Notes under the pieces: generated by a model
What the model was told of the DNA's origin: nothing
Database searches by the model: none
The model's input: the letters and a program-made list of their open reading frames with translations, nothing else
Program-made: the position numbers and the translations under genes
Shown: one piece after another, positions 1-64,000 of the stretch
How the letters are laid out: each line of letters starts with the position of its first letter
Numbering within the stretch: position 1 is the first letter of the stretch
DNA from: Spirochaetia bacterium
Lineage (GTDB): Bacteria > Spirochaetota > Spirochaetia > SZUA-6 > Bin103
Direction of reading: 5' to 3'
DNA: 64,000 bases
Assembly: GCA_965262935.1 (NCBI GenBank)
Contig: OZ253572.1
Span: forward strand, 6,846,445-6,910,444

Positions 1-1188
1 CGTCGCGCATGCCGACCACGTCGATCTGCGTCGCGGGGCTCCAGTATTCGCCTACCTCGAAGCCGGCGGTGACTCCCTCCTGCGCGTAGATGAGCGGCAG
101 CGCCTCGCGACACAGCCGTTCGAAACAGTGCCCGAACCAGGCGTCGAGCGCCGGCGCGATGCGTGCGGAAAAAGCGCGCGCCGCGCCGCTGCCGCGGATC
201 ATGCTCACGTTCGGGAACACGAATCGGAACCAGAACCGCAGCAAGGGATCGTCCAACTCGAAGCGCACCTGCCGCGCGTTGGGCCGCCGGCCCTGCAGCG
301 GATACCGCCGTCGCAGGTAGCCCAGGTTCACGAGCTGCTGGAGATAGTAGTGCAGGCTGCGCTCCGGCAACCCGGTGGTGGCGGCAATTGCGGGCGCGGC
401 GCCGTGACCGGTCGCCAGGGCATGCAGAATCGCCTGATACGGCGCGATCTCGCGCAGCTCCTCGCGCAACAGAAAGGTGGGTTCATGAAACAGGGGCGCG
501 AATTCGGCGAGCAGATGGTCGCGGATATTGCTGTCGATGGAGCGGCTGTCGTCGAGGCAGAGCAGGTACTGCGGCAGACCGCCGACCAGAAAGTACGCCT
601 TGGTCTGATCCACCAGTGACCAGCGGGGATGGAACCGGGCTGCGTCCCGGTAGTCGAACGGCTGCAGATGGATCTGTGCCGTGCGCCGGCCGAACAGCGG
701 GCTCTTGTTGCCCAGCACGTCGCGCTCCATGAACCCGAGGTACGACCCGCACAACAGCAGCACCACGTTGCCGGCATCGCGCCACCACCGGTCCCAGCAC
801 TGCTGCAACTCCGACAGCAGGCCCGGTTCGGAGGCGGCGATCCACTGAAACTCGTCCAACGCGAGGACCAGTTTCGTTCCCGGGTTGGTGGCGGTCCACT
901 GCTCCACCACCGTACGCAGCGCCGGTCCCCAGCCGGCGGAACGCAGCTCTGCAAGCAGCGGCATGGCCAGGGCGCCGGCGGCCTCGGCCAGAAACTCGCG
1001 CACCTGCAGACCCGCCGACGATTGCTGCCCCAGATAGTAGACGCCGGGCTTGCCGGCCATGAATTTCAGGATCAGTTCGCTCTTGCCCACCCGGCGGCGG
1101 CCGTAGATCGGAATGAACTCCGAACGGGGCGACCGGTATGCGCCCTGCAACAGCCTCAGCTCCGTACCGCGGCCGACGAACTTCGTCA
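1..1188 (-). CDS. AAA+ ATPase of the DUF4143 / archaeal-ATPase family; C-terminal part runs off the window start
   Basis: Reverse-complement translation from a GTG at 1188..1186 reads VTKFVGRGTELRLLQGAYRSPRSEFIPIYGRRRVGKSELILKFMAGKPGVYYLGQQS, i.e. the FxGRxxEL ... YGRRRVGKS Walker A signature of this family. It is absent from the ORF track because no stop lies within the window. The + strand ORFs here are high-GC shadows. Confidence 0.7.
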
Positions 1189-1284
1189 CAGCGCTACTGT
1201 GCCCGCGCCTCCGAGGTTCGTCAAGTCGTGTTACGACAAGTCTTGCCTTGACAAGTTACGACTCGCAAAAGCGCGGACGGATGC

Positions 1285-2304
1285 TCAGCCGCCGCCGTAT
1301 TCGTCGGGGGTGATGGTGAGCCCGAGCACACGGGCGCGGCGCAGCACGGTGAGCGGCGTCGGCCGCCCCACCGCCTGGTCGTCGAGCAGCTTGTCGAGCT
1401 GGTCGATGGCAGAGATCGGCTGGTCGCCGAAGGCGATGATCACGTCGCCGCGCAGCAGCCCGGCGCGGCCGGCCGGCCCGCGGCCCTCGACCGATTCCAC
1501 CATCACCCCGCCGTCCACGGGTAGCTGCAGGTGGCGCACCACCTGCCGGGAGATGGCGACGTTGTGGCCGCCGATGCCGATGTAGCTGCGCCGCACGCGG
1601 CCCTCGCGCATCAGGTACATGCTCACGTACTTGGCCGTGTTGATGGCGGTGGCGAAGCAGATGCCCTGCGCCGGTACGATGGCCGCCGTGTTGACCCCCA
1701 CCACCTCGCCGTAGGAGGTGACCAGCGGGCCGCCCGAGTTGCCCGGGTTGAGCGGCGCATCGGTCTGGATCACATCGTTCACCTGGCGCCCGGCGTCGGA
1801 GCGCAGCGTACGGCCCAGGGCGCTCACCACGCCCGCGGTCACCGTGTACTGGAACCCGTACGGGTTGCCGATGGCAATCACCAGTTGGCCGACCCGGATC
1901 GCCGAGGAATCGCCGAGCGGCGCCGCCACCAGGTCGTCGCCGGAGATGCGCACCACGGCCAGGTCGGTCTCCGGGTCGGCGCCCACCAGGCGCGCCTCGA
2001 ACTGCCGGCCGTCGGCCAGGGTAGCGGTCACCGTCGCGGCATCGGCCACCGCGTGGCTGGTGGTGAGGATGAAGCCGTCCGGCGTGAAGATGAAGCCGGA
2101 GGCGGCGCCCTCCCCGGCGCCGTCCGCGGTGTCCAGATTGACCACCGCCGGCGACACCGCGTCGACCGCTTCGATGACGGCGCGCGAGTAGGGGTCGAGG
2201 CGCGGATCGAGCGCGCCGCCCGCGCCCACGCCCGCGCTCCCCTGATCGGGCGCAGCGTAACGCGAGCCGAGCGCATTCAGGAACGGTTCCGGGCCGTAGC
2301 GCAT
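1285..2304 (-). CDS. HtrA/DegP-family trypsin-like serine protease with C-terminal PDZ domain
   Basis: The 339-aa ORF has the catalytic-triad region with GNSGGPL and a PDZ-like C-terminus (GDVIIAFGDQPISAIDQL). Confidence 0.85.
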   Translation of the reverse strand: MRYGPEPFLNALGSRYAAPDQGSAGVGAGGALDPRLDPYSRAVIEAVDAVSPAVVNLDTADGAGEGAASGFIFTPDGFILTTSHAVADAATVTATLADGRQFEARLVGADPETDLAVVRISGDDLVAAPLGDSSAIRVGQLVIAIGNPYGFQYTVTAGVVSALGRTLRSDAGRQVNDVIQTDAPLNPGNSGGPLVTSYGEVVGVNTAAIVPAQGICFATAINTAKYVSMYLMREGRVRRSYIGIGGHNVAISRQVVRHLQLPVDGGVMVESVEGRGPAGRAGLLRGDVIIAFGDQPISAIDQLDKLLDDQAVGRPTPLTVLRRARVLGLTITPDEYGGG

Positions 2305-2517
2305 AACCTTTGGTCCACATTATAGATCATCCGACTAGGTCACGCGCCGGGACAGGTATCCGTGTATCCGTCCCCTCCCGCGGGCGCCACCACATCGGTC
2401 TCTCCTCCCTGAACACCCTCAGCCACTTGACTGCCAGCGCTTCTGCGGTCAGCCTACTGCAATCCTGCGGGCCGTTAACCCCCATCTGTGGTACGCCCCC
2501 CTATGGAAGGTGGTAAC

Positions 2518-4677
2518 ATGGCTATCGATATCGTTCGCGGCACCACAAACAAACCAGCTGCCACTCAAGCACTCGAACAACGCATGTCCGAACTTGGTAA
2601 TTGCTCAGGAGAGCTGTTCATCGGCTATCCCATTATCGTTTCTCCTACTGGTTCTTATCCTATCGATGCGCTCCTCGTATCGGTAGACCCGGGAATTGTC
2701 GTGTTTGATTTAGTCGAAGGCACCGATCCCGGAGACTATCAAGACCGACAGGACGAGTTGTACAACCAACTCGAAGCCCGTCTGAAAAAGCACTCGGATT
2801 TGGTAGACCGAAGAAAGCTCCGTATTCCAATTCATCCCATTTCATTCGCACCTGCAATTACCTCTGCCGACAGTTACGATGACAAAAATTACCCACTTAC
2901 GGACGCGAATACCCTTCTTTCTCGACTACCGAAGTGCGATCCCGCCGTGAATGCGAGCGTCTATCGAGCCGCGCTTTCTGTAATTGAGAGCACCTCAACA
3001 ATCCGCAAGAACCGATCTCGTAGAGCTGTGCAGCTAGACAACTCACGGGGTGCAAAACTGAAACGTCTTGAAGACTCTATCGCTACACTCGACTCAATAC
3101 AGAACAAAGCAGTCATTGAGACCGTTGAAGGAGTTCAACGTATTCGGGGGCTCGCTGGATCGGGGAAGACGATAGTCTTGGCATTGAAGGCAGCCTATCT
3201 TCATATCCAAAATCCGAACTGGCGCATCGCGGTGACTTTCAACACTCGTTCCTTGAAGGGCTTTTTCCGACGGCTCATCACCATCTTTTGCCTCGAGCAA
3301 AATGGAGAGGAACCGGACTGGGAGAGTCTGCGCATCGTAAACGCATGGGGTGCTCCCGGGAAACCGGAACGAGATGGGATGTATTATGAGTTCTGTCGTG
3401 CTAACAACGTCACATATTTCGATTTCCGTAGCGCGCGTTCGAGATTCGGAGCGGGCGATCCATTTGCTGGTGCATGCAAATTCGCAATAAGAGAAGCTGG
3501 TGTGCCAAAGCAGATTTATGACGTGATTCTCACGGATGAAGCGCAGGACCTTTCTCCTGCATTTTTGAAACTCTGCTATGAATCGCTCCGCACGCCGAAA
3601 CGATTAATATATGCATATGACGAACTGCAGAATCTCACTGGTGGTTCGCTTCCATCGCCAGAGGCTATCTTCGGCGACGATTCGGATGGGGCTTCTCGCG
3701 TTCGATTTAAATCCGAATCTAACGGCACAATGCGAAACGACATTATTCTCGAAAAATGCTACCGCAATTCCCGGCCGGTTTTGGTTGCCGCGCATGCGCT
3801 GGGCTTTGGAATCTACCGAAAACCGGCAGCCGGGAACAAGATTGGTCTTGTCCAGATGTTTGATCATCCCCAACTCTGGGAGGAGATCGGATATACGTCC
3901 CATACGGGGAAACTCAACCCTGGCGCCGAGGTTATTCTCTCGCGGTCCGAGACAAACAGCCCTCGTTTCTTGGAGTCACACTCTCCCAAAAAAGATCTGA
4001 TTTGCTTTAAGGTCTTCGACACTAAGGAGGATCAGACCGATTGGCTAGTGCAGCAAATAAACGACAATCTCACCAAGGACGAACTCCGGCATGACGATAT
4101 CATCGTGATCAATCCTGATCCACTCTCTACCCGCACCGAGGTCGGGCCCATTAGACGACGGCTACTAGAGGCTGGGATCGAGTGCCACGTCGCCGGGGTT
4201 GACACAGATCCAGACTACTTCAACCACGCAGAAAACCAATCGATCACTTTCACTGGCATCCACCGTGCAAAGGGAAATGAGGCTGGAATGGTCTACATCA
4301 TCAATGCACAGGATTGCCACGCGTCTGCGTACAATCTCGCCCGGCTTCGAAATCGACTGTTTACAGCTATAACGAGGAGCAAGGCCTGGATTAGGGTGCT
4401 TGGGATAGGAACGAACATGCAATCTCTTATCGACGAATACGAAATTCTAAAGTCATCCGATTTCGAGCTTCGATTCAGATATCCCACCGAAGACGAACGT
4501 GAGCAACTACGAATCGTCCACAAGGACATGTCTGAAAAGGCACTCGCACATCTTCGAAAAAGAGACAGAATTCTGTCAGATCTCGTGTCCGATCTGGAAG
4601 CGGGAGACGTAAACGTGCAGGACCTAAACAAGGATCTCGTTGAGAAACTACTACAACACTTCGAGAATATCGACTAG
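2518..4677 (+). CDS. SF1 helicase-like P-loop NTPase with an N-terminal NERD/nuclease-like domain (DUF2075 / Nhi-like architecture)
   Basis: Walker A GLAGSGKT, Walker B DEAQD, motif VI-like TFTGIHRAKGNEAGMVYII. The N-terminus FIGYPII..IDALLVSVDPGIVVFDL resembles a NERD/PD-(D/E)xK fold. A GGAAGGTGG Shine-Dalgarno sits before the ATG at 2518. GC is markedly lower than the flanks. Confidence 0.7.
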   Translation: MAIDIVRGTTNKPAATQALEQRMSELGNCSGELFIGYPIIVSPTGSYPIDALLVSVDPGIVVFDLVEGTDPGDYQDRQDELYNQLEARLKKHSDLVDRRKLRIPIHPISFAPAITSADSYDDKNYPLTDANTLLSRLPKCDPAVNASVYRAALSVIESTSTIRKNRSRRAVQLDNSRGAKLKRLEDSIATLDSIQNKAVIETVEGVQRIRGLAGSGKTIVLALKAAYLHIQNPNWRIAVTFNTRSLKGFFRRLITIFCLEQNGEEPDWESLRIVNAWGAPGKPERDGMYYEFCRANNVTYFDFRSARSRFGAGDPFAGACKFAIREAGVPKQIYDVILTDEAQDLSPAFLKLCYESLRTPKRLIYAYDELQNLTGGSLPSPEAIFGDDSDGASRVRFKSESNGTMRNDIILEKCYRNSRPVLVAAHALGFGIYRKPAAGNKIGLVQMFDHPQLWEEIGYTSHTGKLNPGAEVILSRSETNSPRFLESHSPKKDLICFKVFDTKEDQTDWLVQQINDNLTKDELRHDDIIVINPDPLSTRTEVGPIRRRLLEAGIECHVAGVDTDPDYFNHAENQSITFTGIHRAKGNEAGMVYIINAQDCHASAYNLARLRNRLFTAITRSKAWIRVLGIGTNMQSLIDEYEILKSSDFELRFRYPTEDEREQLRIVHKDMSEKALAHLRKRDRILSDLVSDLEAGDVNVQDLNKDLVEKLLQHFENID

Positions 4678-4681
4678 AGCT

Positions 4682-5350
4682 ATGCCGTTGTCAAACGACA
4701 CCTATATCGAGATCAACACACTCATTTCATATCTGGTCGAGAACGGTCTCGCTGATGCACAACAATACGCGATACTAAGGGATTCTGGAACGCGCACTAA
4801 GCATGTGTCGTTTTCACAATCTGGTTTCGTCAACATTGCACTTAAGAACGTGAGCTACAGCGATATATACGAGCAACTTGCGGAGTCTCGGGCATACAAC
4901 GCGAAAATGCTTGACGGCGCGTTGATCCAATTGATGTACTCTTTCGAGGCGGAAACAGCGGCAAGCCATCGACTAGCATTTTCCCCCGCTCCGCATCTTG
5001 AGGAATTCCAGAATAATCCGGATATATATCTGGATGATGAGATCTACGCTGACGTAGTGGATCGGAATATTGTTCCGTTCCCAGTACGTTTTGACTACAA
5101 TATTCAAACTCAGGGGGTCGATACAACGGCTCACCCGATATCACACCTGACACTTGGCCAGTACCGCAACTGTCGTATTCCCGTAACCGGTCCTGTTTCC
5201 CCATTCCGGTTTATCGAGTTTATCCTGAGGAATTTCTACCATACGGCATTCTCGCGGTATGCTGACGCGCTTCCTGCCGGCGACAACAGGTTTTCCGACA
5301 CGATCCGCCCGCATGAACGTCGGATTGTTCATGTAGTTGTTCCCGCGTGA
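4682..5350 (+). CDS. hypothetical protein (222 aa), likely cotranscribed with the upstream helicase
   Basis: The ATG lies 5 bp after the helicase stop on the same strand, in the same low-GC block. No recognisable motifs. Confidence 0.45.
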   Translation: MPLSNDTYIEINTLISYLVENGLADAQQYAILRDSGTRTKHVSFSQSGFVNIALKNVSYSDIYEQLAESRAYNAKMLDGALIQLMYSFEAETAASHRLAFSPAPHLEEFQNNPDIYLDDEIYADVVDRNIVPFPVRFDYNIQTQGVDTTAHPISHLTLGQYRNCRIPVTGPVSPFRFIEFILRNFYHTAFSRYADALPAGDNRFSDTIRPHERRIVHVVVPA

Positions 5351-6646
5351 GCGTCGGATGATGGATGGCGGAACGATTCTGTTCGGATGGATCGTCCTGT
5401 ATGCGCTGCAGCAGGGCGGCGAGACGCTCCTCACCCTGCTCAACCTGCGCCACGGCGCGCGCCACCCGGCGCCGCCGGCGGAGCTGGAGGGGGTGCTCGA
5501 TGCCGCCACCGTGGCCCGCATGCACGACTATCAGGCCGCCCGCAGCCGCCTCGGCCTGGTGCGCCGCGCGCTGCTCGTCGCCGTCACCGTGGCGGTGGTC
5601 GCCGGCGGCGCCTTGGGCGTGCTCGATCAGGCGCTCGCCGGCTGGCTGCAGGCGCTCGGCATCGCCTCGCCGCTACTCGCCGGGGCCGCGTTCGTGGTCG
5701 TGCTGACGGTCGCGAGCACGCTCCTGACGCTCGCCATCCGCCTGTACGGCCAGTTCGTGATCGAAGCGAAGTTCGGCTTCAACCGCATGACCGTGGCCAC
5801 CTTCTGCCTCGATCAACTGAAGAGCCTGCTGCTCACCCTGATCCTCGGCGTGCCGCTGCTGCTCGGCCTGTTCTGGTTCATGGCCGAGAGCGGCGAACGC
5901 TGGTGGATCTGGGCGTTCTGTTTCGTGGCCGCCTTCCAACTGCTGGTGAACTACCTGTACCAGCCGGTCATCGCGCCGCTGTTCAACAAGTTCCAGCCGC
6001 TGGCCGAGGGCACGCTGAAGCACCGCCTGGTGGCGCTGGCGGAACGGCTCGAGTTCCGGGTCAAGTCGGTGCTGGTGATGGACGGCAGCCGCCGTTCGCA
6101 GCACAGCAATGCCTACTTCGCCGGATTCGGCGGCGCCAAGCGCATCGTGCTGTTCGACACGCTGCTGAAAACGCTCGACGAGCCGCAGGTAGAGGCGGTG
6201 CTGGCGCACGAGATCGGCCACGAAAAACGCCGCCACGTCCTCAAGCACGTCGCCTGAGCCTGCTCCTCACCCTGCTCGGGCTGTGGCTGATGAGCGTGCT
6301 CCTGCACCAGCCGGCGCTGTTCGCGGCGTTCGGCTTTCACGCCGCCGGCGCCGGCCAACCGAGCTCGCACGCGGCGCTGATCATTCTCTCCCTGTTGTCG
6401 GGGCCCGCCACCTTCTTCCTGCAGCCGGCCGCCAATGGCTGGATCCGACGCCACGAGTACGAGGCCGACCGCTACGCGGCGCGCGCCACCGACGGCGCCG
6501 GCGCCCTGGCCGGCGCCCTGATCACGCTGAGCCGCGACAACCTGAGCAATCCCCATCCCCACCCCTGGTACAGCGCCTACCATTACACCCACCCCACCCT
6601 GGTGGAACGGCTGCGCGCGCTGCACCGCCCCGCTACCACCCGGTGA
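5337..6646 (+). pseudogene. M48-family (Ste24/HtpX-like) zinc metallopeptidase, interrupted by a frameshift near 6250
   Basis: Frame 0 (5337..6257) gives TM helices and HEIGHEKRRHVLKHVA then a stop. Frame +1 continues as LSLLLTLLGLWLMSVLL ... EYEADRYAA ... HPHPWYSAYHYTHPTLVERL, the C-terminal third of Ste24-like peptidases. Combined length of about 436 aa is normal for the family. Confidence 0.7.
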
Positions 6647-6779
6647 GCCGGTCGGATTGCGACAGGTTCGCTCCGGCCTGATCGCGCCGCCTGCGCCGGG
6701 CGCACCTGGCCGCGCCCGGGCGCGCCCGCTATCAGGGTGGCAGCCGCCATGATGATTGTGTACAATGTTGCTCCCCCTG

Positions 6780-6853
<74 letters not shown>

Positions 6854-6981
6854 TTAGCGCGTCGCCCGTCCCCACTACCCCGAATCCGCGCGGTGTGCCG
6901 GCCCGCTCCGCGTCCGGCGCCGTCCCGGCGGATCCGGCATGCCCTGGCGGCAAGTGCACCGGCGGCGCGCGGGAGGACGAT

Positions 6982-7683
6982 ATGGCAGTGGTAACCATTT
7001 CCCGGCAGCTCGGCAGCGGCGCCCGCGCCATCGGCATCCGGGCGGCGGAACTGCTCGGCTACGACGTGGTCGACAAGGCGCTGATCACCGAGGTGGCGCG
7101 CGAGGCGCACGTCGATCCCGAAGAGGTAGCCGAGATCGACGAGGTGGAAGAACCCGGCGTGCGCGGCTTTCTGACCCGCTGGTTCACCATGGAGAGCGTG
7201 GCCAACGTACCGTCGGCGTCATCGCTGGTCGATCTGTCCTACCACGGTCCGGGCGGCATCTTCGTGCCGCCGGCCGACGCCGACATCGGCGAGGAGGTGC
7301 ACTTCCTCGACCGCCAGCAGTACCACCGGCTCGTGCAACAGACCATTCACCGGCTCGGCGAGCGCGGGCGGGTGATCATCGTGGGCCGCGGCGGCATGGT
7401 GCTGCTGCGCGACGCGCCGGACACGCTGCGCATACGCGTCGTCGCCTCGGAGGAGAGCCGTGCCGAGCGCTACGCGAGCGAAGAGGGCATCACCTTTCGC
7501 GAGGCCCTGCACCAGGTGCGCATCAGCGACCGGCGCCGGGCCGCGTTCGTGCATCGCAACTACCACGTCGACTGGGACGACGCCGCGCTCTATCACCTGG
7601 TGATCAACTCGGAGAGCACCTCCACCGCCATGGCGGCCTCCGCCATCGCCTCCGCCGTCGGCGCCATGAAGCCGGTCACCTGA
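6982..7683 (+). CDS. cytidylate kinase-like family protein (AAA_33 / Cytidylate_kin2)
   Basis: N-terminal MAVVTISRQLGSGARAIG P-loop, typical of cytidylate-kinase-like domain proteins. The 233-aa length fits. Confidence 0.7.
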   Translation: MAVVTISRQLGSGARAIGIRAAELLGYDVVDKALITEVAREAHVDPEEVAEIDEVEEPGVRGFLTRWFTMESVANVPSASSLVDLSYHGPGGIFVPPADADIGEEVHFLDRQQYHRLVQQTIHRLGERGRVIIVGRGGMVLLRDAPDTLRIRVVASEESRAERYASEEGITFREALHQVRISDRRRAAFVHRNYHVDWDDAALYHLVINSESTSTAMAASAIASAVGAMKPVT

Positions 7684-7758
7684 GCAATTCATGCAATCCC
7701 CGCGCCGCTGCCCCGGCGGCGGCTGTCGGGCTGTCGGGCTGTCGGGTAGCATGTTGAC

Positions 7759-9141
7759 ATGGTGACCTGCGAGCGCACGACGATCCTTCATCACCCACTG
7801 GAGCGCGCGTTCTCCTGGCACGAACGCCCGGCGGCGGTCGAGCGTTCCTTTCCGCCGCGGCAACGCATCGAGACCGTGGCACGCACCGGGACCATTCGCG
7901 ACGGCGACCGCATCACGTTTAGCGCTCGAGTGGGGCCGTTCACGATGCGCTGGACGGTGCAGCACGAAGGCTACCGGCCTCCCGCAGAGTTCGGAGACCG
8001 TCAAGTCGACGGACCCTATCGCTCGATGAACCACCGTCATTTCTTTCGCGCGACCGGGACGGCAAGCTGCGAAATGACCGACCGCGTCCAATGTGAGCCG
8101 GGTAGAATGTTGACACTTCTGGGCCGCAACAGGCTCCAGAGTACCGTGGAACGCAGCCTGGAGTTCCACCATGAGCGGGTGCGCCGCGACCTGGACCGCC
8201 ATGCAACTGGCCCGCCGCAACCCATTCGGGTGCTGATCTCCGGTGCCTCCGGTCTGATCGGCGGCGCGCTGACGGCGTTTCTGGACAGCGGCGGCCATGA
8301 GGTGGTGCGGCTGGTTCGACGTGCTCCGCGGTCCGCCGCGGAGATCGCCTGGGATCCGGCCGCCGGGCAGGTCGACGCGGATGCGCTGGAAGGGTTCGAT
8401 GCAGTGATCCACCTGGCCGGCGAGAACATCGGCGCCGGGCGCTGGACCGCGGCGCGCCGGCAGCGCATCCGGGACAGCCGCGTGGCGTCGACCGCGCTGC
8501 TGTGCGCTGCGCTCGCCGGACTTCGCCGGCCACCCGCGGTGCTGGTGTCGGCGTCGGCGATCGGGTACTACGGCGACGCGGCCGGCTCGGCGGACGAGGC
8601 GGCGCCGGCCGGCACCGGGTTCCTGGCCGAGGTGACGGCCGCCTGGGAGCAGGCCGCCGAGCCGGCGCGGGCAGCGGGCATCCGCGTGGCGCACGCCCGG
8701 CTGGGTCCGGTGCTGAGCCCCGCGGCGGGCATGCTGAAACGGCTGCTGCCGGTGTTCCAGGCCGGAGCCGGCGGCGTGGTCGGCAGCGGCCGGCAGGCGA
8801 TAAGCTGGATCGGGCTCGATGACGCGGTCGGCGCCCTGCATTTTCTGATCAGCAACGGGCAGGCGCACGACGCCTTCAACGTGGTAGCCCCCGAAGCGGC
8901 CACCAACCGCGAGTTCACGCACGCGCTGGCGGCCGTGCTGCGCCGGCCGGCTGTCGCGCGCGTGCCCGGCATCGCCATCCGGCTGCTGCTCGGCGAGATG
9001 GGCGACCAGCTCATCCTCAAGGGCAAGGCCGTGCTCCCGGCACGGCTCACGGAGCTGGGCTTCCGCTGGCTGGAGCCGACCCTGGACGGCGCGCTGCGCT
9101 GGGAGCTGGGCATGCCCGCGGGCGAGAGCCGTCCCGGATAG
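7759..9141 (+). CDS. SRPBCC-domain fused to TIGR01777 (YfcH-like) NAD-dependent epimerase/dehydratase family protein
   Basis: Rossmann motif ISGASGLIGGAL, DUF1731-like C-terminus (VLPARLTELGFRW), and an N-terminal ~150-aa SRPBCC-like segment. Confidence 0.75.
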   Translation: MVTCERTTILHHPLERAFSWHERPAAVERSFPPRQRIETVARTGTIRDGDRITFSARVGPFTMRWTVQHEGYRPPAEFGDRQVDGPYRSMNHRHFFRATGTASCEMTDRVQCEPGRMLTLLGRNRLQSTVERSLEFHHERVRRDLDRHATGPPQPIRVLISGASGLIGGALTAFLDSGGHEVVRLVRRAPRSAAEIAWDPAAGQVDADALEGFDAVIHLAGENIGAGRWTAARRQRIRDSRVASTALLCAALAGLRRPPAVLVSASAIGYYGDAAGSADEAAPAGTGFLAEVTAAWEQAAEPARAAGIRVAHARLGPVLSPAAGMLKRLLPVFQAGAGGVVGSGRQAISWIGLDDAVGALHFLISNGQAHDAFNVVAPEAATNREFTHALAAVLRRPAVARVPGIAIRLLLGEMGDQLILKGKAVLPARLTELGFRWLEPTLDGALRWELGMPAGESRPG

Positions 9142-9248
9142 CGCTCCGAAGTGCCGCCGGGCCTGGGGTCGGCGAACGCGGCCGCCTCTCCGTCCGGTCC
9201 GGTTGGTCCGGTTGTGACGCACCTGCTCCGGCAACTCCAGCCTGCGTC

Positions 9249-9762
9249 GTGATCGCCCTCGGTCTGTTCGGCCACCCACTCGCCGGAACCCCTTTCGGCG
9301 CGGCCCTGGAGCTGTGCATTGTCCTGGCCGCCACCGCCTGGCTGCTGTCGGTCGTCACCCGCGACTTCTCCTGGGTGGACCGGCTCTGGTCGCTCTGCCC
9401 GCCGGACCGTCGCCGACCGGCAGATGTGGGCCTTCCAGCAGGACAAGAAGCGGCGCATCGCGGCCGGCGAGCAGGGCGTCCAGTCGTTCCTCAGCACCGG
9501 GCCGCGGCGCCACTCCCGCCATCCCAACTACTTCGGCGAGATCGGCATGTGGTGGTGCTTTCTGCTGTTCGCCGTCGCGGCGTCGGGCCAGGGGCTGCAC
9601 TGGACGGGTATCGGGTGCATCCTCGTGACGCTGCAGATTGTCGGATCCATTGGCCCCACCGAGGCAATCTCCGCGGCGAAATACCCGGACTACCGCGCCT
9701 ACCAGGCGGCGACGCCGATGCTGGTGCCCTTCATTCGGTTGCGTGCGAAACGGCTTCGATGA
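9249..9762 (+). pseudogene. DUF1295 / ICMT-like membrane protein, truncated and frameshifted
   Basis: Frame A starts AWLLSVVTRDFSWVDRLWSLCP (typical DUF1295 start). Frame B carries the SRHPNYFGEIGMWWCFLLF C-terminal motif. The total span of about 171 codons is much shorter than the ~260-aa family norm. Confidence 0.55.
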
Positions 9763-9783
9763 ACCTCGCCGGCGGCTCGGCAG

Positions 9784-12288
9784 TCAGCTCTTGTCGCGGC
9801 TCGGCAGGTGCAGGATCTCGCGCGGCTTGCTGCCGTTGGCGGGGCCGACGATGCCGCGCTGCTCCATCTCCTCGACCAGCCGCGCGGCGCGGTTGTAGCC
9901 GATCTTGAGCTTGCGCTGCAGGTAGGAGGCGGACGCCTTGCCGGCCGCGGCCACGATCTCCAGCGCCTGATCCATCATCGGGTCGTTGCCGCCCGGTTCC
10001 AGGACCAGTTCCGTTTCCTCGTCGTCGAACAGGATATCCTCGTCGATGTAATCCGGCTCGCCCAACTCGCGCACCTTCTCGGTGATCCGCTCCACCTCTT
10101 CCTCCGACACCAGGGCGCCCTGGATGCGTAGCGGGTTGGAATCCCAGGCCGGCACGAACAGCATGTCGCCGCGACCGAGCAGCTTCTCCGCCCCGACCGC
10201 ATCGATGATGATGCGGGAATCGAACTTGCCGGCCACCATGAACGCGATACGGGACGGAATGTTGGCCTTGATCAGCCCGGTGATCACGTCGATCGAGGGC
10301 CTTTGCGTAGCCAGCACGATGTGGATGCCGACCGCGCGCGCCATCGCCGCCAGCCGCGCCAGGGTCGCTTCCAGTTCCTTGCCGGTGGTGGCCATCAGGT
10401 CCGCGAATTCGTCGATCACGATCACCAGGTAGGGCAACGGTCCGTGGCTGAGCTTCTCCTCGCGCTCCACGAGCCTGCGGTTGTAGGAGCGGATGTCGCG
10501 CACGCCGAGCTGGTCGAGCAACGCATAGCGGCGCTCCATCTCGTACAGGCAATACTGCAACGCCTGGAACGCCCGCTTGGGGTCGGTGATTACCGGCGTG
10601 AGCAGGTGCGGAACGTCGTTGTACAGCTTGAGCTCCACGATCTTGGGATCGATCAGCAGCAGGCGCACCTGTTCCGGCGTGCGCGAGTACAGGATGGAAC
10701 AGATCAGGGCGTTGACCAGCACCGACTTGCCGGCTCCGGTGGCGCCGGCGATCAGCAGGTGCGGGGTGGCGGTGAGATCGATCACCTGCGCCTCGCCGGT
10801 GATGTCCTTGCCGAGGGCGATGGGAATGCCGTCGGCCAGCGACCGGGGCGCCGGGCGGAAATCCTTCAGGCTGATGAGGTCGCGGAACCCGACTATGGCG
10901 CGGTGGCGGTTCGGCACCTCGATGCCGACCGCGTGCTTGCCCGGGATCGGCGCCACGATGCGCACCCGCGAGGCGGCCAGCCGCAGCGCGATATTGTCGG
11001 CCAGGTTGACGATGCGGGAGATCTTGACGCCCGGCGCCGGCAGGATCTCGAACATGGTGATCACCGGACCGCGGCGCACGCCGGTGACCTCGGCGTCGAT
11101 GCGGAACTCCGCCAGCGTGGTCATCAGCGTGGCGGCGGCTTCGCGGGTGTCGTTCTCCACCTGCCACGGCTCGTCCGACTTATGGACGTCGAGCACTTCC
11201 ACCGGCACGTGGTAGCCGCGGCGTCGGGAGCGTGCGGCGCGTGCCGGCACCGCGGCCGCGGCCGGGGACGAACCCGTTGTCGGCGGTGCCGGCGGTGCCG
11301 GTGGTGCCGGCTGCTCGTCCTGCGCGGGCGGTTCGTCCTGCGCAGGCGGTACGAGGAGCGCCGCAGGCATTTCGCCATCGCCATGCGTGCCGTCGAGATC
11401 CTGGCTATCGTGCTCCGGCAGGGCGGTGGCGGTTTCGGTTTCGGCTTCGACGGTGTCATCGTCGCGCGCCGGCAACTCCACGCCGTGGGAGGGTTCGGCG
11501 CGCAGCGCCGCGGCCAGGAGCGAGTCGGTATCGTCGGATACCGCTTCGTCGGCGGGCACCGGCTGGTCCGCCATCGGGGCCGCGGGCGCGGCGCCGTTGG
11601 CGGCGAAGTCCGGCTCGGCGACGTGTCCGGCACCGTTGGGCCGGGGTGCGCTGCCATTCGCGTAGTGCCCGGTGCCGTTGGCATACGGCGCTGCTGCATT
11701 GGCATACGCCGGCGGCACGGCGACCGCGTCGCCCGCGGGTAATTCCTCCGGCGCAGCGAGAGCCAGCGCGTCGTGCGGCGGCGCCTCGGCAGCGGTGCGC
11801 CACGCCTGCTCGCGCCAGCGCTTGAGGAACGCGAAAAAGGCGACGCTCTCCAGCGTCAGGATCAGGATCAGCAGGATGGCGGCCGGCACGCGTCCGAACG
11901 CCGCCACCAGCGCCACCGCCGCGAACGCCCCGTCCTCGCCGAGCAGTACATGGCTCAAGGTGCCGAGCACCGGCAGGAACAGGCCCACCGCGACCAGGGA
12001 GGCCATCACCTCACGGGTTACGCGGTCGTTGTACAGCACGATCACATACACATAGCAGAGCGCGGGAATCAGCAGCGAAAACCAGAGAAAGGAGTCGAAC
12101 AGGAACCACGCCGGCCCGTACAGCACGTTGAGCGGAAACGGAGCGGTATTGGGCCGGCCCGCGGCCAGGAACGGTAACAGCGACGCCAGGGCAAAGGTGC
12201 CGGTGGCGGCGAGCGCCACCGCGCACACCTGCTGCACCCCACCGTGCCCGGGCAGCCGCCACTGCTCTGCCCACCTGGGGATATTCAT
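9784..12288 (-). CDS. ftsK: DNA translocase FtsK (FtsK/SpoIIIE family)
   Basis: N-terminal TM segments, a Pro/Ala-rich linker, the motor domain with LLIAGATGAGKSV and VIVIDEFADL, and a C-terminal gamma (winged-helix) domain. Start chosen at ATG 12288 (MNIPRW...). Confidence 0.9.
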   Translation of the reverse strand: MNIPRWAEQWRLPGHGGVQQVCAVALAATGTFALASLLPFLAAGRPNTAPFPLNVLYGPAWFLFDSFLWFSLLIPALCYVYVIVLYNDRVTREVMASLVAVGLFLPVLGTLSHVLLGEDGAFAAVALVAAFGRVPAAILLILILTLESVAFFAFLKRWREQAWRTAAEAPPHDALALAAPEELPAGDAVAVPPAYANAAAPYANGTGHYANGSAPRPNGAGHVAEPDFAANGAAPAAPMADQPVPADEAVSDDTDSLLAAALRAEPSHGVELPARDDDTVEAETETATALPEHDSQDLDGTHGDGEMPAALLVPPAQDEPPAQDEQPAPPAPPAPPTTGSSPAAAAVPARAARSRRRGYHVPVEVLDVHKSDEPWQVENDTREAAATLMTTLAEFRIDAEVTGVRRGPVITMFEILPAPGVKISRIVNLADNIALRLAASRVRIVAPIPGKHAVGIEVPNRHRAIVGFRDLISLKDFRPAPRSLADGIPIALGKDITGEAQVIDLTATPHLLIAGATGAGKSVLVNALICSILYSRTPEQVRLLLIDPKIVELKLYNDVPHLLTPVITDPKRAFQALQYCLYEMERRYALLDQLGVRDIRSYNRRLVEREEKLSHGPLPYLVIVIDEFADLMATTGKELEATLARLAAMARAVGIHIVLATQRPSIDVITGLIKANIPSRIAFMVAGKFDSRIIIDAVGAEKLLGRGDMLFVPAWDSNPLRIQGALVSEEEVERITEKVRELGEPDYIDEDILFDDEETELVLEPGGNDPMMDQALEIVAAAGKASASYLQRKLKIGYNRAARLVEEMEQRGIVGPANGSKPREILHLPSRDKS

Positions 12289-12671
12289 CGCGCCGGCACC
12301 AGCGCAAGATTGCCCATATCCCAAGTATCGGCACCCCGGCGCGCCAGCCGAGCCCCGACCGGCACGGCGCGGCACCTGCAACGGGTGCATCCCGGATGGG
12401 CGCTGACCCCGCCCAGCGGCGCGCCCCGCCTGACCACACGCGGCCCGGTATGCGCAACAGCACGCCGTGAGCAGCTTTGCTGGCATCCAGCGCGGTTATT
12501 TTGGACACGGGTCAAGGCGCTCGCGGGCGCCTGCTACGGGACTGCCCGAGGGCAGTGTAACGTTGATCTTAAGCCAGCCGCCGGACAGGGAGTAATGTGG
12601 ATAACCGGTTGGGGATAGGGTGATCCGTTACATTGGTGTGGTTGTGGCTGCTATGAGAGCGAGCCTGGGTC

Positions 12672-12968
12672 TTAGTCGCGCAACGCCCTGATCTCCGTAA
12701 GCAACTCTGACCTGCTGGTCTGCACCTCTGCTCTGAGCGATTGCTCGGCAGATCGAGCCTCTAATCTGAGAGAGCCGATTTCCACCTTCATGTCAGACCG
12801 CAATACGTCTATATCTGACTCAAGATCCACTCTGAGCCCATCCACGTCATCTCCTAATTCCGTACGGAGGCCGTCCACCTTTTCACCCACTGCGCGTTCT
12901 ACGGCAGTTATATCCTTACGAATACTGTTGAACTGACCGATCAGAAAAAAGATAAACAACACGAACAA
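12672..12968 (-). CDS. hypothetical small protein with N-terminal TM segment and coiled-coil
   Basis: 98-aa ORF in a low-GC islet; hydrophobic N-terminus FVLFIFFLIGQF followed by periodic D/L/R repeats. Confidence 0.35.
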   Translation of the reverse strand: MFVLFIFFLIGQFNSIRKDITAVERAVGEKVDGLRTELGDDVDGLRVDLESDIDVLRSDMKVEIGSLRLEARSAEQSLRAEVQTSRSELLTEIRALRD

Positions 12969-12975
12969 GTCTCCA

Positions 12976-13218
12976 TTACAGTTCCTGTAATTCTCTCAGT
13001 CTATCTACGACCTCTTCTGCTTCGGAGCCACTGATATGCTCAAGCTTTACGACAATTCCACGGCGGCCAGTTTCCAAACCTGCTGTTACCCCGAAGAGTC
13101 CTGCTATCTCTTCTGTGGTAGCGCTTCTATCTGCAACTATACAGGAGTGATCGCCGCTGAGCTTTACGTAGCTACTGATAAACCGTTCTGGTATATCGGG
13201 AAGGGGGGCATTGGTCAC
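12976..13218 (-). CDS. hypothetical small protein (80 aa)
   Basis: Lies directly upstream of 12672..12968 on the same strand in the same low-GC islet. No motif recognised. Confidence 0.3.
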   Translation of the reverse strand: MTNAPLPDIPERFISSYVKLSGDHSCIVADRSATTEEIAGLFGVTAGLETGRRGIVVKLEHISGSEAEEVVDRLRELQEL

Positions 13219-13475
13219 TACTACAAGGAAACACTGCCTAGCTTAGTAGCCTGCCTGTTTCACGGATTTCCCCTGCACGTCAATTCCGTATGTAGCGATA
13301 GTTACCGGGTTCCGCCGTATCATTCGTATCATTCGTATCACTGCGCCTACGTGAGATGTTGGCGAGCGGCTCCGCGGCTATGCCAAGCCTTTCTCCGAGC
13401 CGGGTCGGCCGCATACGCCAGCGCTCCGCATCGTGCGGCAATACCCCGTTGGTGTAGCCGGTTCACGGAGCGCCG

Positions 13476-14303
13476 CTACCACAGGGTCAGACCGATGATT
13501 CCCACGGGTATCAGGTACAGGGCGAACAGGTGCAGCCGCCCGCGGCGCACGATGCGCAGCAGCACGGTCAGCGCCAGCCAGCCGGCGGCGAACGAAACCA
13601 CCATGCCGGCGGCCATGGCGGGCGCGTCGACGGTGGCCTCCAGGGCGGACAGCTCGGGCAGCGATACCGCCACCGCGCCCAGGATGGCGGGCACCGAGGC
13701 CAGGAAGGAGAAGTCGGCGGCCGTTTCGCGATCCGCCCCGGCCAGCACGCCGACGGATATGGTGGCGCCGGAGCGGGAGATGCCGGGAATCACCGCCAGC
13801 CCCTGAACCACACCGATCAGCAGCGCCCACGGCCAGCGCGGCTGCCATGCAACGCTCGGCGCGGCCTCGGCGCGCGGCCCGGCCATGCCGCGCACGAACG
13901 GGGCGGCGAGCAGCAGCGCCGCGGTGACCAGCAGCATGAAGGAGACGAAGCCCGGCGCGCGCGGCAGCCCGATGGATCCGAGCGCCATGCCGATACCGCC
14001 CGTGACCGCGGTGCAGAGCACGAGCAGCAGCAACAGGCGGCGGTCGTCGGGGCTGCACCGGCGGCGTGCCGGCGGCCGCAGCAGGTCGACGCCGGCGGCA
14101 ATCAGCCGGCCCAGCCGCGCCCGGAACACCACCGCGGTCGCGGCCAGGGTGGACGAGTGCAGCAGAACGTCGAACAACAGCGGCACCTCGCCCACCTCCA
14201 GGATGCCGCGCAGCAGCACCAGGTGCCCGGAACTGGACACCGGCAGGAACTCGGTGATGCCCTGCAGCCCGCCCAGAGCCACTGCCTGCCAGAAGCTCAT
14301 CAT
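13476..14303 (-). CDS. uppP: undecaprenyl-diphosphatase (BacA/UppP)
   Basis: LPVSSSGHL and GISRSGATI signature motifs; 8 predicted TM helices. Confidence 0.9.
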   Translation of the reverse strand: MMSFWQAVALGGLQGITEFLPVSSSGHLVLLRGILEVGEVPLLFDVLLHSSTLAATAVVFRARLGRLIAAGVDLLRPPARRRCSPDDRRLLLLLVLCTAVTGGIGMALGSIGLPRAPGFVSFMLLVTAALLLAAPFVRGMAGPRAEAAPSVAWQPRWPWALLIGVVQGLAVIPGISRSGATISVGVLAGADRETAADFSFLASVPAILGAVAVSLPELSALEATVDAPAMAAGMVVSFAAGWLALTVLLRIVRRGRLHLFALYLIPVGIIGLTLW

Positions 14304-14661
14304 GCGAGTGACGCCGGTGCGAGGTCATTCGCTGCCGACACCCGGGCACCGATCGGCTCGCGGTAGTGGCGCAGGCATCGGCCCGTCGCGGTCAGTTCGG
14401 CGACAAGCGACAGCGGAGGTACGTTGAACTGACTACTCATGGTGATGGGACAGCGTCCTCAAAGATGCTTGCAGTATGTTTCGCGGGAAGTCAGCTCCAC
14501 GTCCAGCGGGCCGGTCGGCCCGGGCGGCGCGTTGGATCGAGGTCCAAGGCACCGCTCAAGAAACGGCGAGCGGGATTTCATCGGGGGGCATACCGGCAGT
14601 GAGTTATGGCAACCAGTAGCTCTTTCAGGTAGTCAATCAGACCACCACCGTAGCGGCTTCT

Positions 14662-15882
14662 CTACCCTGCGGCCTCTTTCAGTGCGTCAACGTCCGCGCG
14701 CAGGGCCTCCAGCTCGGTGCGGTCTGCCTTCGTCGCCGCGAAGTTCTCAACGGCCGCTTGCACGTTCGCGAGTCCGTCCCCGAGCACTTCGGTAACGGAA
14801 TGCTCCAACGAATCCATGCGGGCGTCGATTCCTTCCAGATGCTCGCCCTGGCCTTCCAGACGCCCGTCAATACCTTCCAGACGCCCGTCAATACCTTCCA
14901 GACGCCCGTCAATACCTTCCAGACGCCCGTCGATTCCGTCGAACCGCTCGCCATGGCTCGCCAGCCGCTCGTCAATACCTTCCAGACGCCCGTCGATTCC
15001 GTCGAACCGCTCGCCATGGCTCGCCAGCCGCTCGTCAATACCTTCCAGACGCCCGTCGATTCCGTCGAACCGCTCGCCATGGCTCGCCAGCCGCTCGTCA
15101 ATACCTTCCAGACGCCCGTCGATTCCGTCGAACCGCTCGCCATGGCTCGCCAGCCGCTCGTCAATACCTTCCAGACGCCCGTCGATTCCATCGAACCGCT
15201 CGCCATGGCTATCCAGACGCCCGTCGATTCCATCGAACCGCTCGCCATGGCTGGTCAGCCGCCCGTCGATTCCTTCCAGACGCCCGTCGATTCTGTCGAA
15301 CCGCTCGCCATGGCTCGCCAGCCGCTCGTCAATACCTTCCAGATGCCCGTCGATTCCGTCGAACCGCTCGCCATGGCTCGCCAGCCGCTCGTCAATACCT
15401 TCCAGATGCCCGTCGATTCCGTCGAACCGCTCGCCATGGCTCGCCAGCCGCTCGTCAATACCTTCCAGACGCCCGTCGATTCCGTCGAACCGCTCGCCAT
15501 GGCTCGCCAGCCGCTCGTCAATACCTTCCAGATGCCCGTCGATTCCGTCGAACCGCTCGCCATGGCTCGCCAGCCGCTCGTCGATTCCTTCCAGATGCCC
15601 GTCGATTCCGTCGAACCGCTCGCCATGGCTCGCCAGCCGCTCGTCAATACCTTCCAGACGCCCGTCGATTCCGTCGAACCGCTCGCCATGGCTCGCCAGC
15701 CGCTCGTCAATACCTTCCAGATGCCCGTCGATTCCGTCGAACCGCTCGCCATGGCTCGCCAGCCGCTCGTCGATTCCTTCCAGGCGCTCGCCAATCCCGT
15801 CCAGGCGCGCACCGTGGTCAGCGCGCAAGGCACGCAACTCGCGCAGTACGTCATGGAGCGTTGGCTCGGTTGCTTTACTCAT
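14662..15882 (-). CDS. highly repetitive protein built from fourteen 21-aa (63-nt) tandem repeats, SHGERFDGIDG(H/R)LEGIDERLA
   Basis: The ORF is in frame through the whole array. The N-terminus MSKATEPTLHDVLRELRALRA and the C-terminus DSLEHSVTEVLGDGLANVQAAVENFAATKADRTELEALRADVDALKEAAG are non-repetitive. The heptad-like periodicity suggests a coiled-coil. Confidence 0.6.
   Translation of the reverse strand: MSKATEPTLHDVLRELRALRADHGARLDGIGERLEGIDERLASHGERFDGIDGHLEGIDERLASHGERFDGIDGRLEGIDERLASHGERFDGIDGHLEGIDERLASHGERFDGIDGHLEGIDERLASHGERFDGIDGRLEGIDERLASHGERFDGIDGHLEGIDERLASHGERFDGIDGHLEGIDERLASHGERFDRIDGRLEGIDGRLTSHGERFDGIDGRLDSHGERFDGIDGRLEGIDERLASHGERFDGIDGRLEGIDERLASHGERFDGIDGRLEGIDERLASHGERFDGIDGRLEGIDERLASHGERFDGIDGRLEGIDGRLEGIDGRLEGIDGRLEGQGEHLEGIDARMDSLEHSVTEVLGDGLANVQAAVENFAATKADRTELEALRADVDALKEAAG
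14815..15795. repeat. 63-bp tandem repeat array, about 14 copies plus 21-bp sub-repeats at the 5' end
   Basis: Near-identical units differ mainly by CAT/CGT (His/Arg) and ATG/ACG changes. Confidence 0.9.
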
Positions 15883-16005
15883 CGTTCCAGAATATAGCTC
15901 ACCTGCCACCCACCGTGCCACCCCAGTGACGCCACCGCCAACCCTTCGCCGGCAGTCGCCGCGTGGCGTGCCGCGCCCCACGCGCTACCGCCTGCCGGAA
16001 GCCCA

Positions 16006-16695
16006 TCACGCCTTGAACCCCCGCAGAAGGACTAGGTGGCGCTCGGCGTCCAGGTGCGGCACAGCAAGGCGTATCACCTGCATCCGCAGCATTTCACCCG
16101 CCGCTTCGCGCGCGGCCCTCAGTTCCCGCTGCACGGTCGCCGCAGTGCCCTGGTAAAGGGCAACCGTCGACCGCGCATGCAGGCGCGGCAGCAGATCAGG
16201 CAGCAGGCGGGCCAGCGGCGCCACCGCGCGCCACGTCACTACGTCCACCTGGGCCAGCGCCGCCTCCGCCAGCGGGCGTCCGACCACGGTCAACTCCGTC
16301 AGCACCAACTCGCGGCGCACATGGTTCAGGAACGCCGCCCGCCGGGCGCTGCGTTCCACCAGAATTACCCGCGACCCGGGCAGCGCCAGCGCCAGCGGAA
16401 TACCCGGCAGGCCGGCGCCGCTGCCCACATCCAGCAACGTGGCGCGCGGTTCGATTTCACGTAGCGCCGACACCGCCGCCAGGCTGTCCAGCAAGTGGTG
16501 GGTGATCAGCCGCCGACGATCCGCGTCCACCAGCCGGTACACCGGATTGGCCGCCTCGATCAGCGCGGCGAAGCGCAGCAGCCGGTCACGCAGCTGCCCG
16601 TTGCCGCCCACCCCCAACCGGCGCAGCCCATCGTCGAGCAGCTCCTCATCCGTCAATTTCGCGCACCTCGGCACCACGGTACCCAAAAGTGCCAT
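16006..16695 (-). CDS. rsmG: 16S rRNA (guanine527-N7)-methyltransferase RsmG (GidB)
   Basis: SAM-binding LLDVGSGAGLPGIPLA; overall GidB architecture and length (229 aa). Confidence 0.9.
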   Translation of the reverse strand: MALLGTVVPRCAKLTDEELLDDGLRRLGVGGNGQLRDRLLRFAALIEAANPVYRLVDADRRRLITHHLLDSLAAVSALREIEPRATLLDVGSGAGLPGIPLALALPGSRVILVERSARRAAFLNHVRRELVLTELTVVGRPLAEAALAQVDVVTWRAVAPLARLLPDLLPRLHARSTVALYQGTAATVQRELRAAREAAGEMLRMQVIRLAVPHLDAERHLVLLRGFKA

Positions 16696-17173
16696 GCCCT
16701 CCTACACTGTGCACATGGAAAACGAAACCGACCTCACCGGCCTCGATCCGGCGGCGGCCCGCGAGTACGTACACGGCTACATCACCGCGCTGCGCCTTGC
16801 CGCGAGGAAGCGCCAGCGCCTGGAGACGGCGCTCAAGACCTGGGAGGAGCGCGTCAAACACGCCGCGGAAGCCGGCAACACCACGTTGCGCGACGCCGCG
16901 CGCACCGAGATGGAGCGCGTCCAGGACGGCCTCGGCCGCATTGCCGCCGAGGAGGCGGATCTGAGCGCCCAGGTGGAAGTGATGAAGCGCCACCTGAAGA
17001 GCATGCGCCCCGCGACCGCCATCAACGTCGACGCCGAGCAGCTCCTCGCCCAGCTCCAGTCCATCACCGGCGAGCCGGACACCCTCAAGTCCGATCTCGA
17101 CCGCCTCGGCACCCAACAGCGCGCCGACCAGGAACTCGCCGCCCTCAAGCGCCGCATGGCGAAAGGCGAGTAA
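16694..17173 (+). CDS. hypothetical coiled-coil protein (159 aa), divergent from rsmG
   Basis: ATG at 16694 overlaps the rsmG start on the opposite strand. The translation is Ala/Glu/Arg-rich with helical periodicity; no known motif. Confidence 0.45.
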   Translation: MPSYTVHMENETDLTGLDPAAAREYVHGYITALRLAARKRQRLETALKTWEERVKHAAEAGNTTLRDAARTEMERVQDGLGRIAAEEADLSAQVEVMKRHLKSMRPATAINVDAEQLLAQLQSITGEPDTLKSDLDRLGTQQRADQELAALKRRMAKGE

Positions 17174-17512
17174 GCGTTACTCCATCACCGGCATCCACGC
17201 ACGCCCCGTAGTAGTAGGTGTCCGCGGCCGACGGCGCCGTGGGTGTCGCCTCCAGTGCGACGCAATCTACGATATTGAGAGGGACCAAATACAATACTAA
17301 ACACGAACGCGTGCAGGTTGTTTCGTAGTCGCGAATTACGGCGATTCACACAGGAGGGCTCGGAAACCGGCCGTTCTCAGAGCCGCTAGGGGCGCGCCGG
17401 TTGCGTCGAACAGCTCCAGTTGCGCCACCGTCACCACCGCCGGAGCGTGCGGAACACGGCGCGCTCCGGGCCAGGCGGCGCCCGTAAGGTCGTCATGGTG
17501 TCGCCTCCACGG

Positions 17513-17704
17513 TCATGGCGCGGCTTCCATCTCCTGCTTGAGGTCTTCCAGTTCGCGGAGGATGCCAGCCGCGTCAGTACCACTCATCGCGCCAAGTACC
17601 GCGAACTCCTGCTTGAGGGCGTCCAGTTCCCGAACGACGGTCGCCGCTTCGGTCGCCTCGATGCCCGCTTCCAGGCGGGCGAACAGAGCTTGCGCCCTTC
17701 GCAC
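17513..17704 (-). CDS. possible small coiled-coil protein (63 aa)
   Basis: Short ORF downstream of the DUF5615 gene on the same strand. Weak support. Confidence 0.25.
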   Translation of the reverse strand: MRRAQALFARLEAGIEATEAATVVRELDALKQEFAVLGAMSGTDAAGILRELEDLKQEMEAAP

Positions 17705-17752
17705 GGCGGCAGCAAGCCGTTGCTGCGCGCAGCAAGCCGAACAGGAAGCCGC

Positions 17753-17971
17753 TCACCCGGCCCCGTCCCGTCGCTTGCGCCGGATTTGCTTGTCGGCGGT
17801 CACGGCAACCCACTGCCGACTCGCGACGTTAGGTATCCACCTTACGTCGGGATCACCAGGATTGATGTCACATGCGTTGCGGTAAGTCACCGCGTGCAGG
17901 TCTTTCTCCCGCAGCAAATCGACGAGATTCGGACCGTATGTCTCGTCCACAGAGAACGTGAGAGGCGTCAC
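17753..17971 (-). CDS. DUF5615-family PIN-like protein (putative toxin)
   Basis: 72 aa; overlaps the upstream DUF433 gene by 4 nt, the classic TA arrangement. Confidence 0.55.
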   Translation of the reverse strand: MTPLTFSVDETYGPNLVDLLREKDLHAVTYRNACDINPGDPDVRWIPNVASRQWVAVTADKQIRRKRRDGAG

Positions 17972-18672
17972 GCAGCTATGTTGCGAGTCCAGTCCTCGTA
18001 AGAGATCGCGCGGGTCACTTCGGGCACAGACCGTTCGTATATCGCGGCGAGCTGCTCTGCCGTTTCACCGGCGCACTTGCGTTTGTAGATGATCTCCGTG
18101 GGGATGCCGGTGCCGGGGATTCGTGGCTGCCCGAACCTGATCCCCGGGTCTACTTCCGCCGCCACGATTGATTTGTTGTTCGGGTCCGGAATCCGCAACC
18201 TGTCGGGAAGCCCATCTACTCCTCTGTCGACCTGCTTCATGCACTGAAGCAACTGCTCCTTCATCTCGAATTGGCCGGCTCGGCTAAGGTTGAGGTACTC
18301 GCCCGTCTTCTCAACAAACAGGTCTGAGCGATCAGTAAGGAGATTCAAGTCCGCGAGAGGATGATCAGTTCGTTCGGTCTTCCGGAGATACTCGATGGCG
18401 CTTCGCACGTTCTTGAATTGTACCTCGTGGAGTTTGCCCAGCGACGAAAGCACATACAACTCCACCAGATTCTGAAACGACAGGTGCGGTGGATCAGCCG
18501 GCACGATGGGTGGCCAGAACTGCTTGCCGTCGCTGGTCATATAGCGCGCGCCGCGTGTCCAGGACCGCACCGTCGATACCGGGCGCCTGATGATTCGTGC
18601 TGCCTCGGTTGGTGTGTACACAGGGATCTCAGCAGGACGCTTGCCGCCGTGAATGTCCGTCATCGTGGGCAC
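17968..18672 (-). CDS. DUF433 domain protein with extended N-terminus (putative antitoxin/partner of DUF5615)
   Basis: C-terminal DPGIRFGQPRIPGTGIPTEIIYKRKCAGETAEQLAAIYERSVPEVTRAISYE matches DUF433. Confidence 0.6.
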   Translation of the reverse strand: MPTMTDIHGGKRPAEIPVYTPTEAARIIRRPVSTVRSWTRGARYMTSDGKQFWPPIVPADPPHLSFQNLVELYVLSSLGKLHEVQFKNVRSAIEYLRKTERTDHPLADLNLLTDRSDLFVEKTGEYLNLSRAGQFEMKEQLLQCMKQVDRGVDGLPDRLRIPDPNNKSIVAAEVDPGIRFGQPRIPGTGIPTEIIYKRKCAGETAEQLAAIYERSVPEVTRAISYEDWTRNIAA

Positions 18673-18909
18673 ATTGAGTCAATACGACGCATCTGTCCAG
18701 CCACAGCTATCGAGCTATCAACCGGGCCGCGGACGGTGCGCGCGGCTCCGGGTCCGGCTCCCGGATGATCCACTGCACGTGCGTGACGCGCGGGTACACG
18801 GCGAGGACGACCGGGAAGTGGCTCGCGGCGGGGGCTCCGGTCTGCCCGGTGGACGGCCACGGGGCGATGGACCCGGCGGAGTAGCCGCCCGGCCCGTCAG
18901 TATGTGTTC

Positions 18910-20031
18910 TCACAGCGGCTCGCGCACCGCGGTGGCGCCAATCCAGCGGCCCGGCTTGGCGGCGGCGTCCTCCCCGCCACGCAGCACCCGCACGACCGCA
19001 CCGCGCGGCGCTGCCGCCGCGCCGCGCTCCGGGCCGCCAGCGGCGCCATCCTCGGCTTCAGGTTGCACTTCCGCTGGTTCATCGCCGGTCGCCTGGGCCT
19101 CCGGGTCGAGCACCGCCAGGTCGGCGTCGCAGCCCGGGTGGAGGCGCCCCTTCGCCGGCAGGCCCAGTAGCCGCGCCGGCTGCCAGCACAGCAGGGCCGC
19201 CAACTCCTCCAGGGCGATGTGCCCCGGCGCGACCCCCGCCCGCCACAGGTGAGCCAGCAACTGGCGGTCGGTGGCGGCCTCCTCGGCTCCGAGGCTCACC
19301 ATGCGCACCGTCCCGGAGCGCACCGCCGGCCACCACTCCGCGGCCGCCCTCGGCTCGGCGAGCAGCAGGTGCGCCGGCGCCGCCACCGCGATGCCGCTGC
19401 CCGGCTCGCCGCTGCGCAGCGCCGTCGCCAGCGCCGCCCGCATGCCGGCCGCACCGGCGGGAGCCAGCACCACCCGGCCGCCGTCGAGCGGCAACGGTAG
19501 CCCGCCGACGCTGCGCTCCATGACGCGTGCATCGTCGCTGAGCACCACCAGGGTCGCCCCGCAGTGGCCGGTCACCCGCACCAGGTCGTCGTCCCAGCCC
19601 GGCTCCGTCAGGATGCGGTCGTCGACCGCGAACGCCGCGCAGCCTTGCCCGAACACCGCCTCCGGCAGCACTTCCAGCTCCGGCTCCAGCCCCCGCAACA
19701 GCGGAATCGGCACCGCATCCACGGCGTACGCCGCATCGGCGTCGGGCTCCCCGTCCCCCGGCGGCGCGGCAGGCGCAGCGAGACTCGCAACCGGCACGCC
19801 CACCGTGGTGGCCGGGCAGCCGCCGCGCCCGGCCAGCGGCATGCCGGAACGGCACAGCACCACCGGGCCGGGAAATACCAGCTTGCCGGTCAGATCGCGC
19901 CACCCCGCCGCCTCGGCCGCATCCGAGCGCGCCATGCGCAGCGCGCGCACTACCCCGCCGCCCATCTCCAGGTCGGCCACGAACCGCCCGTCGGCATGCA
20001 CCACCAGCCCCTGATACAGCGTGCCACCCAT
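18910..20031 (-). CDS. amidohydrolase-superfamily protein, dihydroorotase-like, probably non-catalytic (metal-binding His motif replaced); repeat copy A
   Basis: C-terminal GRLHPGCDADLAVLDPE resembles DHOase-like amidohydrolases. The N-terminal V.PG.VD.H.H region reads LVFPGPVVLCRSG, as in PyrC'-type inactive paralogues. Confidence 0.55.
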   Translation of the reverse strand: MGGTLYQGLVVHADGRFVADLEMGGGVVRALRMARSDAAEAAGWRDLTGKLVFPGPVVLCRSGMPLAGRGGCPATTVGVPVASLAAPAAPPGDGEPDADAAYAVDAVPIPLLRGLEPELEVLPEAVFGQGCAAFAVDDRILTEPGWDDDLVRVTGHCGATLVVLSDDARVMERSVGGLPLPLDGGRVVLAPAGAAGMRAALATALRSGEPGSGIAVAAPAHLLLAEPRAAAEWWPAVRSGTVRMVSLGAEEAATDRQLLAHLWRAGVAPGHIALEELAALLCWQPARLLGLPAKGRLHPGCDADLAVLDPEAQATGDEPAEVQPEAEDGAAGGPERGAAAAPRGAVVRVLRGGEDAAAKPGRWIGATAVREPL

Positions 20032-20159
20032 CGCGACCGATTATACGCCCACCACTCCCGGTCCGACTCGCCCCCGAACATCCCGCCGCCCCGCGGCGGC
20101 GCGAGCGCCTCTCGCGTGGCGCGGGCCCGGAAATCTGCACGATCTACAAGGTCGGATTT

Positions 20160-20340
20160 GCGTGACTGGAAGAAAACCGTTCAGCGAGTTGGGCGATCAG
20201 CAGCTCCTCGACCAGACCAGGCGCCTGGCCGCCAATCAACGCAACCTTGAGGCGCACATGCTGGACCATCTCGACGAGAGAGATCGCCGCGGTCTGGCGC
20301 CGCGACGCGGCTTCTCGAGCCTGTTCAACTACACCCTTAT
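20160..20340 (+). pseudogene. N-terminal fragment of an HNH-endonuclease (DUF222-type) gene
   Basis: Translation FSELGDQQLLDQTRRLAANQRNLEAHMLDHLDERDRRGLAPRRGFSSLFNY matches the conserved start of high-GC HNH endonucleases, then degenerates into repeat element X. Confidence 0.4.
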
Positions 20341-20580
20341 TCGGTCTATTTGTAATTATTGTAATGGTTTACTTGTTTCACGAATATCCCGTTATTGCTT
20401 TCGCAACCCCTGGGTGATATCCGAGCATCCTTGACTCGCTTCGGTCTCGCGCCGTGACGCGCGCGGAGCCGGTCATCATGAATGTGGGCGGCGCCGACCG
20501 CGGCTCCGCCACCGCCGCGCCCACATCCCTGACCTTCTCGCACACGACTTGGGACACCGTCACACGGTAGGCCTAGCGGT
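20330..20580. repeat. repeat element X, copy 1 (~250 bp; second copy at 34040..34290)
   Basis: About 80% identity block from TTGTAA..TAATGGTTTACT through ...GTAGGCCT. It directly follows amidohydrolase copy A; copy 2 directly follows FG-GAP repeat B1. Confidence 0.7.
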
Positions 20581-20636
20581 GGAAACTACCCCGAATAGTA
20601 GCCGTAGTGCTGGTTAATTTGTGGTTCGATAAATAG

Positions 20637-20858
20637 TTACGGGAGGAGGCCGTGGCGTGTGTTCTGGTAGGCACTCAGATAGAGGCGGATAGCCTTCCAG
20701 ATAACGTCCGATCGGTTATGCGTGCCGGAGTCCGCAGCGATCGCGTCCAGCGCGTCGATCACCTCTTGGCGGATATTGGAGACACTGGCACGAAGGATCC
20801 CGTTGCGGCGGCATTCGAGCGCCTTCTCGATCTTGCTATTCAGGTCGTCCATTGGCAT
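20637..20858 (-). CDS. ribbon-helix-helix (CopG-like) small protein
   Basis: MPMDDLNSKIEKALECRRNGILRASVSNIRQEVIDALDAIAADSG has an RHH-like N-terminal beta strand plus two helices; low GC. Confidence 0.4.
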   Translation of the reverse strand: MPMDDLNSKIEKALECRRNGILRASVSNIRQEVIDALDAIAADSGTHNRSDVIWKAIRLYLSAYQNTRHGLLP

Positions 20859-21512
20859 GGCGCGCAGCGTATCGACCGCGGCCCCGCAGGGGCAAGGGGG
20901 CAAGGGGGCAAGGGGGCGTCATGGGTTGACAAATCTGTGCCGCATACTAATCTGGTTGCCGTATACGCGCCCGATGGAATGGAATTTCGTCCCAGAAATA
21001 GTTTACGCTCTCGTCGAGTTGCCGGCGGCGAGCTTTTCAGAACTGACCGACGCTCTAGATTAGGCCGTTTCCTCGGGAAATCTCAACAGGGTTCTCAGCG
21101 ACCGAAGCCCGCTGAGTGTAAATCCGGATGCCTTACGTAGGATGCTCGCCGAAGCAGAAGCGGATAATTAGCCTCCAGGGCTACCAGACGGCGGCCCTTG
21201 ACGTCAGCCGCGGGCATCGAACTGGAAGCCGGGAGCGTGCGACGGGTGAAGGGCTGGGGACAGCGATTTGTGCGCCGCGCCCTGGACGTCTTCTGCTCCG
21301 GGCCTCTATCCTTGACCTGCAACGCACTGGGTCAGACTGCGGTCATGCCGGGTCACCTGGTCGAATACAACAGATCCATCGCGGGGTGAGGAGTAGCTAC
21401 CTCACCCCGGAGCGAATAGTCAGGGACACCCACTTTCAAAGTGCGATCTGCACTCGGTGCGTTGCAAACACGACCCGGCACCTTTGGCTGCCGGGTGCTG
21501 GAGGCATCGCAC

Positions 21513-23111
21513 ATGGTGGCACAGGGGATGCTCAGGATCGTTCTCGGTGGACTGGTCATCGGTTCGGTGTTCCTTCTCGGGAGCTGCGAGGAAGTGGCAC
21601 CCAATTCCTCGCGTGCGGCCCCCGTGCCGACGGAGAAGCCTCCTATCTCGGACGACCCGCCAGAGCAACAGCCTGCGGATCCAGCAACAGCAGGCGCCCG
21701 CGTTTCGATCTCCTCGACGCCATCCGGCGCGCATGTCACCATCGACGGCGGTGCCGGCAACGCTCGCCGTCTCGCTGCGGCTGCCGCACCCATTACCACG
21801 CCAGCTACCATCGACCTCCCACCCGGCGATTACACTTTCACCATTACCAAGCCAGGAACTGGCACAGCGGGGGGCACTGTCAAGGTGGAACGTAACGCCG
21901 ACGTCAACCTCAACATCACCCTAAGCAACAGCACCGTCGCGGACCGACTGCCGGAGTTCGACAATCCCACGCTCCATTACTGGCACACGGAACTCTTCGG
22001 CCCCCTCCTCGGCGTGTCTCTGATAGAGGAACACCAGTATTACCCTGCACGCGACGACGAGGCCGAAAAGCGCGTCGTGCGGGGTGTGGCTGCCACGGCA
22101 GGCGACCCGCCTTACTCCTATGCCCTGACCGGTGTGCCGGTTGGCATGGTTTTCGATCCAGACACCAGAATCCTGTACGGCACGCCCGCCGTCGGTACTG
22201 CACTCATTTGGGAAGGCATCTACTCGATAACCGATGCTGATGGCGACACCACCGAGACCGAGATTATGTTCATCGTGTTTCCCGACTCCCGACCGTACTT
22301 CGATTCCGGCGTTGACGATCAGACCTACAAAACCGGGTCCGAGATAGTCCCGCTACAGCTGCCCGAAGTCAAGAGGACCGATATCACTATTCCAGAGAAC
22401 ACCACGGATCGGTCGGTCACCTTCGGAGGGAGGAGTGAAGGAACTCTCCCCGGCCATTGGGCGACCCGTGGTTGGGGCTCGTTCCCGGATTATGAGCCCG
22501 TCTCCGGCGTTCCCCACAACCTCTACCGAGACTACTTGTACGTGCGCAATCTCCAACCCGTACAATCGGGAGAGGTAACCGAGCCCGCAGCGTATTTCAT
22601 CGTCGGCACGCCCCAGGAGGTCGGCACTTTCCCGGTCACCTACACCATCGTCGATTCAAACGGCGATACGGCTGCGGTGGAGTTTACGATCACCGTCTTC
22701 GACCCGAGACCGAGACTATCTATAAGCGGCGGCCCTCTCATTGTACTTGAAGACGATAGGAACCCGAACACGTCTCATACCGAGATGTATTCGGTAACTA
22801 TGAATCGACTCAGCCATGAAACGGTGACTGTGGACATCGATACTGAGGACGGTACGGCAAAGGCAGGAGAAGACTACTCCGCAACCAATATGACGCTGAG
22901 TTTCGCACCAGGCACCTGGCACCAGCGTGTCGGCGTGGGAATCCGCAGCGATACGCTGGTTGAGCCTCCTGAGACGTTCTTCTTGAGGCTGAGCAACGCG
23001 GTGAACGCCACCATCGTAGATGAGCCTGAGCGCGGCCTCTTCGGGCGTTTCGCTGTCACGATCTGTGATAGGGGTTCTCCCGCCGCATGCGCCTCACCGA
23101 GAGAACCTTGA
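21513..23111 (+). CDS. surface lipoprotein with PEGA-like, cadherin-like (putative Ig) and Calx-beta domains
   Basis: Lipobox LLGSC after a signal peptide. The Calx-beta signature DGTAKAGEDY lies near the C-terminus; YSYALTGVPVGMVFDPDTRILYGTP is dystroglycan/cadherin-like. Confidence 0.7.
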   Translation: MVAQGMLRIVLGGLVIGSVFLLGSCEEVAPNSSRAAPVPTEKPPISDDPPEQQPADPATAGARVSISSTPSGAHVTIDGGAGNARRLAAAAAPITTPATIDLPPGDYTFTITKPGTGTAGGTVKVERNADVNLNITLSNSTVADRLPEFDNPTLHYWHTELFGPLLGVSLIEEHQYYPARDDEAEKRVVRGVAATAGDPPYSYALTGVPVGMVFDPDTRILYGTPAVGTALIWEGIYSITDADGDTTETEIMFIVFPDSRPYFDSGVDDQTYKTGSEIVPLQLPEVKRTDITIPENTTDRSVTFGGRSEGTLPGHWATRGWGSFPDYEPVSGVPHNLYRDYLYVRNLQPVQSGEVTEPAAYFIVGTPQEVGTFPVTYTIVDSNGDTAAVEFTITVFDPRPRLSISGGPLIVLEDDRNPNTSHTEMYSVTMNRLSHETVTVDIDTEDGTAKAGEDYSATNMTLSFAPGTWHQRVGVGIRSDTLVEPPETFFLRLSNAVNATIVDEPERGLFGRFAVTICDRGSPAACASPREP

Positions 23112-23357
23112 GATTGAGATGCGGAGCCGAAGGCGTGCGAGAGTTGGGAAGGCCCGATGGGGGGCAGCAGAGCGGTCCCTCTCTGTAATACTTGGCGACG
23201 GCGCCCTGCTCGGCGCTGCGACGAAGAAGGCAGGTGGTAGCCTCCCTACCCGGTGCGCCGCCATGTCCCGGTCGTTGCCCTGGCGCGATCTGGAGTCCCT
23301 GAGGGCGACCCGATTGCCGCCCCGGCTGTGCCCACCAGCCCCGCAAGTCTCGGTGGT

Positions 23358-24030
23358 GCGGTTGTGCGACGATCGGAACACGACCGCCCGGAAGCTATGC
23401 CGGCTCTTGGCGCTGGTGCTGCTGGTGGTGTTGGCTGATGCTGCGGCCCCGGCGCTGCCGTCGTGTCTGCCAAATTGCGCCGACGCGGATCTAAGCGGAT
23501 TTGATCTGGTAGGTGCTGACTTGGCACGTGCCGACTTCTCCTATGCCGATCTGGAAGGCGCGGACCTGACGGGCGCCACCCTCCGCTGCGCCACTCTGCA
23601 GGCCGCCAATTTGACCGGGGTGAGGCTCGCCGACGCCGACCTGACCGGAGCGGACCTATCGTTTGCGTATCTGGAGAACGCGGACCTATCGCACGCAAAT
23701 CTGACAAGGGCCGACTTGGCGGGTGCGATCATGTTCGACGCGAATCTGCGGGGTGCAGTGCTCGCGTATGCGTATCTCGGCGGACGGAACTATAGTCCGC
23801 GTCCCGGCTATATTGGCGCCTATCTATCGGTGATTCTGGAAAATGTCGACTTGACGGACGCGAACCTTGAAGGGGCGAACCTAACCGATGCATACCTGAT
23901 CGTCGTGAACCTGGAAGGTGCGAACTTGGCCGGAGCCAATCTGAGCCATGCAACTCTCACCGGCGCGGACTTCGCTGGCACCATTGGCTGCGACGTGACT
24001 GGACGCATTCCTGGCTGCGAAGCGCCATGA
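23358..24030 (+). CDS. secreted pentapeptide-repeat protein (paralogue 1)
   Basis: The signal peptide LLALVLLVVLADAAAPALPSCLPNCADADL is followed by about 35 A(D/N)LxG pentapeptide units. The start codon is uncertain (GTG at 23358 chosen). Confidence 0.6.
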
Positions 24031-24099
24031 TCGCACGCGCCGGAGGCCGAGCGGCCCAGATGCGGACCGATTCGAGCGAAATGGACCGCCGCGCGGCGG

Positions 24100-24240
24100 C
24101 TCCGCTCAGTCGCTCGCAGCAGCCGGCGCCGGCCTTGTCAATGGCAGGAAGCGGGCGATTGGCAGGCGCTCACCATGCCGGCGCACTACGCGCGGCACCA
24201 GCACGCTGCGCCGTCGCCAAGCTCCGCTAATAGCGGGCCG
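24100..24240 (+). pseudogene. tyrosine-recombinase 3'-end remnant (copy 1)
   Basis: About 90-nt identity to 27010..27100; encodes EAGDWQALTMPAHYA, the catalytic-Tyr region of an integrase. Confidence 0.35.
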
Positions 24241-24400
24241 GTAGCAGCGCATCGCAGCAGGGCCGCCGGCAAGCGGCTTTGCGCACGTCAGGTGGTATTA
24301 GGGAGACACCGTAGGGGCGTGACATTCCATTGATTGAATTCTAACATTTCCCCGGTGCCCCGGCCCGTCCGGCGGTCCAGTTTGGGAGCCATGTAAAGTT

Positions 24401-25294
24401 CTAAATGTTCTCGAACCAATTCGACTGGATACGCACGCTCTCGACCATCTCAGTCTCCACACCAAGGTGATTGTCCTTAAGCAAATCGCAGAGGCGATCC
24501 CCGTCGATAAGGTCAATCGCGATCGCGCCGTCACGAGTGGCCTCGGCTGACGCTTGATTGGAGAAATGGCCGGTGGTGGTGAACAAGCCTTTGTCGGCGC
24601 GTCCCTGCAACGCTCCGCGAAAATCTCTGATTTCCGTGGAACCGACGATTCCCTTCCAACGCTTACACTGGAAATAGACCCGGAACGATACAAGGCTCAC
24701 GCGTAGCATACCCACACCGTCGATCCCACCATCACCAGATTTTCCACGCACTTCGACTTTGGTGAACCCTGATTCGCGCAAAAGCCGTTGTGATAGCCGC
24801 TCAAACGCATCTGGAGGCATCGCGCCCAGCGTCGCCAAAAGCGAGGCCTTCCAGTCACCGACTTTATCTGAGCCCTCATCCGCCAGTTCCACGACATCCG
24901 GGGCCGCCTCTTTGTCAGCTTGCCGCTTGGTCCGTGTCCGGTCACGTTCTTCCAGCGTGACCTTCTCATAGATCGCGCGGGTCTCTTCGAGCTCCGTGAT
25001 CGCCACGCCACTTTCGGTCAGGGCCCAGACCCCGCGGGAAGAGTTCACTATCGCATTGCCGCGTTTGAGGTAGGTGCGAGCCCAGGCGAGGTAGTAGTTC
25101 ACTCGAGGCCGGTTTTCGTTCCGTAGCATAGTAAAGGTTAGCTCTGCTTCAGTCACACCCTCCAACTCGATCACCTTTTCGTCGAGCTCCTGAATGGTAG
25201 CCGATCCGCCCAAGACCTTAAGCGCCGCGACTACAGATAGCATCATTCCTGGTAAATTGGGCAGGCTCGCCGCGTCGATCTCAAAATGTCTCAT
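24401..25294 (-). CDS. mrr: Mrr-family type IV restriction endonuclease (Mrr_N winged helix + Mrr_cat)
   Basis: N-terminal MRHFEIDAASLPNLPGMMLSVVAALKVLGG (Mrr_N); C-terminal GKSGDGGIDGVGM ... FQCKRW ... FTTTGHFS (PD-(D/E)xK Mrr_cat). Low GC. Confidence 0.8.
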   Translation of the reverse strand: MRHFEIDAASLPNLPGMMLSVVAALKVLGGSATIQELDEKVIELEGVTEAELTFTMLRNENRPRVNYYLAWARTYLKRGNAIVNSSRGVWALTESGVAITELEETRAIYEKVTLEERDRTRTKRQADKEAAPDVVELADEGSDKVGDWKASLLATLGAMPPDAFERLSQRLLRESGFTKVEVRGKSGDGGIDGVGMLRVSLVSFRVYFQCKRWKGIVGSTEIRDFRGALQGRADKGLFTTTGHFSNQASAEATRDGAIAIDLIDGDRLCDLLKDNHLGVETEMVESVRIQSNWFENI

Positions 25295-26053
25295 CACCTT
25301 CTCAGGTTCGGCTATCTGCTGGCCGCCCGTCAAACCCGCTTCGGGCACCCACCCCACTACCAGCAGCGATGCACGGGGCCGTTGCGGCCGGTCCACGGGG
25401 AACCCCTGCGCCGCTCGTGTCCGTCACCGTGGGCAACGGCGCAGTGCCAGCCTCCACACACGGGGACGCGGGTCGGTCACCGCCGGGCGATCAGGACGCG
25501 GCCACCAGCGGCGGCCAGAATTGCTCCGGCTCGAAGCCGGCTTCCCGCGCTAGGCGCTCACGCGCTTGGTCCGCTTGGTCGCCGGTCTCCAGAGGTGGCA
25601 CGTCATGGCGGCCAGCGGCGCTCCAGCAGCCACGCGGCTTCGTGCGGCGGCCAGGGCGCCGCACGGTGCGGGCTCGGTCATGCTCGAAGTCTACCACCGG
25701 GGCGGCGCGAAGGGGAGCACGGGGCCGCGGCGTGACGGGCGCCGAGCGGGCCGCCGCAATCTCAGGCCGGCCGTGCGTACTCGGCAAGCCGCGCCCTGGG
25801 GTGGGCGGAAGCCCACCACCCCAGGGGGTCTACATCCGGCCGGCAGTACCCGACGTTAGGTTAGGCCGCCAACGCGGTTAGGGACCCCCGGCCCCCCTGT
25901 ACCCTTTAGAAAGTAGACAGTTCGTCAGGGCCTGCTAGAATCCCAGACGGGCAAGGCAACCTGCCGGGAGCAACCTTGGCCCCCCTGCGCCAGAGAGCAC
26001 CTGGGGGCCAGCGGGCGCTACAAGCAAAGCGTGAACTGAGGTAGTATGTGCGC

Positions 26054-26716
26054 ATGACTGCGTACAAAGCAGGAAGCCGTATGCACTGGTTGGTTTGGTT
26101 GACCGTCGCCTGCCTAGGTCCCGCTCTCGTCTCCTGCGCGACCCCCGATGTGTCGGCCTCCTACCTGGTGAGCAAAGGCTTGGACGTGAAGGAACGGGAC
26201 GAGAAGGGTCGGACGATCCTGCACCGCGCTGCCCAGGAAAGTGATGATCCGCGGCTGGTAGAGGCGATAATAGCTGCCGATGCGGACGTAAACGCGCGGG
26301 ACGAGGATGGCCTTACTCCCCTACACTACGCCGCTGCGTTCAATAGAACTCCGGAGGTCATTGAGGTACTGATAGCTGCCGGTGCGGACGTAGACGCACG
26401 AGATGAGGTGTTGGCCGCGACTCCCTTGCATCGCGCAGCAACATTCAACGAGCACCCGAAAATCGTTGAGATACTGATAGCTGCTGGCGCGGACGTTAAC
26501 GCACAGGCCAAGGGTGATTTTACACCCCTTCATCTGGCGGCAGGGAATAATTACGCGGAGGTTATAGAGGCGCTACTGGATGCGGGTGCTGATACGTCCG
26601 TGAGAACCGTCGACGGCGGTACCCCCTTTGATTATGCAGAACAACGGGAAGACTTGGCGGTGATCCGCGAGTATTCGGTTTACAGGCGCCTGCGCGACGA
26701 ACGCGATTCCGAATAG
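26054..26716 (+). CDS. ankyrin-repeat lipoprotein (four to five ANK repeats)
   Basis: Lipobox LVSC after MHWLVWLTVACLGPA; repeated TPLHxAA..G....V..Li.aGADVNA units. Confidence 0.75.
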   Translation: MTAYKAGSRMHWLVWLTVACLGPALVSCATPDVSASYLVSKGLDVKERDEKGRTILHRAAQESDDPRLVEAIIAADADVNARDEDGLTPLHYAAAFNRTPEVIEVLIAAGADVDARDEVLAATPLHRAATFNEHPKIVEILIAAGADVNAQAKGDFTPLHLAAGNNYAEVIEALLDAGADTSVRTVDGGTPFDYAEQREDLAVIREYSVYRRLRDERDSE

Positions 26717-26865
26717 TCACCGATTCCGCTGGGCGCCGATAGCATCCGCGCCATAGTGCGCGGGCCGTTGACGGCCGGCCGGACGGCAGCGTCACCGTGA
26801 CGGTGCGAAGCTCGTAAACCGACCAGGAAGGGCGCGGGCACGTCCGCTACCTCGGCGCGACTACC

Positions 26866-27114
26866 ATGCAGCGCTTGGCTACGTGGCATGGCGGCGCCGG
26901 CATCACCGCCGGCGGGCCGTTGTTCCGCCAGGTGCTCAAGGATGGCGCCACCTCCGGGTCGGCTCCGCCAGTCGCTTCGCAGCAGCAACCGCCGCCAGTC
27001 GAATTGCAGGAGGCGGGCGATTGGCAGGCGCCGACCATGCCGGCGCACTACGCAGGGCACCAGCTTGCAGCACGCGGCACCGTCGCCAAGATCCGCTACC
27101 AGGCGGGCCGGTAA
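26866..27114 (+). pseudogene. tyrosine-recombinase 3'-end remnant (copy 2)
   Basis: ELQEAGDWQAPTMPAHYAGH aligns with the E.M.AG.W....M...Y catalytic-tyrosine motif, and with remnant 51176..51394. Confidence 0.4.
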
Positions 27115-27627
27115 AGGCGCGGACGCACCAATCGTCCGTGGTATCACCAAAGTCTTTCCTGACAAACTGATAGATACCAGGCTCAGCAGGAGGTTCCTGA
27201 CGACTTGGACGGCCTCTCCCAAGTATGCTCATCGCGTGTCTCCTTCTGGATGTTGTTTCGCCGCCGACGCCGGTTCGCAACGGTGGCCAGGACGATAACA
27301 CACTTGCCGGCGGGTGGACGCGTGGTCTACCAGGCACAGCAGGCACAGGCAGGGGGCGCTCAGGCGCCGCCGGGCCAGAATCCGGGGTACATTAGACACC
27401 GGCCCGCCCCCGCGACCATGCCGGCATCGAGCGCACGCTCCGCGGCATCGAGCGTGACGGCGCGGGCCGTGGCCAAGCCTCACCGCTCACCCAGGGGCCG
27501 CCTCGCAGCGGGGTTGCTGCTCAACGAAACGGAAACCACTGCCGGAGTGGCTGCGGCGCGTGGAGCGACTGATCGAAGTAGCGGCTGACCGCCAAGGCGC
27601 TACTCCCACAAGCGCCATGGCCGGCGG

Positions 27628-28287
27628 TCAGCACCCCGGCGCCAGCGGGCGTGGCGTCGTTTGCAGGTCGCAGTTCTTCACCCCCGCGATGTTGACCGTA
27701 TCCCACCCCAACACCCCGGTCAGATTTGCGGCATACAGGTCGGCGCTGCTCAGATCGGCATCGGTCAGATTGGCCCCGCTGAGGTCGGCAGTACCCAACA
27801 ACGTGAATGCAAGGGTCGCGCCGGTCAGATCAGTGTCGGTTAGGTCGACGGCCCACATACTTGCCCCACGCAGTTCGGCGCTACGCAAGCTCGCTCCACC
27901 CAAATAAGCGCGGGTCAGAACGGCGACGAGTAGATTTGCGCCGGCCAGATCGGCGCGGACCAGGTTTGCCCCGATAAGGTCTGCGCCGATCAGAATCGCG
28001 TCCCGCAGGATGGCATCGTCCATAATCGCGCCGTGTAGATCGGCGCCGCTAAGGTCCGTGCCGATCAGGATCGCGTTGCTCAGGTAAGCGCGTGCCAGCT
28101 TCGCATCGCTCAAGTCGACCCGACTCAGGTCGGCCCGCTCGAAGTCGGCACGGGCGAGGTTGGCACCGCTCATGTCAACGCCAGCCAAGTCAGCCCCTGC
28201 GCAGTTCGGCAGGCACTGTGGCAGCGCAACAGCACCGCTGGCGACGATCACCAGCAGCAGCAGTACAAGGCGAATCATCGGCGACAC
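27628..28287 (-). CDS. secreted pentapeptide-repeat protein (paralogue 2)
   Basis: Signal peptide MSPMIRLVLLLLVIVASGAVALPQCLPNCAGADL; pentapeptide repeats throughout; C-terminal LGWDTVNIAGVKNCDLQTTPRPLAPGC is shared with the other paralogues. Confidence 0.75.
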   Translation of the reverse strand: MSPMIRLVLLLLVIVASGAVALPQCLPNCAGADLAGVDMSGANLARADFERADLSRVDLSDAKLARAYLSNAILIGTDLSGADLHGAIMDDAILRDAILIGADLIGANLVRADLAGANLLVAVLTRAYLGGASLRSAELRGASMWAVDLTDTDLTGATLAFTLLGTADLSGANLTDADLSSADLYAANLTGVLGWDTVNIAGVKNCDLQTTPRPLAPGC

Positions 28288-28377
28288 CCTACACCACGGA
28301 GCACACGGCGGCTACGGTGTACTCTGACGGCGGACTGCCTGGCGCATCAGCCATAGCAGCGGCTGGCGCCTCGGCGC

Positions 28378-28917
28378 TTGGCTCTGCTTGCCACCGCGGG
28401 GATGCCGGCCTCACCGCTCGTCTCTCCGGCGCCGGAGCTGGCACCCGGCGTGTTCCCTGACGGCGGACTGCCTGGCGCATCAGCCGAAGCAGCGGCTGGC
28501 GCCTCGGCGGATGCCTCTGCTGCCGACGCGGAGATGCCGGTCTCGCCGCTCGTCTCTCCGGCGCCGGAGCCGGCATCTGGCGTGTATTCTGACGGCGGCC
28601 CGAGCGGCGTCTCAACCGGGGCGGCGGCGCACACAGCCCGCGATTCTGTCCACGGCCGCCACCAATCCCCGCCGCGGCGCCACATTACTGCGGCTGTCCG
28701 GCGCCACGTATGGCAATGCGACGGTGGACGCTGCTGTTATCGCGATCCGCTCACCGGGCGCCGCTGCACCTCTTCCCATCTGCTCCAGATCGACCACCTG
28801 TTGCCGGTCGCCCAGGGCGGTGGCGCGAACCTGTTCAACTTACGCCTTCTCTGCTTTGCCCATCGCAGCTTGCGCCACGGCCATGGGTCGGCTGTGCCGC
28901 CGGAACGCCCCACGTAG
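28378..28917 (+). pseudogene. HNH endonuclease C-terminal fragment preceded by about 129-bp tandem repeats
   Basis: RRHVWQCDGGRCCYRDPLTGRRCTSSHLLQIDHLLPVAQGGGANLFNLRLLCFAHRSL is a complete HNH motif. 28310..28600 holds 2.3 copies of a ~129-bp unit. There is no N-terminal domain. Confidence 0.5.
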
Positions 28918-29573
28918 CGCCTCCTCCGCGCTGCTGGCGCGCCGGTCGACTCGGCTCGCCGACGGCTTGCAGGTGGACGTGGCTGGGCGGGACACCCTTC
29001 GTATCTCCGCGCGCCAAGCGCACAATCTTCGCCGCCGCATCATCAGATCCTGGCCGTGGTCTGCCATCTACGACCCTCCCGCTTCCGGCGATCGGCACCA
29101 TCGCCAACGAGCCGCTCTGCAGCATCGCTAGCGCACCGTCTATAATGGCCGTCAACCCATGCATCCTCCTGCCGGCATCGAGCTTGTCGCACGCATGTCG
29201 CGGCTCATTCTGCGACTGCGCCTGATCGCGGCGTTCGCGGCCGGGGTGCTCGCAGTCGGCTGCCGGGCCTTCGTTGCCGATCCCGGATACCGGGCAACGC
29301 AGTTGCCGGACGATCTCACCAAGCTCTTCGAGGTGCAACAAGTGGTGGCGAATCCGGACGCCGACACGGTGTGGATCTTCGAGGAGGGCGGCCCTGCGCA
29401 CGAGAGACCGGATCCACGAAGCACTGCAGGAACAACCCTGACGAGGCCACGCCCCGGCCCCGGTAGCGCACCAGAGCGCCCCGAACTCCCCCCAAACCAT
29501 GTCTGGCGATGTCTGGCGCGGTCGCCGTTGACAGTCCCATTACATCATGTTACCGCCCGGTTCCACCGGTTCC

Positions 29574-29975
29574 ATGCAAGACTTGACAGCCGTGGGCAAG
29601 GAACCGAGACTTTATGGCGATACCGTCCCTGTAGAGCGCCGTCGCCTGTACGAGCTATTCCTTGACCTCGTCGCGCAGCTCAGCGAGCTACAAGTCCGAG
29701 GCGATCTTTTCGTTGGCGGCAGCTTTGTGACGAAAAAGTTCAAACCGAACGACATCGACGTCGCCATCGACCTAAGCCGCGAGCCGCCGTCGTCGCCGAG
29801 CCCGCGCGTCGCGTGGCGGTTAAGCGAGGATTTTTACCCGAAAGGATTGCAATTACTCCCCGTTCTCGCGGTTGGCCGCAATTACCTGGAATGGCTCCAG
29901 CAGGTTAGACCGTTCGATTGCATGGTGTTGGGCCTGCCGGTCAACCATCGCAAAGGAATCCTGCGGGTCGCCTGA
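29574..29975 (+). CDS. minimal nucleotidyltransferase (MNT / Pol-beta-like NTase fold)
   Basis: GGSFVTKKFKPNDIDVAIDL fits the hG[GS]x9-13DhD NTase signature. 133 aa. Confidence 0.55.
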   Translation: MQDLTAVGKEPRLYGDTVPVERRRLYELFLDLVAQLSELQVRGDLFVGGSFVTKKFKPNDIDVAIDLSREPPSSPSPRVAWRLSEDFYPKGLQLLPVLAVGRNYLEWLQQVRPFDCMVLGLPVNHRKGILRVA

Positions 29976-30922
29976 TGGGCATTTGGGTCGACGCGGCCCG
30001 AGCATCGTTGCGTATTGTCCTGAACGAGTTGGCCGCGGCGCGCCTTGGAGACGAGGAGTTGGCTGACGCGTCGCGTTGGAGTGTTCTTGAAGGGATGCTC
30101 GCTGACTATAGCGTCGCCAAAGTCCTCGACGCCTCCGATCTCGTCGCGCGCTTGGAAGGGCCGGCGGTGGAATCTGGTACGCCCGCTTCCCTTGCGTCAT
30201 GGATCATGGACCTGATGTGGAAGCAGGTTAAGGCTGCCACGACTACGACCGTGGCCCTCTCCAACGCCACGGAGAGCGCGTTCGCCGGCTGGGCGCCGCG
30301 GTGGCCGAAGAGCCTCAGCGTTGACCTAACTGGAATCGGGGAAGGGAGCCTCTTCCTCGGGTTTCGCGCATCGCGGGATTCCCACCAGGAGGCAGGGTTC
30401 CTGGACACCGCGTTTGATGCCATGCACTCCGTCCTGAGCGGCATCGCCGAGGCGCCCGGCTTTTTCACTGAAACCGGCGTCCGGGAGGAAATCTCCGAGC
30501 GGTTTCCCGACCATGCGATCCGAGACTCCCTCCTTTCCGCCGTGTACAACCTCGCGCCTACCGGGCGGCGCGGCATCGCCTCCGTTACCTTCTATGCGGG
30601 CGGCGAGCCGGCGCGCCCGGCCGTGCCGCTCACCGCCGCGACCCGAAGATTCCTCAGGCCCTTGCTCGATAAACCGGTATCGTCTGATGTCAGCGGTGAG
30701 TTCCGCGGGACGATCCGCGCGGTCGATCTCGACGCCCGGCGGTTCGTGCTAAGAGGGGTTCCCGACGTAGGGGCGATTCGATGCGCGTATCCGGCAGCGC
30801 TTGACGCGCGCGTCCGGAGCCTGCTCGCCTCGGGGGCGAAAGTCGAGGTCCGTGGATCTCACGAGCCGACCAATCGTCCCCGCCTAGTGCAGGTGGAAGG
30901 CGAGATCGCGGAGGCCGAGTAG
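29975..30922 (+). CDS. hypothetical protein (315 aa), translationally coupled to the NTase
   Basis: Its ATG overlaps the TGA of the upstream gene (TGATG). No known motif, only a weak RASRDSH (Rx5H) candidate. Confidence 0.5.
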   Translation: MGIWVDAARASLRIVLNELAAARLGDEELADASRWSVLEGMLADYSVAKVLDASDLVARLEGPAVESGTPASLASWIMDLMWKQVKAATTTTVALSNATESAFAGWAPRWPKSLSVDLTGIGEGSLFLGFRASRDSHQEAGFLDTAFDAMHSVLSGIAEAPGFFTETGVREEISERFPDHAIRDSLLSAVYNLAPTGRRGIASVTFYAGGEPARPAVPLTAATRRFLRPLLDKPVSSDVSGEFRGTIRAVDLDARRFVLRGVPDVGAIRCAYPAALDARVRSLLASGAKVEVRGSHEPTNRPRLVQVEGEIAEAE

Positions 30923-31400
30923 GCCATTGACAACCCGGCCCGCACGCTAGATGTGGTTCGGGGATCAAGGGATCGGCGGCGGCCGGCACGGCTACCTGGG
31001 CAGTGAGAAGGCCGTCCCTGCTCAAGAGGTCCCTGGTCTGGGCCGACCGCAGGACCGGCCGCGCTGACGTCCTCTTGCGTTCTCCCGTTCTTGCCCTTCC
31101 TCTTTTGGCAGATTCGCCTTGAGCATTTGCGGCGTCTGTTCAGGGAAGAACGGGAGAAATTGGCCGACCCTGACTCCCGGCGGGCCAAAGCCGAATTGGA
31201 GGCTTTGCTCAAGCGGGACGCCCCGTGACCCCGAGGTCCTCCACCGCGCAGTTTCGCTGCACTCCGCCGAGAACGCCCGGTGGGTAACGGCGAACAGCAG
31301 CAGTGCGAAGAACGGTGGCCCGCTCGTTGGCGTCGTATGAGCTTCAACCGTCCGGCCCATGCCATCCCAATATAGCGCGTCCGCTATTTTCAGATCGTGA

Positions 31401-31832
31401 CTACGCCGCTCGCGTAGCAACCGTCAGGCGCTGGCCCAGTGCATGTAGCGCCGTCTCGATCTGGCCGATGTGCGATCGGTGATCGAGGTCGATCAGCCGA
31501 CGCATCGCGCCTTCGCTAAGCCCGAGCCGCTCCGCTAGCGCGGTATTGCCGACGCCCTGCTCGTGCATCGCGCCGTAGAGCGCAATCTTGGCGGCAACCA
31601 GCACCGGCAGCGCGACCGGCGTCCGCCCGCGGACCGGGGACGGCGCGGGAATAGGGTGCCGGCTCTCCACGTACCCGCCAAGGGCGGCTATCACGCAGTC
31701 CTGCGCCTCCGTCAGCGCTTCGGCTTCCGTCGCCCCTTCGGTCAACGCCTCCGGGATGTCCGGGAACGAGACGAGGATCGAACCGTCCTCCTGCCGTTGC
31801 AGGTCCGCTGGCCAGACCAGTCTCTGCGTCAT
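31401..31832 (-). CDS. hicB: HicB-family antitoxin
   Basis: The N-terminal UPF0150/HicB fold reads YPADLQRQEDGSILVSFPDIPEALTEGATEAEALTEAQDCVIAAL; the C-terminal part is HTH-like. Confidence 0.7.
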   Translation of the reverse strand: MTQRLVWPADLQRQEDGSILVSFPDIPEALTEGATEAEALTEAQDCVIAALGGYVESRHPIPAPSPVRGRTPVALPVLVAAKIALYGAMHEQGVGNTALAERLGLSEGAMRRLIDLDHRSHIGQIETALHALGQRLTVATRAA

Positions 31833-31853
31833 CCTGCTTTCCCTCCACTGCGT

Positions 31854-32252
31854 TCAGAGATCGTCGCGACTCAGTCCGAGCTGCCGGAGCATCGCCGCCA
31901 AGAGTCCCGCTCCGATCTCCTTGCGCCGGTTCTTGATAGTCGTGAAGTGTTCACCGTAGTACAGCCGCCCGTGGCTTCCCTTGCCTGCACGAGGGTCAAA
32001 CCGTACCGCAACCCCACGCTCTCGGCCCAATCGCCGCACGCGGCGCACGAACTCCTCACCGGTCAAAATATCCCGTACAGATTTGTACGAAACAATACCT
32101 GCCGGGTCAAGGGTATGTGGCCGAATCCGGTCGGGAGCGCTTTTCCAGCAGCCGGCCCGCTGATCATTCTCAACTCGCGCAAGAAGATGCTGATCGAGCA
32201 GGTGCTCTCGGTGCTGACCGCAAGAGTTCGCCCAGGAACCGGCGGCGACCAT
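31854..32252 (-). CDS. hicA: HicA-family mRNA interferase toxin (start uncertain, possible N-terminal extension)
   Basis: The C-terminal YKSVRDILTGEEFVRRVRRLGRERGVAVRFDPRAGKGSHGRLYYGEHFTTIKNRRKEIGAGLLAAMLRQLGL carries the GSH motif. The ORF could extend to 32399. Confidence 0.6.
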   Translation of the reverse strand: MVAAGSWANSCGQHREHLLDQHLLARVENDQRAGCWKSAPDRIRPHTLDPAGIVSYKSVRDILTGEEFVRRVRRLGRERGVAVRFDPRAGKGSHGRLYYGEHFTTIKNRRKEIGAGLLAAMLRQLGLSRDDL

Positions 32253-32978
32253 GGCGGTGGTGCCGATCCTGCTGGTGTCCTCTTCTCGTAGCGCTACTTC
32301 GTACGGGATCGCACTCACCGGCCTACTATAGTAGCGGAGCCGCGCGGCGGGCGCAGAGGTTGGCGTCGAAGCGCTGCAGGCGGGGCCAGGAGGTCTCAAT
32401 CGTCGTCTGGTACAGTCACATACGCAATTCGCGTTCGCCTGCTGTCATCCCATCCGGGATGGTATCGACATGCAGCGAATCCACCCCTCGCTGTCTTCCT
32501 CATCCATCGAGTTGTTGTCCTGGCGAATGTCAGCGTCGCCGTGCTCTGATCCGCACTCATCGTCACCGTCCAGGGTCAAGTGATTGGCTTCTGCGGTTTC
32601 AAAGAATCGCTGCATCCCATCCGTTTGGCGGGAACGTGTCGGTCGAACCTGGCAAGGTTGCAGCGAACAGATGCTCGGGTATACTGCGCCTGCTCAAGGG
32701 TCTGCTGTCGCACCTCGACCCGCGCATGTCATGGGGCGACTTGGTGACACGCCTGGTGCGCGATGCGGTAGCGCGGCACGACCCGCGCGGCGCCGGTAGC
32801 GGGCACAGGCGGCGCAGCGAGGGTAGCGCGGGCGCGTCACCGCAGCGGACATCGAACAAGAGCGGCTGGACCTCTGTCACGACGCCGGCCTTGTGGGGAG
32901 CCCGTCAGTCGAGCCATTTGCGGCTGACGGGTTCATTTCTATTTACCTCTCTATTTTACAAATTGCGCTGTTTGTGTT

Positions 32979-33785
32979 GTGGTCATGGCAATGAAACTGA
33001 TAAGGGCGGCCTTCCTGCTGGCCGCCATCACCGTAGCAGGATGCTGGGCCGCCACCACCGCGACGGCCCAGCCGGTCGAGCAGCCGTCCCAGAGTTGCAC
33101 CGTCCGGCAGCCCGACCCCACCTTCACGACCATCGAGACGGAGAACGCGCTGACGCGCCCGCACCGCGTGGTGGCGGTAGCGGACTGGAACGGAGATGGC
33201 CTCGACGACCTCGTGGCGTTCCCGTGGGTCGAGCACAGCAACGACCCCGCCGACCGCCATCAGACTGCCCCGCTCGCCATCTTGCTGGCTCAGCCGGACG
33301 CGACGTTCAGTCGGTTGCTGGCGCCGGGACTGACCGTCGAGGCGCGCGACCCGATCGTGCTGGTGGAAGACTTCAACCAAGATGGCACGCCCGACATGGC
33401 CGTCTTCGATGCCGGAGTCTACGCGACGGCTGAATCGACCGGCTACGGCAACCCACCGCAGCTCCTGTTGAGCAGACCTGACTTCACCCACGAGCTCTCC
33501 AGTGCGCTGGCCGACGCCGTCGCGGCCCACCGACACTCGCTCGGCCCCGACCTCCACCTCAAGAGCGCGACAATCGGAGACATCGAATGCGCCGACCTTG
33601 TGGTGTCGGGCTCCCGCCATGATTATCCTTTCGTCTACCGCCGCGTCGGCGACAGCTTCAAGCTGCAGGACCGTCCCCTCACGACCAACAACGGCTACGC
33701 CGCCGACGTCAACGGCGACGGTGCGGTCGACTTCGTGTCGCTGCCGGGCGGCACCGACGTCGAGGTGTTGCTGAACCGGCAGTAG
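32979..33785 (+). CDS. secreted FG-GAP/VCBS-repeat protein
   Basis: Signal peptide MVMAMKLIRAAFLLAAITVAGCWA; motifs DWNGDGLDDLV, DFNQDGTPDMAVFD, DVNGDGAVDFV. Confidence 0.7.
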   Translation: MVMAMKLIRAAFLLAAITVAGCWAATTATAQPVEQPSQSCTVRQPDPTFTTIETENALTRPHRVVAVADWNGDGLDDLVAFPWVEHSNDPADRHQTAPLAILLAQPDATFSRLLAPGLTVEARDPIVLVEDFNQDGTPDMAVFDAGVYATAESTGYGNPPQLLLSRPDFTHELSSALADAVAAHRHSLGPDLHLKSATIGDIECADLVVSGSRHDYPFVYRRVGDSFKLQDRPLTTNNGYAADVNGDGAVDFVSLPGGTDVEVLLNRQ

Positions 33786-33975
33786 CGGGCCAGCACGCAG
33801 AGCGTGTTGACGTTATTGACAGGGTGTGGAGAGATTGTACGTGCGTCCACGGTCGTTAGGGCATTTACGGCTGGGGCGTGGCCTTACTGAAGCTCGTCCA
33901 GACGCTCGTTGAGTAATCTGGCGAGCTCTTTACATTTCTGAGCCGCCACCTTCGCGGGCGGCCGTGTAGGTGTCT
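33587..33975. repeat. direct repeat B1 (3' end of the FG-GAP gene plus 190 bp downstream), duplicated at 61846..62236
   Basis: About 95% identity over ~390 bp. The second copy carries an extra A (CGCCAATGATTAT versus CGCCATGATTAT). Confidence 0.85.
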
Positions 33976-34039
33976 TGCCTGTTCGACTGCACCATTATTG
34001 GGCCTTTCCGCGTGCGGTTAGCCGCGCGCGGCGGGTTTG

Positions 34040-34290
34040 AGCTGGTCTATGTGGTCTTTTGTAAATTCTATAATGGTTTACTCGGTACCCCAATATCCGG
34101 TTATTGCTTCCGCAACCCCTTGATGGGCAGCCGATCATCGTTGATTCGCTTCCGTCTGGCGCCGTGACGTGCTCGGAGCCGGTCATCATGACCGTCGACG
34201 GCACCGAACGCAGCTCCGTCACCGCCGCGCCCACCTCCCTGACCTTCGCGCACACGACTCGGGACGCCGTCAAGACCGTAGGCCTGAGCG
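34040..34290. repeat. repeat element X, copy 2
   Basis: Homologous to 20330..20580; a degraded HNH N-terminal remnant (SCLFDCTII) spans its upstream junction. Confidence 0.7.
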
Positions 34291-34581
34291 TTACGACGGC
34301 GACGCTGAGTCAGAAGGCATCGCCCCAGTGCGGTTCCGGTCACGATTATTCCGAAGGTCCCGTTTACTTAGCGTTTCGTGCGGCTCTTCTGCTTTCCGCA
34401 GCCTCCGAATTCCGCGCTCATCAGCGCCCCATGAGTGTTTAATCAGCCCGCCGTCGCCGCGCCGCGCGTCGACACCCTGCGACGCCTCGAAAGCCGCCTA
34501 CAACCCGTCGGCCGTACCACGCTACGCGGGACCGACAAGCTGCGGCGTCGTATGTCTCCAGCTCACCAGTTCCGCTTGACG

Positions 34582-35607
34582 CTACGAATTCGTCACATCC
34601 TCGTCCGCAAGGTCCAGGGGAATACGGACTCGGTGAAACTCTGGAGCGTTGAGACTCCCCGAGGCAAATACCATTCCTCTCGCCGTGCCACCCGGTTTCC
34701 AATCCGGGTAGTCAAGTAGGACGTTCGATAACGTCACCTCTGTTGGACAATTCGTCTTCGGATCAAGAAAACCAGTCCCTTTGAGCTTCAACTCCCCGGT
34801 TGTACGCCCTGCGCCTGTACTGTCCCTACATGACTGAATGAGCCGAAAGTCAAAATACACTTGATCAGCATTATCCGTAGCAAAGCAATGAACTTCCCCT
34901 CTTACGCTACCGACGGTTTCGAATCCATTTTGCAGCAACAACTCTGTCACTGCATCACCTTCTTGGTCTCTAATCGACTCGAATATCTGTACCATAGAGA
35001 GTTTCATAGGCACACGTATTTCGCTCAGAAGATCATTCAGATCCTTCTTCAAGAGAACTCGATTGACGTCCGAGCACTCTTTCATCTCGCTGACCAACTC
35101 AGAAGCGAGCCCCTTTTCGTAGCTTTTCTGTTCGTAGAAGTCCGTATCTTGCGTAACAAAAAACACATCTCCTTCTTGGAGCAACTCGAGACAATGCGCC
35201 CAAATTACTCCGTCGCGGAACTCCTCCTTGGTCTTTGATGGCGGGATTCTCCTGATTATCTTTATCATCGAAGACCGAGCAACATCTACATTAAACTCAA
35301 CCTCACGGACTGGGACATCAAAATTTGACACGATGCGAGAGACCACTCCTCGGATGTCTTCTTCGAGCGGCAGCGTAAGACGCTGCAACTTGTGAAACAC
35401 CTGCAGCAGCTGTTTGTGGCTGTCTGCTGCTTGTTTTCTTAGCTTCAACAAGTGACCCGTCAGCCGCTCCTCTATTTCGAGTCTTACGATTTCCGGGACT
35501 ACGACAGTCGCCCCTTGTCTCAGGGCGAAGTGACGAACGGCGGCACCACTCCGTGATTGGAGACCCAATTGGGAAAACCACACATTTGAATCGAATAGTA
35601 TGAACAT
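34582..35607 (-). CDS. PIN-like domain protein (DUF4935-type) with a ~220-aa C-terminal extension
   Basis: N-terminal MFILFDSNVWFSQLG, with the first acidic residue of the PIN fold in the FDSN motif, then conserved acidic positions. Low GC. Confidence 0.55.
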   Translation of the reverse strand: MFILFDSNVWFSQLGLQSRSGAAVRHFALRQGATVVVPEIVRLEIEERLTGHLLKLRKQAADSHKQLLQVFHKLQRLTLPLEEDIRGVVSRIVSNFDVPVREVEFNVDVARSSMIKIIRRIPPSKTKEEFRDGVIWAHCLELLQEGDVFFVTQDTDFYEQKSYEKGLASELVSEMKECSDVNRVLLKKDLNDLLSEIRVPMKLSMVQIFESIRDQEGDAVTELLLQNGFETVGSVRGEVHCFATDNADQVYFDFRLIQSCRDSTGAGRTTGELKLKGTGFLDPKTNCPTEVTLSNVLLDYPDWKPGGTARGMVFASGSLNAPEFHRVRIPLDLADEDVTNS

Positions 35608-36532
35608 ATGAGTTTCACGGGCGCGACTAAGAGAGTTGTTCTCCGCCAAATCGGAGGGGGCACTTGCCATGGATAGGCAGTGTAGCAGTCAACGCGTAGG
35701 CGCGCTACCCTTTGGGGGGCGCGGGGGCGCGGATTCGGAAACGATGGAAACAAGCTGCCCGAGCGTAGCTTCGGAGTCGTCAGATCAGCTTCCCAATGCA
35801 GTCTCGCCGCGACGCTCCGGTAGCCGTTGCGAAGTTGTTCCACCGATCGCTACATTCGTGACGCGACACCGCGGCGCTCGTCGGTCTCCAACTCCGTCAA
35901 ACGCTGCAGCGTGACCCGTCCCACCTGACGCAAGACGTCGTCGTTGGCATGCTTCTCAGCTTGTTCCGGTCTACAATCCGGCGCCGACAATCCGGCGCCG
36001 TGGTGGACATTCAACGGACGATATGAGTATTGCTCCTATCATGGCATTAGGAATCGCAGCGACGGGTGGCCGGGGACGTTCCGGCACCTGTCCGGCTTGG
36101 AGGCCGGGGGTCACGCGCCGTCGGCTGGCGACGCGGGGACGTCGACCGATGGTTGGAGGCTCTGCCGAAGGCGTAGGCCGCCGTCGTGGGCGTGCCGGGA
36201 CCGGAGGGAAACCCCATCCGGCAACGCGGCAACCACCGAGTCGGCACGACAGTTATTCGCGGAAACAACCCAAAACCGCCAACAGGAAACTAGTGGGGAT
36301 CAAGCGATCACTGCCGGGTACTCATAACCGTTGGAGCGGAAGGCATGCTTAAGCTGTACTGGGGTGACGCCAAAGCCTGAGCGGGTTGGCGGCGGAGGGC
36401 TTCGAAGGAGAGGGCCAGCGGGCCGCCGCTGCGGGGGGAGCCGGGGGTGCCGGCTCAAGGACGGGGAGCCCGAGAAGCCGCGGTCCCGGAACTGCCACGA
36501 GCCGAGGCTTAGTCGACAGGGTGTTTTCATAC

Positions 36533-39500
36533 ATGGGCGCAAGGAATTACGATGACGGCGTGGCGCAGCCGTTTTTCGAACAACCGATCCTGAATTCGCC
36601 GTATGAATACCCGGCGCGGCACTGGGAACTGGACGAGGACCGGCAACCCACCAACCAGATCGTCGACCGTCGGCGTACCGTATCGTTCATCACGCCGATT
36701 CCCGCCGCCCGCAAGCAACGCGCGGCTCAGCGCGAGCTGGGTGTGGATGATGCCCGCGGCACGGCGGACGAGGACGGTCAGCAATACGAACTGATGAGGA
36801 TGATCGAGAGCGTGCGCCACAGCGTGAACGAGTGGCGCCGGCTGCCCCGAGCCCGGTGGCGGGTTACCGCGGAGACCGCCCGCCTGCTCCATCATTGGCG
36901 CCACCACCAGTTCAGCGACATCCGTCCATTCTTCTGCCAGGTCGAGGCGGTGGAGACCGTGATCTGGCTGACCGAGGTAGCCGCCAGCGCCGGACGCGAC
37001 GGGCGGCAGTTCGTCCAGCGGCTGCAGGAGGCGAACGACCAAGCCAACCCCGGCCTCCCGCGGCTGGCACTCAAACTCGCCACCGGCGCCGGCAAGACGA
37101 CGGTGATGGCGATGCTGATCGCGTGGCAGACGGTCAACGCGGTGCGCCATCCGGGCAGCCAGCGATTCACGCGCGGCTTCCTGGTAGTGACCCCCGGCCT
37201 GACGATCCGCGACCGGCTGCGCGTGCTGCAGCCCAACGACCCGGACAGCTACTACCAGAGCCGCGAACTGGTGCCGCGCGACATGCTCGGCGATCTGCAC
37301 CGCGCCAACATCGTCATCACCAACTACCACGCCTTCATGCCGCGTGAGACGCAGGACATCTCAAGCGGTGGACGCGCCCTGCTGCAGGGGCGCGGCCCGG
37401 AGCTGCACACGCTGGAGACCGAGGGCCAGGTGCTGCAGCGGGTCATGCCCGGCCTGATGGGCATGAAGAACATCATGGCATTCAACGACGAAGCCCATCA
37501 CTGCTACCGCGAGAAGCCCGCGCAGAAGAGCGACGAGGCCAGACTGACGGCAGACGACCGCCGGGAGGCCAAGAAGAACAGCGAAGCCGCTCGGGTATGG
37601 ATTTCCGGCCTCGAAGTGGTGCAGCGCAGGCTGAGTCTGAGCAGGGTGCTCGATCTTTCGGCCACGCCATTCTTCCTGCGCGGCTCCGGCTACGCGGAGG
37701 GCACGCTGTTCCCCTGGACAATGAGCGACTTCTCGCTGATGGACGCGATCGAGTGCGGCATCGTCAAGCTGCCGCGCGTGCCGGTGGCGGACAACATCCC
37801 CAGTGGCGAGATGCCCACGTTTCGGAACCTGTGGGAGCACATCGGCACGAAGATGCCACGAAAGGGGCGCGCCAAGTCCGCGCTGCTCGACCCGCTGAGC
37901 ATTCCCACACGGTTGAAGACCGCCCTCGAAGCGCTCTATGGCCACTACCAGAAGATCTTCGACCAGTGGCGCGAAACGGGCATTCAAGCGCCTCCGTGCT
38001 TCATCGTCGCGTGCAACAACACGGCCACCTCGAAACTGGTCTACGACTACATCTCCGGGTTTCATCGCCAACATGAGGACGGCTCCTCTTCGCTCGAGAA
38101 CGGAAGGCTGGAGTTGTTTCGGAACTTCGACGAATACGGCCACCCGCTCGCCAGACCGCACACCCTGCTGATCGACAGCGAGCAGCTCGACTCCGGGGAA
38201 GGACTCGGCCGGGACTTCCGGGTCGCCGCGAGCGACGAGATCGAGCGCTTCCGTCGCGAGATCGTCGCGCGCACCGGCGACCGCCGCCAGGCCGAAAGCC
38301 TCTCCGACCAGGACCTGTTGCGCGAAGTGATGAACACCGTCGGCGTCGCGGGCCGGCTCGGCGGCTCCACCCGCTGCGTGGTGTCGGTCTCGATGCTCAC
38401 CGAGGGCTGGGACGCGCGCACCGTCACCCACATCCTCGGAGTGCGCGCGTTCGGCACCCAGCTTCTGTGCGAGCAGGTGGTGGGCCGCGCTCTGCGCCGC
38501 CAGTCCTACGATCTGAACGAAGAGGGCCTGTTCAACGTCGAGTACGCGGACGTGCTCGGCATCCCGTTCGACTTCACCGCCCAGCCGGTCGCCGCCAGGC
38601 AGCCGAAGCCGCGCGAGACGGTACCGGTCCGGGCCATCACCCCGGATCGGGACGCCTGCGAGATTCGCTTTCCGCGCGTCCAGGGATACCGCGTGGAACT
38701 GCCGGAGGAACACGTCGACGCGAAGTTCGGCCAGGACTCGACCCTGGTCCTCACCCCGGACATCGTCGGCCCTTCCGTCACGCACAATGCCGGCATCATC
38801 GGCGAGGGCGTCGACCTGAACCTGATCCACCGCCGGGATCTGCGCCCTGCCACGCTGGTCTACCATCTCACCAAGACCCTGCTGGAGAAACACTGGCGCG
38901 CGCCCGATCAGGAGCCGAAGCTGCACCTGTTCGGTCAACTCAAGCGAGTCACCCGCCGCTGGCTGACCGATCACCTGGTCTGCAACGGTGGCACCTACCC
39001 CGCTCAACTCATGTACCAGGAGCTGGCCGACCAGGCGTGCACACGCATCACGCGCGGAATTGTGGCGCGGCATCTCGGGGAGCGCCCGGTCACCGCGGTG
39101 CTGGATCCCTACAACCCGACCGGCTCCACGATCCACGTCAACTTCACCACCTCGAAGCAGCCCCGCTGGCAAACCGACGCCCGCCTGTGCCACGTGAACT
39201 GGGTGGTCTGCGACAGCGAGTGGGAGGCGGAGTTCTGCCGCTTCGTCGAGTCGCAGCCGCAGGTCCACGCTTACGTGAAGAACCACGGCCTCGGGCTGGA
39301 GGTTCCCTACCGGTACGGCTCCGAGGCGCGCACCTACCTCCCCGACTTCATCGTGCTGGTGGACGATGGCCGCGGCGAGGATGATCTGCTCCACCTCGTG
39401 GTCGAGATCAAGGGCTACCGCCGCGAGGACGCCAAGGAAAAGAAGGCCACCATGGACACCTACTGGGTGCCGGGCATCAACCGCTCCGGTGCCTACGGCC

Positions 39501-39607
39501 GCTGGGCCTTCGCAGAGTTCACCGACGTGTATACGATTGGCGACGAATTTGCCGCCGCGACCGGGCTCGTGAATGTCGATGCCGACAAGAAAAGGATTGC
39601 TGGATAG
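36533..39607 (+). CDS. res: type III restriction-modification restriction subunit (Res, SF2 helicase + endonuclease)
   Basis: N-terminal QPFFEQPILNSPYEYPARHWELD, a hallmark of type III Res. Walker A ATGAGKT, DEAH-box-like FNDEAHHCY, motif VI SMLTEGWDARTVTHILGVRAF. Confidence 0.9.
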   Translation: MGARNYDDGVAQPFFEQPILNSPYEYPARHWELDEDRQPTNQIVDRRRTVSFITPIPAARKQRAAQRELGVDDARGTADEDGQQYELMRMIESVRHSVNEWRRLPRARWRVTAETARLLHHWRHHQFSDIRPFFCQVEAVETVIWLTEVAASAGRDGRQFVQRLQEANDQANPGLPRLALKLATGAGKTTVMAMLIAWQTVNAVRHPGSQRFTRGFLVVTPGLTIRDRLRVLQPNDPDSYYQSRELVPRDMLGDLHRANIVITNYHAFMPRETQDISSGGRALLQGRGPELHTLETEGQVLQRVMPGLMGMKNIMAFNDEAHHCYREKPAQKSDEARLTADDRREAKKNSEAARVWISGLEVVQRRLSLSRVLDLSATPFFLRGSGYAEGTLFPWTMSDFSLMDAIECGIVKLPRVPVADNIPSGEMPTFRNLWEHIGTKMPRKGRAKSALLDPLSIPTRLKTALEALYGHYQKIFDQWRETGIQAPPCFIVACNNTATSKLVYDYISGFHRQHEDGSSSLENGRLELFRNFDEYGHPLARPHTLLIDSEQLDSGEGLGRDFRVAASDEIERFRREIVARTGDRRQAESLSDQDLLREVMNTVGVAGRLGGSTRCVVSVSMLTEGWDARTVTHILGVRAFGTQLLCEQVVGRALRRQSYDLNEEGLFNVEYADVLGIPFDFTAQPVAARQPKPRETVPVRAITPDRDACEIRFPRVQGYRVELPEEHVDAKFGQDSTLVLTPDIVGPSVTHNAGIIGEGVDLNLIHRRDLRPATLVYHLTKTLLEKHWRAPDQEPKLHLFGQLKRVTRRWLTDHLVCNGGTYPAQLMYQELADQACTRITRGIVARHLGERPVTAVLDPYNPTGSTIHVNFTTSKQPRWQTDARLCHVNWVVCDSEWEAEFCRFVESQPQVHAYVKNHGLGLEVPYRYGSEARTYLPDFIVLVDDGRGEDDLLHLVVEIKGYRREDAKEKKATMDTYWVPGINRSGAYGRWAFAEFTDVYTIGDEFAAATGLVNVDADKKRIAG

Positions 39608-42574
39608 ATGGCGAAGCGCCGGACGCGCAAGAAACCGATCGAAGTAACGTCCATTACCCACGACGAGGCGTCGCGCCGGAACATCCCCACGGCCGAGTAC
39701 CGGTCGGTGATGGAAAAGGGCGATCAGAGCCCCATCCAGGTGGCCTACCAGCGCCGCAACCGCGACCTGGATCCGCAGCTCGTGTGGCGCGGCAAGGACG
39801 AGCAGGACTGGTCCGACCTCGTGGTGCAGGCGCCGCCGCTGTTCATCCAGGAGAAGGTGCACCCCAAGGTGCTGATCGACGACCTCCTGCGGCGCAGCAA
39901 GGAGGGGCAACAAGCAGCGCACGCCCAACTCGACCTGTTCGCCGACTTCAACGGCCTGCCGGACGACAACGCCCGCACCGAGTTCTACCGACACGACGCC
40001 AACTGGTCCAACCGCATGATCCTCGGCGACAGCCTGCAGGTAATGGCCTCCTTGGCCGAGCGTGAAGGGCTGCGCGGCAAGGTGCAGTGCATCTACCTCG
40101 ACCCGCCCTACGGCATCAAGTTCAACTCCAACTTCCAGTGGTCCACCACCAGCCGCGACGTGAAGGACGGCAAGGCAGAGCACATCACTCGCGAACCCGA
40201 GCAAGTCAAGGCCTTCCGCGACACTTGGCGTGACGGCATCCACTCCTATCTGACGTATCTACGTGATCGGCTGACGGTAGCACGTGATTTGCTTACCGAA
40301 AGCGGTAGTATATTTGTCCAAATCGGCGACGAGAATGTACATCGGGTAAGGGCACTGTTAGATGAAGTCATGGGACAGGATAACTTCGTGGCACAAATTG
40401 CTGCTACCAAGACCGCCGGACAGACAGATGCTCTCTTGCCGTCTTTGTTTGATACACTCCTGTGGTATAAGAGGAGTTCAGAGCGCTGCAAATTCCGACG
40501 TCTCTTTCGGGACAAGGGTGTTGGACAAGATGAAATTGGACAATACTACTTCGTTCAACTGAGTGATGGTACACGGAGCCGGCTGACTGAACGAGAGACA
40601 CTTTCCGGTCATGGTCTTGAACAGGGATCTCCGTTTCGCAGTTCCGATATCTCTAGCAACAAACCCTATAGCCTTGGTCGTCTACCATTTGAGTTCGAAG
40701 GCAGGGTATTTCTTCCCCCTGCAGGTCGTTACTGGACGCACAGTCCGGACGGTCGAGAACGGTTAAGGAAAGCCGACAGGTTGATCGCGATGGGAAAGAA
40801 TATTCGGTTCGTCGGTTTTCTGCAAGATGATCCCGTTTCAACGATTAGCAACCAATGGACTGACACTGGGATCAGCGGCTTCGCAGCCGACAAGGTTTAT
40901 GTCGTCCAGACCAGCCCGAAGTTAATTGAGCGGTGCATCCTGATGGCCACCGATCCTGGCGACCTTGTCTTGGACCCAACTTGTGGCTCAGGAAGCACGG
41001 CCTATGTCGCCGAGCAATGGGGACGGCGCTGGATTACCATCGATACCTCCCGCGTGGCTTTGGCTCTGGCCCGCTCCCGCGTCATGGGTGCACGTTATCC
41101 ATACTATCTGCTCACGGACAGCACGGCGGGCCGGCAGAAGGAAGCAGATATTACGCAGACGATCACGATGAAAGGGCTTGCGGGCCGCGACATCAGGCAG
41201 GGCTTCGTATACGAGCGTGCCACCCACGTCACTCCGAGGTTAATCGCCAACAACGCCGAGATCGACGTGATCTGGGAGCGGTGGCAGGAGACGCTGGAGC
41301 GGCTTCGGGCGGAACTGAACGGCGCGCTTGGTCGCGCGTGGGAGGAGTGGGAGGTCCCGCGAGAGGCTGGCGAGCCGTGGCCCGAGCCGGCGACGGCAGC
41401 GTGGAAACGGTTGCAGTCGGCCCAGTCCGATGCGCAGAGAGCCGACGCACTGTTGGCTTTGAACCACGCTCTGCGCCGCGACTACACCCTTGACGATGTC
41501 CCCGGCCAGCCGCGCGACCCGTGGGACGCGGTCCCCCGAACCGACCTGCACCGCCGCTGGTGGGAGGCGCGCATCGCGCGGCAGAAGGAGATCGATGCCT
41601 CCATCGCCGCCAAGGCGGACTTCGAGTACCTGTACGACAAGCCCTACGAGGATCGGGGCACCGTCCGCGTCGCCGGCCCGTTCACGGTGGAGAGCCTGGC
41701 GCCGCACCGCACGCTCGGCGTCGACGAGAATGACGAACTGATCGACCATCTCGCCGAGACCAAGACCGGCTACGACGGGCAGCAGGAATTCGCGACCATG
41801 ATCCTGGAGCACCTGAACACGTCGGGCGTCCAGCAGGCGCACCGGGAGGACCGCATCTCCTTCACCGCGCTCACCCCGTGGCCTGGTGACCTGATCTGCG
41901 CCGAGGGGCGCTACGTCGAAGGTGACGTGGACACCGGGACCGAACGCCGTGCCGGGATCTTCATCGGCCCGGAGTTCGGCACCGTTGCCCGCCCCGACCT
42001 GGTGGCCGCCGCCCTCGAAGCCGCCGACGCCGACTTCGACGTGCTGATCGCCTGCGCGTTCAGCTACGAGGCACACGCCACCGAGTTCAGCAAACTCGGC
42101 CGCATCCCGATTCTCAAGGCGCGTATGAACGCCGACCTGCACATGGCCGGCGACCTGAAGAACACCGGCAAGGGCAACCTGTTCGTGATCTTCGGCGAGC
42201 CGGACATCGAGATCATCCCGGTCCAGGACAACGCCACTCAGGCGTGCCAGATCCAGGTCAAGGTCAACGGCGTGGACGTGTTCCACCCCAACACCGGCGA
42301 AATCCGCAGCGACGGCCCGGACGGCATCGCCTGCTGGTTCGTCGACACCGACTACAACGAGGAGAGTTTCTTCGTCCGCCACGCCTACTTCCTCGGCGCC
42401 AACGACCCCTACAAGGCGCTCAAGACGACCCTCAAGACGGAGATCCACCGCGACGCCTGGGAAACCCTGCACAGCGACACCTCCCGCCCCTTCGACCGCC
42501 CCGCCTCCGGCCGCATCGCCGTCAAGGTCATCAACCACCTCGGCGACGAAGTAATGAAAGTCTTCCGCGTGTGA
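39608..42574 (+). CDS. mod: type III R-M N6-adenine DNA methyltransferase (Mod) with long C-terminal extension
   Basis: IYLDPPYGI (motif IV DPPY) and LVLDPTCGSGSTAYVA (motif I). Its ATG follows the res stop by 0 nt (TAGATG). The low-GC middle segment at 40250..41100 is the probable target-recognition domain. Confidence 0.9.
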   Translation: MAKRRTRKKPIEVTSITHDEASRRNIPTAEYRSVMEKGDQSPIQVAYQRRNRDLDPQLVWRGKDEQDWSDLVVQAPPLFIQEKVHPKVLIDDLLRRSKEGQQAAHAQLDLFADFNGLPDDNARTEFYRHDANWSNRMILGDSLQVMASLAEREGLRGKVQCIYLDPPYGIKFNSNFQWSTTSRDVKDGKAEHITREPEQVKAFRDTWRDGIHSYLTYLRDRLTVARDLLTESGSIFVQIGDENVHRVRALLDEVMGQDNFVAQIAATKTAGQTDALLPSLFDTLLWYKRSSERCKFRRLFRDKGVGQDEIGQYYFVQLSDGTRSRLTERETLSGHGLEQGSPFRSSDISSNKPYSLGRLPFEFEGRVFLPPAGRYWTHSPDGRERLRKADRLIAMGKNIRFVGFLQDDPVSTISNQWTDTGISGFAADKVYVVQTSPKLIERCILMATDPGDLVLDPTCGSGSTAYVAEQWGRRWITIDTSRVALALARSRVMGARYPYYLLTDSTAGRQKEADITQTITMKGLAGRDIRQGFVYERATHVTPRLIANNAEIDVIWERWQETLERLRAELNGALGRAWEEWEVPREAGEPWPEPATAAWKRLQSAQSDAQRADALLALNHALRRDYTLDDVPGQPRDPWDAVPRTDLHRRWWEARIARQKEIDASIAAKADFEYLYDKPYEDRGTVRVAGPFTVESLAPHRTLGVDENDELIDHLAETKTGYDGQQEFATMILEHLNTSGVQQAHREDRISFTALTPWPGDLICAEGRYVEGDVDTGTERRAGIFIGPEFGTVARPDLVAAALEAADADFDVLIACAFSYEAHATEFSKLGRIPILKARMNADLHMAGDLKNTGKGNLFVIFGEPDIEIIPVQDNATQACQIQVKVNGVDVFHPNTGEIRSDGPDGIACWFVDTDYNEESFFVRHAYFLGANDPYKALKTTLKTEIHRDAWETLHSDTSRPFDRPASGRIAVKVINHLGDEVMKVFRV

Positions 42575-42827
42575 CGACACGGATGTCGTCACAGTCAGCG
42601 CTTGCCGGATCGCTACAAACAAGGCGCACCTCTGACGGACCGAGTCCGGCGCAATCTTGTCTACGCGTAGTGCCGGGATTCCCAATCCCGCTCGGAAGTG
42701 CAAGGTGTGGCGACTCGGGGCGTCTCATGCCCGTGCCAGCGGTGCAGGTGCGTTCCGATACGGTCGAGCTGACGGGTCAGCGCACATTGTTGCAATTGTC
42801 TGCCACTTAATCGATCTCAGAAAGGCT

Positions 42828-43109
42828 ATGTCCAGAATCAGAGTGTTGTTCGATCTAAGTACCGTATCCAAGATGCATGGTCTAGGACGGCTTTCTCAGT
42901 TGGTTCCAATTGGCGGAAACGTAATCGCATATGCATCGACAGCTTTTCTTGAGGAACTTTCCGGTCTGCGTAGAAAGCATCCACGAATGTATGAAGAGAT
43001 CCTTGATTGGTATCGGTCTTGTACGTTCGGACGTTTGATCAAGCCGTGGAGGCAACTCATATACAGTGAGGGATGCGCTGAAATCAGTAAATCGCTGCCT
43101 GATAGATGA
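42828..43109 (+). CDS. hypothetical small protein
   Basis: Low-GC ORF starting MSRIRVLFDLSTVSKMHGLGR. Weak support. Confidence 0.25.
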   Translation: MSRIRVLFDLSTVSKMHGLGRLSQLVPIGGNVIAYASTAFLEELSGLRRKHPRMYEEILDWYRSCTFGRLIKPWRQLIYSEGCAEISKSLPDR

Positions 43110-43341
43110 GCGATACATAGCTGTTATTCATGGTCACGATGGAGAAGAGAGGGCTCGCGAGTACGCTGAATTCAAGAATCGTAGAGATGGCTTACGGTAT
43201 TCAGCCGTCGAGGGCGTCAACGAATGGCGGGTCGAGACGATCAACCATAAATCAAACGACGAGTACCGAGAAGTCACTTTCTACGGAATGTATGACGAGG
43301 ACAGAGCCCGCGAGTACGTTGCATTCAAGAATGCAACATAG
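43066..43341 (+). CDS. hypothetical small protein with internal duplication (EERAREYAEFKN / EDRAREYVAFKN)
   Basis: Low-GC 91-aa ORF; the internal repeat is seen in the translation. Confidence 0.3.
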   Translation: MRDALKSVNRCLIDERYIAVIHGHDGEERAREYAEFKNRRDGLRYSAVEGVNEWRVETINHKSNDEYREVTFYGMYDEDRAREYVAFKNAT

Positions 43342-43347
43342 TGGCAC

Positions 43348-44013
43348 CTATCGCCCGCCCCAACATTGCTGTGAGATTTGCGCCAAGTCATGTCGCAGGG
43401 TTTGCGGTGTGTGACGGTGATGTAGCTCTCTTAGTGTCTTTCCGTGGCAACACTTCACTAAGCGTCCGCTTCCGCACGGGCACAATCTATGTCCGTCATA
43501 TCCGTACTCGCTAAGGAAGCGGATTACTTCTACTGCCTCCTTCTCACATCTCAGGTCGAAGGCGTCCATGTAGAATTGTACTATCCCGGCAGAACCATGT
43601 TTTTGTTCCCCGAAAGGATGAACATCATGTTTCTCCCAATAGCGATATCCGTAAAGGAAGGGGACCAAAAGACGGTTTACGAACCCCAAAAGAGTCGGCT
43701 CGTTGTGAAATATGATGCGCGCCTTAATGGGAACGCAGAGGCAGAGCGTTCTGTCTGGATTTACGTGTTCGTACTCTTTAATTGAACCGCCGGTTTCCCT
43801 GGCTATGGGCAAGTCGTCTGGATACGATTCCGGTATGCACAATTCAACGTCGAAACAGGTCACAATGGACTCGAGTCCACCATAGTGTGCCCTAAACGGC
43901 AAAGCACCAGACAGGGCGGTTCCACCAACTTTCCTTTGTACTCTGGTCAGCTCTCGGTGGGTTTGCTGCAAGTCTCCGATCTGGCGCGACAATTCCTCGC
44001 TCAAACCCTCCAC
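43348..44013 (-). CDS. E2-like ubiquitin-conjugating-fold protein (short Cap2-like) with C-terminal SEC-C zinc motif
   Basis: EHVNPDRTLCLCVP matches the E2 HPN...C(L) catalytic signature. C-terminal CPCGSGRLVKCCHGK is a SEC-C motif. Overlaps the CD-NTase gene by 13 nt. Confidence 0.65.
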   Translation of the reverse strand: MEGLSEELSRQIGDLQQTHRELTRVQRKVGGTALSGALPFRAHYGGLESIVTCFDVELCIPESYPDDLPIARETGGSIKEYEHVNPDRTLCLCVPIKARIIFHNEPTLLGFVNRLLVPFLYGYRYWEKHDVHPFGEQKHGSAGIVQFYMDAFDLRCEKEAVEVIRFLSEYGYDGHRLCPCGSGRLVKCCHGKTLRELHHRHTPQTLRHDLAQISQQCWGGR

Positions 44014-45185
44014 GGCTTAGGGCCTTCTGCGATACTAATATTGGGAACGGGGATCGCTGGCGTTTCGGGCGAGATCAACGCAAGACGCGACGACGTGGCC
44101 GGGATGCCTAGGGCTGCGGCGAGAATACGGTCAGGGTTGGAACGACCAGTACCCAATATGTCAACCAAGTCCTCCTTCAGCTTAGCCACCCAACGGAAGA
44201 ACGCTCTGGCACGAGCGTGTCCATCCTCGTGCCATCGGTCGGCGAAATTCTCGTCTTGGTTGACAGGGTTACCAATATACCAAGTCCCATCTGGCTTGCG
44301 CCTGATAAGCTGCCTTCCTGCGAGGCTGCCTGTTGGCAATCGTCCTGCCATTAGTACGGCATGATCATCGAGCTGGCTTACAATTCCGGCAAGCGCTGCG
44401 TAAATGTCAAGTTCTCCTTGATACAGGTGCCCAGCGAGCGTGGTAATGATCATGGAGATTGGCCCATAGTCGCTGTTGCTGAACATAACGTCGCGGTGAC
44501 GTTTCATTATCTGGATGCTTCTCTGTAAGGGAGTACGGACTAGTTGATCGGGAACGTCGTCGATGGAAGCGTACACCGCCGCTTCCTGTCGAAAAATGGA
44601 CTCTTTCTGAGATGCGGCAACCCGCGCGAACGCTCCTCTGTTGCGTCCAGAGAACCATTCAGCGAAGCCACGGGGGTCGCTTGGCAACCAGTCATAGGTT
44701 CGGCCCTGCCTGTCCGTAATGGCAATCGCCGTAGGCCGACCGACTTTACTGTCAGGAACGCATGGCAGTATGTCCATGTGGAACCCGATGTTATCTTGTT
44801 CGGCATATTCAAGTGTCCAGCATCGACGGCCCTCATCATCGAGAAGGCCGAGATAGGTCTTGTGTTCGCGGAGGCGATCCCCGACCATCACCTTAACGGT
44901 CTTAGGTTCCGTTAGATATCGCGGAATAGACAGCTCGCACACCAGGTCGATATCATAGTCAGCCTCCGCCCCATGCTTGATCGGTCTTACGACAGTACCC
45001 AGGCGGAATGAACCCTGAGTGTAAATCGATGGAGTTTCGGACGAACCCTGATAGTTCCCGTTCTCCAGCCACTCTCCAACGGACTTGTACCTTTCGACTG
45101 CTTGTTGGTACTTGCTCGGTGAGATGTCGATGTCTTGTGCGATTCTGTTAAGAAACTCCGAATACCTCGCGTTGTCAATTGGCAT
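44001..45185 (-). CDS. cGAS/DncV-like nucleotidyltransferase (CD-NTase, SMODS domain)
   Basis: GSFRLGTVVRPIKHGAEADYDIDLV fits [GS]x..[DE]h[DE]h, with a third acidic site at HMDILP. Length is 394 aa. Confidence 0.8.
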   Translation of the reverse strand: MPIDNARYSEFLNRIAQDIDISPSKYQQAVERYKSVGEWLENGNYQGSSETPSIYTQGSFRLGTVVRPIKHGAEADYDIDLVCELSIPRYLTEPKTVKVMVGDRLREHKTYLGLLDDEGRRCWTLEYAEQDNIGFHMDILPCVPDSKVGRPTAIAITDRQGRTYDWLPSDPRGFAEWFSGRNRGAFARVAASQKESIFRQEAAVYASIDDVPDQLVRTPLQRSIQIMKRHRDVMFSNSDYGPISMIITTLAGHLYQGELDIYAALAGIVSQLDDHAVLMAGRLPTGSLAGRQLIRRKPDGTWYIGNPVNQDENFADRWHEDGHARARAFFRWVAKLKEDLVDILGTGRSNPDRILAAALGIPATSSRLALISPETPAIPVPNISIAEGPKPWRV

Positions 45186-45197
45186 AGTGTTCTCCGT

Positions 45198-46163
45198 CTA
45201 TAGTGTGTAGCATGGAATGAATTCCTCTGCTGTGGTGTCAAAGAACGTGGGCGTGAGGACGGGTTTTCTATCTCGTCCTAGAGAATGCCCAAGTCCCTTC
45301 AAATCGTCGATGACCTTCGCATCATCGAATTTGTATTGGTCTTGCGGTACTGTGTAGTCGATCCGGTGTAACGACTGGCGGTCATGCTCATGACCAAGAA
45401 GCAACCTAGTCATGCCTAGCGATCCATTGGACTGACCGTCCATGAACAGTTTTACGGCGTTTAGTCCGATTCGCACGAGACCAGACCGCTTGTGGACCGT
45501 GTATGTCTCGTCCAGGCAACCGAGGCTTAGCATGGAGAGAGACTCTGCTGGCCATTTCAGCACTGCGATAGCCTCGACGGCGGCAATTGCAGCTGGATTG
45601 TTGGCCCATATACCACCGTCAATCAGGCTCGCACCTTGTTTAGTGACATGCGGTGGAAAGATCGTCGAGGCGGCCGACGTGGCCATAGCTGCATCAATGG
45701 CAGGGGAGCGATAATCTGTCCGAAAGCGAGGATGGTGAGCGGTCTTGTAGACGTATACAGACTTGGCTTGCGGATTCCACGTTGGGACCACTAAACGGGT
45801 TCGAGAATCTCCGATGAGCTTGCTGCCTATCGTCTCTGTGAGTGCCGTCCGGAGTGCCTCGGGGCCGTACTTGGACCGAAATATCTGTCGGATGCGACGG
45901 GCAAACCGGGGCCCTCCGAATATCTTTGGGCCATGTTCTTCGTAGAAGTCGAGAACATCTGAAGCTCTATACCCAAGCCCAAGCGCAATCCCTATTATGC
46001 CGCCAGTAGACGTTCCCACGATTAGATCGAAATAAGAGCCTATTGGCTCTTGTAGGTCTTTCTCTAGCTCTGCGAGGAAGGCTGCGGGGAACGTACCAAG
46101 GATGCCTCCTCCGTCAATAGAGAGGATGCGCCGTTTCTTGTCGATGGGCCCCTGAGGTTCCAA
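45198..46163 (-). CDS. patatin-like phospholipase (CapV-like CBASS effector)
   Basis: IDGGGILGTF oxyanion motif, GTSTGG nucleophile elbow (GxSxG), and LIDGGIWANNP carrying the catalytic Asp (DG motif). Confidence 0.85.
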   Translation of the reverse strand: MEPQGPIDKKRRILSIDGGGILGTFPAAFLAELEKDLQEPIGSYFDLIVGTSTGGIIGIALGLGYRASDVLDFYEEHGPKIFGGPRFARRIRQIFRSKYGPEALRTALTETIGSKLIGDSRTRLVVPTWNPQAKSVYVYKTAHHPRFRTDYRSPAIDAAMATSAASTIFPPHVTKQGASLIDGGIWANNPAAIAAVEAIAVLKWPAESLSMLSLGCLDETYTVHKRSGLVRIGLNAVKLFMDGQSNGSLGMTRLLLGHEHDRQSLHRIDYTVPQDQYKFDDAKVIDDLKGLGHSLGRDRKPVLTPTFFDTTAEEFIPCYTL

Positions 46164-46417
46164 GGATCGATGTGCTCCACGCTACCGAAGTTCCGTCGCG
46201 GGGATGCCGGTGCGTCCAGTAGCTCTCTTTTTTGTGGTGGTGAGAAGCTACGTATTCCCAGGATGGCGTGTCAACCCCGAATCTTTGAGCGGCCGACCAC
46301 CATAGCAACGGTGTCGGTGGTCATACCGAGCGGTCGTAAGGTATACGCGTCCGAGAGGACCATGACAGGCCGATTGGGTTGAGACGATTCCCGTAATATG
46401 CTACAGTATCAGCATAT

Positions 46418-46790
46418 ATGGCATGGAAGCGAACGCAGCACAAAGCGCCAGGGAAGTACTACCGCAACGGGATCACGCTGATCGACCTGATGCGGATGTT
46501 CCCGGACGACGCAACCGCCGAGCAGTGGTTCGTCGAAGGCCGCTGGCCTGCCGGCGTGCGCTGTCCGTACTGCCACAGCGACCGAGCCACCCGCTGCACG
46601 CACAAGACCATGCCGTTCCGCTGCCCGAGCTGCCGCACGTTCTTTTCGGTCAAGACGGACACGGTAATACACGCCTCCAGGGTCGGCTACCAGAAATGGG
46701 CCATCGCCATCTACCTGATGACCACGCGGATCAAGGGCATCTCAAGCATGAACATGCACCGCGAGATCGGCGTCACCCAAGAAGACGGCG
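46418..46790 (+). pseudogene. IS1595-family (ISXO2-like) transposase N-terminal fragment
   Basis: The zinc-ribbon region CPYCHS...CPSCRTFFSVKTDTVIHASRVGYQKWAIAIYLMTTRIKGISSMNMHREIGVTQ matches the family. The DDE domain is absent because the frame degenerates after ~125 aa. Confidence 0.65.
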
Positions 46791-47176
46791 TGGTATATGT
46801 GCCACCGGATGCTCCGATGCTGCTACCGGGGCCCACCAAGCGGTCCTTGCTGAATTCTATAGGTAGTTGCCGCGGCACTACTCCAGGTAATTCCCCACCG
46901 CGGTTCGCGACACCTTCAGCGCGCCTCCAATCGCCCGCTCGCTGCTGCACACCCACGGGGCGAGGCGGTTCAAACAAGGTTGCCAATGCGAATGGTACGG
47001 AAGATATCGTTGGTCGCCGAGCGCAAATCGCGCCAAATGACTTGCCCGAGCTACCGCCGGCTATCGTCGCCGGGCAGCAGTATCACTACGGGTTACCGGT
47101 CAAAGGAGGCAAACTCCAGGATGCTGCCGCCCGATCCATTTCCACACCTCTTGACGGAACCTTCCCGGGGTGCGGG

Positions 47177-48154
47177 TCAAGCGTCCGACGTGGCAACGGG
47201 TCTGTCCCATTCTTCGGAACCGGACCAAATGCGATAAACGGTTGGTTGTCGCTCAGCGCCAGGGACGTTTGACTTCCCTACAACAATCATTTCGTGACAA
47301 CGATCTACTATTCGGCTACGCGCTGACAAGTCCGTCCTTACCGGTGAAATCAACCCGGCTACACCTGATATATCAACTCCGTCCTTGCGAGGATCACTAT
47401 TTGTCACCAATTCCTGCATCATGCGAATGATGTACAAACCAGAATAGATTACCACCAACTGAACGTAAGAGAGGCATCCGAAATGGACGCAGTTTGCCAT
47501 TCTATAGCGCTTTCCTGCGCCTCTATCTATGTCATCCGGTTTCACGCCAACGGCCACAACCGCGGGGAGCTGATCAGTATTGGCGTGAGCACCTTCGAAA
47601 TCTGCTACTAATTTCAGCGCATCCCTCACTGTATATCCAACGGAATTGACCTGCATAATCTTCATCTCAAGCCACTTATCCATACTGATCGGGCTTCCAC
47701 TTACATCGAATGGACTTGTCATTTTACACCATCCGTCTTCTTGAAATTCGATACCGTACAACCGCCCAATCTTTATTTTATGCTCACTCTCTGGTACCAC
47801 GACCTGTTCTCTCCTCCCACCCTCGAACCCCAACACCCATTCCTGACGCTGGGTACGCCGCTTCAATATTGCCTTACTGTACTTGCCTTTTTCTCCACCC
47901 ACTGACAGGAACTGCGGATCCAAAACAACTCTCTGCAGCAATCTAGCCTGTCCGTCCAAGCAAAGTTTTCGTATAGGTACTGACATCTGTCTGACGGCTG
48001 TTCGCAAAAGCAGTAGGGCGGTGTTCTCATTTGAATGAGAATAGGCGATTACCAACCGCTGTGCAGCTGTTGCGAGTTCCGTGACACACTCTAACATAGC
48101 ATTCACGGTCATAGGATGAACCTTTTTGTTCCAGTTCCACTCGATGCTTTCCAA
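47177..48154 (-). CDS. hypothetical protein (about 300 aa), low-GC
   Basis: Long ORF with distinctly lower GC over 47400..48150. The 3' end (47177..47300) is in high-GC DNA and may be over-extended. No motif recognised. Confidence 0.4.
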   Translation of the reverse strand: MESIEWNWNKKVHPMTVNAMLECVTELATAAQRLVIAYSHSNENTALLLLRTAVRQMSVPIRKLCLDGQARLLQRVVLDPQFLSVGGEKGKYSKAILKRRTQRQEWVLGFEGGRREQVVVPESEHKIKIGRLYGIEFQEDGWCKMTSPFDVSGSPISMDKWLEMKIMQVNSVGYTVRDALKLVADFEGAHANTDQLPAVVAVGVKPDDIDRGAGKRYRMANCVHFGCLSYVQLVVIYSGLYIIRMMQELVTNSDPRKDGVDISGVAGLISPVRTDLSARSRIVDRCHEMIVVGKSNVPGAERQPTVYRIWSGSEEWDRPVATSDA

Positions 48155-49008
48155 GACAATGGCCTCCCTGGCTTTAGCGCGAAAGAAAATTATGAGCTGT
48201 ACGATCGTCGGATTCTTTTTGTCACGACTGGTGGCGTCGTTCGCGATAGACCCGCATACTCACGATGTTCGAGAAGAGAACGCGGTGTCTTCGTTTTTAG
48301 GAGGCACCGAACTGATTCTTCCAAGCGGTTTCGAGTCCCTCAGGACCTCACAGCGGTGCGCCGCTTGACTTGTGTGGTAAGCACACTGGGGACAACCGGT
48401 TTCCAATGCCAACGCATGCTGTGCTGTTCGTGCCGTCGTTGTGCTCCTCCTGGTGGACAGCGGCGTTCTGTTCGCGAAGGGCCGCTGTCAGGTCTCGGGC
48501 GCAGCTGGCGACCCGCTTCATGCCCGTTCATGCTCCCAATGCCGCCGTAGAGCCTGCAGCCATTTCGGCCGGGGTGGTGCCAGCCGGTCAACCTCCGTAT
48601 CTCTCGGTCAGCAGTCGCCCTCTTAGCAAACGTAACCCACTCCGCCATCGGGAGTCGAGGCGAGGGCATAGAACGGAGGTCGTTCCGGAAATGATTCGGA
48701 GAGAGACACGGTAACGGTCAGGAGCGGACTGACACGAGCGGGGCGTTGAGACAGCGAAGTTCGTCGACGGAGCCCTGGCGGGGATGCTCTACCGCTTTCC
48801 GAATGCCGTAGACCCGGAGCTGTCCGACCGGCGGCCGACCACCGCCGCCTGATCTCGACGAGGAGGGGCGGGTTGACAACCAACGGAATACACCTCACAA
48901 TACCCCCCCCTCACCGTCCAACTGACGGTGGCCACCTCAATTTTCAATTGCCGATCCCGTGGTATCTACGGCTTTTCTATAGATGGCCGAGGGGGAGATC
49001 ATCAAGTA

Positions 49009-49545
49009 ATGTCGAAACGAGGATTGCGGCTCCGTGACGCATTTTCGCCTTTGGAACCGAAATCTAACCATGTTCATCTTTGTGATGCGTTCGGGGTAGT
49101 ACAAAACGTCATTAGAAGATATTCCGATAAGTTGTGGCCGGATGGTGCTAAAGAGTGCGATAAATGGAATTCCATTTGTAATGAGCTAATTGACCTGACA
49201 AATGGAGTATCACATAGAGAAGAAGACAGGTCATTTGAGGATGTACTTCGTGACCTAATTCATGTCTTCCAGCATGGCGAGGCACGGATTGCCGAGTTAT
49301 TAGACTCTAACTCCATCACAATTCCAGAAGAAGAAATCACACAACATGATGAAGCTATTTTTCAGTGGATGGACAGGGTATTTCGGGCACTTGTTTATGG
49401 TGCTATCAATTCACGTTTACCCGACAAGCAAGACTCTACTTTGGTAAGAATAACCTTGTTTATGGATGGATCGCCATCGAAAGAGGTTTTTGAACATACA
49501 CCCATGCCTAAACCACCGAGACGATATCGCAAGAAATATATGTAA
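49009..49545 (+). CDS. hypothetical protein (178 aa), low-GC
   Basis: Start MSKRGLRLRDAF; low-GC island ORF with no motif. Confidence 0.4.
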   Translation: MSKRGLRLRDAFSPLEPKSNHVHLCDAFGVVQNVIRRYSDKLWPDGAKECDKWNSICNELIDLTNGVSHREEDRSFEDVLRDLIHVFQHGEARIAELLDSNSITIPEEEITQHDEAIFQWMDRVFRALVYGAINSRLPDKQDSTLVRITLFMDGSPSKEVFEHTPMPKPPRRYRKKYM

Positions 49546-50240
49546 AATGGCGCCCGGCTGTTGCCGAGCGCGCGGTCGTCCAATTCATACGCATATCTAA
49601 CATGCGGATGATTACAATACCCTTCACAACTAGATGCCAAGTTGATCACAATCGTGGTGAAGGACTGAATTGATAACCTCAACCATGTTATTCCTCCGGG
49701 AATGACGTTGGAGCGACGCTTACCTATCCCCTTGGCATTTAGGTATAGGGACTCTTGCGATGGTCAAATTGGGTTACTTATAATACAGTTGTTGATGGTG
49801 GCGGAGCTGCTCCACCACCAACGGGAGGCCGATCTACCGGAGCCGGCCTATCCATGAAGCTAATAGGAACGGCTCCTATGGTACTTGCGCTTATCGTTCT
49901 GGTAGTACTGATCACAGGATTGATCTGGCTCGAATACCGGGTATGGCGCGGCGTCCTCTTAGGGAAGTGGGAAAGAAAGAGGAGCGTGTGTGCGCGCCGC
50001 CGCCCATGACGCCTCCGACAGCGGCTGGCGACCGGCGCCCGCATCGTACGCCTCAATACCCGGCGCATCCGCCACGTGCAGCCGCAACCGCGGCTGCCGA
50101 GTGGCTGCATCTGGGCGGTGGCGGTCACAGCGACTCGCGCACCGGCGTCGCGCGGATCCAACGGCCCGGATTCGCTGCGACATCCTCCCCGCGGTGCAGC
50201 ATCCGCACCACCACGCCGCCCCGCGCCGCAGCCGGGCCGC

Positions 50241-51192
50241 TCACGTTGCCGTCGGCGGCGGCACCTTCATCGCCACCGCGCCGCTTCCCTCATCCCCGCG
50301 GTCGGCGGCCGGCGCCTCCGGGTCGAGTACCGCCAGGTCGGCGTCGCAGCCCGGGTGGAGGCGCCCCTTCGCCGGCAGGCCCAGGAGCCGCGCCGGCTGC
50401 CAGCACAGCAGGGCCGCCAGCTCCTCCAGCGTGATGTGCCCCGGTGCGACCCCCGCCCGCCACAGGCGCGCCAGGAACTGGCGGTCCGCGGCGCCCTCCT
50501 CGGGCCCGAGGCTCACCATGCGCACCGTCCAGGAGCGCACCGCCGGCCAGCACTCCGCGGCAGCGGGCGGCTCGGCGAGCAGCAGGTGCGCCGGCGCATG
50601 CCGGCCGCATCGGCGGGAGCCAGCACCACCCGGCCGCCGTCGAGCGGCAGCGGCAGCCCGCCGACGCTGCGCTCCATGACGCGCGCGTCGTCGCTGAGCA
50701 CCACCAGGGTCGCCCCGCAGTGGCCGGTCACCCGCACCAGGTCGTCGTCCCAGCCCGGCTCCGTCAGTATGCGGTCGTCGACCGCGAACGCCGCGCATCC
50801 CCGCCCGAACACCGCCTCCGGCAGCACTTCGAGCTCCGGCTCCAGCCCCCGCAGCAGCGGAATCGGCACCGCATCCGCCGCGTACGCCGCATCGGTGTCG
50901 GGCTCGGCGTACCCCGGCCTCGGGGCAGGCGCGGCGAGACTCGCAACCGGCACGCCCACCGTGGTGGCCGGGCAGCCGCCGCGCCCGGCCAGCGGCATGC
51001 CGGAACGGCACAGCAACACCGGGCCGGGAAACACCAGCTTGCCGGTCAGATCACGCCACCCCGCCCCCTCGGCCGCATCCGAGCGCGCCATGCGCAGCGC
51101 GCGCACCACCCCGCCGCCCATCTCCAGTCGGCCACGAACCGCCCGTCGGCATGCACCACCAGCCCCTGATACAGCGTGCCACCCATCGCCGC
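50241..51192 (-). pseudogene. amidohydrolase (dihydroorotase-like) repeat copy B, frameshifted
   Basis: Two overlapping ORFs (50241..51011 and 50513..51337) together reproduce copy A, e.g. MGGTLYQGLVVHADGRFVAD and GRLHPGCDADLAVLDPEA, at about 90% nucleotide identity but in different frames. Confidence 0.65.
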
Positions 51193-51394
51193 CGCCGCGA
51201 CGGCCGCCGGCATCGACGGCGGGATCACCGGGCACTCCGGGCGGGTCGGCCTCGCTTCCGAGCTCACCGCCCGCGGCCCCAGTGCCACCGAGATGATGCT
51301 TGCCGGCGGGTGGACAACGGCGCGCATGGTCGCCCACTACCCACTACTCCGCCGGCACAACATTGTTCGGCGTAGTAGGGTAGGGAAGCGATGA
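51176..51394 (+). pseudogene. tyrosine recombinase (integrase) C-terminal remnant (copy 3)
   Basis: ITGHSGRVGLASELTARGPSATEMMLAGGWTTARMVAHYPLL matches the HxxR ... E.M.AG.W....M...Y catalytic region. It abuts the start codon of amidohydrolase copy B on the opposite strand. Confidence 0.5.
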
Positions 51395-51594
51395 AGGTAA
51401 GTGTAGAGATTAAAGACTATCCCATGCCGGAGGAGGCGCAGTTGGAGCAGGCCAACACGGACCGGGAGGCTATCGTGGCGGCCCTGGAGGTGGTGGGACG
51501 GTTGGGTGTTCCGGGTAAGGAAGTGCTGCAGAAGGCTCTGTCACGTGTTGATCGGGCCCGAAGTGAGGCTGCGGGCTTGAGGGTTGAGGAGTGA
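51391..51594 (+). CDS. hypothetical small protein (67 aa)
   Basis: Starts 4 nt inside the integrase remnant end. Weak support. Confidence 0.3.
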   Translation: MKVSVEIKDYPMPEEAQLEQANTDREAIVAALEVVGRLGVPGKEVLQKALSRVDRARSEAAGLRVEE

Positions 51595-51961
51595 AGTTAG
51601 GAGTGATGTCAGTCGACGGGCGGCCACCCGATTGCACCGGGCCGCGGCAGCAGTAGATCGAGAGGCGGCTGGATGGAAGGACCTCGATACGCATATCGAC
51701 GACGTGCGGGCACTGCGGGCGATTGGACTTGCAGTGTGCGGACGCAACAACCTGATCCCCTCCGACTTCGCTGATATCTCGGCCGTCGAGATGGAGCGGG
51801 AGTTCGACCAAGGCGTCCACGGTGTCCGAATCACCTTCACGGTGAGCAACCATGCACTGGAGAAGGTGAGTTCGCAGGAGGTGTCGGACGCGATCAACGC
51901 TCTTGTCGCGCCGCTGAGCGAGCCGGAAGAGGACGACGAGCAGTCGGCTGCGAGCGGGTGA
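51584..51961 (+). CDS. hypothetical protein (125 aa)
   Basis: Overlaps the previous small ORF by 11 nt, a possible two-gene module. No motif. Confidence 0.3.
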   Translation: MRSEVRSDVSRRAATRLHRAAAAVDREAAGWKDLDTHIDDVRALRAIGLAVCGRNNLIPSDFADISAVEMEREFDQGVHGVRITFTVSNHALEKVSSQEVSDAINALVAPLSEPEEDDEQSAASG

Positions 51962-52019
51962 GGAAAGCATCAGCGATGGCACCGTGATAGTGTCGTCGCG
52001 TGGAACCCGGTGTGGTGTG

Positions 52020-52499
52020 CTACGTCGGGATCGGTAGATGGCCGATGCGGTACCCGCTTGGCTCTGCGACAAACTTCTCAAGATCGACTCCGGAAAGGAG
52101 AAGAACTGCCTTGTACGCTTCCAGCAAATCCTCGTGGATTTCCTCCAGGTCACGAAGCATCACGTCACGACCGTCATCGGAATTTCGGCGGAGGTTGTGC
52201 TGCAAGTAGAAGGAGTGTATCAGTCGATTGCGTGAGGCCAAAGCATCGTTGAGCAGTTGCTCGAGATCCGCGATGGAATCCCCTATCGAACCGAGGGACT
52301 GGACCAGTTGACCGAGAGTCTGCTTGGTGATCTGCTTATAGATTGCGGTCGCTTTGCGTGGATTGGAGCGATCGAGTAAACCAGCATCGATACACTTGTG
52401 CGTCAGGAGCAACGTGCCCAACTCAGTCTCCAAAAGCTGGGCGGCCTCACATACTTCGCCGAACTTCCTATAAACATCATATAGCGTCGCCATACTCAT
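52020..52499 (-). CDS. hypothetical protein (159 aa), low-GC
   Basis: Distinct low-GC ORF with no motif. Confidence 0.45.
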   Translation of the reverse strand: MSMATLYDVYRKFGEVCEAAQLLETELGTLLLTHKCIDAGLLDRSNPRKATAIYKQITKQTLGQLVQSLGSIGDSIADLEQLLNDALASRNRLIHSFYLQHNLRRNSDDGRDVMLRDLEEIHEDLLEAYKAVLLLSGVDLEKFVAEPSGYRIGHLPIPT

Positions 52500-53168
52500 A
52501 TCGCCTTTCTTCCGAATAGGGATGAACCGGCCGAGAACGCCGGTAACATCGCCGACGAAGACTGCCGATAGGCCACACTATACCGAACCTCGGTCGTGCG
52601 CTGCTCGAACTCAGCCCGCGTGGGACCGGTTCGCGCTGTCTCTTACGGACGACTCTCTGGGCCGTCAACGGTCGCGCGGGAGCGAGGGCGGCCAGCGGCC
52701 GGTGCGTGTGGGCTGTGGGCGGCTGTCGGGGGCTGTCGGGGACTGTCGGCGGTGGTGAAGGCCACGTTGGGGCGGGTGGCGGCCCCGGCGGAGTAGCCGC
52801 CTGGCCTCCAGGTCGCGGGCCGGCCCCGCCCTACGAATCCCGCGTGAACCTCCACCCATAGTCACCGTATGGCGCATTGCGGTTCGGCTCCAGAGTCCAG
52901 CGCAGCGCTCCCGGCTCACCCGCTACCTGTTGATCCCGGAACCATAGCGACACCCGAAGCCGGTTGGCCTCGCCGCTTGGCGCGTACGCAAAGCGGAGCG
53001 TTGCGCCCACCCACTATTGCAGGTCCGGGCGATGCTCGGTCACCGACCACCAAGTCCACCATACGCGCGACCGGGAGGACGGCGCCGCCACGTAAGCGGC
53101 CGCCCCAGGGCCGCCGGGAGCGCGTCCAGAGGCAGATCAGGCACCGCCACGCGCTCAGGGGCCGCTCG

Positions 53169-53560
53169 TCAGCAGGCGGGCGACAGCGGTCGCGGCCTCG
53201 TGGCCGTGTCGCATTCCCTTACACCTTCCAGGGTGACAGTAGACCAGCCCCGCACCCTGGTCAGGTTGGCCCCAATCAGCATCGCTTCGTTTAGATTGGC
53301 ACCGGTCAGGTCCGCGCCGGTTAGATCCGCACCGCCAAGGTTAACACCACTAAAGTCGGCATCGCGCAGGATTGCGTTGCTCAAATCCGCCCTTACAAAA
53401 CCGGAGAACTGCAACTTCGCGCCGGTCAGGTCGGCAAAGCTCAGGAACGCTCGGTCCCCGTACACACGCAACGTGGCGTAGCGCAGCTGCGCGCCATTCA
53501 GATGCGCCCCGGTCAGGTCTGCAAACATCAGGGTTGCGCCGCTCAAGCCCGCCTCGAATA
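53169..53560 (-). pseudogene. secreted pentapeptide-repeat protein paralogue 3, N-terminally truncated
   Basis: Pentapeptide repeats and C-terminal VRGWSTVTLEGVRECDTATRPRPLSPAC. The N-terminal side is replaced at ~53560 by a 150-bp amidohydrolase fragment. Confidence 0.55.
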
Positions 53561-53561
53561 G

Positions 53562-53710
53562 GTGCCGTCGTCGACCGCGAACGCCGCGCAGCCCTGCCCG
53601 AACACCGCCTCCGGCAGCACTTCCAGCTCCGGCTCCAGCCCCCGCAGCAGCGGAATCGGCACCGCATCCGCGGCGTACGCCGCACCGGCGAGCGCCGCAT
53701 CGGCGTCGGG
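53562..53710. repeat. amidohydrolase repeat fragment C (about 150 bp matching 19617..19745 and 50800..50950)
   Basis: Near-identical run GTCGTCGACCGCGAACGCCGCGCAGCC..TGCCCGAACACCGCCTCCGGCAGCACTTCCAGCTCCGGCTCCAGCCCCCGCA. Confidence 0.8.
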
Positions 53711-53732
53711 TCGACACCGTAAGCGTGTCGTG

Positions 53733-54488
53733 TTACTTCCTCCGAACGAGTGTCCCGTCGTTGCTCAGAATTCCTAACTCAAAACATCCCCCGCTGATCA
53801 CGTCATCGATATACTCGGCTGCTACCTTGAACGCAATCCTGAAAAACTCTCGGTCGTCCCTGACACGATAATGAATGAGACGTCGGTGAACGGCCCTCTC
53901 CGCCTCTCTTGGATTACGAACACGCCAGCAGCGTCGCACACCGAACGGCACTACTACGCCCGTTGCGCCATTGATTTCACGAGCTCGCTGACCGACATCA
54001 CGAGTTGTCATTCCGATCTTCAATAGATCGGGAATATCTCTTGTCGACAGCACATATATCCATCCAGAGTTGGACGCTGTCAACAGGCTCACCTTTCCAA
54101 GAAATATTGACAGACAATCCAGAGCCCCCATCATACTCAGGCGCGTGCAAGTGCGCGCAGCTTCCTCTTCATCCGAGGAATGTAGGGCTTTGCGGAGTAG
54201 TCCGAGATCCTGTGCGATCAACTTCGATAAACGCCGAGGGGGATATCCGAGCTGTGCAGAAACTGTAAACCAGTCCCATTGATCCTCTTGATGAACGCGA
54301 TTGAACATTCCTTTGACGATGCTCAGAGACCCCAAGCTATGCGTGTCACGGCCTGAAAAATCACCTATTTGAAGCATCTTCATAACCTGTTGACTAGCGT
54401 CCTTGCGTATCCTGTTCGTATGTGGCTTAGGCGGTGCCATTCCAAAGCCCCACTTCTCGGACACCTTACCGACGTTATTGCTCAACAC
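53733..54488 (-). CDS. GIY-YIG superfamily nuclease of the T5orf172 (Mug113-like) type with an unknown N-terminal domain
   Basis: GWIYVLSTRDIPDLLKIGMTTRDVGQRAREINGATGVVVPFGVRRCWRVRNPREAERAVHRRLIHYRVRDDREFF matches the T5orf172 signature. Low GC. Confidence 0.7.
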   Translation of the reverse strand: MLSNNVGKVSEKWGFGMAPPKPHTNRIRKDASQQVMKMLQIGDFSGRDTHSLGSLSIVKGMFNRVHQEDQWDWFTVSAQLGYPPRRLSKLIAQDLGLLRKALHSSDEEEAARTCTRLSMMGALDCLSIFLGKVSLLTASNSGWIYVLSTRDIPDLLKIGMTTRDVGQRAREINGATGVVVPFGVRRCWRVRNPREAERAVHRRLIHYRVRDDREFFRIAFKVAAEYIDDVISGGCFELGILSNDGTLVRRK

Positions 54489-54513
54489 GCGCCTATGCGC
54501 TCACTAACATCGT

Positions 54514-56484
54514 TCAACTGCGGACAAGCCGTTCGTTGACCTCGCTGCATATCCGCTGGAAGCGGTCCAGAATGGCCGGCGGCACCGTCACCTCGCCAAC
54601 CCTCTCTGCCAAGTAGCGAGCCGGGCGATAGTGATTAAAAGTGACTCCCTTTCTAAGGGGGTGCTCGACGAAATACTCCTTGAGGCGGACGGTGATCCGG
54701 GAATGCTTGCTCTTTAGGTCTTTCTCCTCAATTGGCTCACCAAGTGCCGCGGCGTACTCGGAATTGACAAGCTCGAGATAAAACTCTGTTCCGATTACGT
54801 CCTCAACGTCTGCCTCACTAGCTTCAACGAAGTCTGCATAGGTGAGCACCTGTTTCTTCTTAATGAGCTTGCGCCGCCACATGTTTTCAATCGCCTGACG
54901 GTCCTTCTCTTGAAAGTCGATCAGTGTAGCAACATTCATCTGCGTTTGCACACCCAGCAAGGCAACGAATGTAGGGACTTTATCTGATCCACCAACAGGA
55001 GTGATTGTCCATCCGGAACTGAGACCTTCTCGGCCCTCCGCTTGCAATACGCTTGTCATCACTTGGAGGTAGAGCAGGTCGGACACACCCTCCACAATGA
55101 GACTGTTTGGGCCAACGAAGAGCGTCTGCGCAATGTCGTAGCCGAGCGCTCCCTGCAGCGGGAACAGGCTGTCATCGGAGGTCGCCAGCACATCGACCGT
55201 TACCTTGGTGCCTGCGTCTCTATCCGCAACCTCTTCGTCAGCATCGATGCTTCGATCTTGAACGATCCGAACGCGGTCGAATCGCGCCGGATCGACCATG
55301 AAGGGCGAGTGTGTCGAGTAGATTAACTGATGATTTGGTACCAGCTCCTCTTCGAAATACGTGAGAAGGTCGCCCTGAGCCTTTCCGTGCAGTGATAAGC
55401 CAGGCTCGTCCAGCAGGATGATCACGTTCTGTTTATCACGCTGCACATCGCCGTACCAAGCAAGGAACGAGAAGAACCACACGAACCCATGAGAGCGCGT
55501 GCCAAGCTCCGTTGTCACCATGTGCAACGGGTCGTAGACCTCGGCCCAGATATTCGTACCGTTCTGCATCCCTGGCGGATCCTCTGGCTGCGCAGGGCGC
55601 ACGTCGAAGCGCATCTGGAGGTTTTTGTTCTGGGACCAGTACTTGACGATACTCTTGGTGAGGTGGTTCCCGGCGCCCTCAAGCTTGTTCTTGAGATCGC
55701 GAGTGCGCCCCGGCGTGAGAAGACTGTCGAGATCGAGGCGAGCCTTGCGGATCAAGCCGAGCATCGGGTGGTCCGGCTTCTCAAGCATCTCGTCTGCAAC
55801 CCGTTGCTGGAGCGCGTCGATATTGTCGCAACCCCGCATCTGGTAATACTCGTCGAAGTACATAAATCTCGGAACCCTGGAGCTGAGGATCTCGTCGCAG
55901 ATGTAGTCTGTGATCGAACCAGCGGAGACGATATCGTTCAACCACTCCGTGATGCTTTGGATCGCCGCTGTTTGTTCTAGATCAGTTACGATCTCCTTGG
56001 CCTCATCAGGTGTAGAACAGGACTCTAGTGCCTTACGGATCTCTTCCGGAACGGAGTAACCTGACAGTATGTGGTGCAGGGCTGCCTTATGGTCAACCGG
56101 AACAGAAAACGTGAAAGTGTCCTGTTCGTATGCTTTAGAAATCGTGATTTCTCTAGAGGCTAACGCCTTCGGACCAAAGACCTGTGCGATGGCGCCCGCG
56201 TCATCGTCGTCGAGCTCATATGTGAGCTGAGCAACCACGGCATGCTCGCGCTCTTTCTCTTCGATTGCGTGCTCGTAATCGGCAACGTCACCACGAGGGT
56301 AGTCGTCCGTGACGCTGTAGCCGACGTCGGTGTCGACGATCGGAAGGAGTCTATACATAGCCTGAAGGAGTGCCGTCTTACCTGCTTCATTCTTACCGAC
56401 GAGACAAGTGACATCTCCGACATTGAACTCGGTGGAATCGCGGACACTCTGGAAATCGGTGACGCGAACTTTCGTTAACTTCAT
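54514..56484 (-). CDS. OLD-family ATP-dependent nuclease (N-terminal ABC-type ATPase + C-terminal TOPRIM)
   Basis: Walker A VGKNEAGKTALLQA, Walker B/D-loop ILLDEPGLSLHGKAQ, TOPRIM LIVEGVSDLLYL. Length is 656 aa. It sits 25 nt upstream of the T5orf172 gene on the same strand. Confidence 0.8.
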   Translation of the reverse strand: MKLTKVRVTDFQSVRDSTEFNVGDVTCLVGKNEAGKTALLQAMYRLLPIVDTDVGYSVTDDYPRGDVADYEHAIEEKEREHAVVAQLTYELDDDDAGAIAQVFGPKALASREITISKAYEQDTFTFSVPVDHKAALHHILSGYSVPEEIRKALESCSTPDEAKEIVTDLEQTAAIQSITEWLNDIVSAGSITDYICDEILSSRVPRFMYFDEYYQMRGCDNIDALQQRVADEMLEKPDHPMLGLIRKARLDLDSLLTPGRTRDLKNKLEGAGNHLTKSIVKYWSQNKNLQMRFDVRPAQPEDPPGMQNGTNIWAEVYDPLHMVTTELGTRSHGFVWFFSFLAWYGDVQRDKQNVIILLDEPGLSLHGKAQGDLLTYFEEELVPNHQLIYSTHSPFMVDPARFDRVRIVQDRSIDADEEVADRDAGTKVTVDVLATSDDSLFPLQGALGYDIAQTLFVGPNSLIVEGVSDLLYLQVMTSVLQAEGREGLSSGWTITPVGGSDKVPTFVALLGVQTQMNVATLIDFQEKDRQAIENMWRRKLIKKKQVLTYADFVEASEADVEDVIGTEFYLELVNSEYAAALGEPIEEKDLKSKHSRITVRLKEYFVEHPLRKGVTFNHYRPARYLAERVGEVTVPPAILDRFQRICSEVNERLVRS

Positions 56485-57506
56485 GAGTTAACCTCCACTA
56501 TTTCGTACTTCCTCGGTCGCAATGTTCCACCTAGCGTTATCTCAGATCGTTCCGGTCGCGGCAGTATCGAAAGCGTTGCGTCACCGGAGAGCGGAGCGTT
56601 GCGATGAACGTCTTGGCACCCAGTCACCTGTACCGGCGCGCTCGACGGCACGGGACGAGTGTCCGCCGGTCGCACCGTCCGGTGAGTTATCGGGCTCCGT
56701 GGCCAACTCGATACTGGACTTCGTCATCTTGGCGGCCGGCACGGAGCACCGTCAAGCCAATCCGCCAACACCACACGAAGAGCACCGACAAGAGGGGCTC
56801 CCAACAGAGAGGCCTGATCCGGCGCGTTCCAGAGTGCTGCATCCATAAGGGCTTTTGAACATAGGACCACGCAAACCGTATCAACTGCTGTCTACGCATA
56901 CAACCTCTGTCGGTGCTTTTGTGCCTATGGAGAGCGGGTCGGCGCGACGGACAACGGCCGTCAAGTGGCCCCAAGCGAGGCCGCGGTCGGGGCTCCGGGC
57001 CGGCTTGGCCAGCTCATGCCGAGCTGTGCGCGGGGTCGCCGGTCGCCATCACCGTCGCCAGGAGAGCCGCATGCCTCAGGTGCACAGGTATCCCTTTCTG
57101 ACCTACTCGCTCCGGGCCGGGTAGCTCCTATACTCACCCATCCGTTCAAGAACGGACTCTTTGGGCCGAGTGGCGGTGGTGGCGTCCGGGACTCCCTGTG
57201 GGCGGTCCGCGCGGGGGATTCTGGTAGCGGGACGACTGCCAGCGGGCAAGCGGTGCAATCTCCGGTTGTCGTCAAAACACGGCGTCCTCCTCGGGCGCTG
57301 ACCCTGGCGGCAACCCTACGCCTCCCCGTGGCGGTGGATTCCAGGCGACAGAAACCGCCTTCACGGACGTTACCGGACGTGGCCGGCCGACACGACGACG
57401 CTACCAGCCTGAGCGAGGCCGCGCGCTTGCACTTGAGCGCTGCTTGAATCGCCTCGGCAAGTTCGCTATCCATTCCTGGTTTCTCCTTAAGGTGTATAGT
57501 TGGTGT

Positions 57507-57710
57507 ATGGCACGCACCAATATCGATATCGACGACGAGGCTTGCGTGGCGATCATGCGACGTTACCGGCTGGTTTCCAAGCGGGCGGCGGTCAACCTCG
57601 CGCTGCGTACGCTGGCGGCTGGCCCCCTAAGCCTGGCGGCCGCCCGGTGCCTGCGCGGATCGGGCTGGAAAGGCGATTTGGAGGAGATGCGCGGCAGCAG
57701 AGGAACGTGA
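57507..57710 (+). CDS. vapB: VapB-type antitoxin (MRTTLDIDD-family)
   Basis: MARTNIDIDDEACVAIMRRY is the typical start of this antitoxin family. AAGGTG SD-like motif upstream. Confidence 0.6.
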   Translation: MARTNIDIDDEACVAIMRRYRLVSKRAAVNLALRTLAAGPLSLAAARCLRGSGWKGDLEEMRGSRGT

Positions 57711-58093
57711 TCCTGATCGACACCTCGGCATGGGTGGAGTTCCTCCGCGACACCGGGTCGGACGTCAGTGCGCGGGTCGACGCTGAGATGGGCGGCGAGA
57801 TCGTGATCTGCGACGCCATCCATATGGAAGTACTCACTGGCGCGCGAGACGAGAGCCACCTTGAAGCGCTACGAGGACTGCTCGCGCGTGCGAGCGTGCT
57901 ACCCACCGAACCCACGCACTATGACGAGGCGGCGACGCTGTACCGCCGCTGCCGCCGTGAAGGCGAGACGGTGCGGCGGCTGATCGACTGCCTGATCGCC
58001 GCCGTCGCGATCGGTGCCGGCGTACCGGTGCTGCATCGCGACGACGACTTCGACGTGTTAGCTCGTCATACCGAACTCGATATCGTCCGGTGA
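57707..58093 (+). CDS. vapC: VapC PIN-domain toxin
   Basis: VILIDTSAWVEF (first catalytic Asp), further conserved acidic residues, C-terminal CLIAAVAIGAGVPVLHRDDDF. The GTG start overlaps the vapB stop (GTGA). Confidence 0.75.
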   Translation: MILIDTSAWVEFLRDTGSDVSARVDAEMGGEIVICDAIHMEVLTGARDESHLEALRGLLARASVLPTEPTHYDEAATLYRRCRREGETVRRLIDCLIAAVAIGAGVPVLHRDDDFDVLARHTELDIVR

Positions 58094-58506
58094 CGGATCG
58101 CCTGCAGCGGAGCGTTCCCAGGGCGCGACAGAAGGCGGCTTACCGGACGCTGGCCCGACGTTCGCCCGCTCCGTAGAATTGAGCGGGGGGTAGGGTGGGG
58201 TGCTGGCGATCCCTGGGCGGGTCTGCTGGCCATTCGTCATAGGGCCCGCAGCGTACCCGAGCGCTGCTAGCGCAAACCGGGTGGAGCACCCCTGGAACCC
58301 TTGACCCAGCAATGCAATGGCGGTAGCCTTGATGCCCTGAAACCGACCAAGGAACAACCCCGCCAGAAGCCGCCGCGGCCCGAGCCGAACCGGCGGGACC
58401 CCTGGGAGCAGTCCCTAGACATCGATCCAGAGCTGCTCGCCAAGGCAGTGCTCACCCCTCGGAAGCCGATCCGAAAGAGCTGACGACCGCACGACGGTAG
58501 GTAAGC

Positions 58507-58821
58507 ATGTTCTGGCGCTTTCTCCGTGACCTGTTCAAGCTCCAGGTGAACAGCCACTTCGTTTCGTTTGTTGTGGTTGCAGTGGCCATGTGGATCGCAC
58601 CAGATACCACTGGAGTCGTTCGCTTTCTGTTGGCCATCATTCTGAGCGCGAGAGGCTACTGGAACTTGATCTGGATGGTGTATATGATGCGCTACTTCTC
58701 GACACACCCAGAGAAAGATACACTCCAAGAGCTCCATACTACCGTTGGTGCGGCAACGGTACGAGTGATAGAGTCGATGGTGCTATTCGATTTCATTTTC
58801 GATCTCTACTTCCCTGAATAA
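58507..58821 (+). CDS. hypothetical small membrane protein (104 aa), low-GC
   Basis: Two to three hydrophobic helices (FVSFVVVAVAMWIAP, FLLAIILSARGYWNLIWMVYMM). Confidence 0.4.
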   Translation: MFWRFLRDLFKLQVNSHFVSFVVVAVAMWIAPDTTGVVRFLLAIILSARGYWNLIWMVYMMRYFSTHPEKDTLQELHTTVGAATVRVIESMVLFDFIFDLYFPE

Positions 58822-59414
58822 GGAACCCATTACCCGATCCGTCGTGCTCGCGCGGGCCATGCTATGGTGGTCGCATCCTTCCAGATAGCTCCCGGCAAAG
58901 CCGGCAGGAGTCTGGTTACTATCCTGGGTAGTTCCCCCAGCGCGGGATTGACACAACGCTTTACCGGAGCTCACCAAGACCCTCCGCCTGCGCCCTATGA
59001 GGCCCGGCGCGATCGCCCGGATCGACCGCGCCCAAGAGGAGCCCGGCACGTACGCCGAGATGAGACCCGCGAGCAAGAACTTCGTAACCGTCCGTCAGAC
59101 CGTGCGTATCGAGGCGCGCTGTCCGGTCGCTGGCGTCCGGCTGGTGAACGGCGGCCCATCGAACCCCGGCGACGGCTGCAGGCAAGGGAGTGTCCCGTCG
59201 ACTGCGCGTTCACGGAGGACGAGGTCGATGCGCTCGTTGCGCGGTGCGAGTCGGTAGAACAGGCGATCCGAGAGCACGCGGTGCCGGCGGGCTGTCGTCA
59301 GCACCCTCGTTTTGCCGTTCCAATGTCCCTGCACATCCACCCCGCGGCGGTGCTGATGCTTTGCGCTCCCAGCGAACTCGGACACCTCGGTGACGAGCAA
59401 CTGCGGCAGGCTAA

Positions 59415-60722
59415 GGGCTCTCGCCAAAATAATATGTTCTTTAGGTGAAGTGTGATATAGTGACGCTTCGTGATGGATGTCGCCCTGACCGAAACCGTCA
59501 AGGCCAAGTTCGTTGCCCTTGACCCGTTGTTCGACGAACGCTTGCGACGCCGCTGGGCGGCAGTCGAAGCACGCGGTATCGGGCGTGGCGGGATAGCCCG
59601 CGTAGCCGCAGCCACCGGTATGTCGCGGACGACCATTCGCGCCGGTCTGAAAGAGCTCGCTGCCAAGCAAGCGGCAGAGGCAGAACCCGAGACAGTGCGC
59701 GTGCGCCGGCCGGGGGCGGGACGCAAGCGATTGACCGCGCACGACCGGACCCTGGCGCAAGCGCTGGAGCGGTTGGTCGATCCGGTCACCCGCGGCGATC
59801 CGATGGGGCCGTTGCTGTGGACCTGCAGCAGCGCGGCGCGGTTGGCGACGGAACTGACGGCGGTCGGTCACGCGGTGAGCGAACGGACGGTGAACCGACT
59901 GTTACACGAGTTGGGCTACAGCCTGCAAGCCAACCGCAAGACGCTGGAAGGCAAGCAGCATGCGGACCGCGACGAGCAGTTCAAACGCATCAACCGGCGG
60001 GTGCGAGCGTTTCAGCGTCTGGGGCAGCCGGTAGTGTCTGTGGACACAAAGAAAAAGGAGTTGATCGGGCAATTTCGCAACGGCGGTCGAGAGTGGCGTC
60101 CGCAGGGCGACCCGGAGCGGGTCAAGGTGCACGATTTCATCGACCGGGAACTCGGCAAGGCGATTCCGTATGGGGTCTATGACGTGACCCGTGACAGCGG
60201 CTGGGTGAGTGTGGGGGAGGATCATGACACGCCGGCGTTCGCGGTGGAGACGCTGCGGAGGTGGTGGCGCCGGATGGGCAGGGCGGCGTATCCGGCGGCC
60301 AAGCGGCTGCTGATCACGGCCGACGGGGGTGGTTCCAACAGCAGTCGCAGTCGGCTGTGGAAGGCGGAGTTGCAGAAGTTCGCGGACGCGAGCGGGCTGT
60401 GCATCTCGGTGTGTCACTTTCCGCCGGGGACGAGCAAGTGGAACAAGATCGAGCACCGGATGTTCTGCCACATCGCGGAGAACTGGAGAGGGCGGCCGTT
60501 GGTGAGTCGAGAGGCGGTGGTGAATTTGATCGGGCACACGACGACGACAGAAGGATTGACGATCCGCTCGGAGTTGGACGAGAACAGCTATCCGACGGGA
60601 CAAACGGTGAGCGACGAGGAGATGGACAGGCTGAACCTGACGAGGGACAAATTTCACGGGGAATGGAACTACAAACTGACCCCGCGACACCGGTAACAGA
60701 CAGTTTATTTTGGCGAGACGCC
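59415..60722 (+). mobile_element. ISAzo13-family insertion sequence (about 1.3 kb) with terminal inverted repeats
   Basis: IRL GGCTCTCGCCAAAATAA at 59415..59431 and IRR TTATTTTGGCGAGACGCC at 60705..60722 (16/17 matching after reverse complement). A single transposase ORF lies inside. TAA flanks both ends, a possible 3-bp target duplication. Confidence 0.75.
59470..60696 (+). CDS. ISAzo13-family (Rhodopirellula-type DDE) transposase
   Basis: Full-length 408-aa ORF with the family-typical segments VSVDTKKKELIG, ITADGGGSN, HFPPGTSKWNKIEHRMF. Confidence 0.85.
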   Translation: MMDVALTETVKAKFVALDPLFDERLRRRWAAVEARGIGRGGIARVAAATGMSRTTIRAGLKELAAKQAAEAEPETVRVRRPGAGRKRLTAHDRTLAQALERLVDPVTRGDPMGPLLWTCSSAARLATELTAVGHAVSERTVNRLLHELGYSLQANRKTLEGKQHADRDEQFKRINRRVRAFQRLGQPVVSVDTKKKELIGQFRNGGREWRPQGDPERVKVHDFIDRELGKAIPYGVYDVTRDSGWVSVGEDHDTPAFAVETLRRWWRRMGRAAYPAAKRLLITADGGGSNSSRSRLWKAELQKFADASGLCISVCHFPPGTSKWNKIEHRMFCHIAENWRGRPLVSREAVVNLIGHTTTTEGLTIRSELDENSYPTGQTVSDEEMDRLNLTRDKFHGEWNYKLTPRHR

Positions 60723-61343
60723 TAACCTCGCGGGACCTGTTCGGACGCCGTCACACTGTCGACACCAGCCACAATCCGGTGTGGCGCGCGTGCACACAAT
60801 CCGAAGCCCGACCGCAGTCGGCTCTCGGCTTCGGTGTGCGCGCTGTAGGACACCGGTCGGCCAGAGCGACGACGCGAGTGGTTTCGCCGACCTCCCTCCA
60901 GCGGCGCACCAGAAGAACCGGCGTATGTGATCGAGCGAATGAGTTGCTCTGCCCCGTGCGCTTCAACCCCACAGGCGCCGCTGCGGCCCCTGCGTAGCCC
61001 TCTTGCCACCCCGCGCCAGCACACCACCGCCCGGTGCGGAAGCCCCCTGACGGGCGTCGCAACCGGCCTCCTGCTCAATCCGCACCGCCCGCGCGGCCCC
61101 GACTCACGCCCCATCAGCAGGCAGCCGGCGCCCCCTCAAGTAGACGGCACCGATTCCAGTTGAGCTCCCGCTAGCGCGCCACGACCGTCGTTCTCCTTCG
61201 GACATCCTTGCGACAGATCGATAAGCCGTGGGATCCTATAGCTACGATGCAACTGTCGAATCAAGGCTTGATCGAGACGGGTTGACCAAGTCGAATCTTA
61301 GCGCCAAGAATGAAACGCAACTGAGGAGGTTCGGAGCCATACA

Positions 61344-61850
61344 ATGCCAAAATCACCCACCGGCGGCACCCGTGCCATATTGAACATTCCAAGAGCCGAG
61401 AAGCTAAGACGTTTGTCTGCAATGGACGAGAGCGAATTTCGTGACCGCATAGTTCGTCCTCTATTCTTTGCGCGAGGATACAAAGACGGTCGCGATTTGC
61501 ACGGAACCCATGATGAAGGTAAGGACATTCTCTTCGAAGAGAACGATAAACTCGGCGAAATGAAGATTATATGTGTGCAAACTAAGAAGGGCAATATCAA
61601 CCTTTCTGCTGCACCCGCCCGGAACATCGAGACCGCAATAACCCAGCTACGTACAGCGTTGAATAGCCGCATCACGCGCCTTGAGGACCGGCAAAGATAC
61701 TACCCCGATGACGTCTTTCTCTGCGCGAGTGGAAAAATCAACACTCCTGCTCGAAATCATATTGCTGAGGAAGGATGGGCGATCAGTCGGCCACCCACAT
61801 CCAGGTGGGTCTTGCCGGCGGGCCCCAGATGGTCAAGTTTGACCGCGACG
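61344..61850 (+). pseudogene. Mrr-cat/restriction-endonuclease-like domain gene, 3'-truncated at the repeat B2 junction
   Basis: FRDRIVRPLFFARGYKDGRDLHGTHDEGKDILFEE ... ICVQTKK resembles the PD-(D/E)xK core of Mrr-cat (D...D/E.K). The reading frame runs into the duplicated FG-GAP 3' end. Confidence 0.4.
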
Positions 61851-62236
61851 AATGCGCCGACCTTGTGGTGTCGGGCTCCCGCCAATGATTATCCGTTCGC
61901 CTACCGCCGCGTCGGCGACGGCTTCAAGCTCCAGGACCGCCCCCTCACGACCAACAACGGCTACGCCGCAGACGTCAACGGCGACGGTGCGGTCGACTTC
62001 GTGTCGCTGCCGGGCGGCACCGACGTCGAGGTGTTGCTGAACCGGCAGTAGCGGGCCAGCACGCACAGCGTGTTGACGTTATTGACAGGGTGTGGAGAGA
62101 TTGTACGTGCGTCCACGGTCGCTAGGGCATTTACGGCTGGGGCGTGGCCTCACTGGAGTTCGTGCAGACGCTCGTTGAGTAGTCTGGCGAGCTCTTTACA
62201 TTTCTGAGCCGCCACATTCGCGGCGGCCATGTAGGT
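61846..62236. repeat. direct repeat B2 (degraded duplicate of the FG-GAP gene 3' end plus downstream region)
   Basis: See 33587..33975. It includes a 1-nt insertion that breaks the frame. Confidence 0.85.
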
Positions 62237-62418
62237 GTCTTGCCTGTACCGATGATTACCGCAAGGGGAGGAAGCCCGAAGGCAACCAGCAATACTACTC
62301 CAACAATATCTAAAACCAATCCAATAGTGGTAATCGTCATTGCTCTCAAACCATTCAAACAAGCCCGGACTAGTCACAACCGACTGGTCCAGGGGTTTTC
62401 GTCCTACCTCTTTCGGAA

Positions 62419-62910
62419 TTAGAAATCTAAGAATCCGCAAGCGTACCCGACAGGAACGAATGCCCACAGAAAACCCCCCACGTTGAAAGAGAAAGTGTAC
62501 CCTACAGGAACCTTCACAAGAAATCTCTTTCCCTTGTTAGGGTCCTCCATATCAACAAAACGCTCGATCAAAGACTCTATTTCATCCTTGGGAACAAACG
62601 CGAACGTGCGGTTCGTGGACCGAATCCACACATAATGCTCAGGAGGATCATCGTCTATCCTGATACGAACTTCTACGTTCTGTTCGTGAAATTCCCCGAC
62701 CAAGGATTTCACGAACACTTCTATCTCGTCGCGCCAACATCGAACGTATAGAATAGCCTGATGATTCTCTTCATACAAGGTGGCAGAAGTGATGATTGAA
62801 TCGTCAATCTCCTCTCTCCTCTCGGTAACAGACCAACCACCAAACACCGATTCAGCCGCCGCGGTAATCGCTATCAGCAGAACTACCAATCCGATGAAGG
62901 TGGCTTTCAT
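62419..62910 (-). CDS. hypothetical secreted protein (about 163 aa), low-GC
   Basis: Signal peptide MKATFIGLVVLLIAITAAAES. No motif. Confidence 0.45.
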   Translation of the reverse strand: MKATFIGLVVLLIAITAAAESVFGGWSVTERREEIDDSIITSATLYEENHQAILYVRCWRDEIEVFVKSLVGEFHEQNVEVRIRIDDDPPEHYVWIRSTNRTFAFVPKDEIESLIERFVDMEDPNKGKRFLVKVPVGYTFSFNVGGFLWAFVPVGYACGFLDF

Positions 62911-63220
62911 GGAGCAGAGATACACCAAGGTTTCCTCTTTCAAAATTCGCTACTCAAACGGATTTCCGCAATCCTCAACGTCGAGAAGATTCCTGCCCGG
63001 TTTGATTCTACGCAATCGCGGAACTTTTTGACCTTCTTTTCGAGATCGGTTCCTACCCTAATGGCAAACAGAGGAACATGAAAATCCGTCTGCATCCAGA
63101 ACCTATCCTCCGAATGCTATGGGTGGCCCCGAATCGATTGGACAGGTAGACGGGTAGTATAGAGTGCATTCCGTTGGCTATCAACCCGCCCCCTCCTGGT
63201 CGAGATGACCAAGCGGCGGG

Positions 63221-63400
63221 GAAGGGGGTAGGGTCCAGGGAAGGGGGTAGGGTCCAGGGAAGGGGGTAGGGTCCAGGGAAGGGGGTAGGGTCCAGGGAAG
63301 GGGGTAGGGTCCAGGGAAGGGGGTAGGGTCCAGGGAAGGGGGTAGGGTCCAGGGAAGGGGGTAGGGTCCAGGGAAGGGGGTAGGGTCCAGGGAAGGGGGT
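63221..63400. repeat. 20-bp minisatellite, 9 perfect copies of GAAGGGGGTAGGGTCCAGGG
   Basis: Perfect tandem array. The unit length is not a multiple of 3, so overlapping ORFs (PLPWTLPPSLDPTPFPGPYP periodicity) are probably artefacts. Confidence 0.9.
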
Positions 63401-63850
63401 GAACGAGCCTGTGGATATGTGGCCCCTCACGCGCCACGTGCCGGACGTTTCTCGCGGAGCAATCGTCGTCCGAGCCACCGATATAGGAGAGGCGGCGCTC
63501 TCGACGGTGAAGATCCCTGGGCGGTCGGGACAGACAACTCGGAGACACAGGCATCATGGGCTGGTCACGATGGTCCCGTTGCTTCCTACCGCCACGAAGC
63601 GCCCGTTGCCCCAAGTTACGTCCTTTAAGTTTAAGCGGTCGACGGTGGCAATACCAGTGGCCCGCACCCAGTGGTCGCCGTCGGGGCTGTACATGATCGT
63701 GCCGTCGAAGTAGCTGACTGGCACGAGCCGTTCGCCGCTCCACGCGAGGGCCTTGAACTGCTCGTCGGCGAGGTGACCGTGATCGGCGGCCAGCTCCCCA
63801 GCGGTCGCCGTCGCCGCTGCGCACCACCGGGGTTCTCGTCGGCCTACCAG

Positions 63851-64000
63851 ATGGACGAAAACCTCAAGACGAACCGCAACCGAGGCGAGCTGTGGCGGTA
63901 CGACGGCGCCGAACTGGTAGACCTCGACCGCGATGGTGACCTCGACCTGGTGCTGGGCCAGATCCGCGACACCCACCCAACCCACCTTAACCAGCACTCC
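63851..64000 (+). CDS. FG-GAP/VCBS-repeat protein, N-terminal part (runs off window end)
   Basis: MDENLKTNRNRGELWRYDGAELVDLDRDGDLDLVLGQIRD contains an FG-GAP-type DxDxDGxxD loop. Partial. Confidence 0.3.
   Translation, partial: MDENLKTNRNRGELWRYDGAELVDLDRDGDLDLVLGQIRDTHPTHLNQHS

Follow-up and report, generated by a model that had tools for sequence, protein, structure and literature searches.

The 64,000-nucleotide stretch of a Spirochaetia bacterium chromosome analysed here (the window) carries the 3' end of an FG-GAP repeat gene again about 28 kb downstream. The first-pass annotation read this as a trace left by site-specific integration into that end of the gene. How did the repeat arise, and does it mark the insertion site of a mobile element?

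Copies of the FG-GAP gene end

The direct repeat is real. MAFFT, a repeat finder (family D4) and self-BLAST all recovered the pair, with 95.75% identity between 33584-33982 (B1) and 61849-62247 (in B2) in an alignment of 400 columns that contains 2 gaps; with a BLAST E value of 0.0, the match far exceeds what chance would give. The identity of about 95% reported earlier was therefore confirmed, and alignment to exact breakpoints, suggested as a check at that time, fixed the edges of both copies 3-11 nt away from the first coordinates (33587-33975 and 61846-62236). The repeat is not limited to two copies as first described; B1 and B2 belong to a family of at least three partial 3'-end copies of a seven-blade FG-GAP gene, the third of which (B3) starts at 63830 and runs past the end of the window.

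32979..33785, forward strand: FG-GAP1, an FG-GAP repeat gene with a 268-aa ORF (Pfam FG-GAP_3, E = 2.8e-11)
33584..33982, forward strand: B1, repeat copy 1, made up of the 67 C-terminal codons of FG-GAP1 and 197 nt of downstream sequence (D)
61344..61772, forward strand: 3'-truncated Mrr_cat-like gene, fused to B2 (low GC, 0.50)
61773..62247, forward strand: B2, a 5'-truncated, frameshifted FG-GAP 3' fragment plus 197 nt of downstream sequence (D)
62131..62925, reverse strand: low-GC segment (0.48) right of B2, with ORFs of 75 aa and 168 aa
63830..64000, forward strand, on to about 64547 beyond the window: B3, a third, 5'-truncated FG-GAP copy, the C-terminal 234 codons

Homology of B2 to the full-length gene reaches 76 nt further left than the part in common with B1, to 61773, and 61773-62067 is 96.6% identical to positions 11112-11405 of a relative, L006. 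Two details of the first-pass annotation proved correct. The 1-nt insertion in B2 appeared in a five-way alignment as an extra A at 61884/61885, and B2 is indeed fused to a truncated Mrr_cat-like gene: the fusion ORF (61344-62051, 235 aa) matched Pfam Mrr_cat (E = 3e-5), and the homologues P0097 (241 aa) and P0098 (156 aa) run on past the junction at ...HIAEE. This fusion was also found in L007, L008 and L009, as were gene calls for the low-GC segment to its right, whose 75-aa ORF extends into D. Neither the 75-aa nor the 168-aa ORF had a Pfam match. B2 is a high-GC islet amid low-GC DNA, is 3-4% diverged from all other copies in addition to its frameshift, and is presumably a non-functional remnant. 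B3 was 99.4% identical over 63830-64000 to L006 10688-10858, and L007 7664-8381 was 99.2% identical to L006 10688-11405. The match of B3 extends to 62141 in B2 and to 33875 in B1.

The context of B1 was found again in L011, L012 and L013, that of B2 and B3 in L007, L008 and L009, and the linkage of the restriction-modification (R-M) genes to A2, a second amidohydrolase copy described below, in L019. The B1 and B2/B3 junctions are not assembly artefacts, because the same contexts recur in independent metagenome assemblies from independent samples.

Edges of the copies

Three features define the two edges of B1.

33584..33586, forward strand: deletion junction of FG-GAP1 and left edge of B1, a CGA microhomology (3 nt), with breakpoints placed against L006
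20320..20578, forward strand: X1, a source-like copy of X2
33978..34290, forward strand: X2, a copy of X1 that adjoins B1 on the right, joined to D via a 6-nt overlap, GCCTGT, which is the right breakpoint of B1

FG-GAP1 probably starts at the ATG at 32985, which gives 266 aa, and by inspection its product has a lipoprotein-type signal; the protein is probably surface-exposed. The homologue P0001 is 100% identical to it. B1 had been thought to complete an intact gene, a view that comparison with the full-length homologue P0002 (462 aa, on L006) overturned. FG-GAP1 has a 588-bp (196-codon) in-frame internal deletion that leaves 4 of the 7 blades; L006 8346-10602 aligns with 31326-33586 and L006 11188-11403 with 33584-33799. 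The deletion is present in L011 and L012 and absent in L006 and L019. Since L019, whose identity to the window is 99.5% over 36526-55190, already has A2 and the second unit of the locus, the 588-bp deletion is unrelated to the 28-kb block. The event that defines the left edge of B1 is thus secondary. The relatives also showed FG-GAP truncated at other points and a second in-frame deletion unlike this one, and in L014 a copy lacking its 5' part lies after the R-M genes.

On the right side of B1, X1 and X2 were 83% identical by BLAST (20343-20578 and 34053-34290), and the 16-mer CCTGTTCRACTRCACC is common to 20320 and 33978, with a chance expectation of 0.05 matches.

When all copies were compared, the left ends differed (B1 33584, B2 61773, B3 63830) and the right ends were nested relative to the stop codon. 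All copies together with L006 and L010 agree to +16, the three window copies to about +88, and B1 and B2 to +197. No common att-like core was found across B1, B2, B3 and the relatives' copies. The 5' truncation points of FG-GAP vary among copies and relatives, and the genes met at the junctions are truncated, with joins at microhomologies of 3-6 nt. Phage_integrase, Resolvase, Recombinase and other recombinase domains were found by Pfam in none of the 30 ORFs (105-1073 aa) scanned between 33983 and 61848, where the sole mobile-element genes were an ISAzo13 transposase and an IS1595-like ORF that has only the zinc-ribbon domain of a transposase.

Two probable versions of one locus

A locus module consisting of an amidohydrolase gene (reverse strand), variable toxin-antitoxin and defence cargo, an FG-GAP gene (forward strand) and a type III R-M system occurs twice in direct order, which accounts for the order A1, B1, A2, B2. 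In L010, L006, L018 and L019 a single unit is visible, and its ortholog here is unit 1 (about 18.9-42.6 kb). The second version, unit 2 (from about 50.1 kb to past 64.5 kb), has decayed: its amidohydrolase is a pseudogene, and what is left of its FG-GAP gene is two pieces that lack the 5' part, B2 and B3. The markers are collinear, with spacings of 31.2 kb (A1-A2), 28.3 kb (B1-B2) and about 30.7 kb (B1-B3). The interleaving had been taken to imply at least two successive insertions or rearrangements; several rearrangements are indeed supported, but nested insertions are not, since the collinear A-then-B order occurs twice.

18910..20034, reverse strand: A1, amidohydrolase (373 aa; Pfam Amidohydro_1/3), left anchor of unit 1
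31401..32399, reverse strand: HicB/HicA toxin-antitoxin pair upstream of FG-GAP (Pfam HicB_lk_antitox, HicA_toxin)
34582..35670, reverse strand: PIN_12 gene, located in the variable slot that separates FG-GAP from R-M (Pfam PIN_12, E = 1.8e-14; low GC, 0.50)
36381-42574, forward strand: type III R-M system, res 36386-39607 and mod 39608-42574 (Pfam ResIII, RE_endonuc, N6_N4_Mtase; PADLOC MTase_III)
50125..51189, reverse strand: A2, frameshifted amidohydrolase pseudogene in two reading frames, left anchor of unit 2
57380..58137, forward strand: VapBC pair of unit 2, 98% identical to L006 1066-1822 and 4616-5423
59415..60721, forward strand: ISAzo13-family insertion sequence (Pfam DDE_Tnp_ISAZ013, E = 7e-145)

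A1 is 95.6% identical to the amidohydrolase of L006 and 90% to that of L010, and BLAST pairs it with A2; A2 shows 85% identity to A1 in an alignment with 74 gap positions, and 96% identity to L006 143-751. HicB lies beside FG-GAP in L006, L010, L018 and L019. At 2.6 kb, the slot between FG-GAP and R-M is longer in the window than in L006 and L010 (about 1 kb) or in L019 (0.18 kb). The res and mod genes, which would head the supposed island, lie downstream of FG-GAP as its normal neighbours in five relatives (L006, L010, L011, L018 and L019), where they are syntenic and 97-99.5% identical. In unit 2, the VapBC pair has its counterpart in L006 between amidohydrolase and FG-GAP, and is annotated by Pfam on L007 and L008. 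The ISAzo13-family element is a recent insertion; it is absent in L008, where 59414 adjoins 60722.

The interiors of the two units have different relationships. The A2-B2 interval has VapBC and an orf348 remnant in common with the amidohydrolase-FG-GAP interval of L006, and the A1-B1 interval has a 260-aa gene and HicB in common with L010. Outside the anchor genes, no DNA or protein similarity between units 1 and 2 was detected, generic pentapeptide repeats aside. The R-M system that follows B3 is a different, fragmentary type III system (methyltransferase 27% identical, res fragment without a match), which rules out a tandem duplication that is both simple and recent. The reiteration would be either old or derived from two divergent alleles.

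Origin of the repeats

We consider it likely that B1 and B2 are scars of general recombination in a reiterated, plastic defence island. The repeats would have arisen when diverged versions of one locus underwent homologous or unequal exchange, and microhomology-mediated illegitimate joining and deletion would have trimmed them. The two units may stem from tandem reiteration or from the stacking of two alleles of one locus, and any order of these events is likewise a reconstruction. We infer the ancestral layout from relatives covered within 10-kb flanks.

In general bacterial genome dynamics, a segment may be duplicated in tandem, or alleles may be stacked in a merodiploid, with pseudogenisation to follow. 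As in such cases, marker order, orientation and similar spacing (28-31 kb) are kept here and one copy decays through frameshifts, truncations and an IS insertion; unlike after a recent simple duplication, the unit interiors are unrelated and the downstream R-M systems differ. The Pseudomonas aeruginosa loci cDHS1 and cDHS2 are core defence hotspots for which homologous recombination in the conserved flanks has been proposed (PMC10250203). The present locus resembles them in having conserved flanks (amidohydrolase, FG-GAP and res/mod) beside variable defence and toxin-antitoxin cargo, with no obvious mobile-element scars. It differs in that its anchors occur more than once and are eroded (the amidohydrolase as two copies and a fragment, FG-GAP as three ends) and in its tandem stack of two hotspot versions.

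Serial accretion anchored by homology is a possible but unlikely alternative. Circular or transduced pieces carrying an FG-GAP 3' fragment would enter by RecA-type single crossover (Campbell-like), each event adding cargo and leaving a 5'-truncated remnant, first B3 and then B2, so that the gene end would be a landing pad for defence cargo without an integrase. Two events would fit the nested breakpoints (B3 right +88, B2 left 61773, B1 right +197); the left junctions of the remnants are arbitrary joins with a truncated gene, as at circle closure; and defence or R-M genes follow the remnants, with another remnant after the R-M genes in L014. However, no donor, circle or empty site was observed, and on present data accretion is indistinguishable from unequal crossover. 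The supposed cargo also includes the R-M genes conserved beside FG-GAP and A2, a copy of the upstream anchor, and a reiterated locus is therefore the simpler account.

Site-specific integration of an island of roughly 28 kb at the FG-GAP 3' end, with B1 and B2 as attL and attR and a replacement gene end supplied by the element, is improbable. Lambdoid phage 21 and e14 integrate at icd, and att-site elements of this type have short repeats with one fixed boundary, an integrase module beside attL, and empty sites. The geometry here matches an integration event: copy 1 extends left into the gene body, copy 2 has foreign DNA on its left and different DNA on its right, a partly low-GC block rich in defence genes lies between direct repeats of a gene 3' end, several repeat copies lie downstream of the gene, and 4-5% divergence would suit an element-borne mimic of the gene end. 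Against this stand the differing left and nested right edges without a common core, the truncated genes at the junctions, the scanned ORFs without an integrase domain, and a B1 left edge that is an internal deletion junction rather than an att core. Moreover, the copies are 400-720 bp long, and the first genes of the block are the conserved neighbours of the target. The tandem ssrA islands of Dehalococcoides, a known accretion array, have 20-bp repeats, one fixed boundary and integrase modules beside attL (PMC3146451); PAISt inserts at the bacA 3' end, its target being an 8-bp palindrome (PMC4057263). The proposed integration footprint is not upheld, and a site-specific recombinase is not implicated in the origin of the repeat.

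A role for the 5'-truncated copies as silent donor cassettes, from which gene conversion would alter the expressed FG-GAP lipoprotein gene in the manner of pilE/pilS antigenic variation, is very improbable. The silent pilS copies of Neisseria are 5'-truncated, promoterless and partial, with variable minicassettes. The copies here are likewise promoterless and 5'-truncated, lie downstream of and near an expressed-looking copy of a probably surface-exposed protein and have a 3' flank in common, but they are 95-99% identical with scattered point changes, lack hypervariable segments or minicassettes and show no sign of conversion; B2 is frameshifted, and the population variants are deletions and truncations, not cassette mosaics. 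Mis-joined reads of related strains, conceivable for a metagenome-derived chromosome from a structurally heterogeneous population, are the least credible source, as the B1, B2/B3 and R-M-A2 joins recur in independent samples and assemblies.

General recombination remains our preferred reading of B1 and B2. The region holds Helicase+DUF2290, type III R-M, CBASS cyclase plus patatin and Mrr defence genes, together with an OLD/AriA-like ATPase plus T5orf172, HicAB, VapBC and PIN_12. It is a very plastic chromosomal defence and toxin-antitoxin island, and the repeat is best read as an ordinary scar of recombination rather than a mark left by a mobile element at a specific site.

Copies of the FG-GAP gene end and their edges

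The direct repeat of about 390 bp described in the first-pass annotation proved real by MAFFT alignment, a repeat finder (family D4) and self-BLAST, with its coordinates 3–11 nt off. Copy B1 (33584–33982) and copy B2 (61849–62247) were 95.75% identical over 400 columns with 2 gaps (E = 0.0). The two copies carry the FG-GAP gene end in direct orientation and bracket the block between them, as the direct repeats of an integrative element would. No exact match to a 41-mer taken from the invariant stretch of the repeat turned up in JGI metagenome contigs, and around B1 a scan for promoters and terminators yielded no signal above chance level. The other dispersed repeats are as follows.

Dispersed repeats besides the FG-GAP gene end (self-BLAST)
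18910–20034 and 50125–51189: amidohydrolase pair, A1 and A2 (85%, many gaps)
53546–53690: third amidohydrolase fragment
20343–20578 and 34053–34290: X1 and X2 (83%), X2 only 70 nt beyond the end of B1

The third amidohydrolase fragment was 92–95% identical to A1 and A2 and lies inside the 5' part of a pentapeptide-repeat ORF (53169–53717, minus strand). X1 lies upstream of the amidohydrolase gene, while X2 abuts B1 directly. A fragment at 20150–20335 precedes X1; its translation (...GFSSLFNYT) presumably resembles the N-terminus of HNH/DUF222-type proteins.

B1 terminates the ORF at 32979–33785 (FG-GAP1), which carries FG-GAP_3 repeats (Pfam) and begins, by inspection, with a lipoprotein-type signal ending ...TVAGC. 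A search of proteins retrieved an identical product on a 7.0-Mb contig (P0001), a 462-aa protein 97% identical to the FG-GAP1 product (P0002) and, in addition, several variants that are truncated or chimeric. Exact-protein look-ups with the 268-aa and 266-aa FG-GAP products gave no match. When genome contigs were scanned with the FG-GAP protein, all homologues retrieved were distant (26–35% identity), with no species-level island-free reference among them. B1 had been thought to complete an intact gene. Compared with L006, the related metagenome locus that encodes P0002, FG-GAP1 lacks the segment corresponding to L006 10603–11187, an in-frame internal deletion of 588 bp (196 codons) running from blade 3 (GDI/DQDGD) to blade 6 (FDRD/ECADL) of a seven-blade protein. 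The deletion junction has a 3-nt microhomology, CGA, at 33584–33586, and this junction is the left edge of the repeat.

The 196-codon deletion is present in the window, L011 and L012, and a second, different in-frame deletion (GPDL/PGEPF) in L010, L013 and L014, so that the seven-blade gene has undergone two independent internal deletions, both in frame. Such a pattern hints at tolerance of shortened propellers, or at selection on the reading frame through the 3' end. FG-GAP truncation ends of the 33259 type were found in L013 and L014 (also in P0004 and P0009) and of the 33417 type in L011 and L012 (also in P0007), and L018 has a deletion from mid-gene into the slot between FG-GAP and res. 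An 830-bp segment (32173–33002) immediately before the FG-GAP start is missing in L010; about 175 nt of it (32688–32861) is duplicated in L018 (2236–2412 and 9519–9692) beside a chimeric integrase/DUF2806 ORF.

Homology of B2 to the full gene reaches 76 nt further left (61773–62067 matches L006 11112–11405 at 96.6%). At 61773 it joins a low-GC Mrr_cat-like ORF whose homologues extend well beyond the junction, and an extra A is present at 61884/61885, which bears out the earlier description of this copy as fused to a truncated Mrr_cat-like gene and carrying a 1-nt insertion. B2 is frameshifted, 3–4% diverged from the other copies in the alignment, and forms a high-GC islet between low-GC segments. 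Correcting a 1-nt indel rebuilt a 69-aa minus-strand candidate gene across its right edge; the derived indel is carried by B1, not B2. The putative 69-aa product had no homologue among 5.8 billion proteins, and the 168-aa neighbour of B2 was found on three contigs only, L007, L008 and L009.

A third copy, B3, starts at 63830 and leaves the window; its left flank is an unannotated minus-strand ORF fragment. L007, 99.96% identical to 56170–64000, extends 2.1 kb beyond, and there B3 corresponds to L006 10688–11405 at 99.2%, that is, to the C-terminal 234 codons with no internal deletion. About 9.6 perfect tandem copies of a 19-nt unit (GGGAAGGGGGTAGGGTCCA) lie at 63219–63400, with a 51-aa ORF on one side and the B3 left junction on the other; the copy number appears different in L008 and L009.

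In a five-way alignment the right ends were nested. Shared sequence runs to 16 nt beyond the stop codon in every copy, those of L006 and L010 among them, to about +88 in B1, B2 and B3, and to +197 in B1 and B2 alone, where it ends ...GCCTGT. Past +197, B1 continues with TCGACTGCACC..., the start of X2. The 16-mer CCTGTTCRACTRCACC is found at 33978 and again at 20320, against a chance expectation of 0.05 matches, and the right junction of B1 is therefore the 197-nt downstream sequence (D) joined to X1-like sequence via a 6-nt overlap. The left ends also differ: 33584 (the deletion junction), 61773 and 63830. Comparison of left and right ends in the window and its relatives revealed no att-core-like boundary common to all copies. 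The att-like core proposed for the repeat ends thus gave way to edges that differ or are nested, the left one of B1 being a deletion junction.

Cargo and architecture of the locus in related assemblies

The genes in and around the block were rich in defence and toxin-antitoxin systems (PADLOC, Pfam), as expected of hotspot cargo.

Genes of the block and its surroundings
2488–5350: Helicase+DUF2290 defence pair (PADLOC E = 7e-299 and 5e-89; low GC, ~0.50)
13476–14303, minus: BacA
16006–16695, minus: GidB
24401–25396: Mrr (PADLOC/Pfam)
31401–32399: HicAB (PADLOC/Pfam)
34582–35670: PIN_12 (PADLOC/Pfam)
36386–42574: type III res/mod (PADLOC/Pfam)
44001–46163, minus: CBASS-like cyclase and patatin effector, inside the block (PADLOC/Pfam)
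46418–47272: IS1595-like ORF, transposase zinc-ribbon domain only (PADLOC/Pfam)
53733–56484, minus: OLD/AriA-like ATPase and T5orf172 (PDC-S57), inside the block (PADLOC/Pfam)
57380–58137: VapBC (PADLOC/Pfam)
59415–60721: ISAzo13-family IS, transposase 59470–60696, absent from L008 (PADLOC/Pfam)

Pfam detected no Phage_integrase, Resolvase, Recombinase or rve domain in the 30 ORFs (105–1073 aa) within 33983–61848, the only mobile-element genes among them being the IS1595-like ORF and the ISAzo13 transposase. An integrase-like ORF in L018 was set aside as a chimeric fragment without counterpart in the window, where tblastn with this fragment gave no significant match. The ISAzo13 element interrupts a 251-aa ORF that is intact in L008, and the L008 empty site overlaps by 4 nt. 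Rfam found nothing over the window but tRNA-Met at 6780; this sole tRNA (6780–6853) lies close to the Helicase+DUF2290 pair. Between BacA and GidB, 14823–15801 consists of about 1 kb of 21/42/63-nt tandem repeats; the ORFs overlapping this array had no Pfam match, and the array is shorter in L010.

L010, on a 469-kb contig, has the backbone FtsK, BacA, GidB, amidohydrolase, 176-aa gene, 260-aa gene, HicB, FG-GAP, slot, res and mod. Unit 1 of the window (about 18.9–42.6 kb) is the ortholog of this locus plus a 9.6-kb insertion at 20144–29750. In L006 the order is amidohydrolase, VapBC, BrnA, HSDR_N, VapBC, orf348, HicB, FG-GAP, slot, res and mod, and its VapBC and orf348 match the window only between A2 and B2 (57380–58137 and 59189–59297). 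Cargo between conserved flanks varied among these close relatives, as in a hotspot: the amidohydrolase–FG-GAP interval is 2.7 kb in L010, 9.3 kb in L006 and 12.9 kb in the window, and the FG-GAP–res slot 0.18 kb in L019, about 1 kb in L006 and L010 and 2.6 kb in the window.

L019 is collinear with window 31579–33586, then has the FG-GAP middle part that is missing from FG-GAP1, the gene end and about 100 nt more, and next enters window 36526–55190 directly (99.5% over 18.7 kb, including CBASS, the IS1595-like ORF, A2 and OLD/T5orf172). The linkage of unit 1 to unit 2 (about 50.1 to >64.5 kb) is thereby confirmed by an independent assembly. Since L019 has the block without the deletion, the deletion at the left edge of B1 was a later, separate event in a block-bearing genome. 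L014 has the same res/mod genes and, 4.4 kb further on, VapC joined to one more FG-GAP copy that is 5'-truncated; the 3' end of this copy and the D sequence behind it differ from B1 and B2 by about 10%. Judged by this remnant, having a second FG-GAP copy downstream of the R-M genes is an old, shared feature. The R-M fragments that follow B3 in L008 and L009 belong to a different type III system (Mtase 27% identical, no match for the res fragment). Past the window end, L009 5554–8021 encodes a group II intron reverse transcriptase (RVT_1 and GIIM) in this fragmentary region.

Origin of the repeats

Both units have the amidohydrolase gene on the minus strand, the FG-GAP gene end on the plus strand and a type III R-M system after it, the repeated markers expected of a reiterated locus, at similar spacings (A1 to A2 31.2 kb, B1 to B2 28.3 kb, B1 to B3 about 30.7 kb). 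The order A1, B1, A2, B2 is therefore collinear, one module present twice in one orientation, rather than the interleaving from successive insertions first proposed. Similarity did not extend along the whole units; the anchor genes alone match. Inside unit 1, the 260-aa gene and HicB match L010; inside unit 2, VapBC and the orf348 remnant match the L006 amidohydrolase–FG-GAP interval. Judged by these matches, the interior of unit 1 corresponds to an L010-type allele of the locus and that of unit 2 to an L006-type allele. Decay is evident in unit 2, where A2 is frameshifted, FG-GAP is left as B2 plus the 5'-truncated B3, R-M is fragmentary and an IS has inserted.

From this anatomy we concluded that general recombination in a very plastic defence hotspot left the repeats as scars. 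Diverged versions of the locus would have undergone homologous or unequal exchange, accompanied by microhomology-mediated joins and deletions; both this mechanism and the order of events are inferred.

ALTERNATIVES

A simple recent tandem duplication was rejected, the unit interiors being unrelated and the second R-M Mtase just 27% identical. We also rejected a single insertion of 30 kb into one FG-GAP gene, which would have left the N part at 33586 and the middle part at 63830, because the insert would include res/mod, yet these genes follow an unsplit FG-GAP gene in L006 and L019.

The nested breakpoints would also fit a different route, to which we give a rather small chance: the FG-GAP end and its first ~90–200 downstream nt could serve as a homology landing pad for serial capture of defence cargo by Campbell-like, RecA-type single crossover, the donors of which may be DNA circles or transduced fragments with a piece of the FG-GAP gene. 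If true, the landing pad would build an accretion array with no need of an integrase, recognisable by its 5'-truncated gene remnants, namely B2, B3 and the L014 copy.

Site-specific integration into the FG-GAP gene end, with the repeats as attL and attR, was how the first-pass annotation read the duplication, and the direct repeats around the block have that form. This reading is disfavoured: the 30 ORFs scanned in the block (105–1073 aa) held no integrase domain, the copies share no common core, their junction partners are truncated genes, and FG-GAP–res/mod adjacency is conserved. The island-free relatives that integration predicts did not emerge. FG-GAP is followed by res/mod in L006, L010, L011, L018 and L019, and res/mod lie inside the supposed island; with flanks taken to 10 kb, no relative joined FG-GAP to 62248 onward, and no single-unit or empty-site genome was found.

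Gene conversion from pilS-like silent cassettes is unlikely, since the copies, 95–99% identical, have scattered SNPs and no variable segments and B2 is frameshifted; the population variants were deletions and truncations, not mosaics. The recurrence of every junction in independent assemblies makes an assembly artefact unlikely.

Relation to known hotspots

The ssrA islands of Dehalococcoides are accretion arrays with 20-bp repeats, a fixed boundary and integrase modules beside attL (PMC3146451). By contrast, the window repeats have no fixed shared boundary, and the ORFs scanned have no integrase domain. Core defence hotspots of P. aeruginosa combine conserved flanks with variable defence cargo, whose exchange is proposed to occur by homologous recombination (PMC10250203). 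The window locus likewise has conserved flanks and variable cargo, but unlike those hotspots its anchor genes are themselves reiterated and eroded. It is a new instance of known genome dynamics, with no new element or mechanism.

The finding is mainly a caution against over-interpretation: a gene-end repeat around low-GC defence genes mimics an att duplication, and comparison with related assemblies identified the repeat edges as scars of secondary deletions and illegitimate joins. The locus is also a natural example of the remodelling of a chromosomal defence hotspot, in which anchors are reiterated, eroded and fused to incoming genes, and one environmental population holds many coexisting structural variants of it.

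Follow-up and report, generated by a model that had tools for sequence, protein, structure and literature searches.

How does a methyltransferase gene of high GC content come to contain a markedly AT-richer block over the region in which its target specificity should reside? The question is raised by a pair of genes within a 64,000-nucleotide stretch of DNA from a Spirochaetia bacterium (the window), for which an initial annotation proposed a Type III restriction-modification operon and horizontal replacement of its specificity domain. We have compared both genes with their relatives, and conclude that they very probably constitute an intact Type III-like operon of the BPTD_3080 family, in which the target-recognition domain (TRD) of Mod was replaced by recombination with an AT-richer allele.

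The res and mod genes

In the prototype Type III systems mod precedes res, and the EcoP1 genes nearly abut, with a gap of 2 bp (PMC3874151). The window has the opposite order, with the two genes directly adjoining as had been reported from the sequence. The features of the operon as far as the start of mod are as follows.

36414..36532, + strand: upstream leader, presumed promoter region of the operon (blastn homology to L081)
36533-39607, + strand: res, 1024-aa restriction subunit, BPTD_3080 family
37082-37099, + strand: Res helicase motif I, TGAGKT (read from the translation)
37487-37501, + strand: Res helicase motif II, DEAHH (read from the translation)
38474-38497, + strand: Res helicase motif VI, QVVGRALR (read from the translation)
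39341..39415, + strand: Res nuclease motif PD...(E)xK (read from the translation, inside the RE_endonuc match)
39605..39610, + strand: abutment of the res stop TAG and the mod start ATG (from the sequence)
39608-42574, + strand: mod, 988-aa beta-class DNA methyltransferase, the specificity subunit

We count res from its ATG; the mechanically defined open reading frame begins at a TTG at 36386. At the junction (...GGATAGATGGCG) the stop and start codons abut with an AAGGA 11 nt upstream, making translational coupling of res and mod plausible, and judged from this arrangement the pair is probably a translationally coupled operon. The gene calls of L081 and L082, two metagenome relatives used for comparison with the window at the DNA level, show the same abutment. 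In 40 of 67 relatives the interval between res and mod holds variable cargo, including Fic, HepT/MNT, PIN, GmrSD, YhcG/DUF1016 and Schlafen-AlbA_2 genes; that of the window holds none.

Homology to L081 begins in blastn at 36414, 119 nt before the res ATG, and the leader so defined is presumed to be the operon promoter region. It contains no match to the sigma-70 consensus, and a scan for promoters and terminators returned no promoter-like sites and one terminator-like hairpin (40293-40308, within the AT-rich tract of mod), fewer than expected by chance. The sole repeat given by Tandem Repeats Finder over 36000-43200 was a 9-nt unit present 2.7 times at 36430-36453, upstream of res. As there is no simple-sequence repeat in or just upstream of mod, phase variation of the phasevarion type is not indicated.

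Res is a full-length member of the NCBIfam family NF046055 (BPTD_3080 family restriction endonuclease), scoring 1312.1 bits against a cut-off of 800, with residues 15-1008 aligned to profile positions 1-968 of 970. It contains the Pfam domains ResIII (aa 136-379) and RE_endonuc (aa 891-970), and its SF2 helicase region is followed by a C-terminal PD..ExK nuclease (PDFIV at aa 937-941, VEIKG at aa 957-961). This is the architecture of a Type III Res, shared with those of EcoP1I and EcoP15I. The sequence is, however, too diverged from these enzymes for recognition by curated Type III Res models or PDB sequences: NCBIfam PRK15483 gave 14.7 bits against a cut-off of 564, the PADLOC REase_III models gave at most 20.9 bits, and no PDB sequence matched at E ≤ 0.01. 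The Type III mechanism is thus assigned from architecture, and tools built on the PADLOC REase_III models could miss Res and report only an orphan methylase. Homologues of Res with 64-88% identity span many phyla. The GC3 of res is uniform at 0.87, with no 100-codon window below 0.77.

Mod, too, is recognised along its whole length, by the PADLOC MTase_III profile PDLC03632, at 1343 bits in two stretches, the first of which places aa 1-596 on profile positions 1-633 of 983. The Pfam domain N6_N4_Mtase matches at 2e-28 (aa 159-487). The region aa 128-275 matches the sequences of Type III Mods of determined structure, namely 6k0w_B (8e-16) and 4zcf_A, the EcoP15I Mod (2.4e-11, over aa 128-269); 7dsu is a further Type III Mod structure that was matched. 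The following features lie within mod.

40100..40111, + strand: motif IV DPPY (catalytic), Mod aa 165-168 (read from the translation)
40162..41245, + strand: AT-richer tract, probably recombinant, Mod aa ~185-546 (limits of dense mismatch to L082 and L081; GC3 change-point)
40370..40930, + strand: variable TRD core, Mod aa 255-441 (low identity to 45 homologues)
40973..40999, + strand: motif I DPTCGSGST (AdoMet binding), Mod aa 456-464 (read from the translation)
41390..41557, + strand: ~55-aa insert, Mod aa 595-650 (homologue alignment)
41525..42571, + strand: C-terminal module, Mod aa 640-988 (AF2 and Foldseek)

The order of elements is motif IV (DPPY), a variable region and then motif I, as in the beta-class Mods of Type III systems. 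EcoP1I and EcoP15I (4ZCF) likewise comprise two subunits with a beta-class Mod in the order IV-TRD-I that carries specificity. The helicase, PD..ExK, DPPY and motif I sequences of the window are all intact, so that on architecture and motifs (ResIII and RE_endonuc, N6_N4_Mtase, similarity to the Mod structures of EcoP15I and H. pylori) the Type III assignment made at the outset holds.

A DPPY motif IV is usual for m6A enzymes, and the best named matches to Mod are adenine methyltransferases. A subgroup of Type III enzymes forms m4C, methylating N4 of cytosine rather than N6 of adenine (PMC8259958), in families other than BPTD_3080. Judged from its DPPY, the target of Mod is likely to be adenine N6. 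Enzymes of the EcoP1I/EcoP15I kind methylate one strand of a short asymmetric site, and their ATP-dependent cleavage, about 25-27 bp from a site, requires two unmethylated sites in inverse orientation. For the window we infer enzymatic activity, a complex of the two subunits and its mode of cleavage along the following lines: the central TRD of Mod would select a short DNA motif for methylation, and Res, an SF2 helicase-like ATPase with a PD..ExK nuclease, would presumably dock on Mod and cut DNA with unmethylated sites.

A block of low GC content within mod

In windows of 300 nt, GC content falls to 0.49-0.55 at ~40150-41050, compared with 0.62-0.72 in the remainder of res and mod. The discontinuity is far more pronounced at third codon positions, where the best model with two change-points assigns a GC3 of 0.54 to Mod aa 190-515 (40175-41152) and of 0.91 to the rest of the gene. 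Its log-likelihood ratio reaches 81-82, whereas 300 permutations of the codons gave no value above 10.9. Over the tract 40162..41245, GC content is 0.54, compared with 0.665 in the rest of mod. The AT-richer block originally placed at ~40250..41100 is real.

Its position with respect to the catalytic motifs required partial revision. The block had been placed between DPPY and FxGxG, and DPPY does lie just upstream; but motif I, a TxGxG variant of FxGxG, falls inside the tract (GC3 there 0.56-0.65), and the block continues ~80 codons further. Alignment with 45 homologues delimits the TRD within this region, as had been recommended, with a variable core at aa 255-441. Mean identity to the homologues is 0.17-0.48 in the core and 0.73-0.99 in the adjoining methyltransferase blocks (aa 141-260 and 441-500).

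The same alignment disposes of one explanation, that the block is a foreign insert in mod such as an IS fragment, an intein or another mobile element. In favour of this, the window is a mosaic that includes several low-GC islands, and transposases are encoded nearby. The block, however, is in frame and contains motif I, aligns column for column with 45 of 45 homologues without change in length (gap fraction at most 0.09 over aa 201-500), and contains neither repeats nor a transposase signal. Insertion of a mobile element into mod is contradicted by these alignments and was rejected; we regard it as exceedingly improbable.

A true difference in length lies downstream of the tract. The ~55-aa insert at aa 595-650 is typical of a subfamily of ~985 aa, and is missing from another of ~930 aa. 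It is gapped in all 45 homologues taken from genome contigs. Of the 120 protein-database relatives listed, nearly all have it, at 55-96% identity; it is missing or barely alignable (0.04-0.18) only in the shorter P0109, P0114, P0115, P0121 and P0125.

Comparison with near-identical relatives

The origin of the block is seen most directly by comparison with L081 and L082. Up to 40147, both match the DNA of the window at 98-100% identity. Divergence of the window begins at 40162 and is almost confined to third codon positions, with changes toward A/T; the differences among all three sequences in the conserved left flank likewise occur at third codon positions. In L082 the TRD is unrelated to that of the window (27% aa identity), and identity recovers to 95-100% after ~41245. 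L081 has the TRD of the window, but its left junction differs (~40321-40333). The three sequences thus form a three-way DNA mosaic with distinct junctions.

Protein relatives show the same independence of TRD and frame. The TRD core of the window is 94% identical to that of P0006, but 26-27% identical to those of P0007, P0008 and P0011, the flanks of which are 96-99% identical to the window. Conversely, the TRDs of P0109, P0115 and P0121 are 74-76% identical to that of the window, whereas identity in their outer N- and C-terminal regions is no more than 63-78%. The proposal of the initial annotation, made from composition, that the specificity domain was horizontally replaced is thereby backed by comparison with near-identical relatives.

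The low-GC block would then be the footprint of a homologous recombination event of ~1.1 kb (~40162-41245), covering the TRD together with parts of its flanks including motif I. We infer that this lineage acquired the tract, and with it a new specificity, from an allele of the same family that was richer in AT. The TRD is rare, falling in a cluster of 14 members, with the nearest others 68-76% identical. A search with the TRD alone in a database of 5.8 billion proteins gave five matches, the best being fragments of 68-71% identity. Neither this search nor blastn returned a donor, and outside the P0006 cluster the best TRD relatives are 68-76% identical. The conserved flanks of the tract found no closer donor frame by blastn among all loci fetched, and L085 (carrying the P0035 allele) was tested as donor of the AT-rich left flank and ruled out. 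The TRDs of the window and L081 are ~94% identical in nucleotide sequence, the same similarity as their flanks, indicating that the swap is not very recent.

Composition and gene order across the family

Could low GC content simply be the normal state of this segment? TRD GC3 is below flank GC3 in 45 of 46 genes, with a slope of 0.39 on regressing the former on the latter, and the dip is present even in a mid-GC Methylobacter gene (L083; TRD 0.20-0.36, flanks 0.56-0.80). These data agree with a family-wide TRD composition that is intrinsic, and that a fast-evolving segment might have acquired through weaker selection or biased gene conversion for GC3, with no replacement at this locus. Homologues of the same composition across the TRD had been proposed as evidence against replacement; the homologues share the dip, which generalises the phenomenon without refuting replacement, and so the check does not discriminate. 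For a dip that is nearly universal in the family, composition alone neither dates nor proves an event in this lineage.

Other observations do discriminate. Low GC3 extends into codons for protein that is 90-99% conserved (aa 190-254 and 441-515). There the window departs from L081 and L082 through synonymous third-position changes, whereas identity over the preceding 240 nt is 99%. Unrelated TRDs are found in nearly identical frames, and a given TRD type in frames that are only distantly related. All of these are signatures of recombination. In some pairs the N-terminal flanks are 95-98% and the C-terminal flanks 89-94% identical, with TRDs at only 30-34%, and identity of TRD and flank is uncorrelated (rho 0.09-0.15, compared with 0.50 between N- and C-terminal flanks). 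We therefore consider intrinsic composition without replacement very unlikely; the dip across the family is better explained if TRDs were exchanged repeatedly from a common pool of higher AT content and then partially ameliorated.

The gene order can be judged on the same scale. Of 80 related loci, 67 have mod following res in the same orientation; these come from many phyla, and the exceptions are mostly truncated by contig boundaries. The order had been presented as unusual; this is correct with respect to the mod-res prototypes, but res-mod is standard in the family. Together with the long C-terminus of Mod it is a constant feature of the NF046055/PDLC03632 family and not a peculiarity of this locus, and the mod-first order is a habit of the prototypes rather than a biochemical criterion. 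Within the family, to which both proteins of the window belong at full length and with high scores, the locus is distinguished by its rare TRD, the lack of cargo and the ~985-aa form of Mod with its insert. A plasmid collection gave only partial matches of 72-76%. In a Methylibium plasmid, Res is followed by a Tn3 transposase.

We found no description of the family in the literature on BPTD_3080, on res-mod order or on the B. pertussis methylome; it has been catalogued and appears uncharacterised.

The C-terminal module of Mod

Beyond motif I, Mod has a further 524 residues, and it exceeds the 644 aa of EcoP15I Mod by ~340. The C-terminal extension first put at ~300 aa is thus genuine, but every homologue has it and it is not specific to the locus. 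The module at aa 640-988 is predicted to form an alpha/beta domain followed by a beta-sandwich, with a mean AF2 pLDDT of 82.9 obtained from an alignment of diverse representatives; a shallow alignment (Mod aa 516-988) gave 48.5. It is carried by 4880 representative clusters, and among the 150 matches listed, many of which are fragments, it is C-terminal in the full-length proteins (about 825-1057 aa).

Comparison of a profile of the C-terminal region with Pfam and PDB sequences gave nothing credible. A weak match to Linocin_M18 in 19 of 40 members (best 2.7e-4) was judged spurious. Foldseek matched the module to MspJI (4f0q_D, E 3.7e-3), AspBHI (4oc8_A, 9.7e-3) and RPB5, and to a phage 'restriction endonuclease' (8.6e-4). 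The best fold matches are PD-(D/E)XK nucleases of the MspJI, AspBHI and Mrr type, from which the module differs in lacking sequence similarity and a conserved catalytic triad. A nuclease-like fold is thus weakly hinted at by the predicted structure.

These properties bear on the possibility that the system is not a classical Type III system, and that a large Mod with a nuclease-like module and a divergent Res act by a different mechanism. Mod might bring in a second nuclease or a domain that reads modification, or be mainly an epigenetic methylase with Res in another role. Such a mechanism would accord with a Res outside the curated models and lacking a PDB sequence relative, with nuclease-fold matches that recur in two libraries (PDB and BFVD), with conservation of E864 and D866 of a GEPD sequence at 94% or more, and with a gene order opposite to that of EcoP1I and EcoP15I (PMC3874151). 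But the structural matches score poorly (E 1e-3 to 1e-2, TM about 0.25), diverse members of the module share neither a conserved lysine nor a canonical D..(D/E)xK triad, Res itself has complete helicase and PD..ExK motifs, and a helicase-nuclease Res with a beta-class Mod is exactly the Type III layout. We think a different mechanism quite unlikely. A bolder combination is also quite unlikely: that BPTD_3080 systems are a mechanistically distinct helicase-nuclease branch of restriction-modification, in which the ~350-aa module (MspJI/Mrr-like fold, invariant GEPD) serves restriction as a second nuclease-like domain or one that reads DNA or its modification, the res-mod interval is a dedicated slot for defence and toxin genes, and the TRDs are drawn from a pool of AT-rich cassettes shared across phyla.

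Comparison with other systems that exchange TRDs

Exchange of TRDs between Type III mod genes is already well documented, and the allele of the window adds one case. The mod genes of EcoP1 and EcoP15 have common ends and a differing central third (PMC3874151). The modA, modB and modH alleles of Neisseria, Haemophilus and Helicobacter are conserved at their 5' and 3' ends and hypervariable in the central TRD, which recombination within the conserved parts transfers as a block (PMC3311624, PMC1557822, PMC5909438), and the domain so exchanged in modA is lower in GC than its flanks (PMC3311624). The family of the window resembles these genes in all three respects. It differs in belonging to another Mod/Res family without simple-sequence repeats or phase variation, and in that exchange is seen among lineages of environmental metagenomes as well as across phyla, rather than within host-adapted pathogens.

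In Type I systems, shuffling of TRDs in hsdS changes specificity, and the interior of the hsd operon hosts toxin-antitoxin and defence cargo. The class of methyltransferase differs from that of the window, where Mod itself contains the TRD and no S subunit is encoded separately.

Significance

Neither this locus nor its family overturns the current understanding of Type III systems. The family is very widespread yet apparently uncharacterised, and the res-mod cargo of its members could yield new defence genes. A TRD swap explains the sharp compositional break inside mod, and is an ordinary route to changed specificity. It predicts that the allele of the window and L081 and that of L082 methylate different motifs, despite outer regions (aa 1-254 and 651-988) that are 96-99% identical. 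The pair of alleles thus offers a clean natural experiment linking TRD sequence to specificity.

The operon belongs to a catalogued Type III-like family

The res and mod genes lie on the forward strand with zero spacing, as described in the initial annotation. The stop codon of res directly abuts the start codon of mod (GGATAG/ATGGCG), with AAGGA placed 11 nt upstream.

36533-39607, + strand: res, 1024 aa from an ATG also used by homologues
39608-42574, + strand: mod, 988 aa

Over its full length, Res belongs to NCBIfam NF046055, the 'BPTD_3080 family restriction endonuclease', scoring 1312 bits against a cut-off of 800. It has the Pfam domains ResIII and RE_endonuc and the legible motifs TGAGKT, DEAHH, QVVGRALR and PD...EIK. 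Mod contains the Pfam domain N6_N4_Mtase, and its residues 128-275 match the solved Type III Mods 6k0w and 4zcf (EcoP15I). PADLOC model MTase_III PDLC03632 covers its whole length with 1343 bits, yet the PADLOC REase_III models give the window Res no more than 20.9 bits. Because of these domains, motifs and Type III Mod matches, the operon has a Type III architecture, comprising a helicase-nuclease Res and a beta-class Mod with an internal target-recognition domain (TRD). The window Res is nevertheless too diverged for the curated canonical Res models, falling below threshold (14.7 bits versus 564), and for any match among PDB sequences. Our literature search on the BPTD_3080 family and its res-mod order found no paper describing the family. 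No simple-sequence repeat is present, and mod is thus not phase-variable.

A scan with Res, taking one genome per species, gave 80 loci from many phyla with 64-88% identity. A Mod homologue lies downstream of Res on the same strand in 67 of these, and the remainder are mostly cut off by contig ends. In L049 and L043 there was no Mod within the fetched flank, and in L002 it is reduced to a fragment. Res genes without Mod in the fetched flank (L049, L043 and L084, a locus on Methylibium plasmid pT29A) are possibly decayed or split systems; in L084 a Tn3 transposase follows the Res gene. Full-length Mods among these loci have 912-1043 aa. Using the Mod C-terminal region as query returned 4880 representative clusters, and the region is C-terminal in all full-length proteins among the matches listed. 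The res-then-mod order and the C-terminal extension of ~300 aa, both noted initially, are real, but they are thus constant features of the catalogued family and not oddities of this locus. The canonical Type III prototypes have mod followed by res (PMC3874151), whereas this family has res followed by mod.

In 40 of the 67 related loci res and mod are separated by cargo of various kinds, 0.5-4.4 kb long and mostly encoded on the same strand (for example L051:10084-11715, L044:10078-12009, L032:10144-11235, L006:11828-12497 and L039:10039-11142). The cargo includes Schlafen AlbA_2 with HATPase_c_4 (8 loci), GmrSD, Fic, NYN, Bro-N, an MNT/HepT pair, PIN, DUF4325/HATPase and YhcG/DUF1016. The interval resembles a hotspot inside the operon where defence and toxin genes gather; in the window, where the genes abut, it holds no cargo.

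The specificity domain of mod has a different origin from its flanks

An AT-richer block within mod had been seen in the sequence, and is borne out by a 300-nt sliding window: GC is 0.49-0.55 at ~40150-41050 and 0.62-0.72 in the rest of the operon. The contrast is far stronger in GC3: Mod aa 1-200 and 500-988 have values of 0.8-1.0, and aa 220-420 have 0.35-0.5. When two change-points are fitted by likelihood, the low block comes out at aa 190-515 (40175-41152). Its GC3 is 0.54 versus 0.91, and the log-likelihood ratio is 81-82, compared with at most 10.9 in 300 permutations of the codons. There is no comparable dip in res, where the lowest 100-codon GC3 is 0.77. The block had been placed between two methyltransferase motifs:

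40100-40111, + strand: DPPY, just upstream of the low-GC block
40973-40999, + strand: motif I, DPTCGSGST, within the block

It does start after DPPY, but it includes motif I and runs ~80 codons further.

Replacement of the specificity domain, as proposed initially, is directly visible in close relatives. In a large protein database the Mod homologue P0006 is 95% identical to the window Mod and has the same TRD (94%), while P0007, P0008 and P0011 agree with the window Mod at 96-99% of residues in the N- and C-terminal parts and at only 26-27% in the TRD. Three Methylobacter proteins (P0109, P0115 and P0121) have TRDs 74-76% identical to that of the window, with outer regions (aa 1-120 and 651-988) of 63-78% identity and lacking aa 595-650. 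We compared the DNA of the window with the metagenome loci L081, carrying P0006, and L082, carrying P0007.

up to 40147: all three 98-100% identical
40162-40321: L081 and L082 95-100% identical; window differs from both at 12-23% of sites
40322-41245: window near L081 (87-100%); both unlike L082 (37-87%)
from ~41246-41300: window and L082 again 95-100% identical

Within 40162-40321, 24 of the 27 window mismatches are at third codon positions, and over 40208-40327 the window is AT-richer than L081 and L082 (GC 0.50-0.55 versus 0.65-0.68). The three close relatives thus differ both in the TRD, with at least two types, and in the left junction, with two positions; this mosaic is the signature of repeated homologous recombination in the conserved flanks. 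The imported tract in the window is ~40162-41245 (Mod aa 185-546). Its exchange predates the separation of the window and L081, because TRDs and flanks have diverged to about the same degree between the two. No donor was identified by TRD searches, flank comparison or a check of the P0035 allele on the short contigs L085.

An AT-rich TRD might instead be an intrinsic compositional property, arising without exchange. Two observations contradict this: the stepwise mosaics, and the extension of the low-GC3 tract into codons for protein that is 90-99% conserved.

The pattern extends across the family. Among 46 full-length Mods (45 of them from genome_contigs, plus the window), identity in the N-terminal part rises with identity in the C-terminal part (rho = 0.50), whereas TRD identity is uncorrelated with that of the flanks (rho = 0.09-0.15). 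In some pairs (L057/L063/L051 and L032/L025) the flanks are 89-98% identical (N 95-98%, C 89-94%) and the TRDs 30-34%. GC3 is lower in the TRD than in the flanks in 45 of 46 genes (means 0.50 versus 0.76, Wilcoxon p = 7e-13), with a slope of 0.39 for the regression of TRD on flank GC3. The change-points differ by gene (left aa ~180-265, right ~420-550). Our reading of these sequence comparisons is that TRD cassettes are exchanged more often than the frames move, from an AT-richer pool, with partial amelioration.

The C-terminal module of Mod

In Pfam and among PDB sequences, residues 516-988 of Mod have no match, also when searched as a profile of 40 sequences, and AF2 modelling with a shallow alignment gave pLDDT = 48.5. 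With diverse representatives, aa 640-988 (41525-42571) reached pLDDT = 82.9; the model has an alpha/beta domain and, after it, beta-rich domains. The best Foldseek matches in the PDB are weak but concordant, i.e., MspJI (4f0q_D, E = 3.7e-3, prob 0.99), AspBHI and RPB5; those in BFVD are a phage 'restriction endonuclease' and Mrr-like proteins (best 8.6e-4), and the tail matches Ig-like sandwiches. The sequence GEPD (aa 863-866) is at least 94% conserved in 49 diverse sequences, in which there is neither a conserved lysine nor a canonical D..(D/E)xK triad. The predicted fold thus bears a weak likeness to MspJI, AspBHI and Mrr-type enzymes, but the conserved catalytic lysine is not seen. This hints at a nuclease-like domain that is probably non-catalytic or non-canonical; both Res docking and DNA contact are possible for the predicted module.

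41390-41557, + strand: ~55-aa segment (Mod aa 595-650) of a ~985-aa subfamily, nearly all close metagenome relatives

This segment is missing in 45 of 45 genome_contigs homologues and in the Methylobacter-type frames.

Genomic context

The operon lies in a chromosomal variable region, and the window also holds FtsK and tRNA-Met. Further defence genes and transposases surround the operon.

2488-4677: UvrD_C_2-domain protein, 729 aa, low-GC block, candidate defence gene
34582-35670, - strand: PIN_12-domain gene, in a low-GC insert absent from L081
44001-45185, - strand: SMODS/DncV-like nucleotidyltransferase (CD-NTase), one of two paired CBASS-like genes in a low-GC block shortly downstream of mod
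45198-46163, - strand: patatin phospholipase, paired with the CD-NTase
46418-47272: IS1595-type zinc-ribbon transposase
54514-56484: AAA_15/AAA_21 (OLD/AbiEii-like) ATPase, 656 aa, low-GC block, candidate defence gene
59470-60696: ISAZ013-type transposase

The low-GC (0.46-0.52) segment of ~1.8 kb at 34587-36413 is an insertion relative to L081, in which homology skips from 34586 to 36414. A relative in Methylobacter sp. CP197401 (L083, 1-18895) lies in a dense defence island. Upstream of it are MksBEF and BrxR, its res and mod are separated by a GmrSD gene, and downstream follow an SMC/AAA_15 ATPase, a UvrD helicase and YjiT/YjiV-like genes.

Discussion

The locus is intact, has a rare TRD gained by recombination, and belongs to a Type III-like family known from catalogues and not from experiments. 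The layout of conserved ends and variable centre resembles that of Type III modA and EcoP1/EcoP15 mod. For modA it is documented that TRDs are exchanged en bloc and that the recognition domain has lower GC (PMC3311624; also PMC1557822, PMC5909438), and the EcoP1/EcoP15 pair was shown decades ago to have this layout (PMC3874151). [quoted passage not shown] Several side observations concern the family as a whole and are not established as functionally new: the constant order of res and mod, the slot for cargo between them, the pool of AT-rich TRDs, the nuclease-like C-terminus of Mod and the weak PADLOC coverage of Res. Annotation based on REase_III models may label such a res/mod pair an orphan methyltransferase.

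A further Mod, P0035 (79% identity), differs in its TRD. On the L085 contigs a HepT gene and an AAA_15/AAA_21 ATPase precede its mod. The source genome may hold this second system of the same family; if so, it would be a potential partner for TRD exchange.

Follow-up and report, generated by a model that had tools for sequence, protein, structure and literature searches.

The main result of this work is that stand-alone E2-fold proteins with a SEC-C-type zinc knuckle are associated with partner enzymes that end in a [K/R]-P-W tail, a partner signature that we did not find described in the literature searched. The association was analysed from a three-gene operon in a 64,000-nucleotide stretch of DNA (the window), and because all three encoded proteins match HMMs of CBASS components, this operon is a CBASS type II-short (E2-only) system with all three genes present. 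Taken alone, the operon adds one more type II-short case, from an uncultured Spirochaetia-like genome, and the comparative result weighs more. We consider it rather probable, as one joint explanation, that the three genes form a type II-short abortive-infection operon, that the low-GC block around them came into the high-GC genome of this uncultured Spirochaetia-like bacterium by horizontal transfer, and that the SEC-C E2 acts on the cyclase through its K-P-W tail.

The first-pass annotation had described three co-directional, tightly packed minus-strand genes in a low-GC block, forming a complete type II-short operon in the order patatin, CD-NTase and E2. Both descriptions hold, as the coordinates are exact, PADLOC, Pfam and NCBIfam agree on the genes, and the GC profile of the window falls to 0.50-0.56 across about 42.5-50 kb, compared with 0.64-0.77 in the flanks. 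The gene for the patatin-like phospholipase (CapV-like; 45198..46163, minus strand, 321 aa) is separated by 12 nt from that for the CD-NTase (cGAS/DncV-like cyclase, clade-G-like; 44001..45185, minus strand, 394 aa), which has a GGAG 7 nt 5' of its ATG. The CD-NTase gene in turn overlaps by 13 nt the gene for the stand-alone E2-fold (UBC-like) regulator (43348..44013, minus strand, 221 aa), whose GTG start codon is contained in the cyclase codons for Pro391 and Trp392 (CCG-TGG). With its overlapping ORFs and the GGAG before the cyclase ATG, the operon appears intact and functional-looking. A decayed operon was ruled out, since the three proteins align almost full length to the PADLOC profiles. 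No clear promoter or terminator was found at the operon, where consensus scans did not rise above the shuffled expectation. The claim that a Cap3/JAB gene is missing also agrees with our searches, because the five adjacent ORFs tested (42657-43341 and 46418-49545; PADLOC, Pfam, NCBIfam) gave no match to E1, JAB or any PADLOC model.

By its sequence, the first gene should encode an effector of a known CBASS class, the patatins. The three motifs previously read from the translation were all recovered there, namely GGGILG at 18-23, GTSTG at 50 with the nucleophile Ser52 (46008-46010), and DGG at 182 (Asp182). The protein matches Pfam Patatin (E 6.4e-28), PADLOC Effector/Phospholipase PDLC00758 (2.4e-97, covering residues 9-311) and NCBIfam CBASS_lipase, the equivalog for cGAMP-activated phospholipases, where it scores 232.9 bits and the cutoff is 200. 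Profile searches had been proposed in the first-pass annotation as a check on all three genes, and the other two were likewise matched by PADLOC: the CD-NTase by Cyclase PDLC00780 (1.7e-115) and the E2 by the CBASS E2 model (3.5e-67). The CD-NTase also scores above cutoff in Pfam (SMODS 8.4e-11; DncV-like_NTFase 1e-6). The GS...DxD motif attributed to it is present as G58-S59 and D78-x-D80, followed by FHMD138, and G58, S59, D78, D80 and D138 are invariant in the alignments of its relatives. The nearest solved structures are VcCdnG 9WOO (3e-59, or 2e-122 with a profile) and SmCdnG 8HSB (1.4e-27).

The first-pass annotation had regarded the third protein as a Cap2 reduced to its E2 part. That it is E2-only was borne out, but its derivation from Cap2 was not. 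The protein is a member of a separate stand-alone E2 family rather than a truncated Cap2, and profile searches of the PDB with the E2 family found neither Cap2 nor SmE2 by sequence. Clustered at 50% identity, this family comprises 2,298 groups at E<=1e-3 and 1,631 at the stricter E<=1e-10, and it matches seven PADLOC E2 models (859, 861, 865, 870, 871, 872 and 833); no relatives were found in the phage collection. Members of the main clade are longer than the window E2 by about 22 residues, but its nearest relatives P0002-P0005 (221-230 aa) are equally short, which rules out truncation and makes the shortness a trait of the subclade. The HxNP...C(L) signature reported earlier was found as HVNP at 83 (His83, 43765-43767) and LCL with the catalytic Cys91 (43741-43743), together with His139 (43597-43599). 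The reported active-site conservation was also found: in 58 sequences with identities of 22-77%, Cys91 and His139 never vary and His83 hardly does.

The same alignments led us to a different view of the zinc motif, which had been called an unusual C-terminal appendage on a CBASS E2. The SEC-C-type knuckle (43444..43482, minus strand) lies in the helical extension with which the E2 continues towards its C-terminus, where residues 178-190 read CPCGSGRLVKCCH and place C178-P-C180 and C189-H190 in the CxCx8CH spacing of SecA. The same 58 sequences show no change at C178, C180 or C189 and very little at H190, which makes the ligands as conserved as Cys91. In the full-length cluster representatives of the family, CxCx7-9C[H/C/D] was found in 139 of 146, and the remaining seven comprise six with a CxCx8C-x-H variant and one in which the motif is scrambled. 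Hence the motif is the norm of this E2 family and not an oddity, and NCBI already names some members accordingly, with plasmid members called "SEC-C metal-binding domain-containing protein" in RefSeq. Nor is it an appendage at the C-terminus, because the knuckle is internal and 31 further conserved residues follow it. The structure model predicts the SEC-C region at pLDDT of about 94. Compared with the C-terminal zinc motif of SecA (1OZB, 1TM6), the knuckle gave E 0.04 as a single sequence, and the value fell to 0.0031 when profile A1 was used and to 2.7e-5 when A2 was used. Pfam SEC-C matches 15 of 26 family members (best E 1.1e-4), with the window E2 below Pfam reporting, and two more distant members exceed the SEC-C cutoff of 20.4 bits with 25.9 and 33.2 bits. 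No paper linking SEC-C with a CBASS E2 was found in the literature searched.

The resemblance to SecA leaves room for a reading in which the E2 is a non-covalent inhibitor or sensor, and its SEC-C knuckle either docks, like those of SecA, YecA and YchJ, to a further partner such as the ribosome, the membrane or a SecB-like chaperone, or senses zinc or redox state, freeing the cyclase on infection. SEC-C motifs of SecA bind SecB and zinc in structures that the E2 matches (PDB 1OZB, 1TM6, 1SX0), and no invariant or near-invariant Lys occurs in the E2 family alignments A1 and A2, so that an SmE2-like isopeptide step would have to proceed without a conserved acceptor. However, over 22-77% identity Cys91 and both His residues match the zinc ligands in conservation, and a pure scaffold would not need catalytic residues; we therefore think that non-covalent action is improbable.

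The second half of the association is the C-terminus of the cyclase, K390-P391-W392-R393-V394 (44004..44018, minus strand), which represents a signature of [K/R]-P-W plus 2-4 residues. The window CD-NTase ends in E-G-P-K-P-W-R-V and its relatives in S-P-A-K-P-W or G-A-A-K-P-W, and in 24 CD-NTases with identities of 30-66% no residue of the tail is invariant except P391 and W392. An xPW near the C-terminus was found in 117 of 118 close CD-NTase homologs, compared with a background rate of 1 in 484 ORFs. It is also present at 33 of 35 genome loci, the exceptions being one gene disrupted by an IS and one with a 13-residue extension, and in each of the eight plasmid operons whose upstream gene is intact, among them one for a PycC cyclase and one for an MBL-fold protein. 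Distant CD-NTases carry it as well. The metagenomic set consists of seven loci, two of which have an identical operon, and four of its six distinct operons carry the tail, the other two ending in K-P-Y and K-Q-W.

Since the 3' end of the cyclase gene overlaps the ribosome-binding site and start of the E2 gene, the tail could in principle be a nucleotide-level artefact, with TGG-AGG (GGAGG) being kept for translation of the E2. In 24 of 48 operons the Trp codon is followed by AGG, AGA or AGC, so that a GGAG arises 6-12 nt upstream of the E2 start codon, and the GTG start of the window E2 falls within CCG-TGG. Thus, conservation of the residue after Trp may be partly nucleotide-level, with GGAG as the Shine-Dalgarno sequence of the E2. 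However, the tail Pro is encoded by CCG (17), CCT (15), CCA (9) and CCC (6) and the Lys by AAA or AAG, and this synonymous variation with unchanged amino acids shows that the tail is kept at the protein level. The Trp is also retained before CGA, CGG, TTT, CTC, CAA, TCG or TGT, as well as in three operons of Bacteroidota, which generally rely little on Shine-Dalgarno sequences. Moreover, two apparent CD-NTase-E2 fusion proteins, which need no internal ribosome-binding site, still keep R-P-W and Q-P-W. The codon evidence largely rejects a pure Shine-Dalgarno artefact, and we consider this origin of the tail highly improbable.

The cassette is widespread, with a CD-NTase immediately upstream of the E2 in 35 species-level genomes from Spirochaetia, Planctomycetota, Latescibacterota, Rhodothermales, Nitrospira, Binatia and Alpha-, Beta- and Gammaproteobacteria. 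A patatin lies upstream of the cyclase in 29 of these genomes. Of the six loci without a patatin match, four encode a 2TM-SAVED-type effector after the E2, which an HMM confirmed in two of them; a fifth has an HNH-SAVED effector gene upstream, and the sixth is cut off. The SEC-C E2 and the tail also occur as a pair with a Pycsar cyclase (PycC of Chryseobacterium) and with an MBL-fold protein.

In the mechanism that we propose, phage infection would lead the clade-G-like CD-NTase to make a cyclic dinucleotide. Since 3'2'-cGAMP is the product of VcCdnG and EcCdnG, its nearest characterised relatives, the signal is probably this or another cGAMP isomer. By analogy with the CapV family, this nucleotide would activate the patatin, membrane lipids would be degraded, and the infected cell would die. 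The E2-fold protein is expected to regulate the cyclase through the C-terminal tail of the latter, as in Serratia marcescens, with the SEC-C knuckle probably holding the extra helical extension in place. This extension could be the recognition site for K-P-W, and Cys91 may process or capture the cyclase at or beside Trp392. We infer that the K-P-W tail may be a tag recognised or processed by the SEC-C E2. More broadly, we tentatively suggest, as a possibility that falls somewhat short of an even chance, that the SEC-C E2 together with the [K/R]-P-W-x(2-4) tail is a portable regulatory module that needs no E1, in which the Trp tail is read by the zinc-stapled extension and the partner is processed or captured by Cys91 at a residue other than Gly. 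Such a module would be distinct from the Gly-dependent Cap2 and SmE2 and would have been plugged onto at least three unrelated kinds of enzyme (CD-NTases, Pycsar cyclases and MBL-fold proteins). If the tail is indeed a substrate tag of the E2, bacterial ubiquitin-like regulation would not be limited to Gly/Ala C-termini, and the tail would also offer a simple sequence marker for finding more E2-regulated defence enzymes.

A more conservative reading is that the system works as in S. marcescens, with the SEC-C knuckle being only a structural staple, K-P-W being the E2-binding tail of this clade, and cleavage or conjugation taking place on a small residue in another part of the tail. The S. marcescens E2 is a Cys/His protease-ligase with the catalytic set C101/H87/H152, which trims the residue after a conserved Gly and bears the cyclase at Cys101 or Lys159 (bioRxiv 10.1101/2022.05.25.493364). 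The window protein has the same E2 fold and Cys/His/His residues at similar sequence spacing, the cyclases of E2-CBASS are mostly clade G with a longer C-terminal E2-binding region (PMC12948482), and the window tail does contain a Gly (E-G-P-K-P-W-R-V). Nevertheless, this Gly is not conserved, a mere 16 of 118 homologs have any Gly among the last four residues, invariance in the tail is confined to P391 and W392, and the SmCdnG tail past residue 368 could not be aligned. A purely S. marcescens-like working is thus unlikely in our judgement, and we prefer recognition of the K-P-W tail by the SEC-C E2. In the literature searched, the published mechanism of E2-only CBASS rests on S. marcescens alone, and the terminal Gly and short E2 of that system are absent from this very large family.

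The comparison with individual known systems makes the position of the operon clearer. At the catalogue level there is no difference from CBASS type II-short or "E2-CBASS" (classes of Millman 2020; PADLOC), since the three-gene set is the same, E1 and JAB are absent from both, and the PADLOC matches range from 1e-67 to 1e-115; the window operon is one more member of an already catalogued type. It shares with V. cholerae capV-dncV-cap2-cap3 the order of patatin effector, cyclase and E2-containing regulator, as the first-pass annotation had recognised, and the two effectors belong to the same NCBIfam family. However, Cap2 is an E1-E2 fusion that is accompanied by the JAB protease Cap3 and a Gly/Ala C-terminus, whereas the window has neither E1 nor JAB, and the V. 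cholerae cyclase is DncV, whereas that of the window is clade-G-like (49.9 bits in NCBIfam cGAS against a cutoff of 150).

The differences from S. marcescens CdnG-E2 (PDB 8HSB, 8YJY, 9KKB) are larger. SmE2 is short, with 159 modelled residues compared with 221 aa in the window; zinc is not mentioned for it in bioRxiv 10.1101/2022.05.25.493364 or PMC12948482, and the preprint gives only two conserved Cys, whereas the window family has the SEC-C knuckle. C101/H87/H152 of SmE2 and C91/H83/H139 of the window E2 are similarly spaced by sequence alone, but sequence profiles of the two do not detect each other, and the acceptor K159 has no conserved Lys counterpart in the window family. SmCdnG ends with the conserved Gly406 and one further residue, whereas the window tail has K-P-W and two residues without a conserved Gly, and beyond residue 368 SmCdnG does not align to the window cyclase family. 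The E2-binding motif of SmCdnG consists of a C-terminal helix and a three-stranded sheet, whereas the model of the isolated window cyclase (mean pLDDT 71.9) has two helices (351-359 and 366-370) and a low-confidence coil at 375-394 (pLDDT <50). The predicted disorder of this tail is compatible with recognition by the E2 and uninformative about it.

The closest solved cyclase belongs to VcCdnG-Cap5 (PDB 9WOO; PMC12804361), which has the P-K-P-W tail in common with the window cyclase but an HNH-SAVED effector (Cap5) in place of the patatin. A term search of PMC12804361 found no discussion of an E2 gene. A relative that looks near-identical by eye is encoded on a Vibrio gigantis plasmid and is followed there by an E2 of the SEC-C family with a degenerate knuckle, CPCGCGDRLGSCD. 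The SEC-C motif of SecA (Pfam PF02810) is identical to the window E2 in its CxCxSGx(6)CH spacing and GSG core, and the window copy, a putative zinc site, is embedded in the E2 regulator of a defence system. Among these comparisons, the K-P-W tail on the cyclase, which the first-pass annotation had not noted, is the feature that separates the SEC-C E2 family from the characterised E2-CBASS of S. marcescens.

The three genes of the operon are tightly packed on the minus strand and fill exactly positions 43348-46163: a patatin (321 aa, 45198-46163), a CD-NTase that follows downstream after a gap of 12 nt (394 aa, 44001-45185, with GGAG 7 nt ahead of its ATG), and an E2 protein (221 aa, 43348-44013), whose GTG start overlaps the final 13 nt of the cyclase gene. 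The first-pass annotation had described three co-directional, packed genes in a low-GC block, and the ORFs lie at precisely these coordinates, with a GC content of 0.50-0.56 in the operon block versus 0.64-0.77 in the flanks. The motifs that it had quoted could each be located at a definite residue position, namely GGGILG at 18, GTSTG at 50 (Ser52) and DGG at 182 in the patatin; G58-S59, D78-x-D80 and D138 in the cyclase; and H83-V-N-P, L-C91-L and C178-P-C180-GSGRLVKC-C189-H190 in the E2 protein. The Pfam search found Patatin (6e-28) in the first protein and an SMODS/DncV-like NTase in the second, and returned zero matches for the third. The lipase belongs to the NCBIfam equivalog 'CBASS cGAMP-activated phospholipase' (232.9 bits, cutoff 200), and PADLOC identified all three proteins, as Effector/Phospholipase (2.4e-97), Cyclase (1.7e-115) and E2 (3.5e-67, spanning residues 5-216). 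The identities of the three proteins, the conservation of their catalytic residues and the E2 fold are established, the assignment to CBASS type II-short was right, and the operon is of a CBASS kind already known and catalogued. The reported lack of a Cap3 JAB gene also holds, as the five neighbouring ORFs tested with Pfam, NCBIfam and PADLOC gave no E1, JAB or other defence-model match. Because the closest solved cyclases are VcCdnG (PDB 9WOO, 3e-59) and SmCdnG of Serratia marcescens (8HSB_A, 1.4e-27), the window cyclase is clade-G-like; VcCdnG and EcCdnG produce 3'2'-cGAMP (PMC12804361; PMC12991175).

The SEC-C motif had been regarded as an unusual C-terminal appendage of the E2 protein, and neither part of this view can be kept: the knuckle is the family norm, and it is internal, with 31 conserved residues beyond it. 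The spacing of the knuckle, CxCx8CH, is exactly that of the SecA motif, and searches matched it to structures of SecA zinc peptides at E 0.04 with the single sequence, 0.003 with a profile of the E2's relatives, and 2.7e-5 with a broader profile. In 26 relatives (44-77% identity), C178, P179, C180, C189 and H190 are invariant, as is the catalytic C91, and across 58 sequences reaching down to 22% identity invariance is limited to P69, C91, H139, C178, C180 and C189. When 1.84 billion cluster representatives were searched with a profile, 2,298 clusters matched with E<=1e-3 and 1,631 with E<=1e-10; 139 of the 146 full-length representatives listed carry CxCx7-9C[H/C/D], and six more carry a CxCx8C-x-H variant. 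The invariant ligands and this family-wide pattern thus make the SEC-C motif characteristic of a large family of stand-alone CBASS E2 proteins. Its distant plasmid members in Bacteroidota, Bacillota, Campylobacterota and Vibrio all adjoin cyclases and effectors, have the PADLOC CBASS E2 models 859, 865, 872 and 833 as their best matches (one each), and are in several cases named 'SEC-C metal-binding domain-containing protein' in RefSeq. Our literature search found no paper that discusses a link between the SEC-C motif and CBASS E2 proteins.

There is a strict association between the SEC-C E2 and a [K/R]-P-W tail at the end of the partner encoded upstream. Neither P391 nor W392 varies in 24 cyclases (30-66% identity) or in 44 closer ones, and xPW lies near the C-terminus of 117 of 118 cyclase homologs, 109 of which have two or three residues after it. 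The same type of tail ends the ORF directly upstream of the SEC-C E2 in distant operons, including the CD-NTases of Haliscomenobacter (VKPWCRS), Ligilactobacillus (TKPWRN), Vibrio gigantis (PKPWFKQ), Cytobacillus (PKPWGDTY) and Aliarcobacter (AKPWKNI), and an unannotated ORF of Enterococcus (SPWSR). It is also found on a Pycsar cyclase encoded by Chryseobacterium plasmid pA2BH1 (NRPWLKRS; PADLOC PycC, 2.3e-116) and on an MBL-fold protein of a Runella plasmid (AKPWQRG), so the tail goes along with the E2 and not with the enzyme type. Six further distinct metagenomic operons (seven loci) showed KPW four times, K-P-Y once and K-Q-W once, whereas among the 484 other ORFs of 150 aa or more in the same loci just one has such an ending. 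We considered whether TGG-AGG is retained as the Shine-Dalgarno sequence of the E2 gene rather than for the protein tail, since the codon after Trp creates GGAG in 24 of 48 cases; however, Trp is kept when the next codon is CGA, TTT, CTC, CAA, TCG or TGT, and also in three Bacteroidota operons. Moreover, every Pro codon is used in the tail (17, 15, 9 and 6 times), as are both Lys codons, AAA (24) and AAG (16), and this synonymous variation indicates selection on the amino acids. The motif is also retained internally, between the domains, in two apparent natural CD-NTase-E2/SEC-C fusions among the cluster representatives, P0082 (651 aa, R-P-W) and P0144 (616 aa, Q-P-W), which could be real fusions or metagenomic assembly frameshift artefacts. 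The association of SEC-C E2 and K-P-W tail provides a concrete hypothesis that can be tested for these E2-only defence regulators, which form a large class that is uncharacterised.

In the Chryseobacterium sp. plasmid pA2BH1 (NZ_MN657149.1, 38191-40312; locus positions 1889-4010), a PycTM effector and PycC stand ahead of an E2/SEC-C protein that belongs to the window E2's family; to our knowledge, no E2-regulated Pycsar system has been described. On Runella slithyformis plasmid pRUNSL03 (2273-6184), the MBL-fold protein with the AKPWQRG end precedes the E2/SEC-C protein, after which come a hypothetical protein, another MBL-fold protein (PADLOC candidate PDC-M48B, 1.9e-28) and a PDC-M48A-like ORF; the MBL-fold protein with the tail would add a third class of enzymes linked to a SEC-C E2. 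On Vibrio gigantis plasmid p1 (2573-5612), a cyclase that by eye looks near-identical to VcCdnG is flanked by an HNH-SAVED (Cap5) gene and, on its other side, by an E2 of the window's family with a degenerate knuckle, CPCGCGDRLGSCD; a term search of the VcCdnG-Cap5 paper found no discussion of an E2 gene.

Across many phyla, a CD-NTase lies directly upstream of the E2 in 35 species-level genomes, with a patatin also upstream of the cyclase in 29 of them and shortened or interrupted genes at some loci. The six loci without a patatin match are L020, L029, L030, L032, L035 and L036. L030 ends at a contig edge, L035 encodes an effector of the HNH-SAVED type upstream of its cyclase, and the other four encode a 366-402-aa protein downstream of the E2, which is a 2TM-SAVED effector by HMM in L020 and L032. 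A divergent pair of HTH and IrrE-like (IrrE/M78 peptidase) genes stands upstream in L020 (3616-4588), L032 (3729-4659) and L036 (3715-4633), and the L020 peptidase matches PADLOC capP at 1e-15, which suggests transcriptional control of the CapH/CapP type; the window has no such pair.

The surroundings of the operon would fit a mobile defence island. On one side it directly adjoins a type III restriction-modification pair on the plus strand (36386-42574; res, 1073 aa, ResIII/RE_endonuc; mod, 988 aa, N6_N4_Mtase), and immediately upstream of the operon, on the opposite side, is a degenerate IS1595-family transposase ORF (46418-47272, plus; Zn_ribbon_IS1595, 1e-7) whose match to the transposase core covers just 35 residues. 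Direct repeats of 0.65 kb (19086-19738 and 50303-50894, 92-96% identical), which are copies of part of an amidohydrolase-like gene, enclose 31 kb holding the restriction-modification system, the CBASS operon and a PIN-domain gene, and may be island boundaries; the second copy accounts for the peak in GC content (0.77) at 50-51 kb. Two ORFs in the operon's low-GC block (47177-48154, minus, 325 aa; 48928-49545, plus, 205 aa) had no Pfam, NCBIfam or PADLOC match and may be further island cargo. Other defence or mobile-element-like genes encode a UvrD-like helicase (2488-4677, plus) and an AAA_15/AAA_21 ATPase (54514-56484, minus), both in low-GC blocks, a PIN_12 protein (34582-35670, minus) and an ISAzo13-type DDE transposase (59470-60696, plus; 6.9e-145). 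The nearest named relatives of the FtsK encoded at 9784-12486 come from Spirochaetaceae and Spirochaetales MAGs, so that the operon's host is probably an uncultured Spirochaetia-like bacterium of high GC content. Metagenome contig ENA ERZ25071132 is 99.5% identical across 36526-54018. On the near-identical metagenome contig, the gene call splits mod in two (372 and 628 aa). The central part of the window's mod gene is low in GC (40000-41000, GC 0.52-0.55) and is possibly a target-recognition region that has been swapped. On the related contig, HicA/HicB genes were called in a stretch that maps to about 31.3-32.4 kb of the window. Farther away, a minus-strand ORF (14662-15981) consists for the most part of about 39 or more tandem 21-nt (heptad) repeats at 14709-15900 with a 63-nt super-period, and encodes a 439-aa coiled-coil protein with only weak Pfam coiled-coil matches.

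From what is known of these families, infection would turn the cyclase on, a cGAMP-type signal would switch on the patatin, and the resulting membrane damage would abort the infection. The tail association suggests that the E2 would use its zinc-stapled C-terminal extension to recognise the Trp tail, and that Cys91, assisted by His83 and His139, may process or capture the cyclase at a non-glycine residue, regulating its activity; the tail is disordered in the isolated-chain model, which is compatible with a docking tail. The E2 of the S. marcescens system, SmE2, acts as a Cys/His protease-ligase: a single residue follows Gly406 in the cyclase, H87 and C101 cleave it off, and SmCdnG is then held on C101 (thioester) or K159 (isopeptide) (bioRxiv 10.1101/2022.05.25.493364; PMC12948482). 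These sources report a conserved C-terminal Gly for E2-CBASS cyclases and do not mention zinc, and the preprint describes just two conserved cysteines (bioRxiv 10.1101/2022.05.25.493364). In the literature searched, we found no description of this glycine rule being replaced by a SEC-C E2 whose partner carries a K-P-W tail. SmE2 is a short protein with 159 modelled residues. The window E2 family conserves C91, H83 and H139 at comparable spacing, but unlike SmE2 with its K159, it has no conserved lysine. SmCdnG can be aligned to the window cyclase family only as far as residue 368 of 407, and whereas its tail carries Gly406, the tail in the window's family lacks a conserved Gly and instead ends in [K/R]-P-W plus two or three residues.
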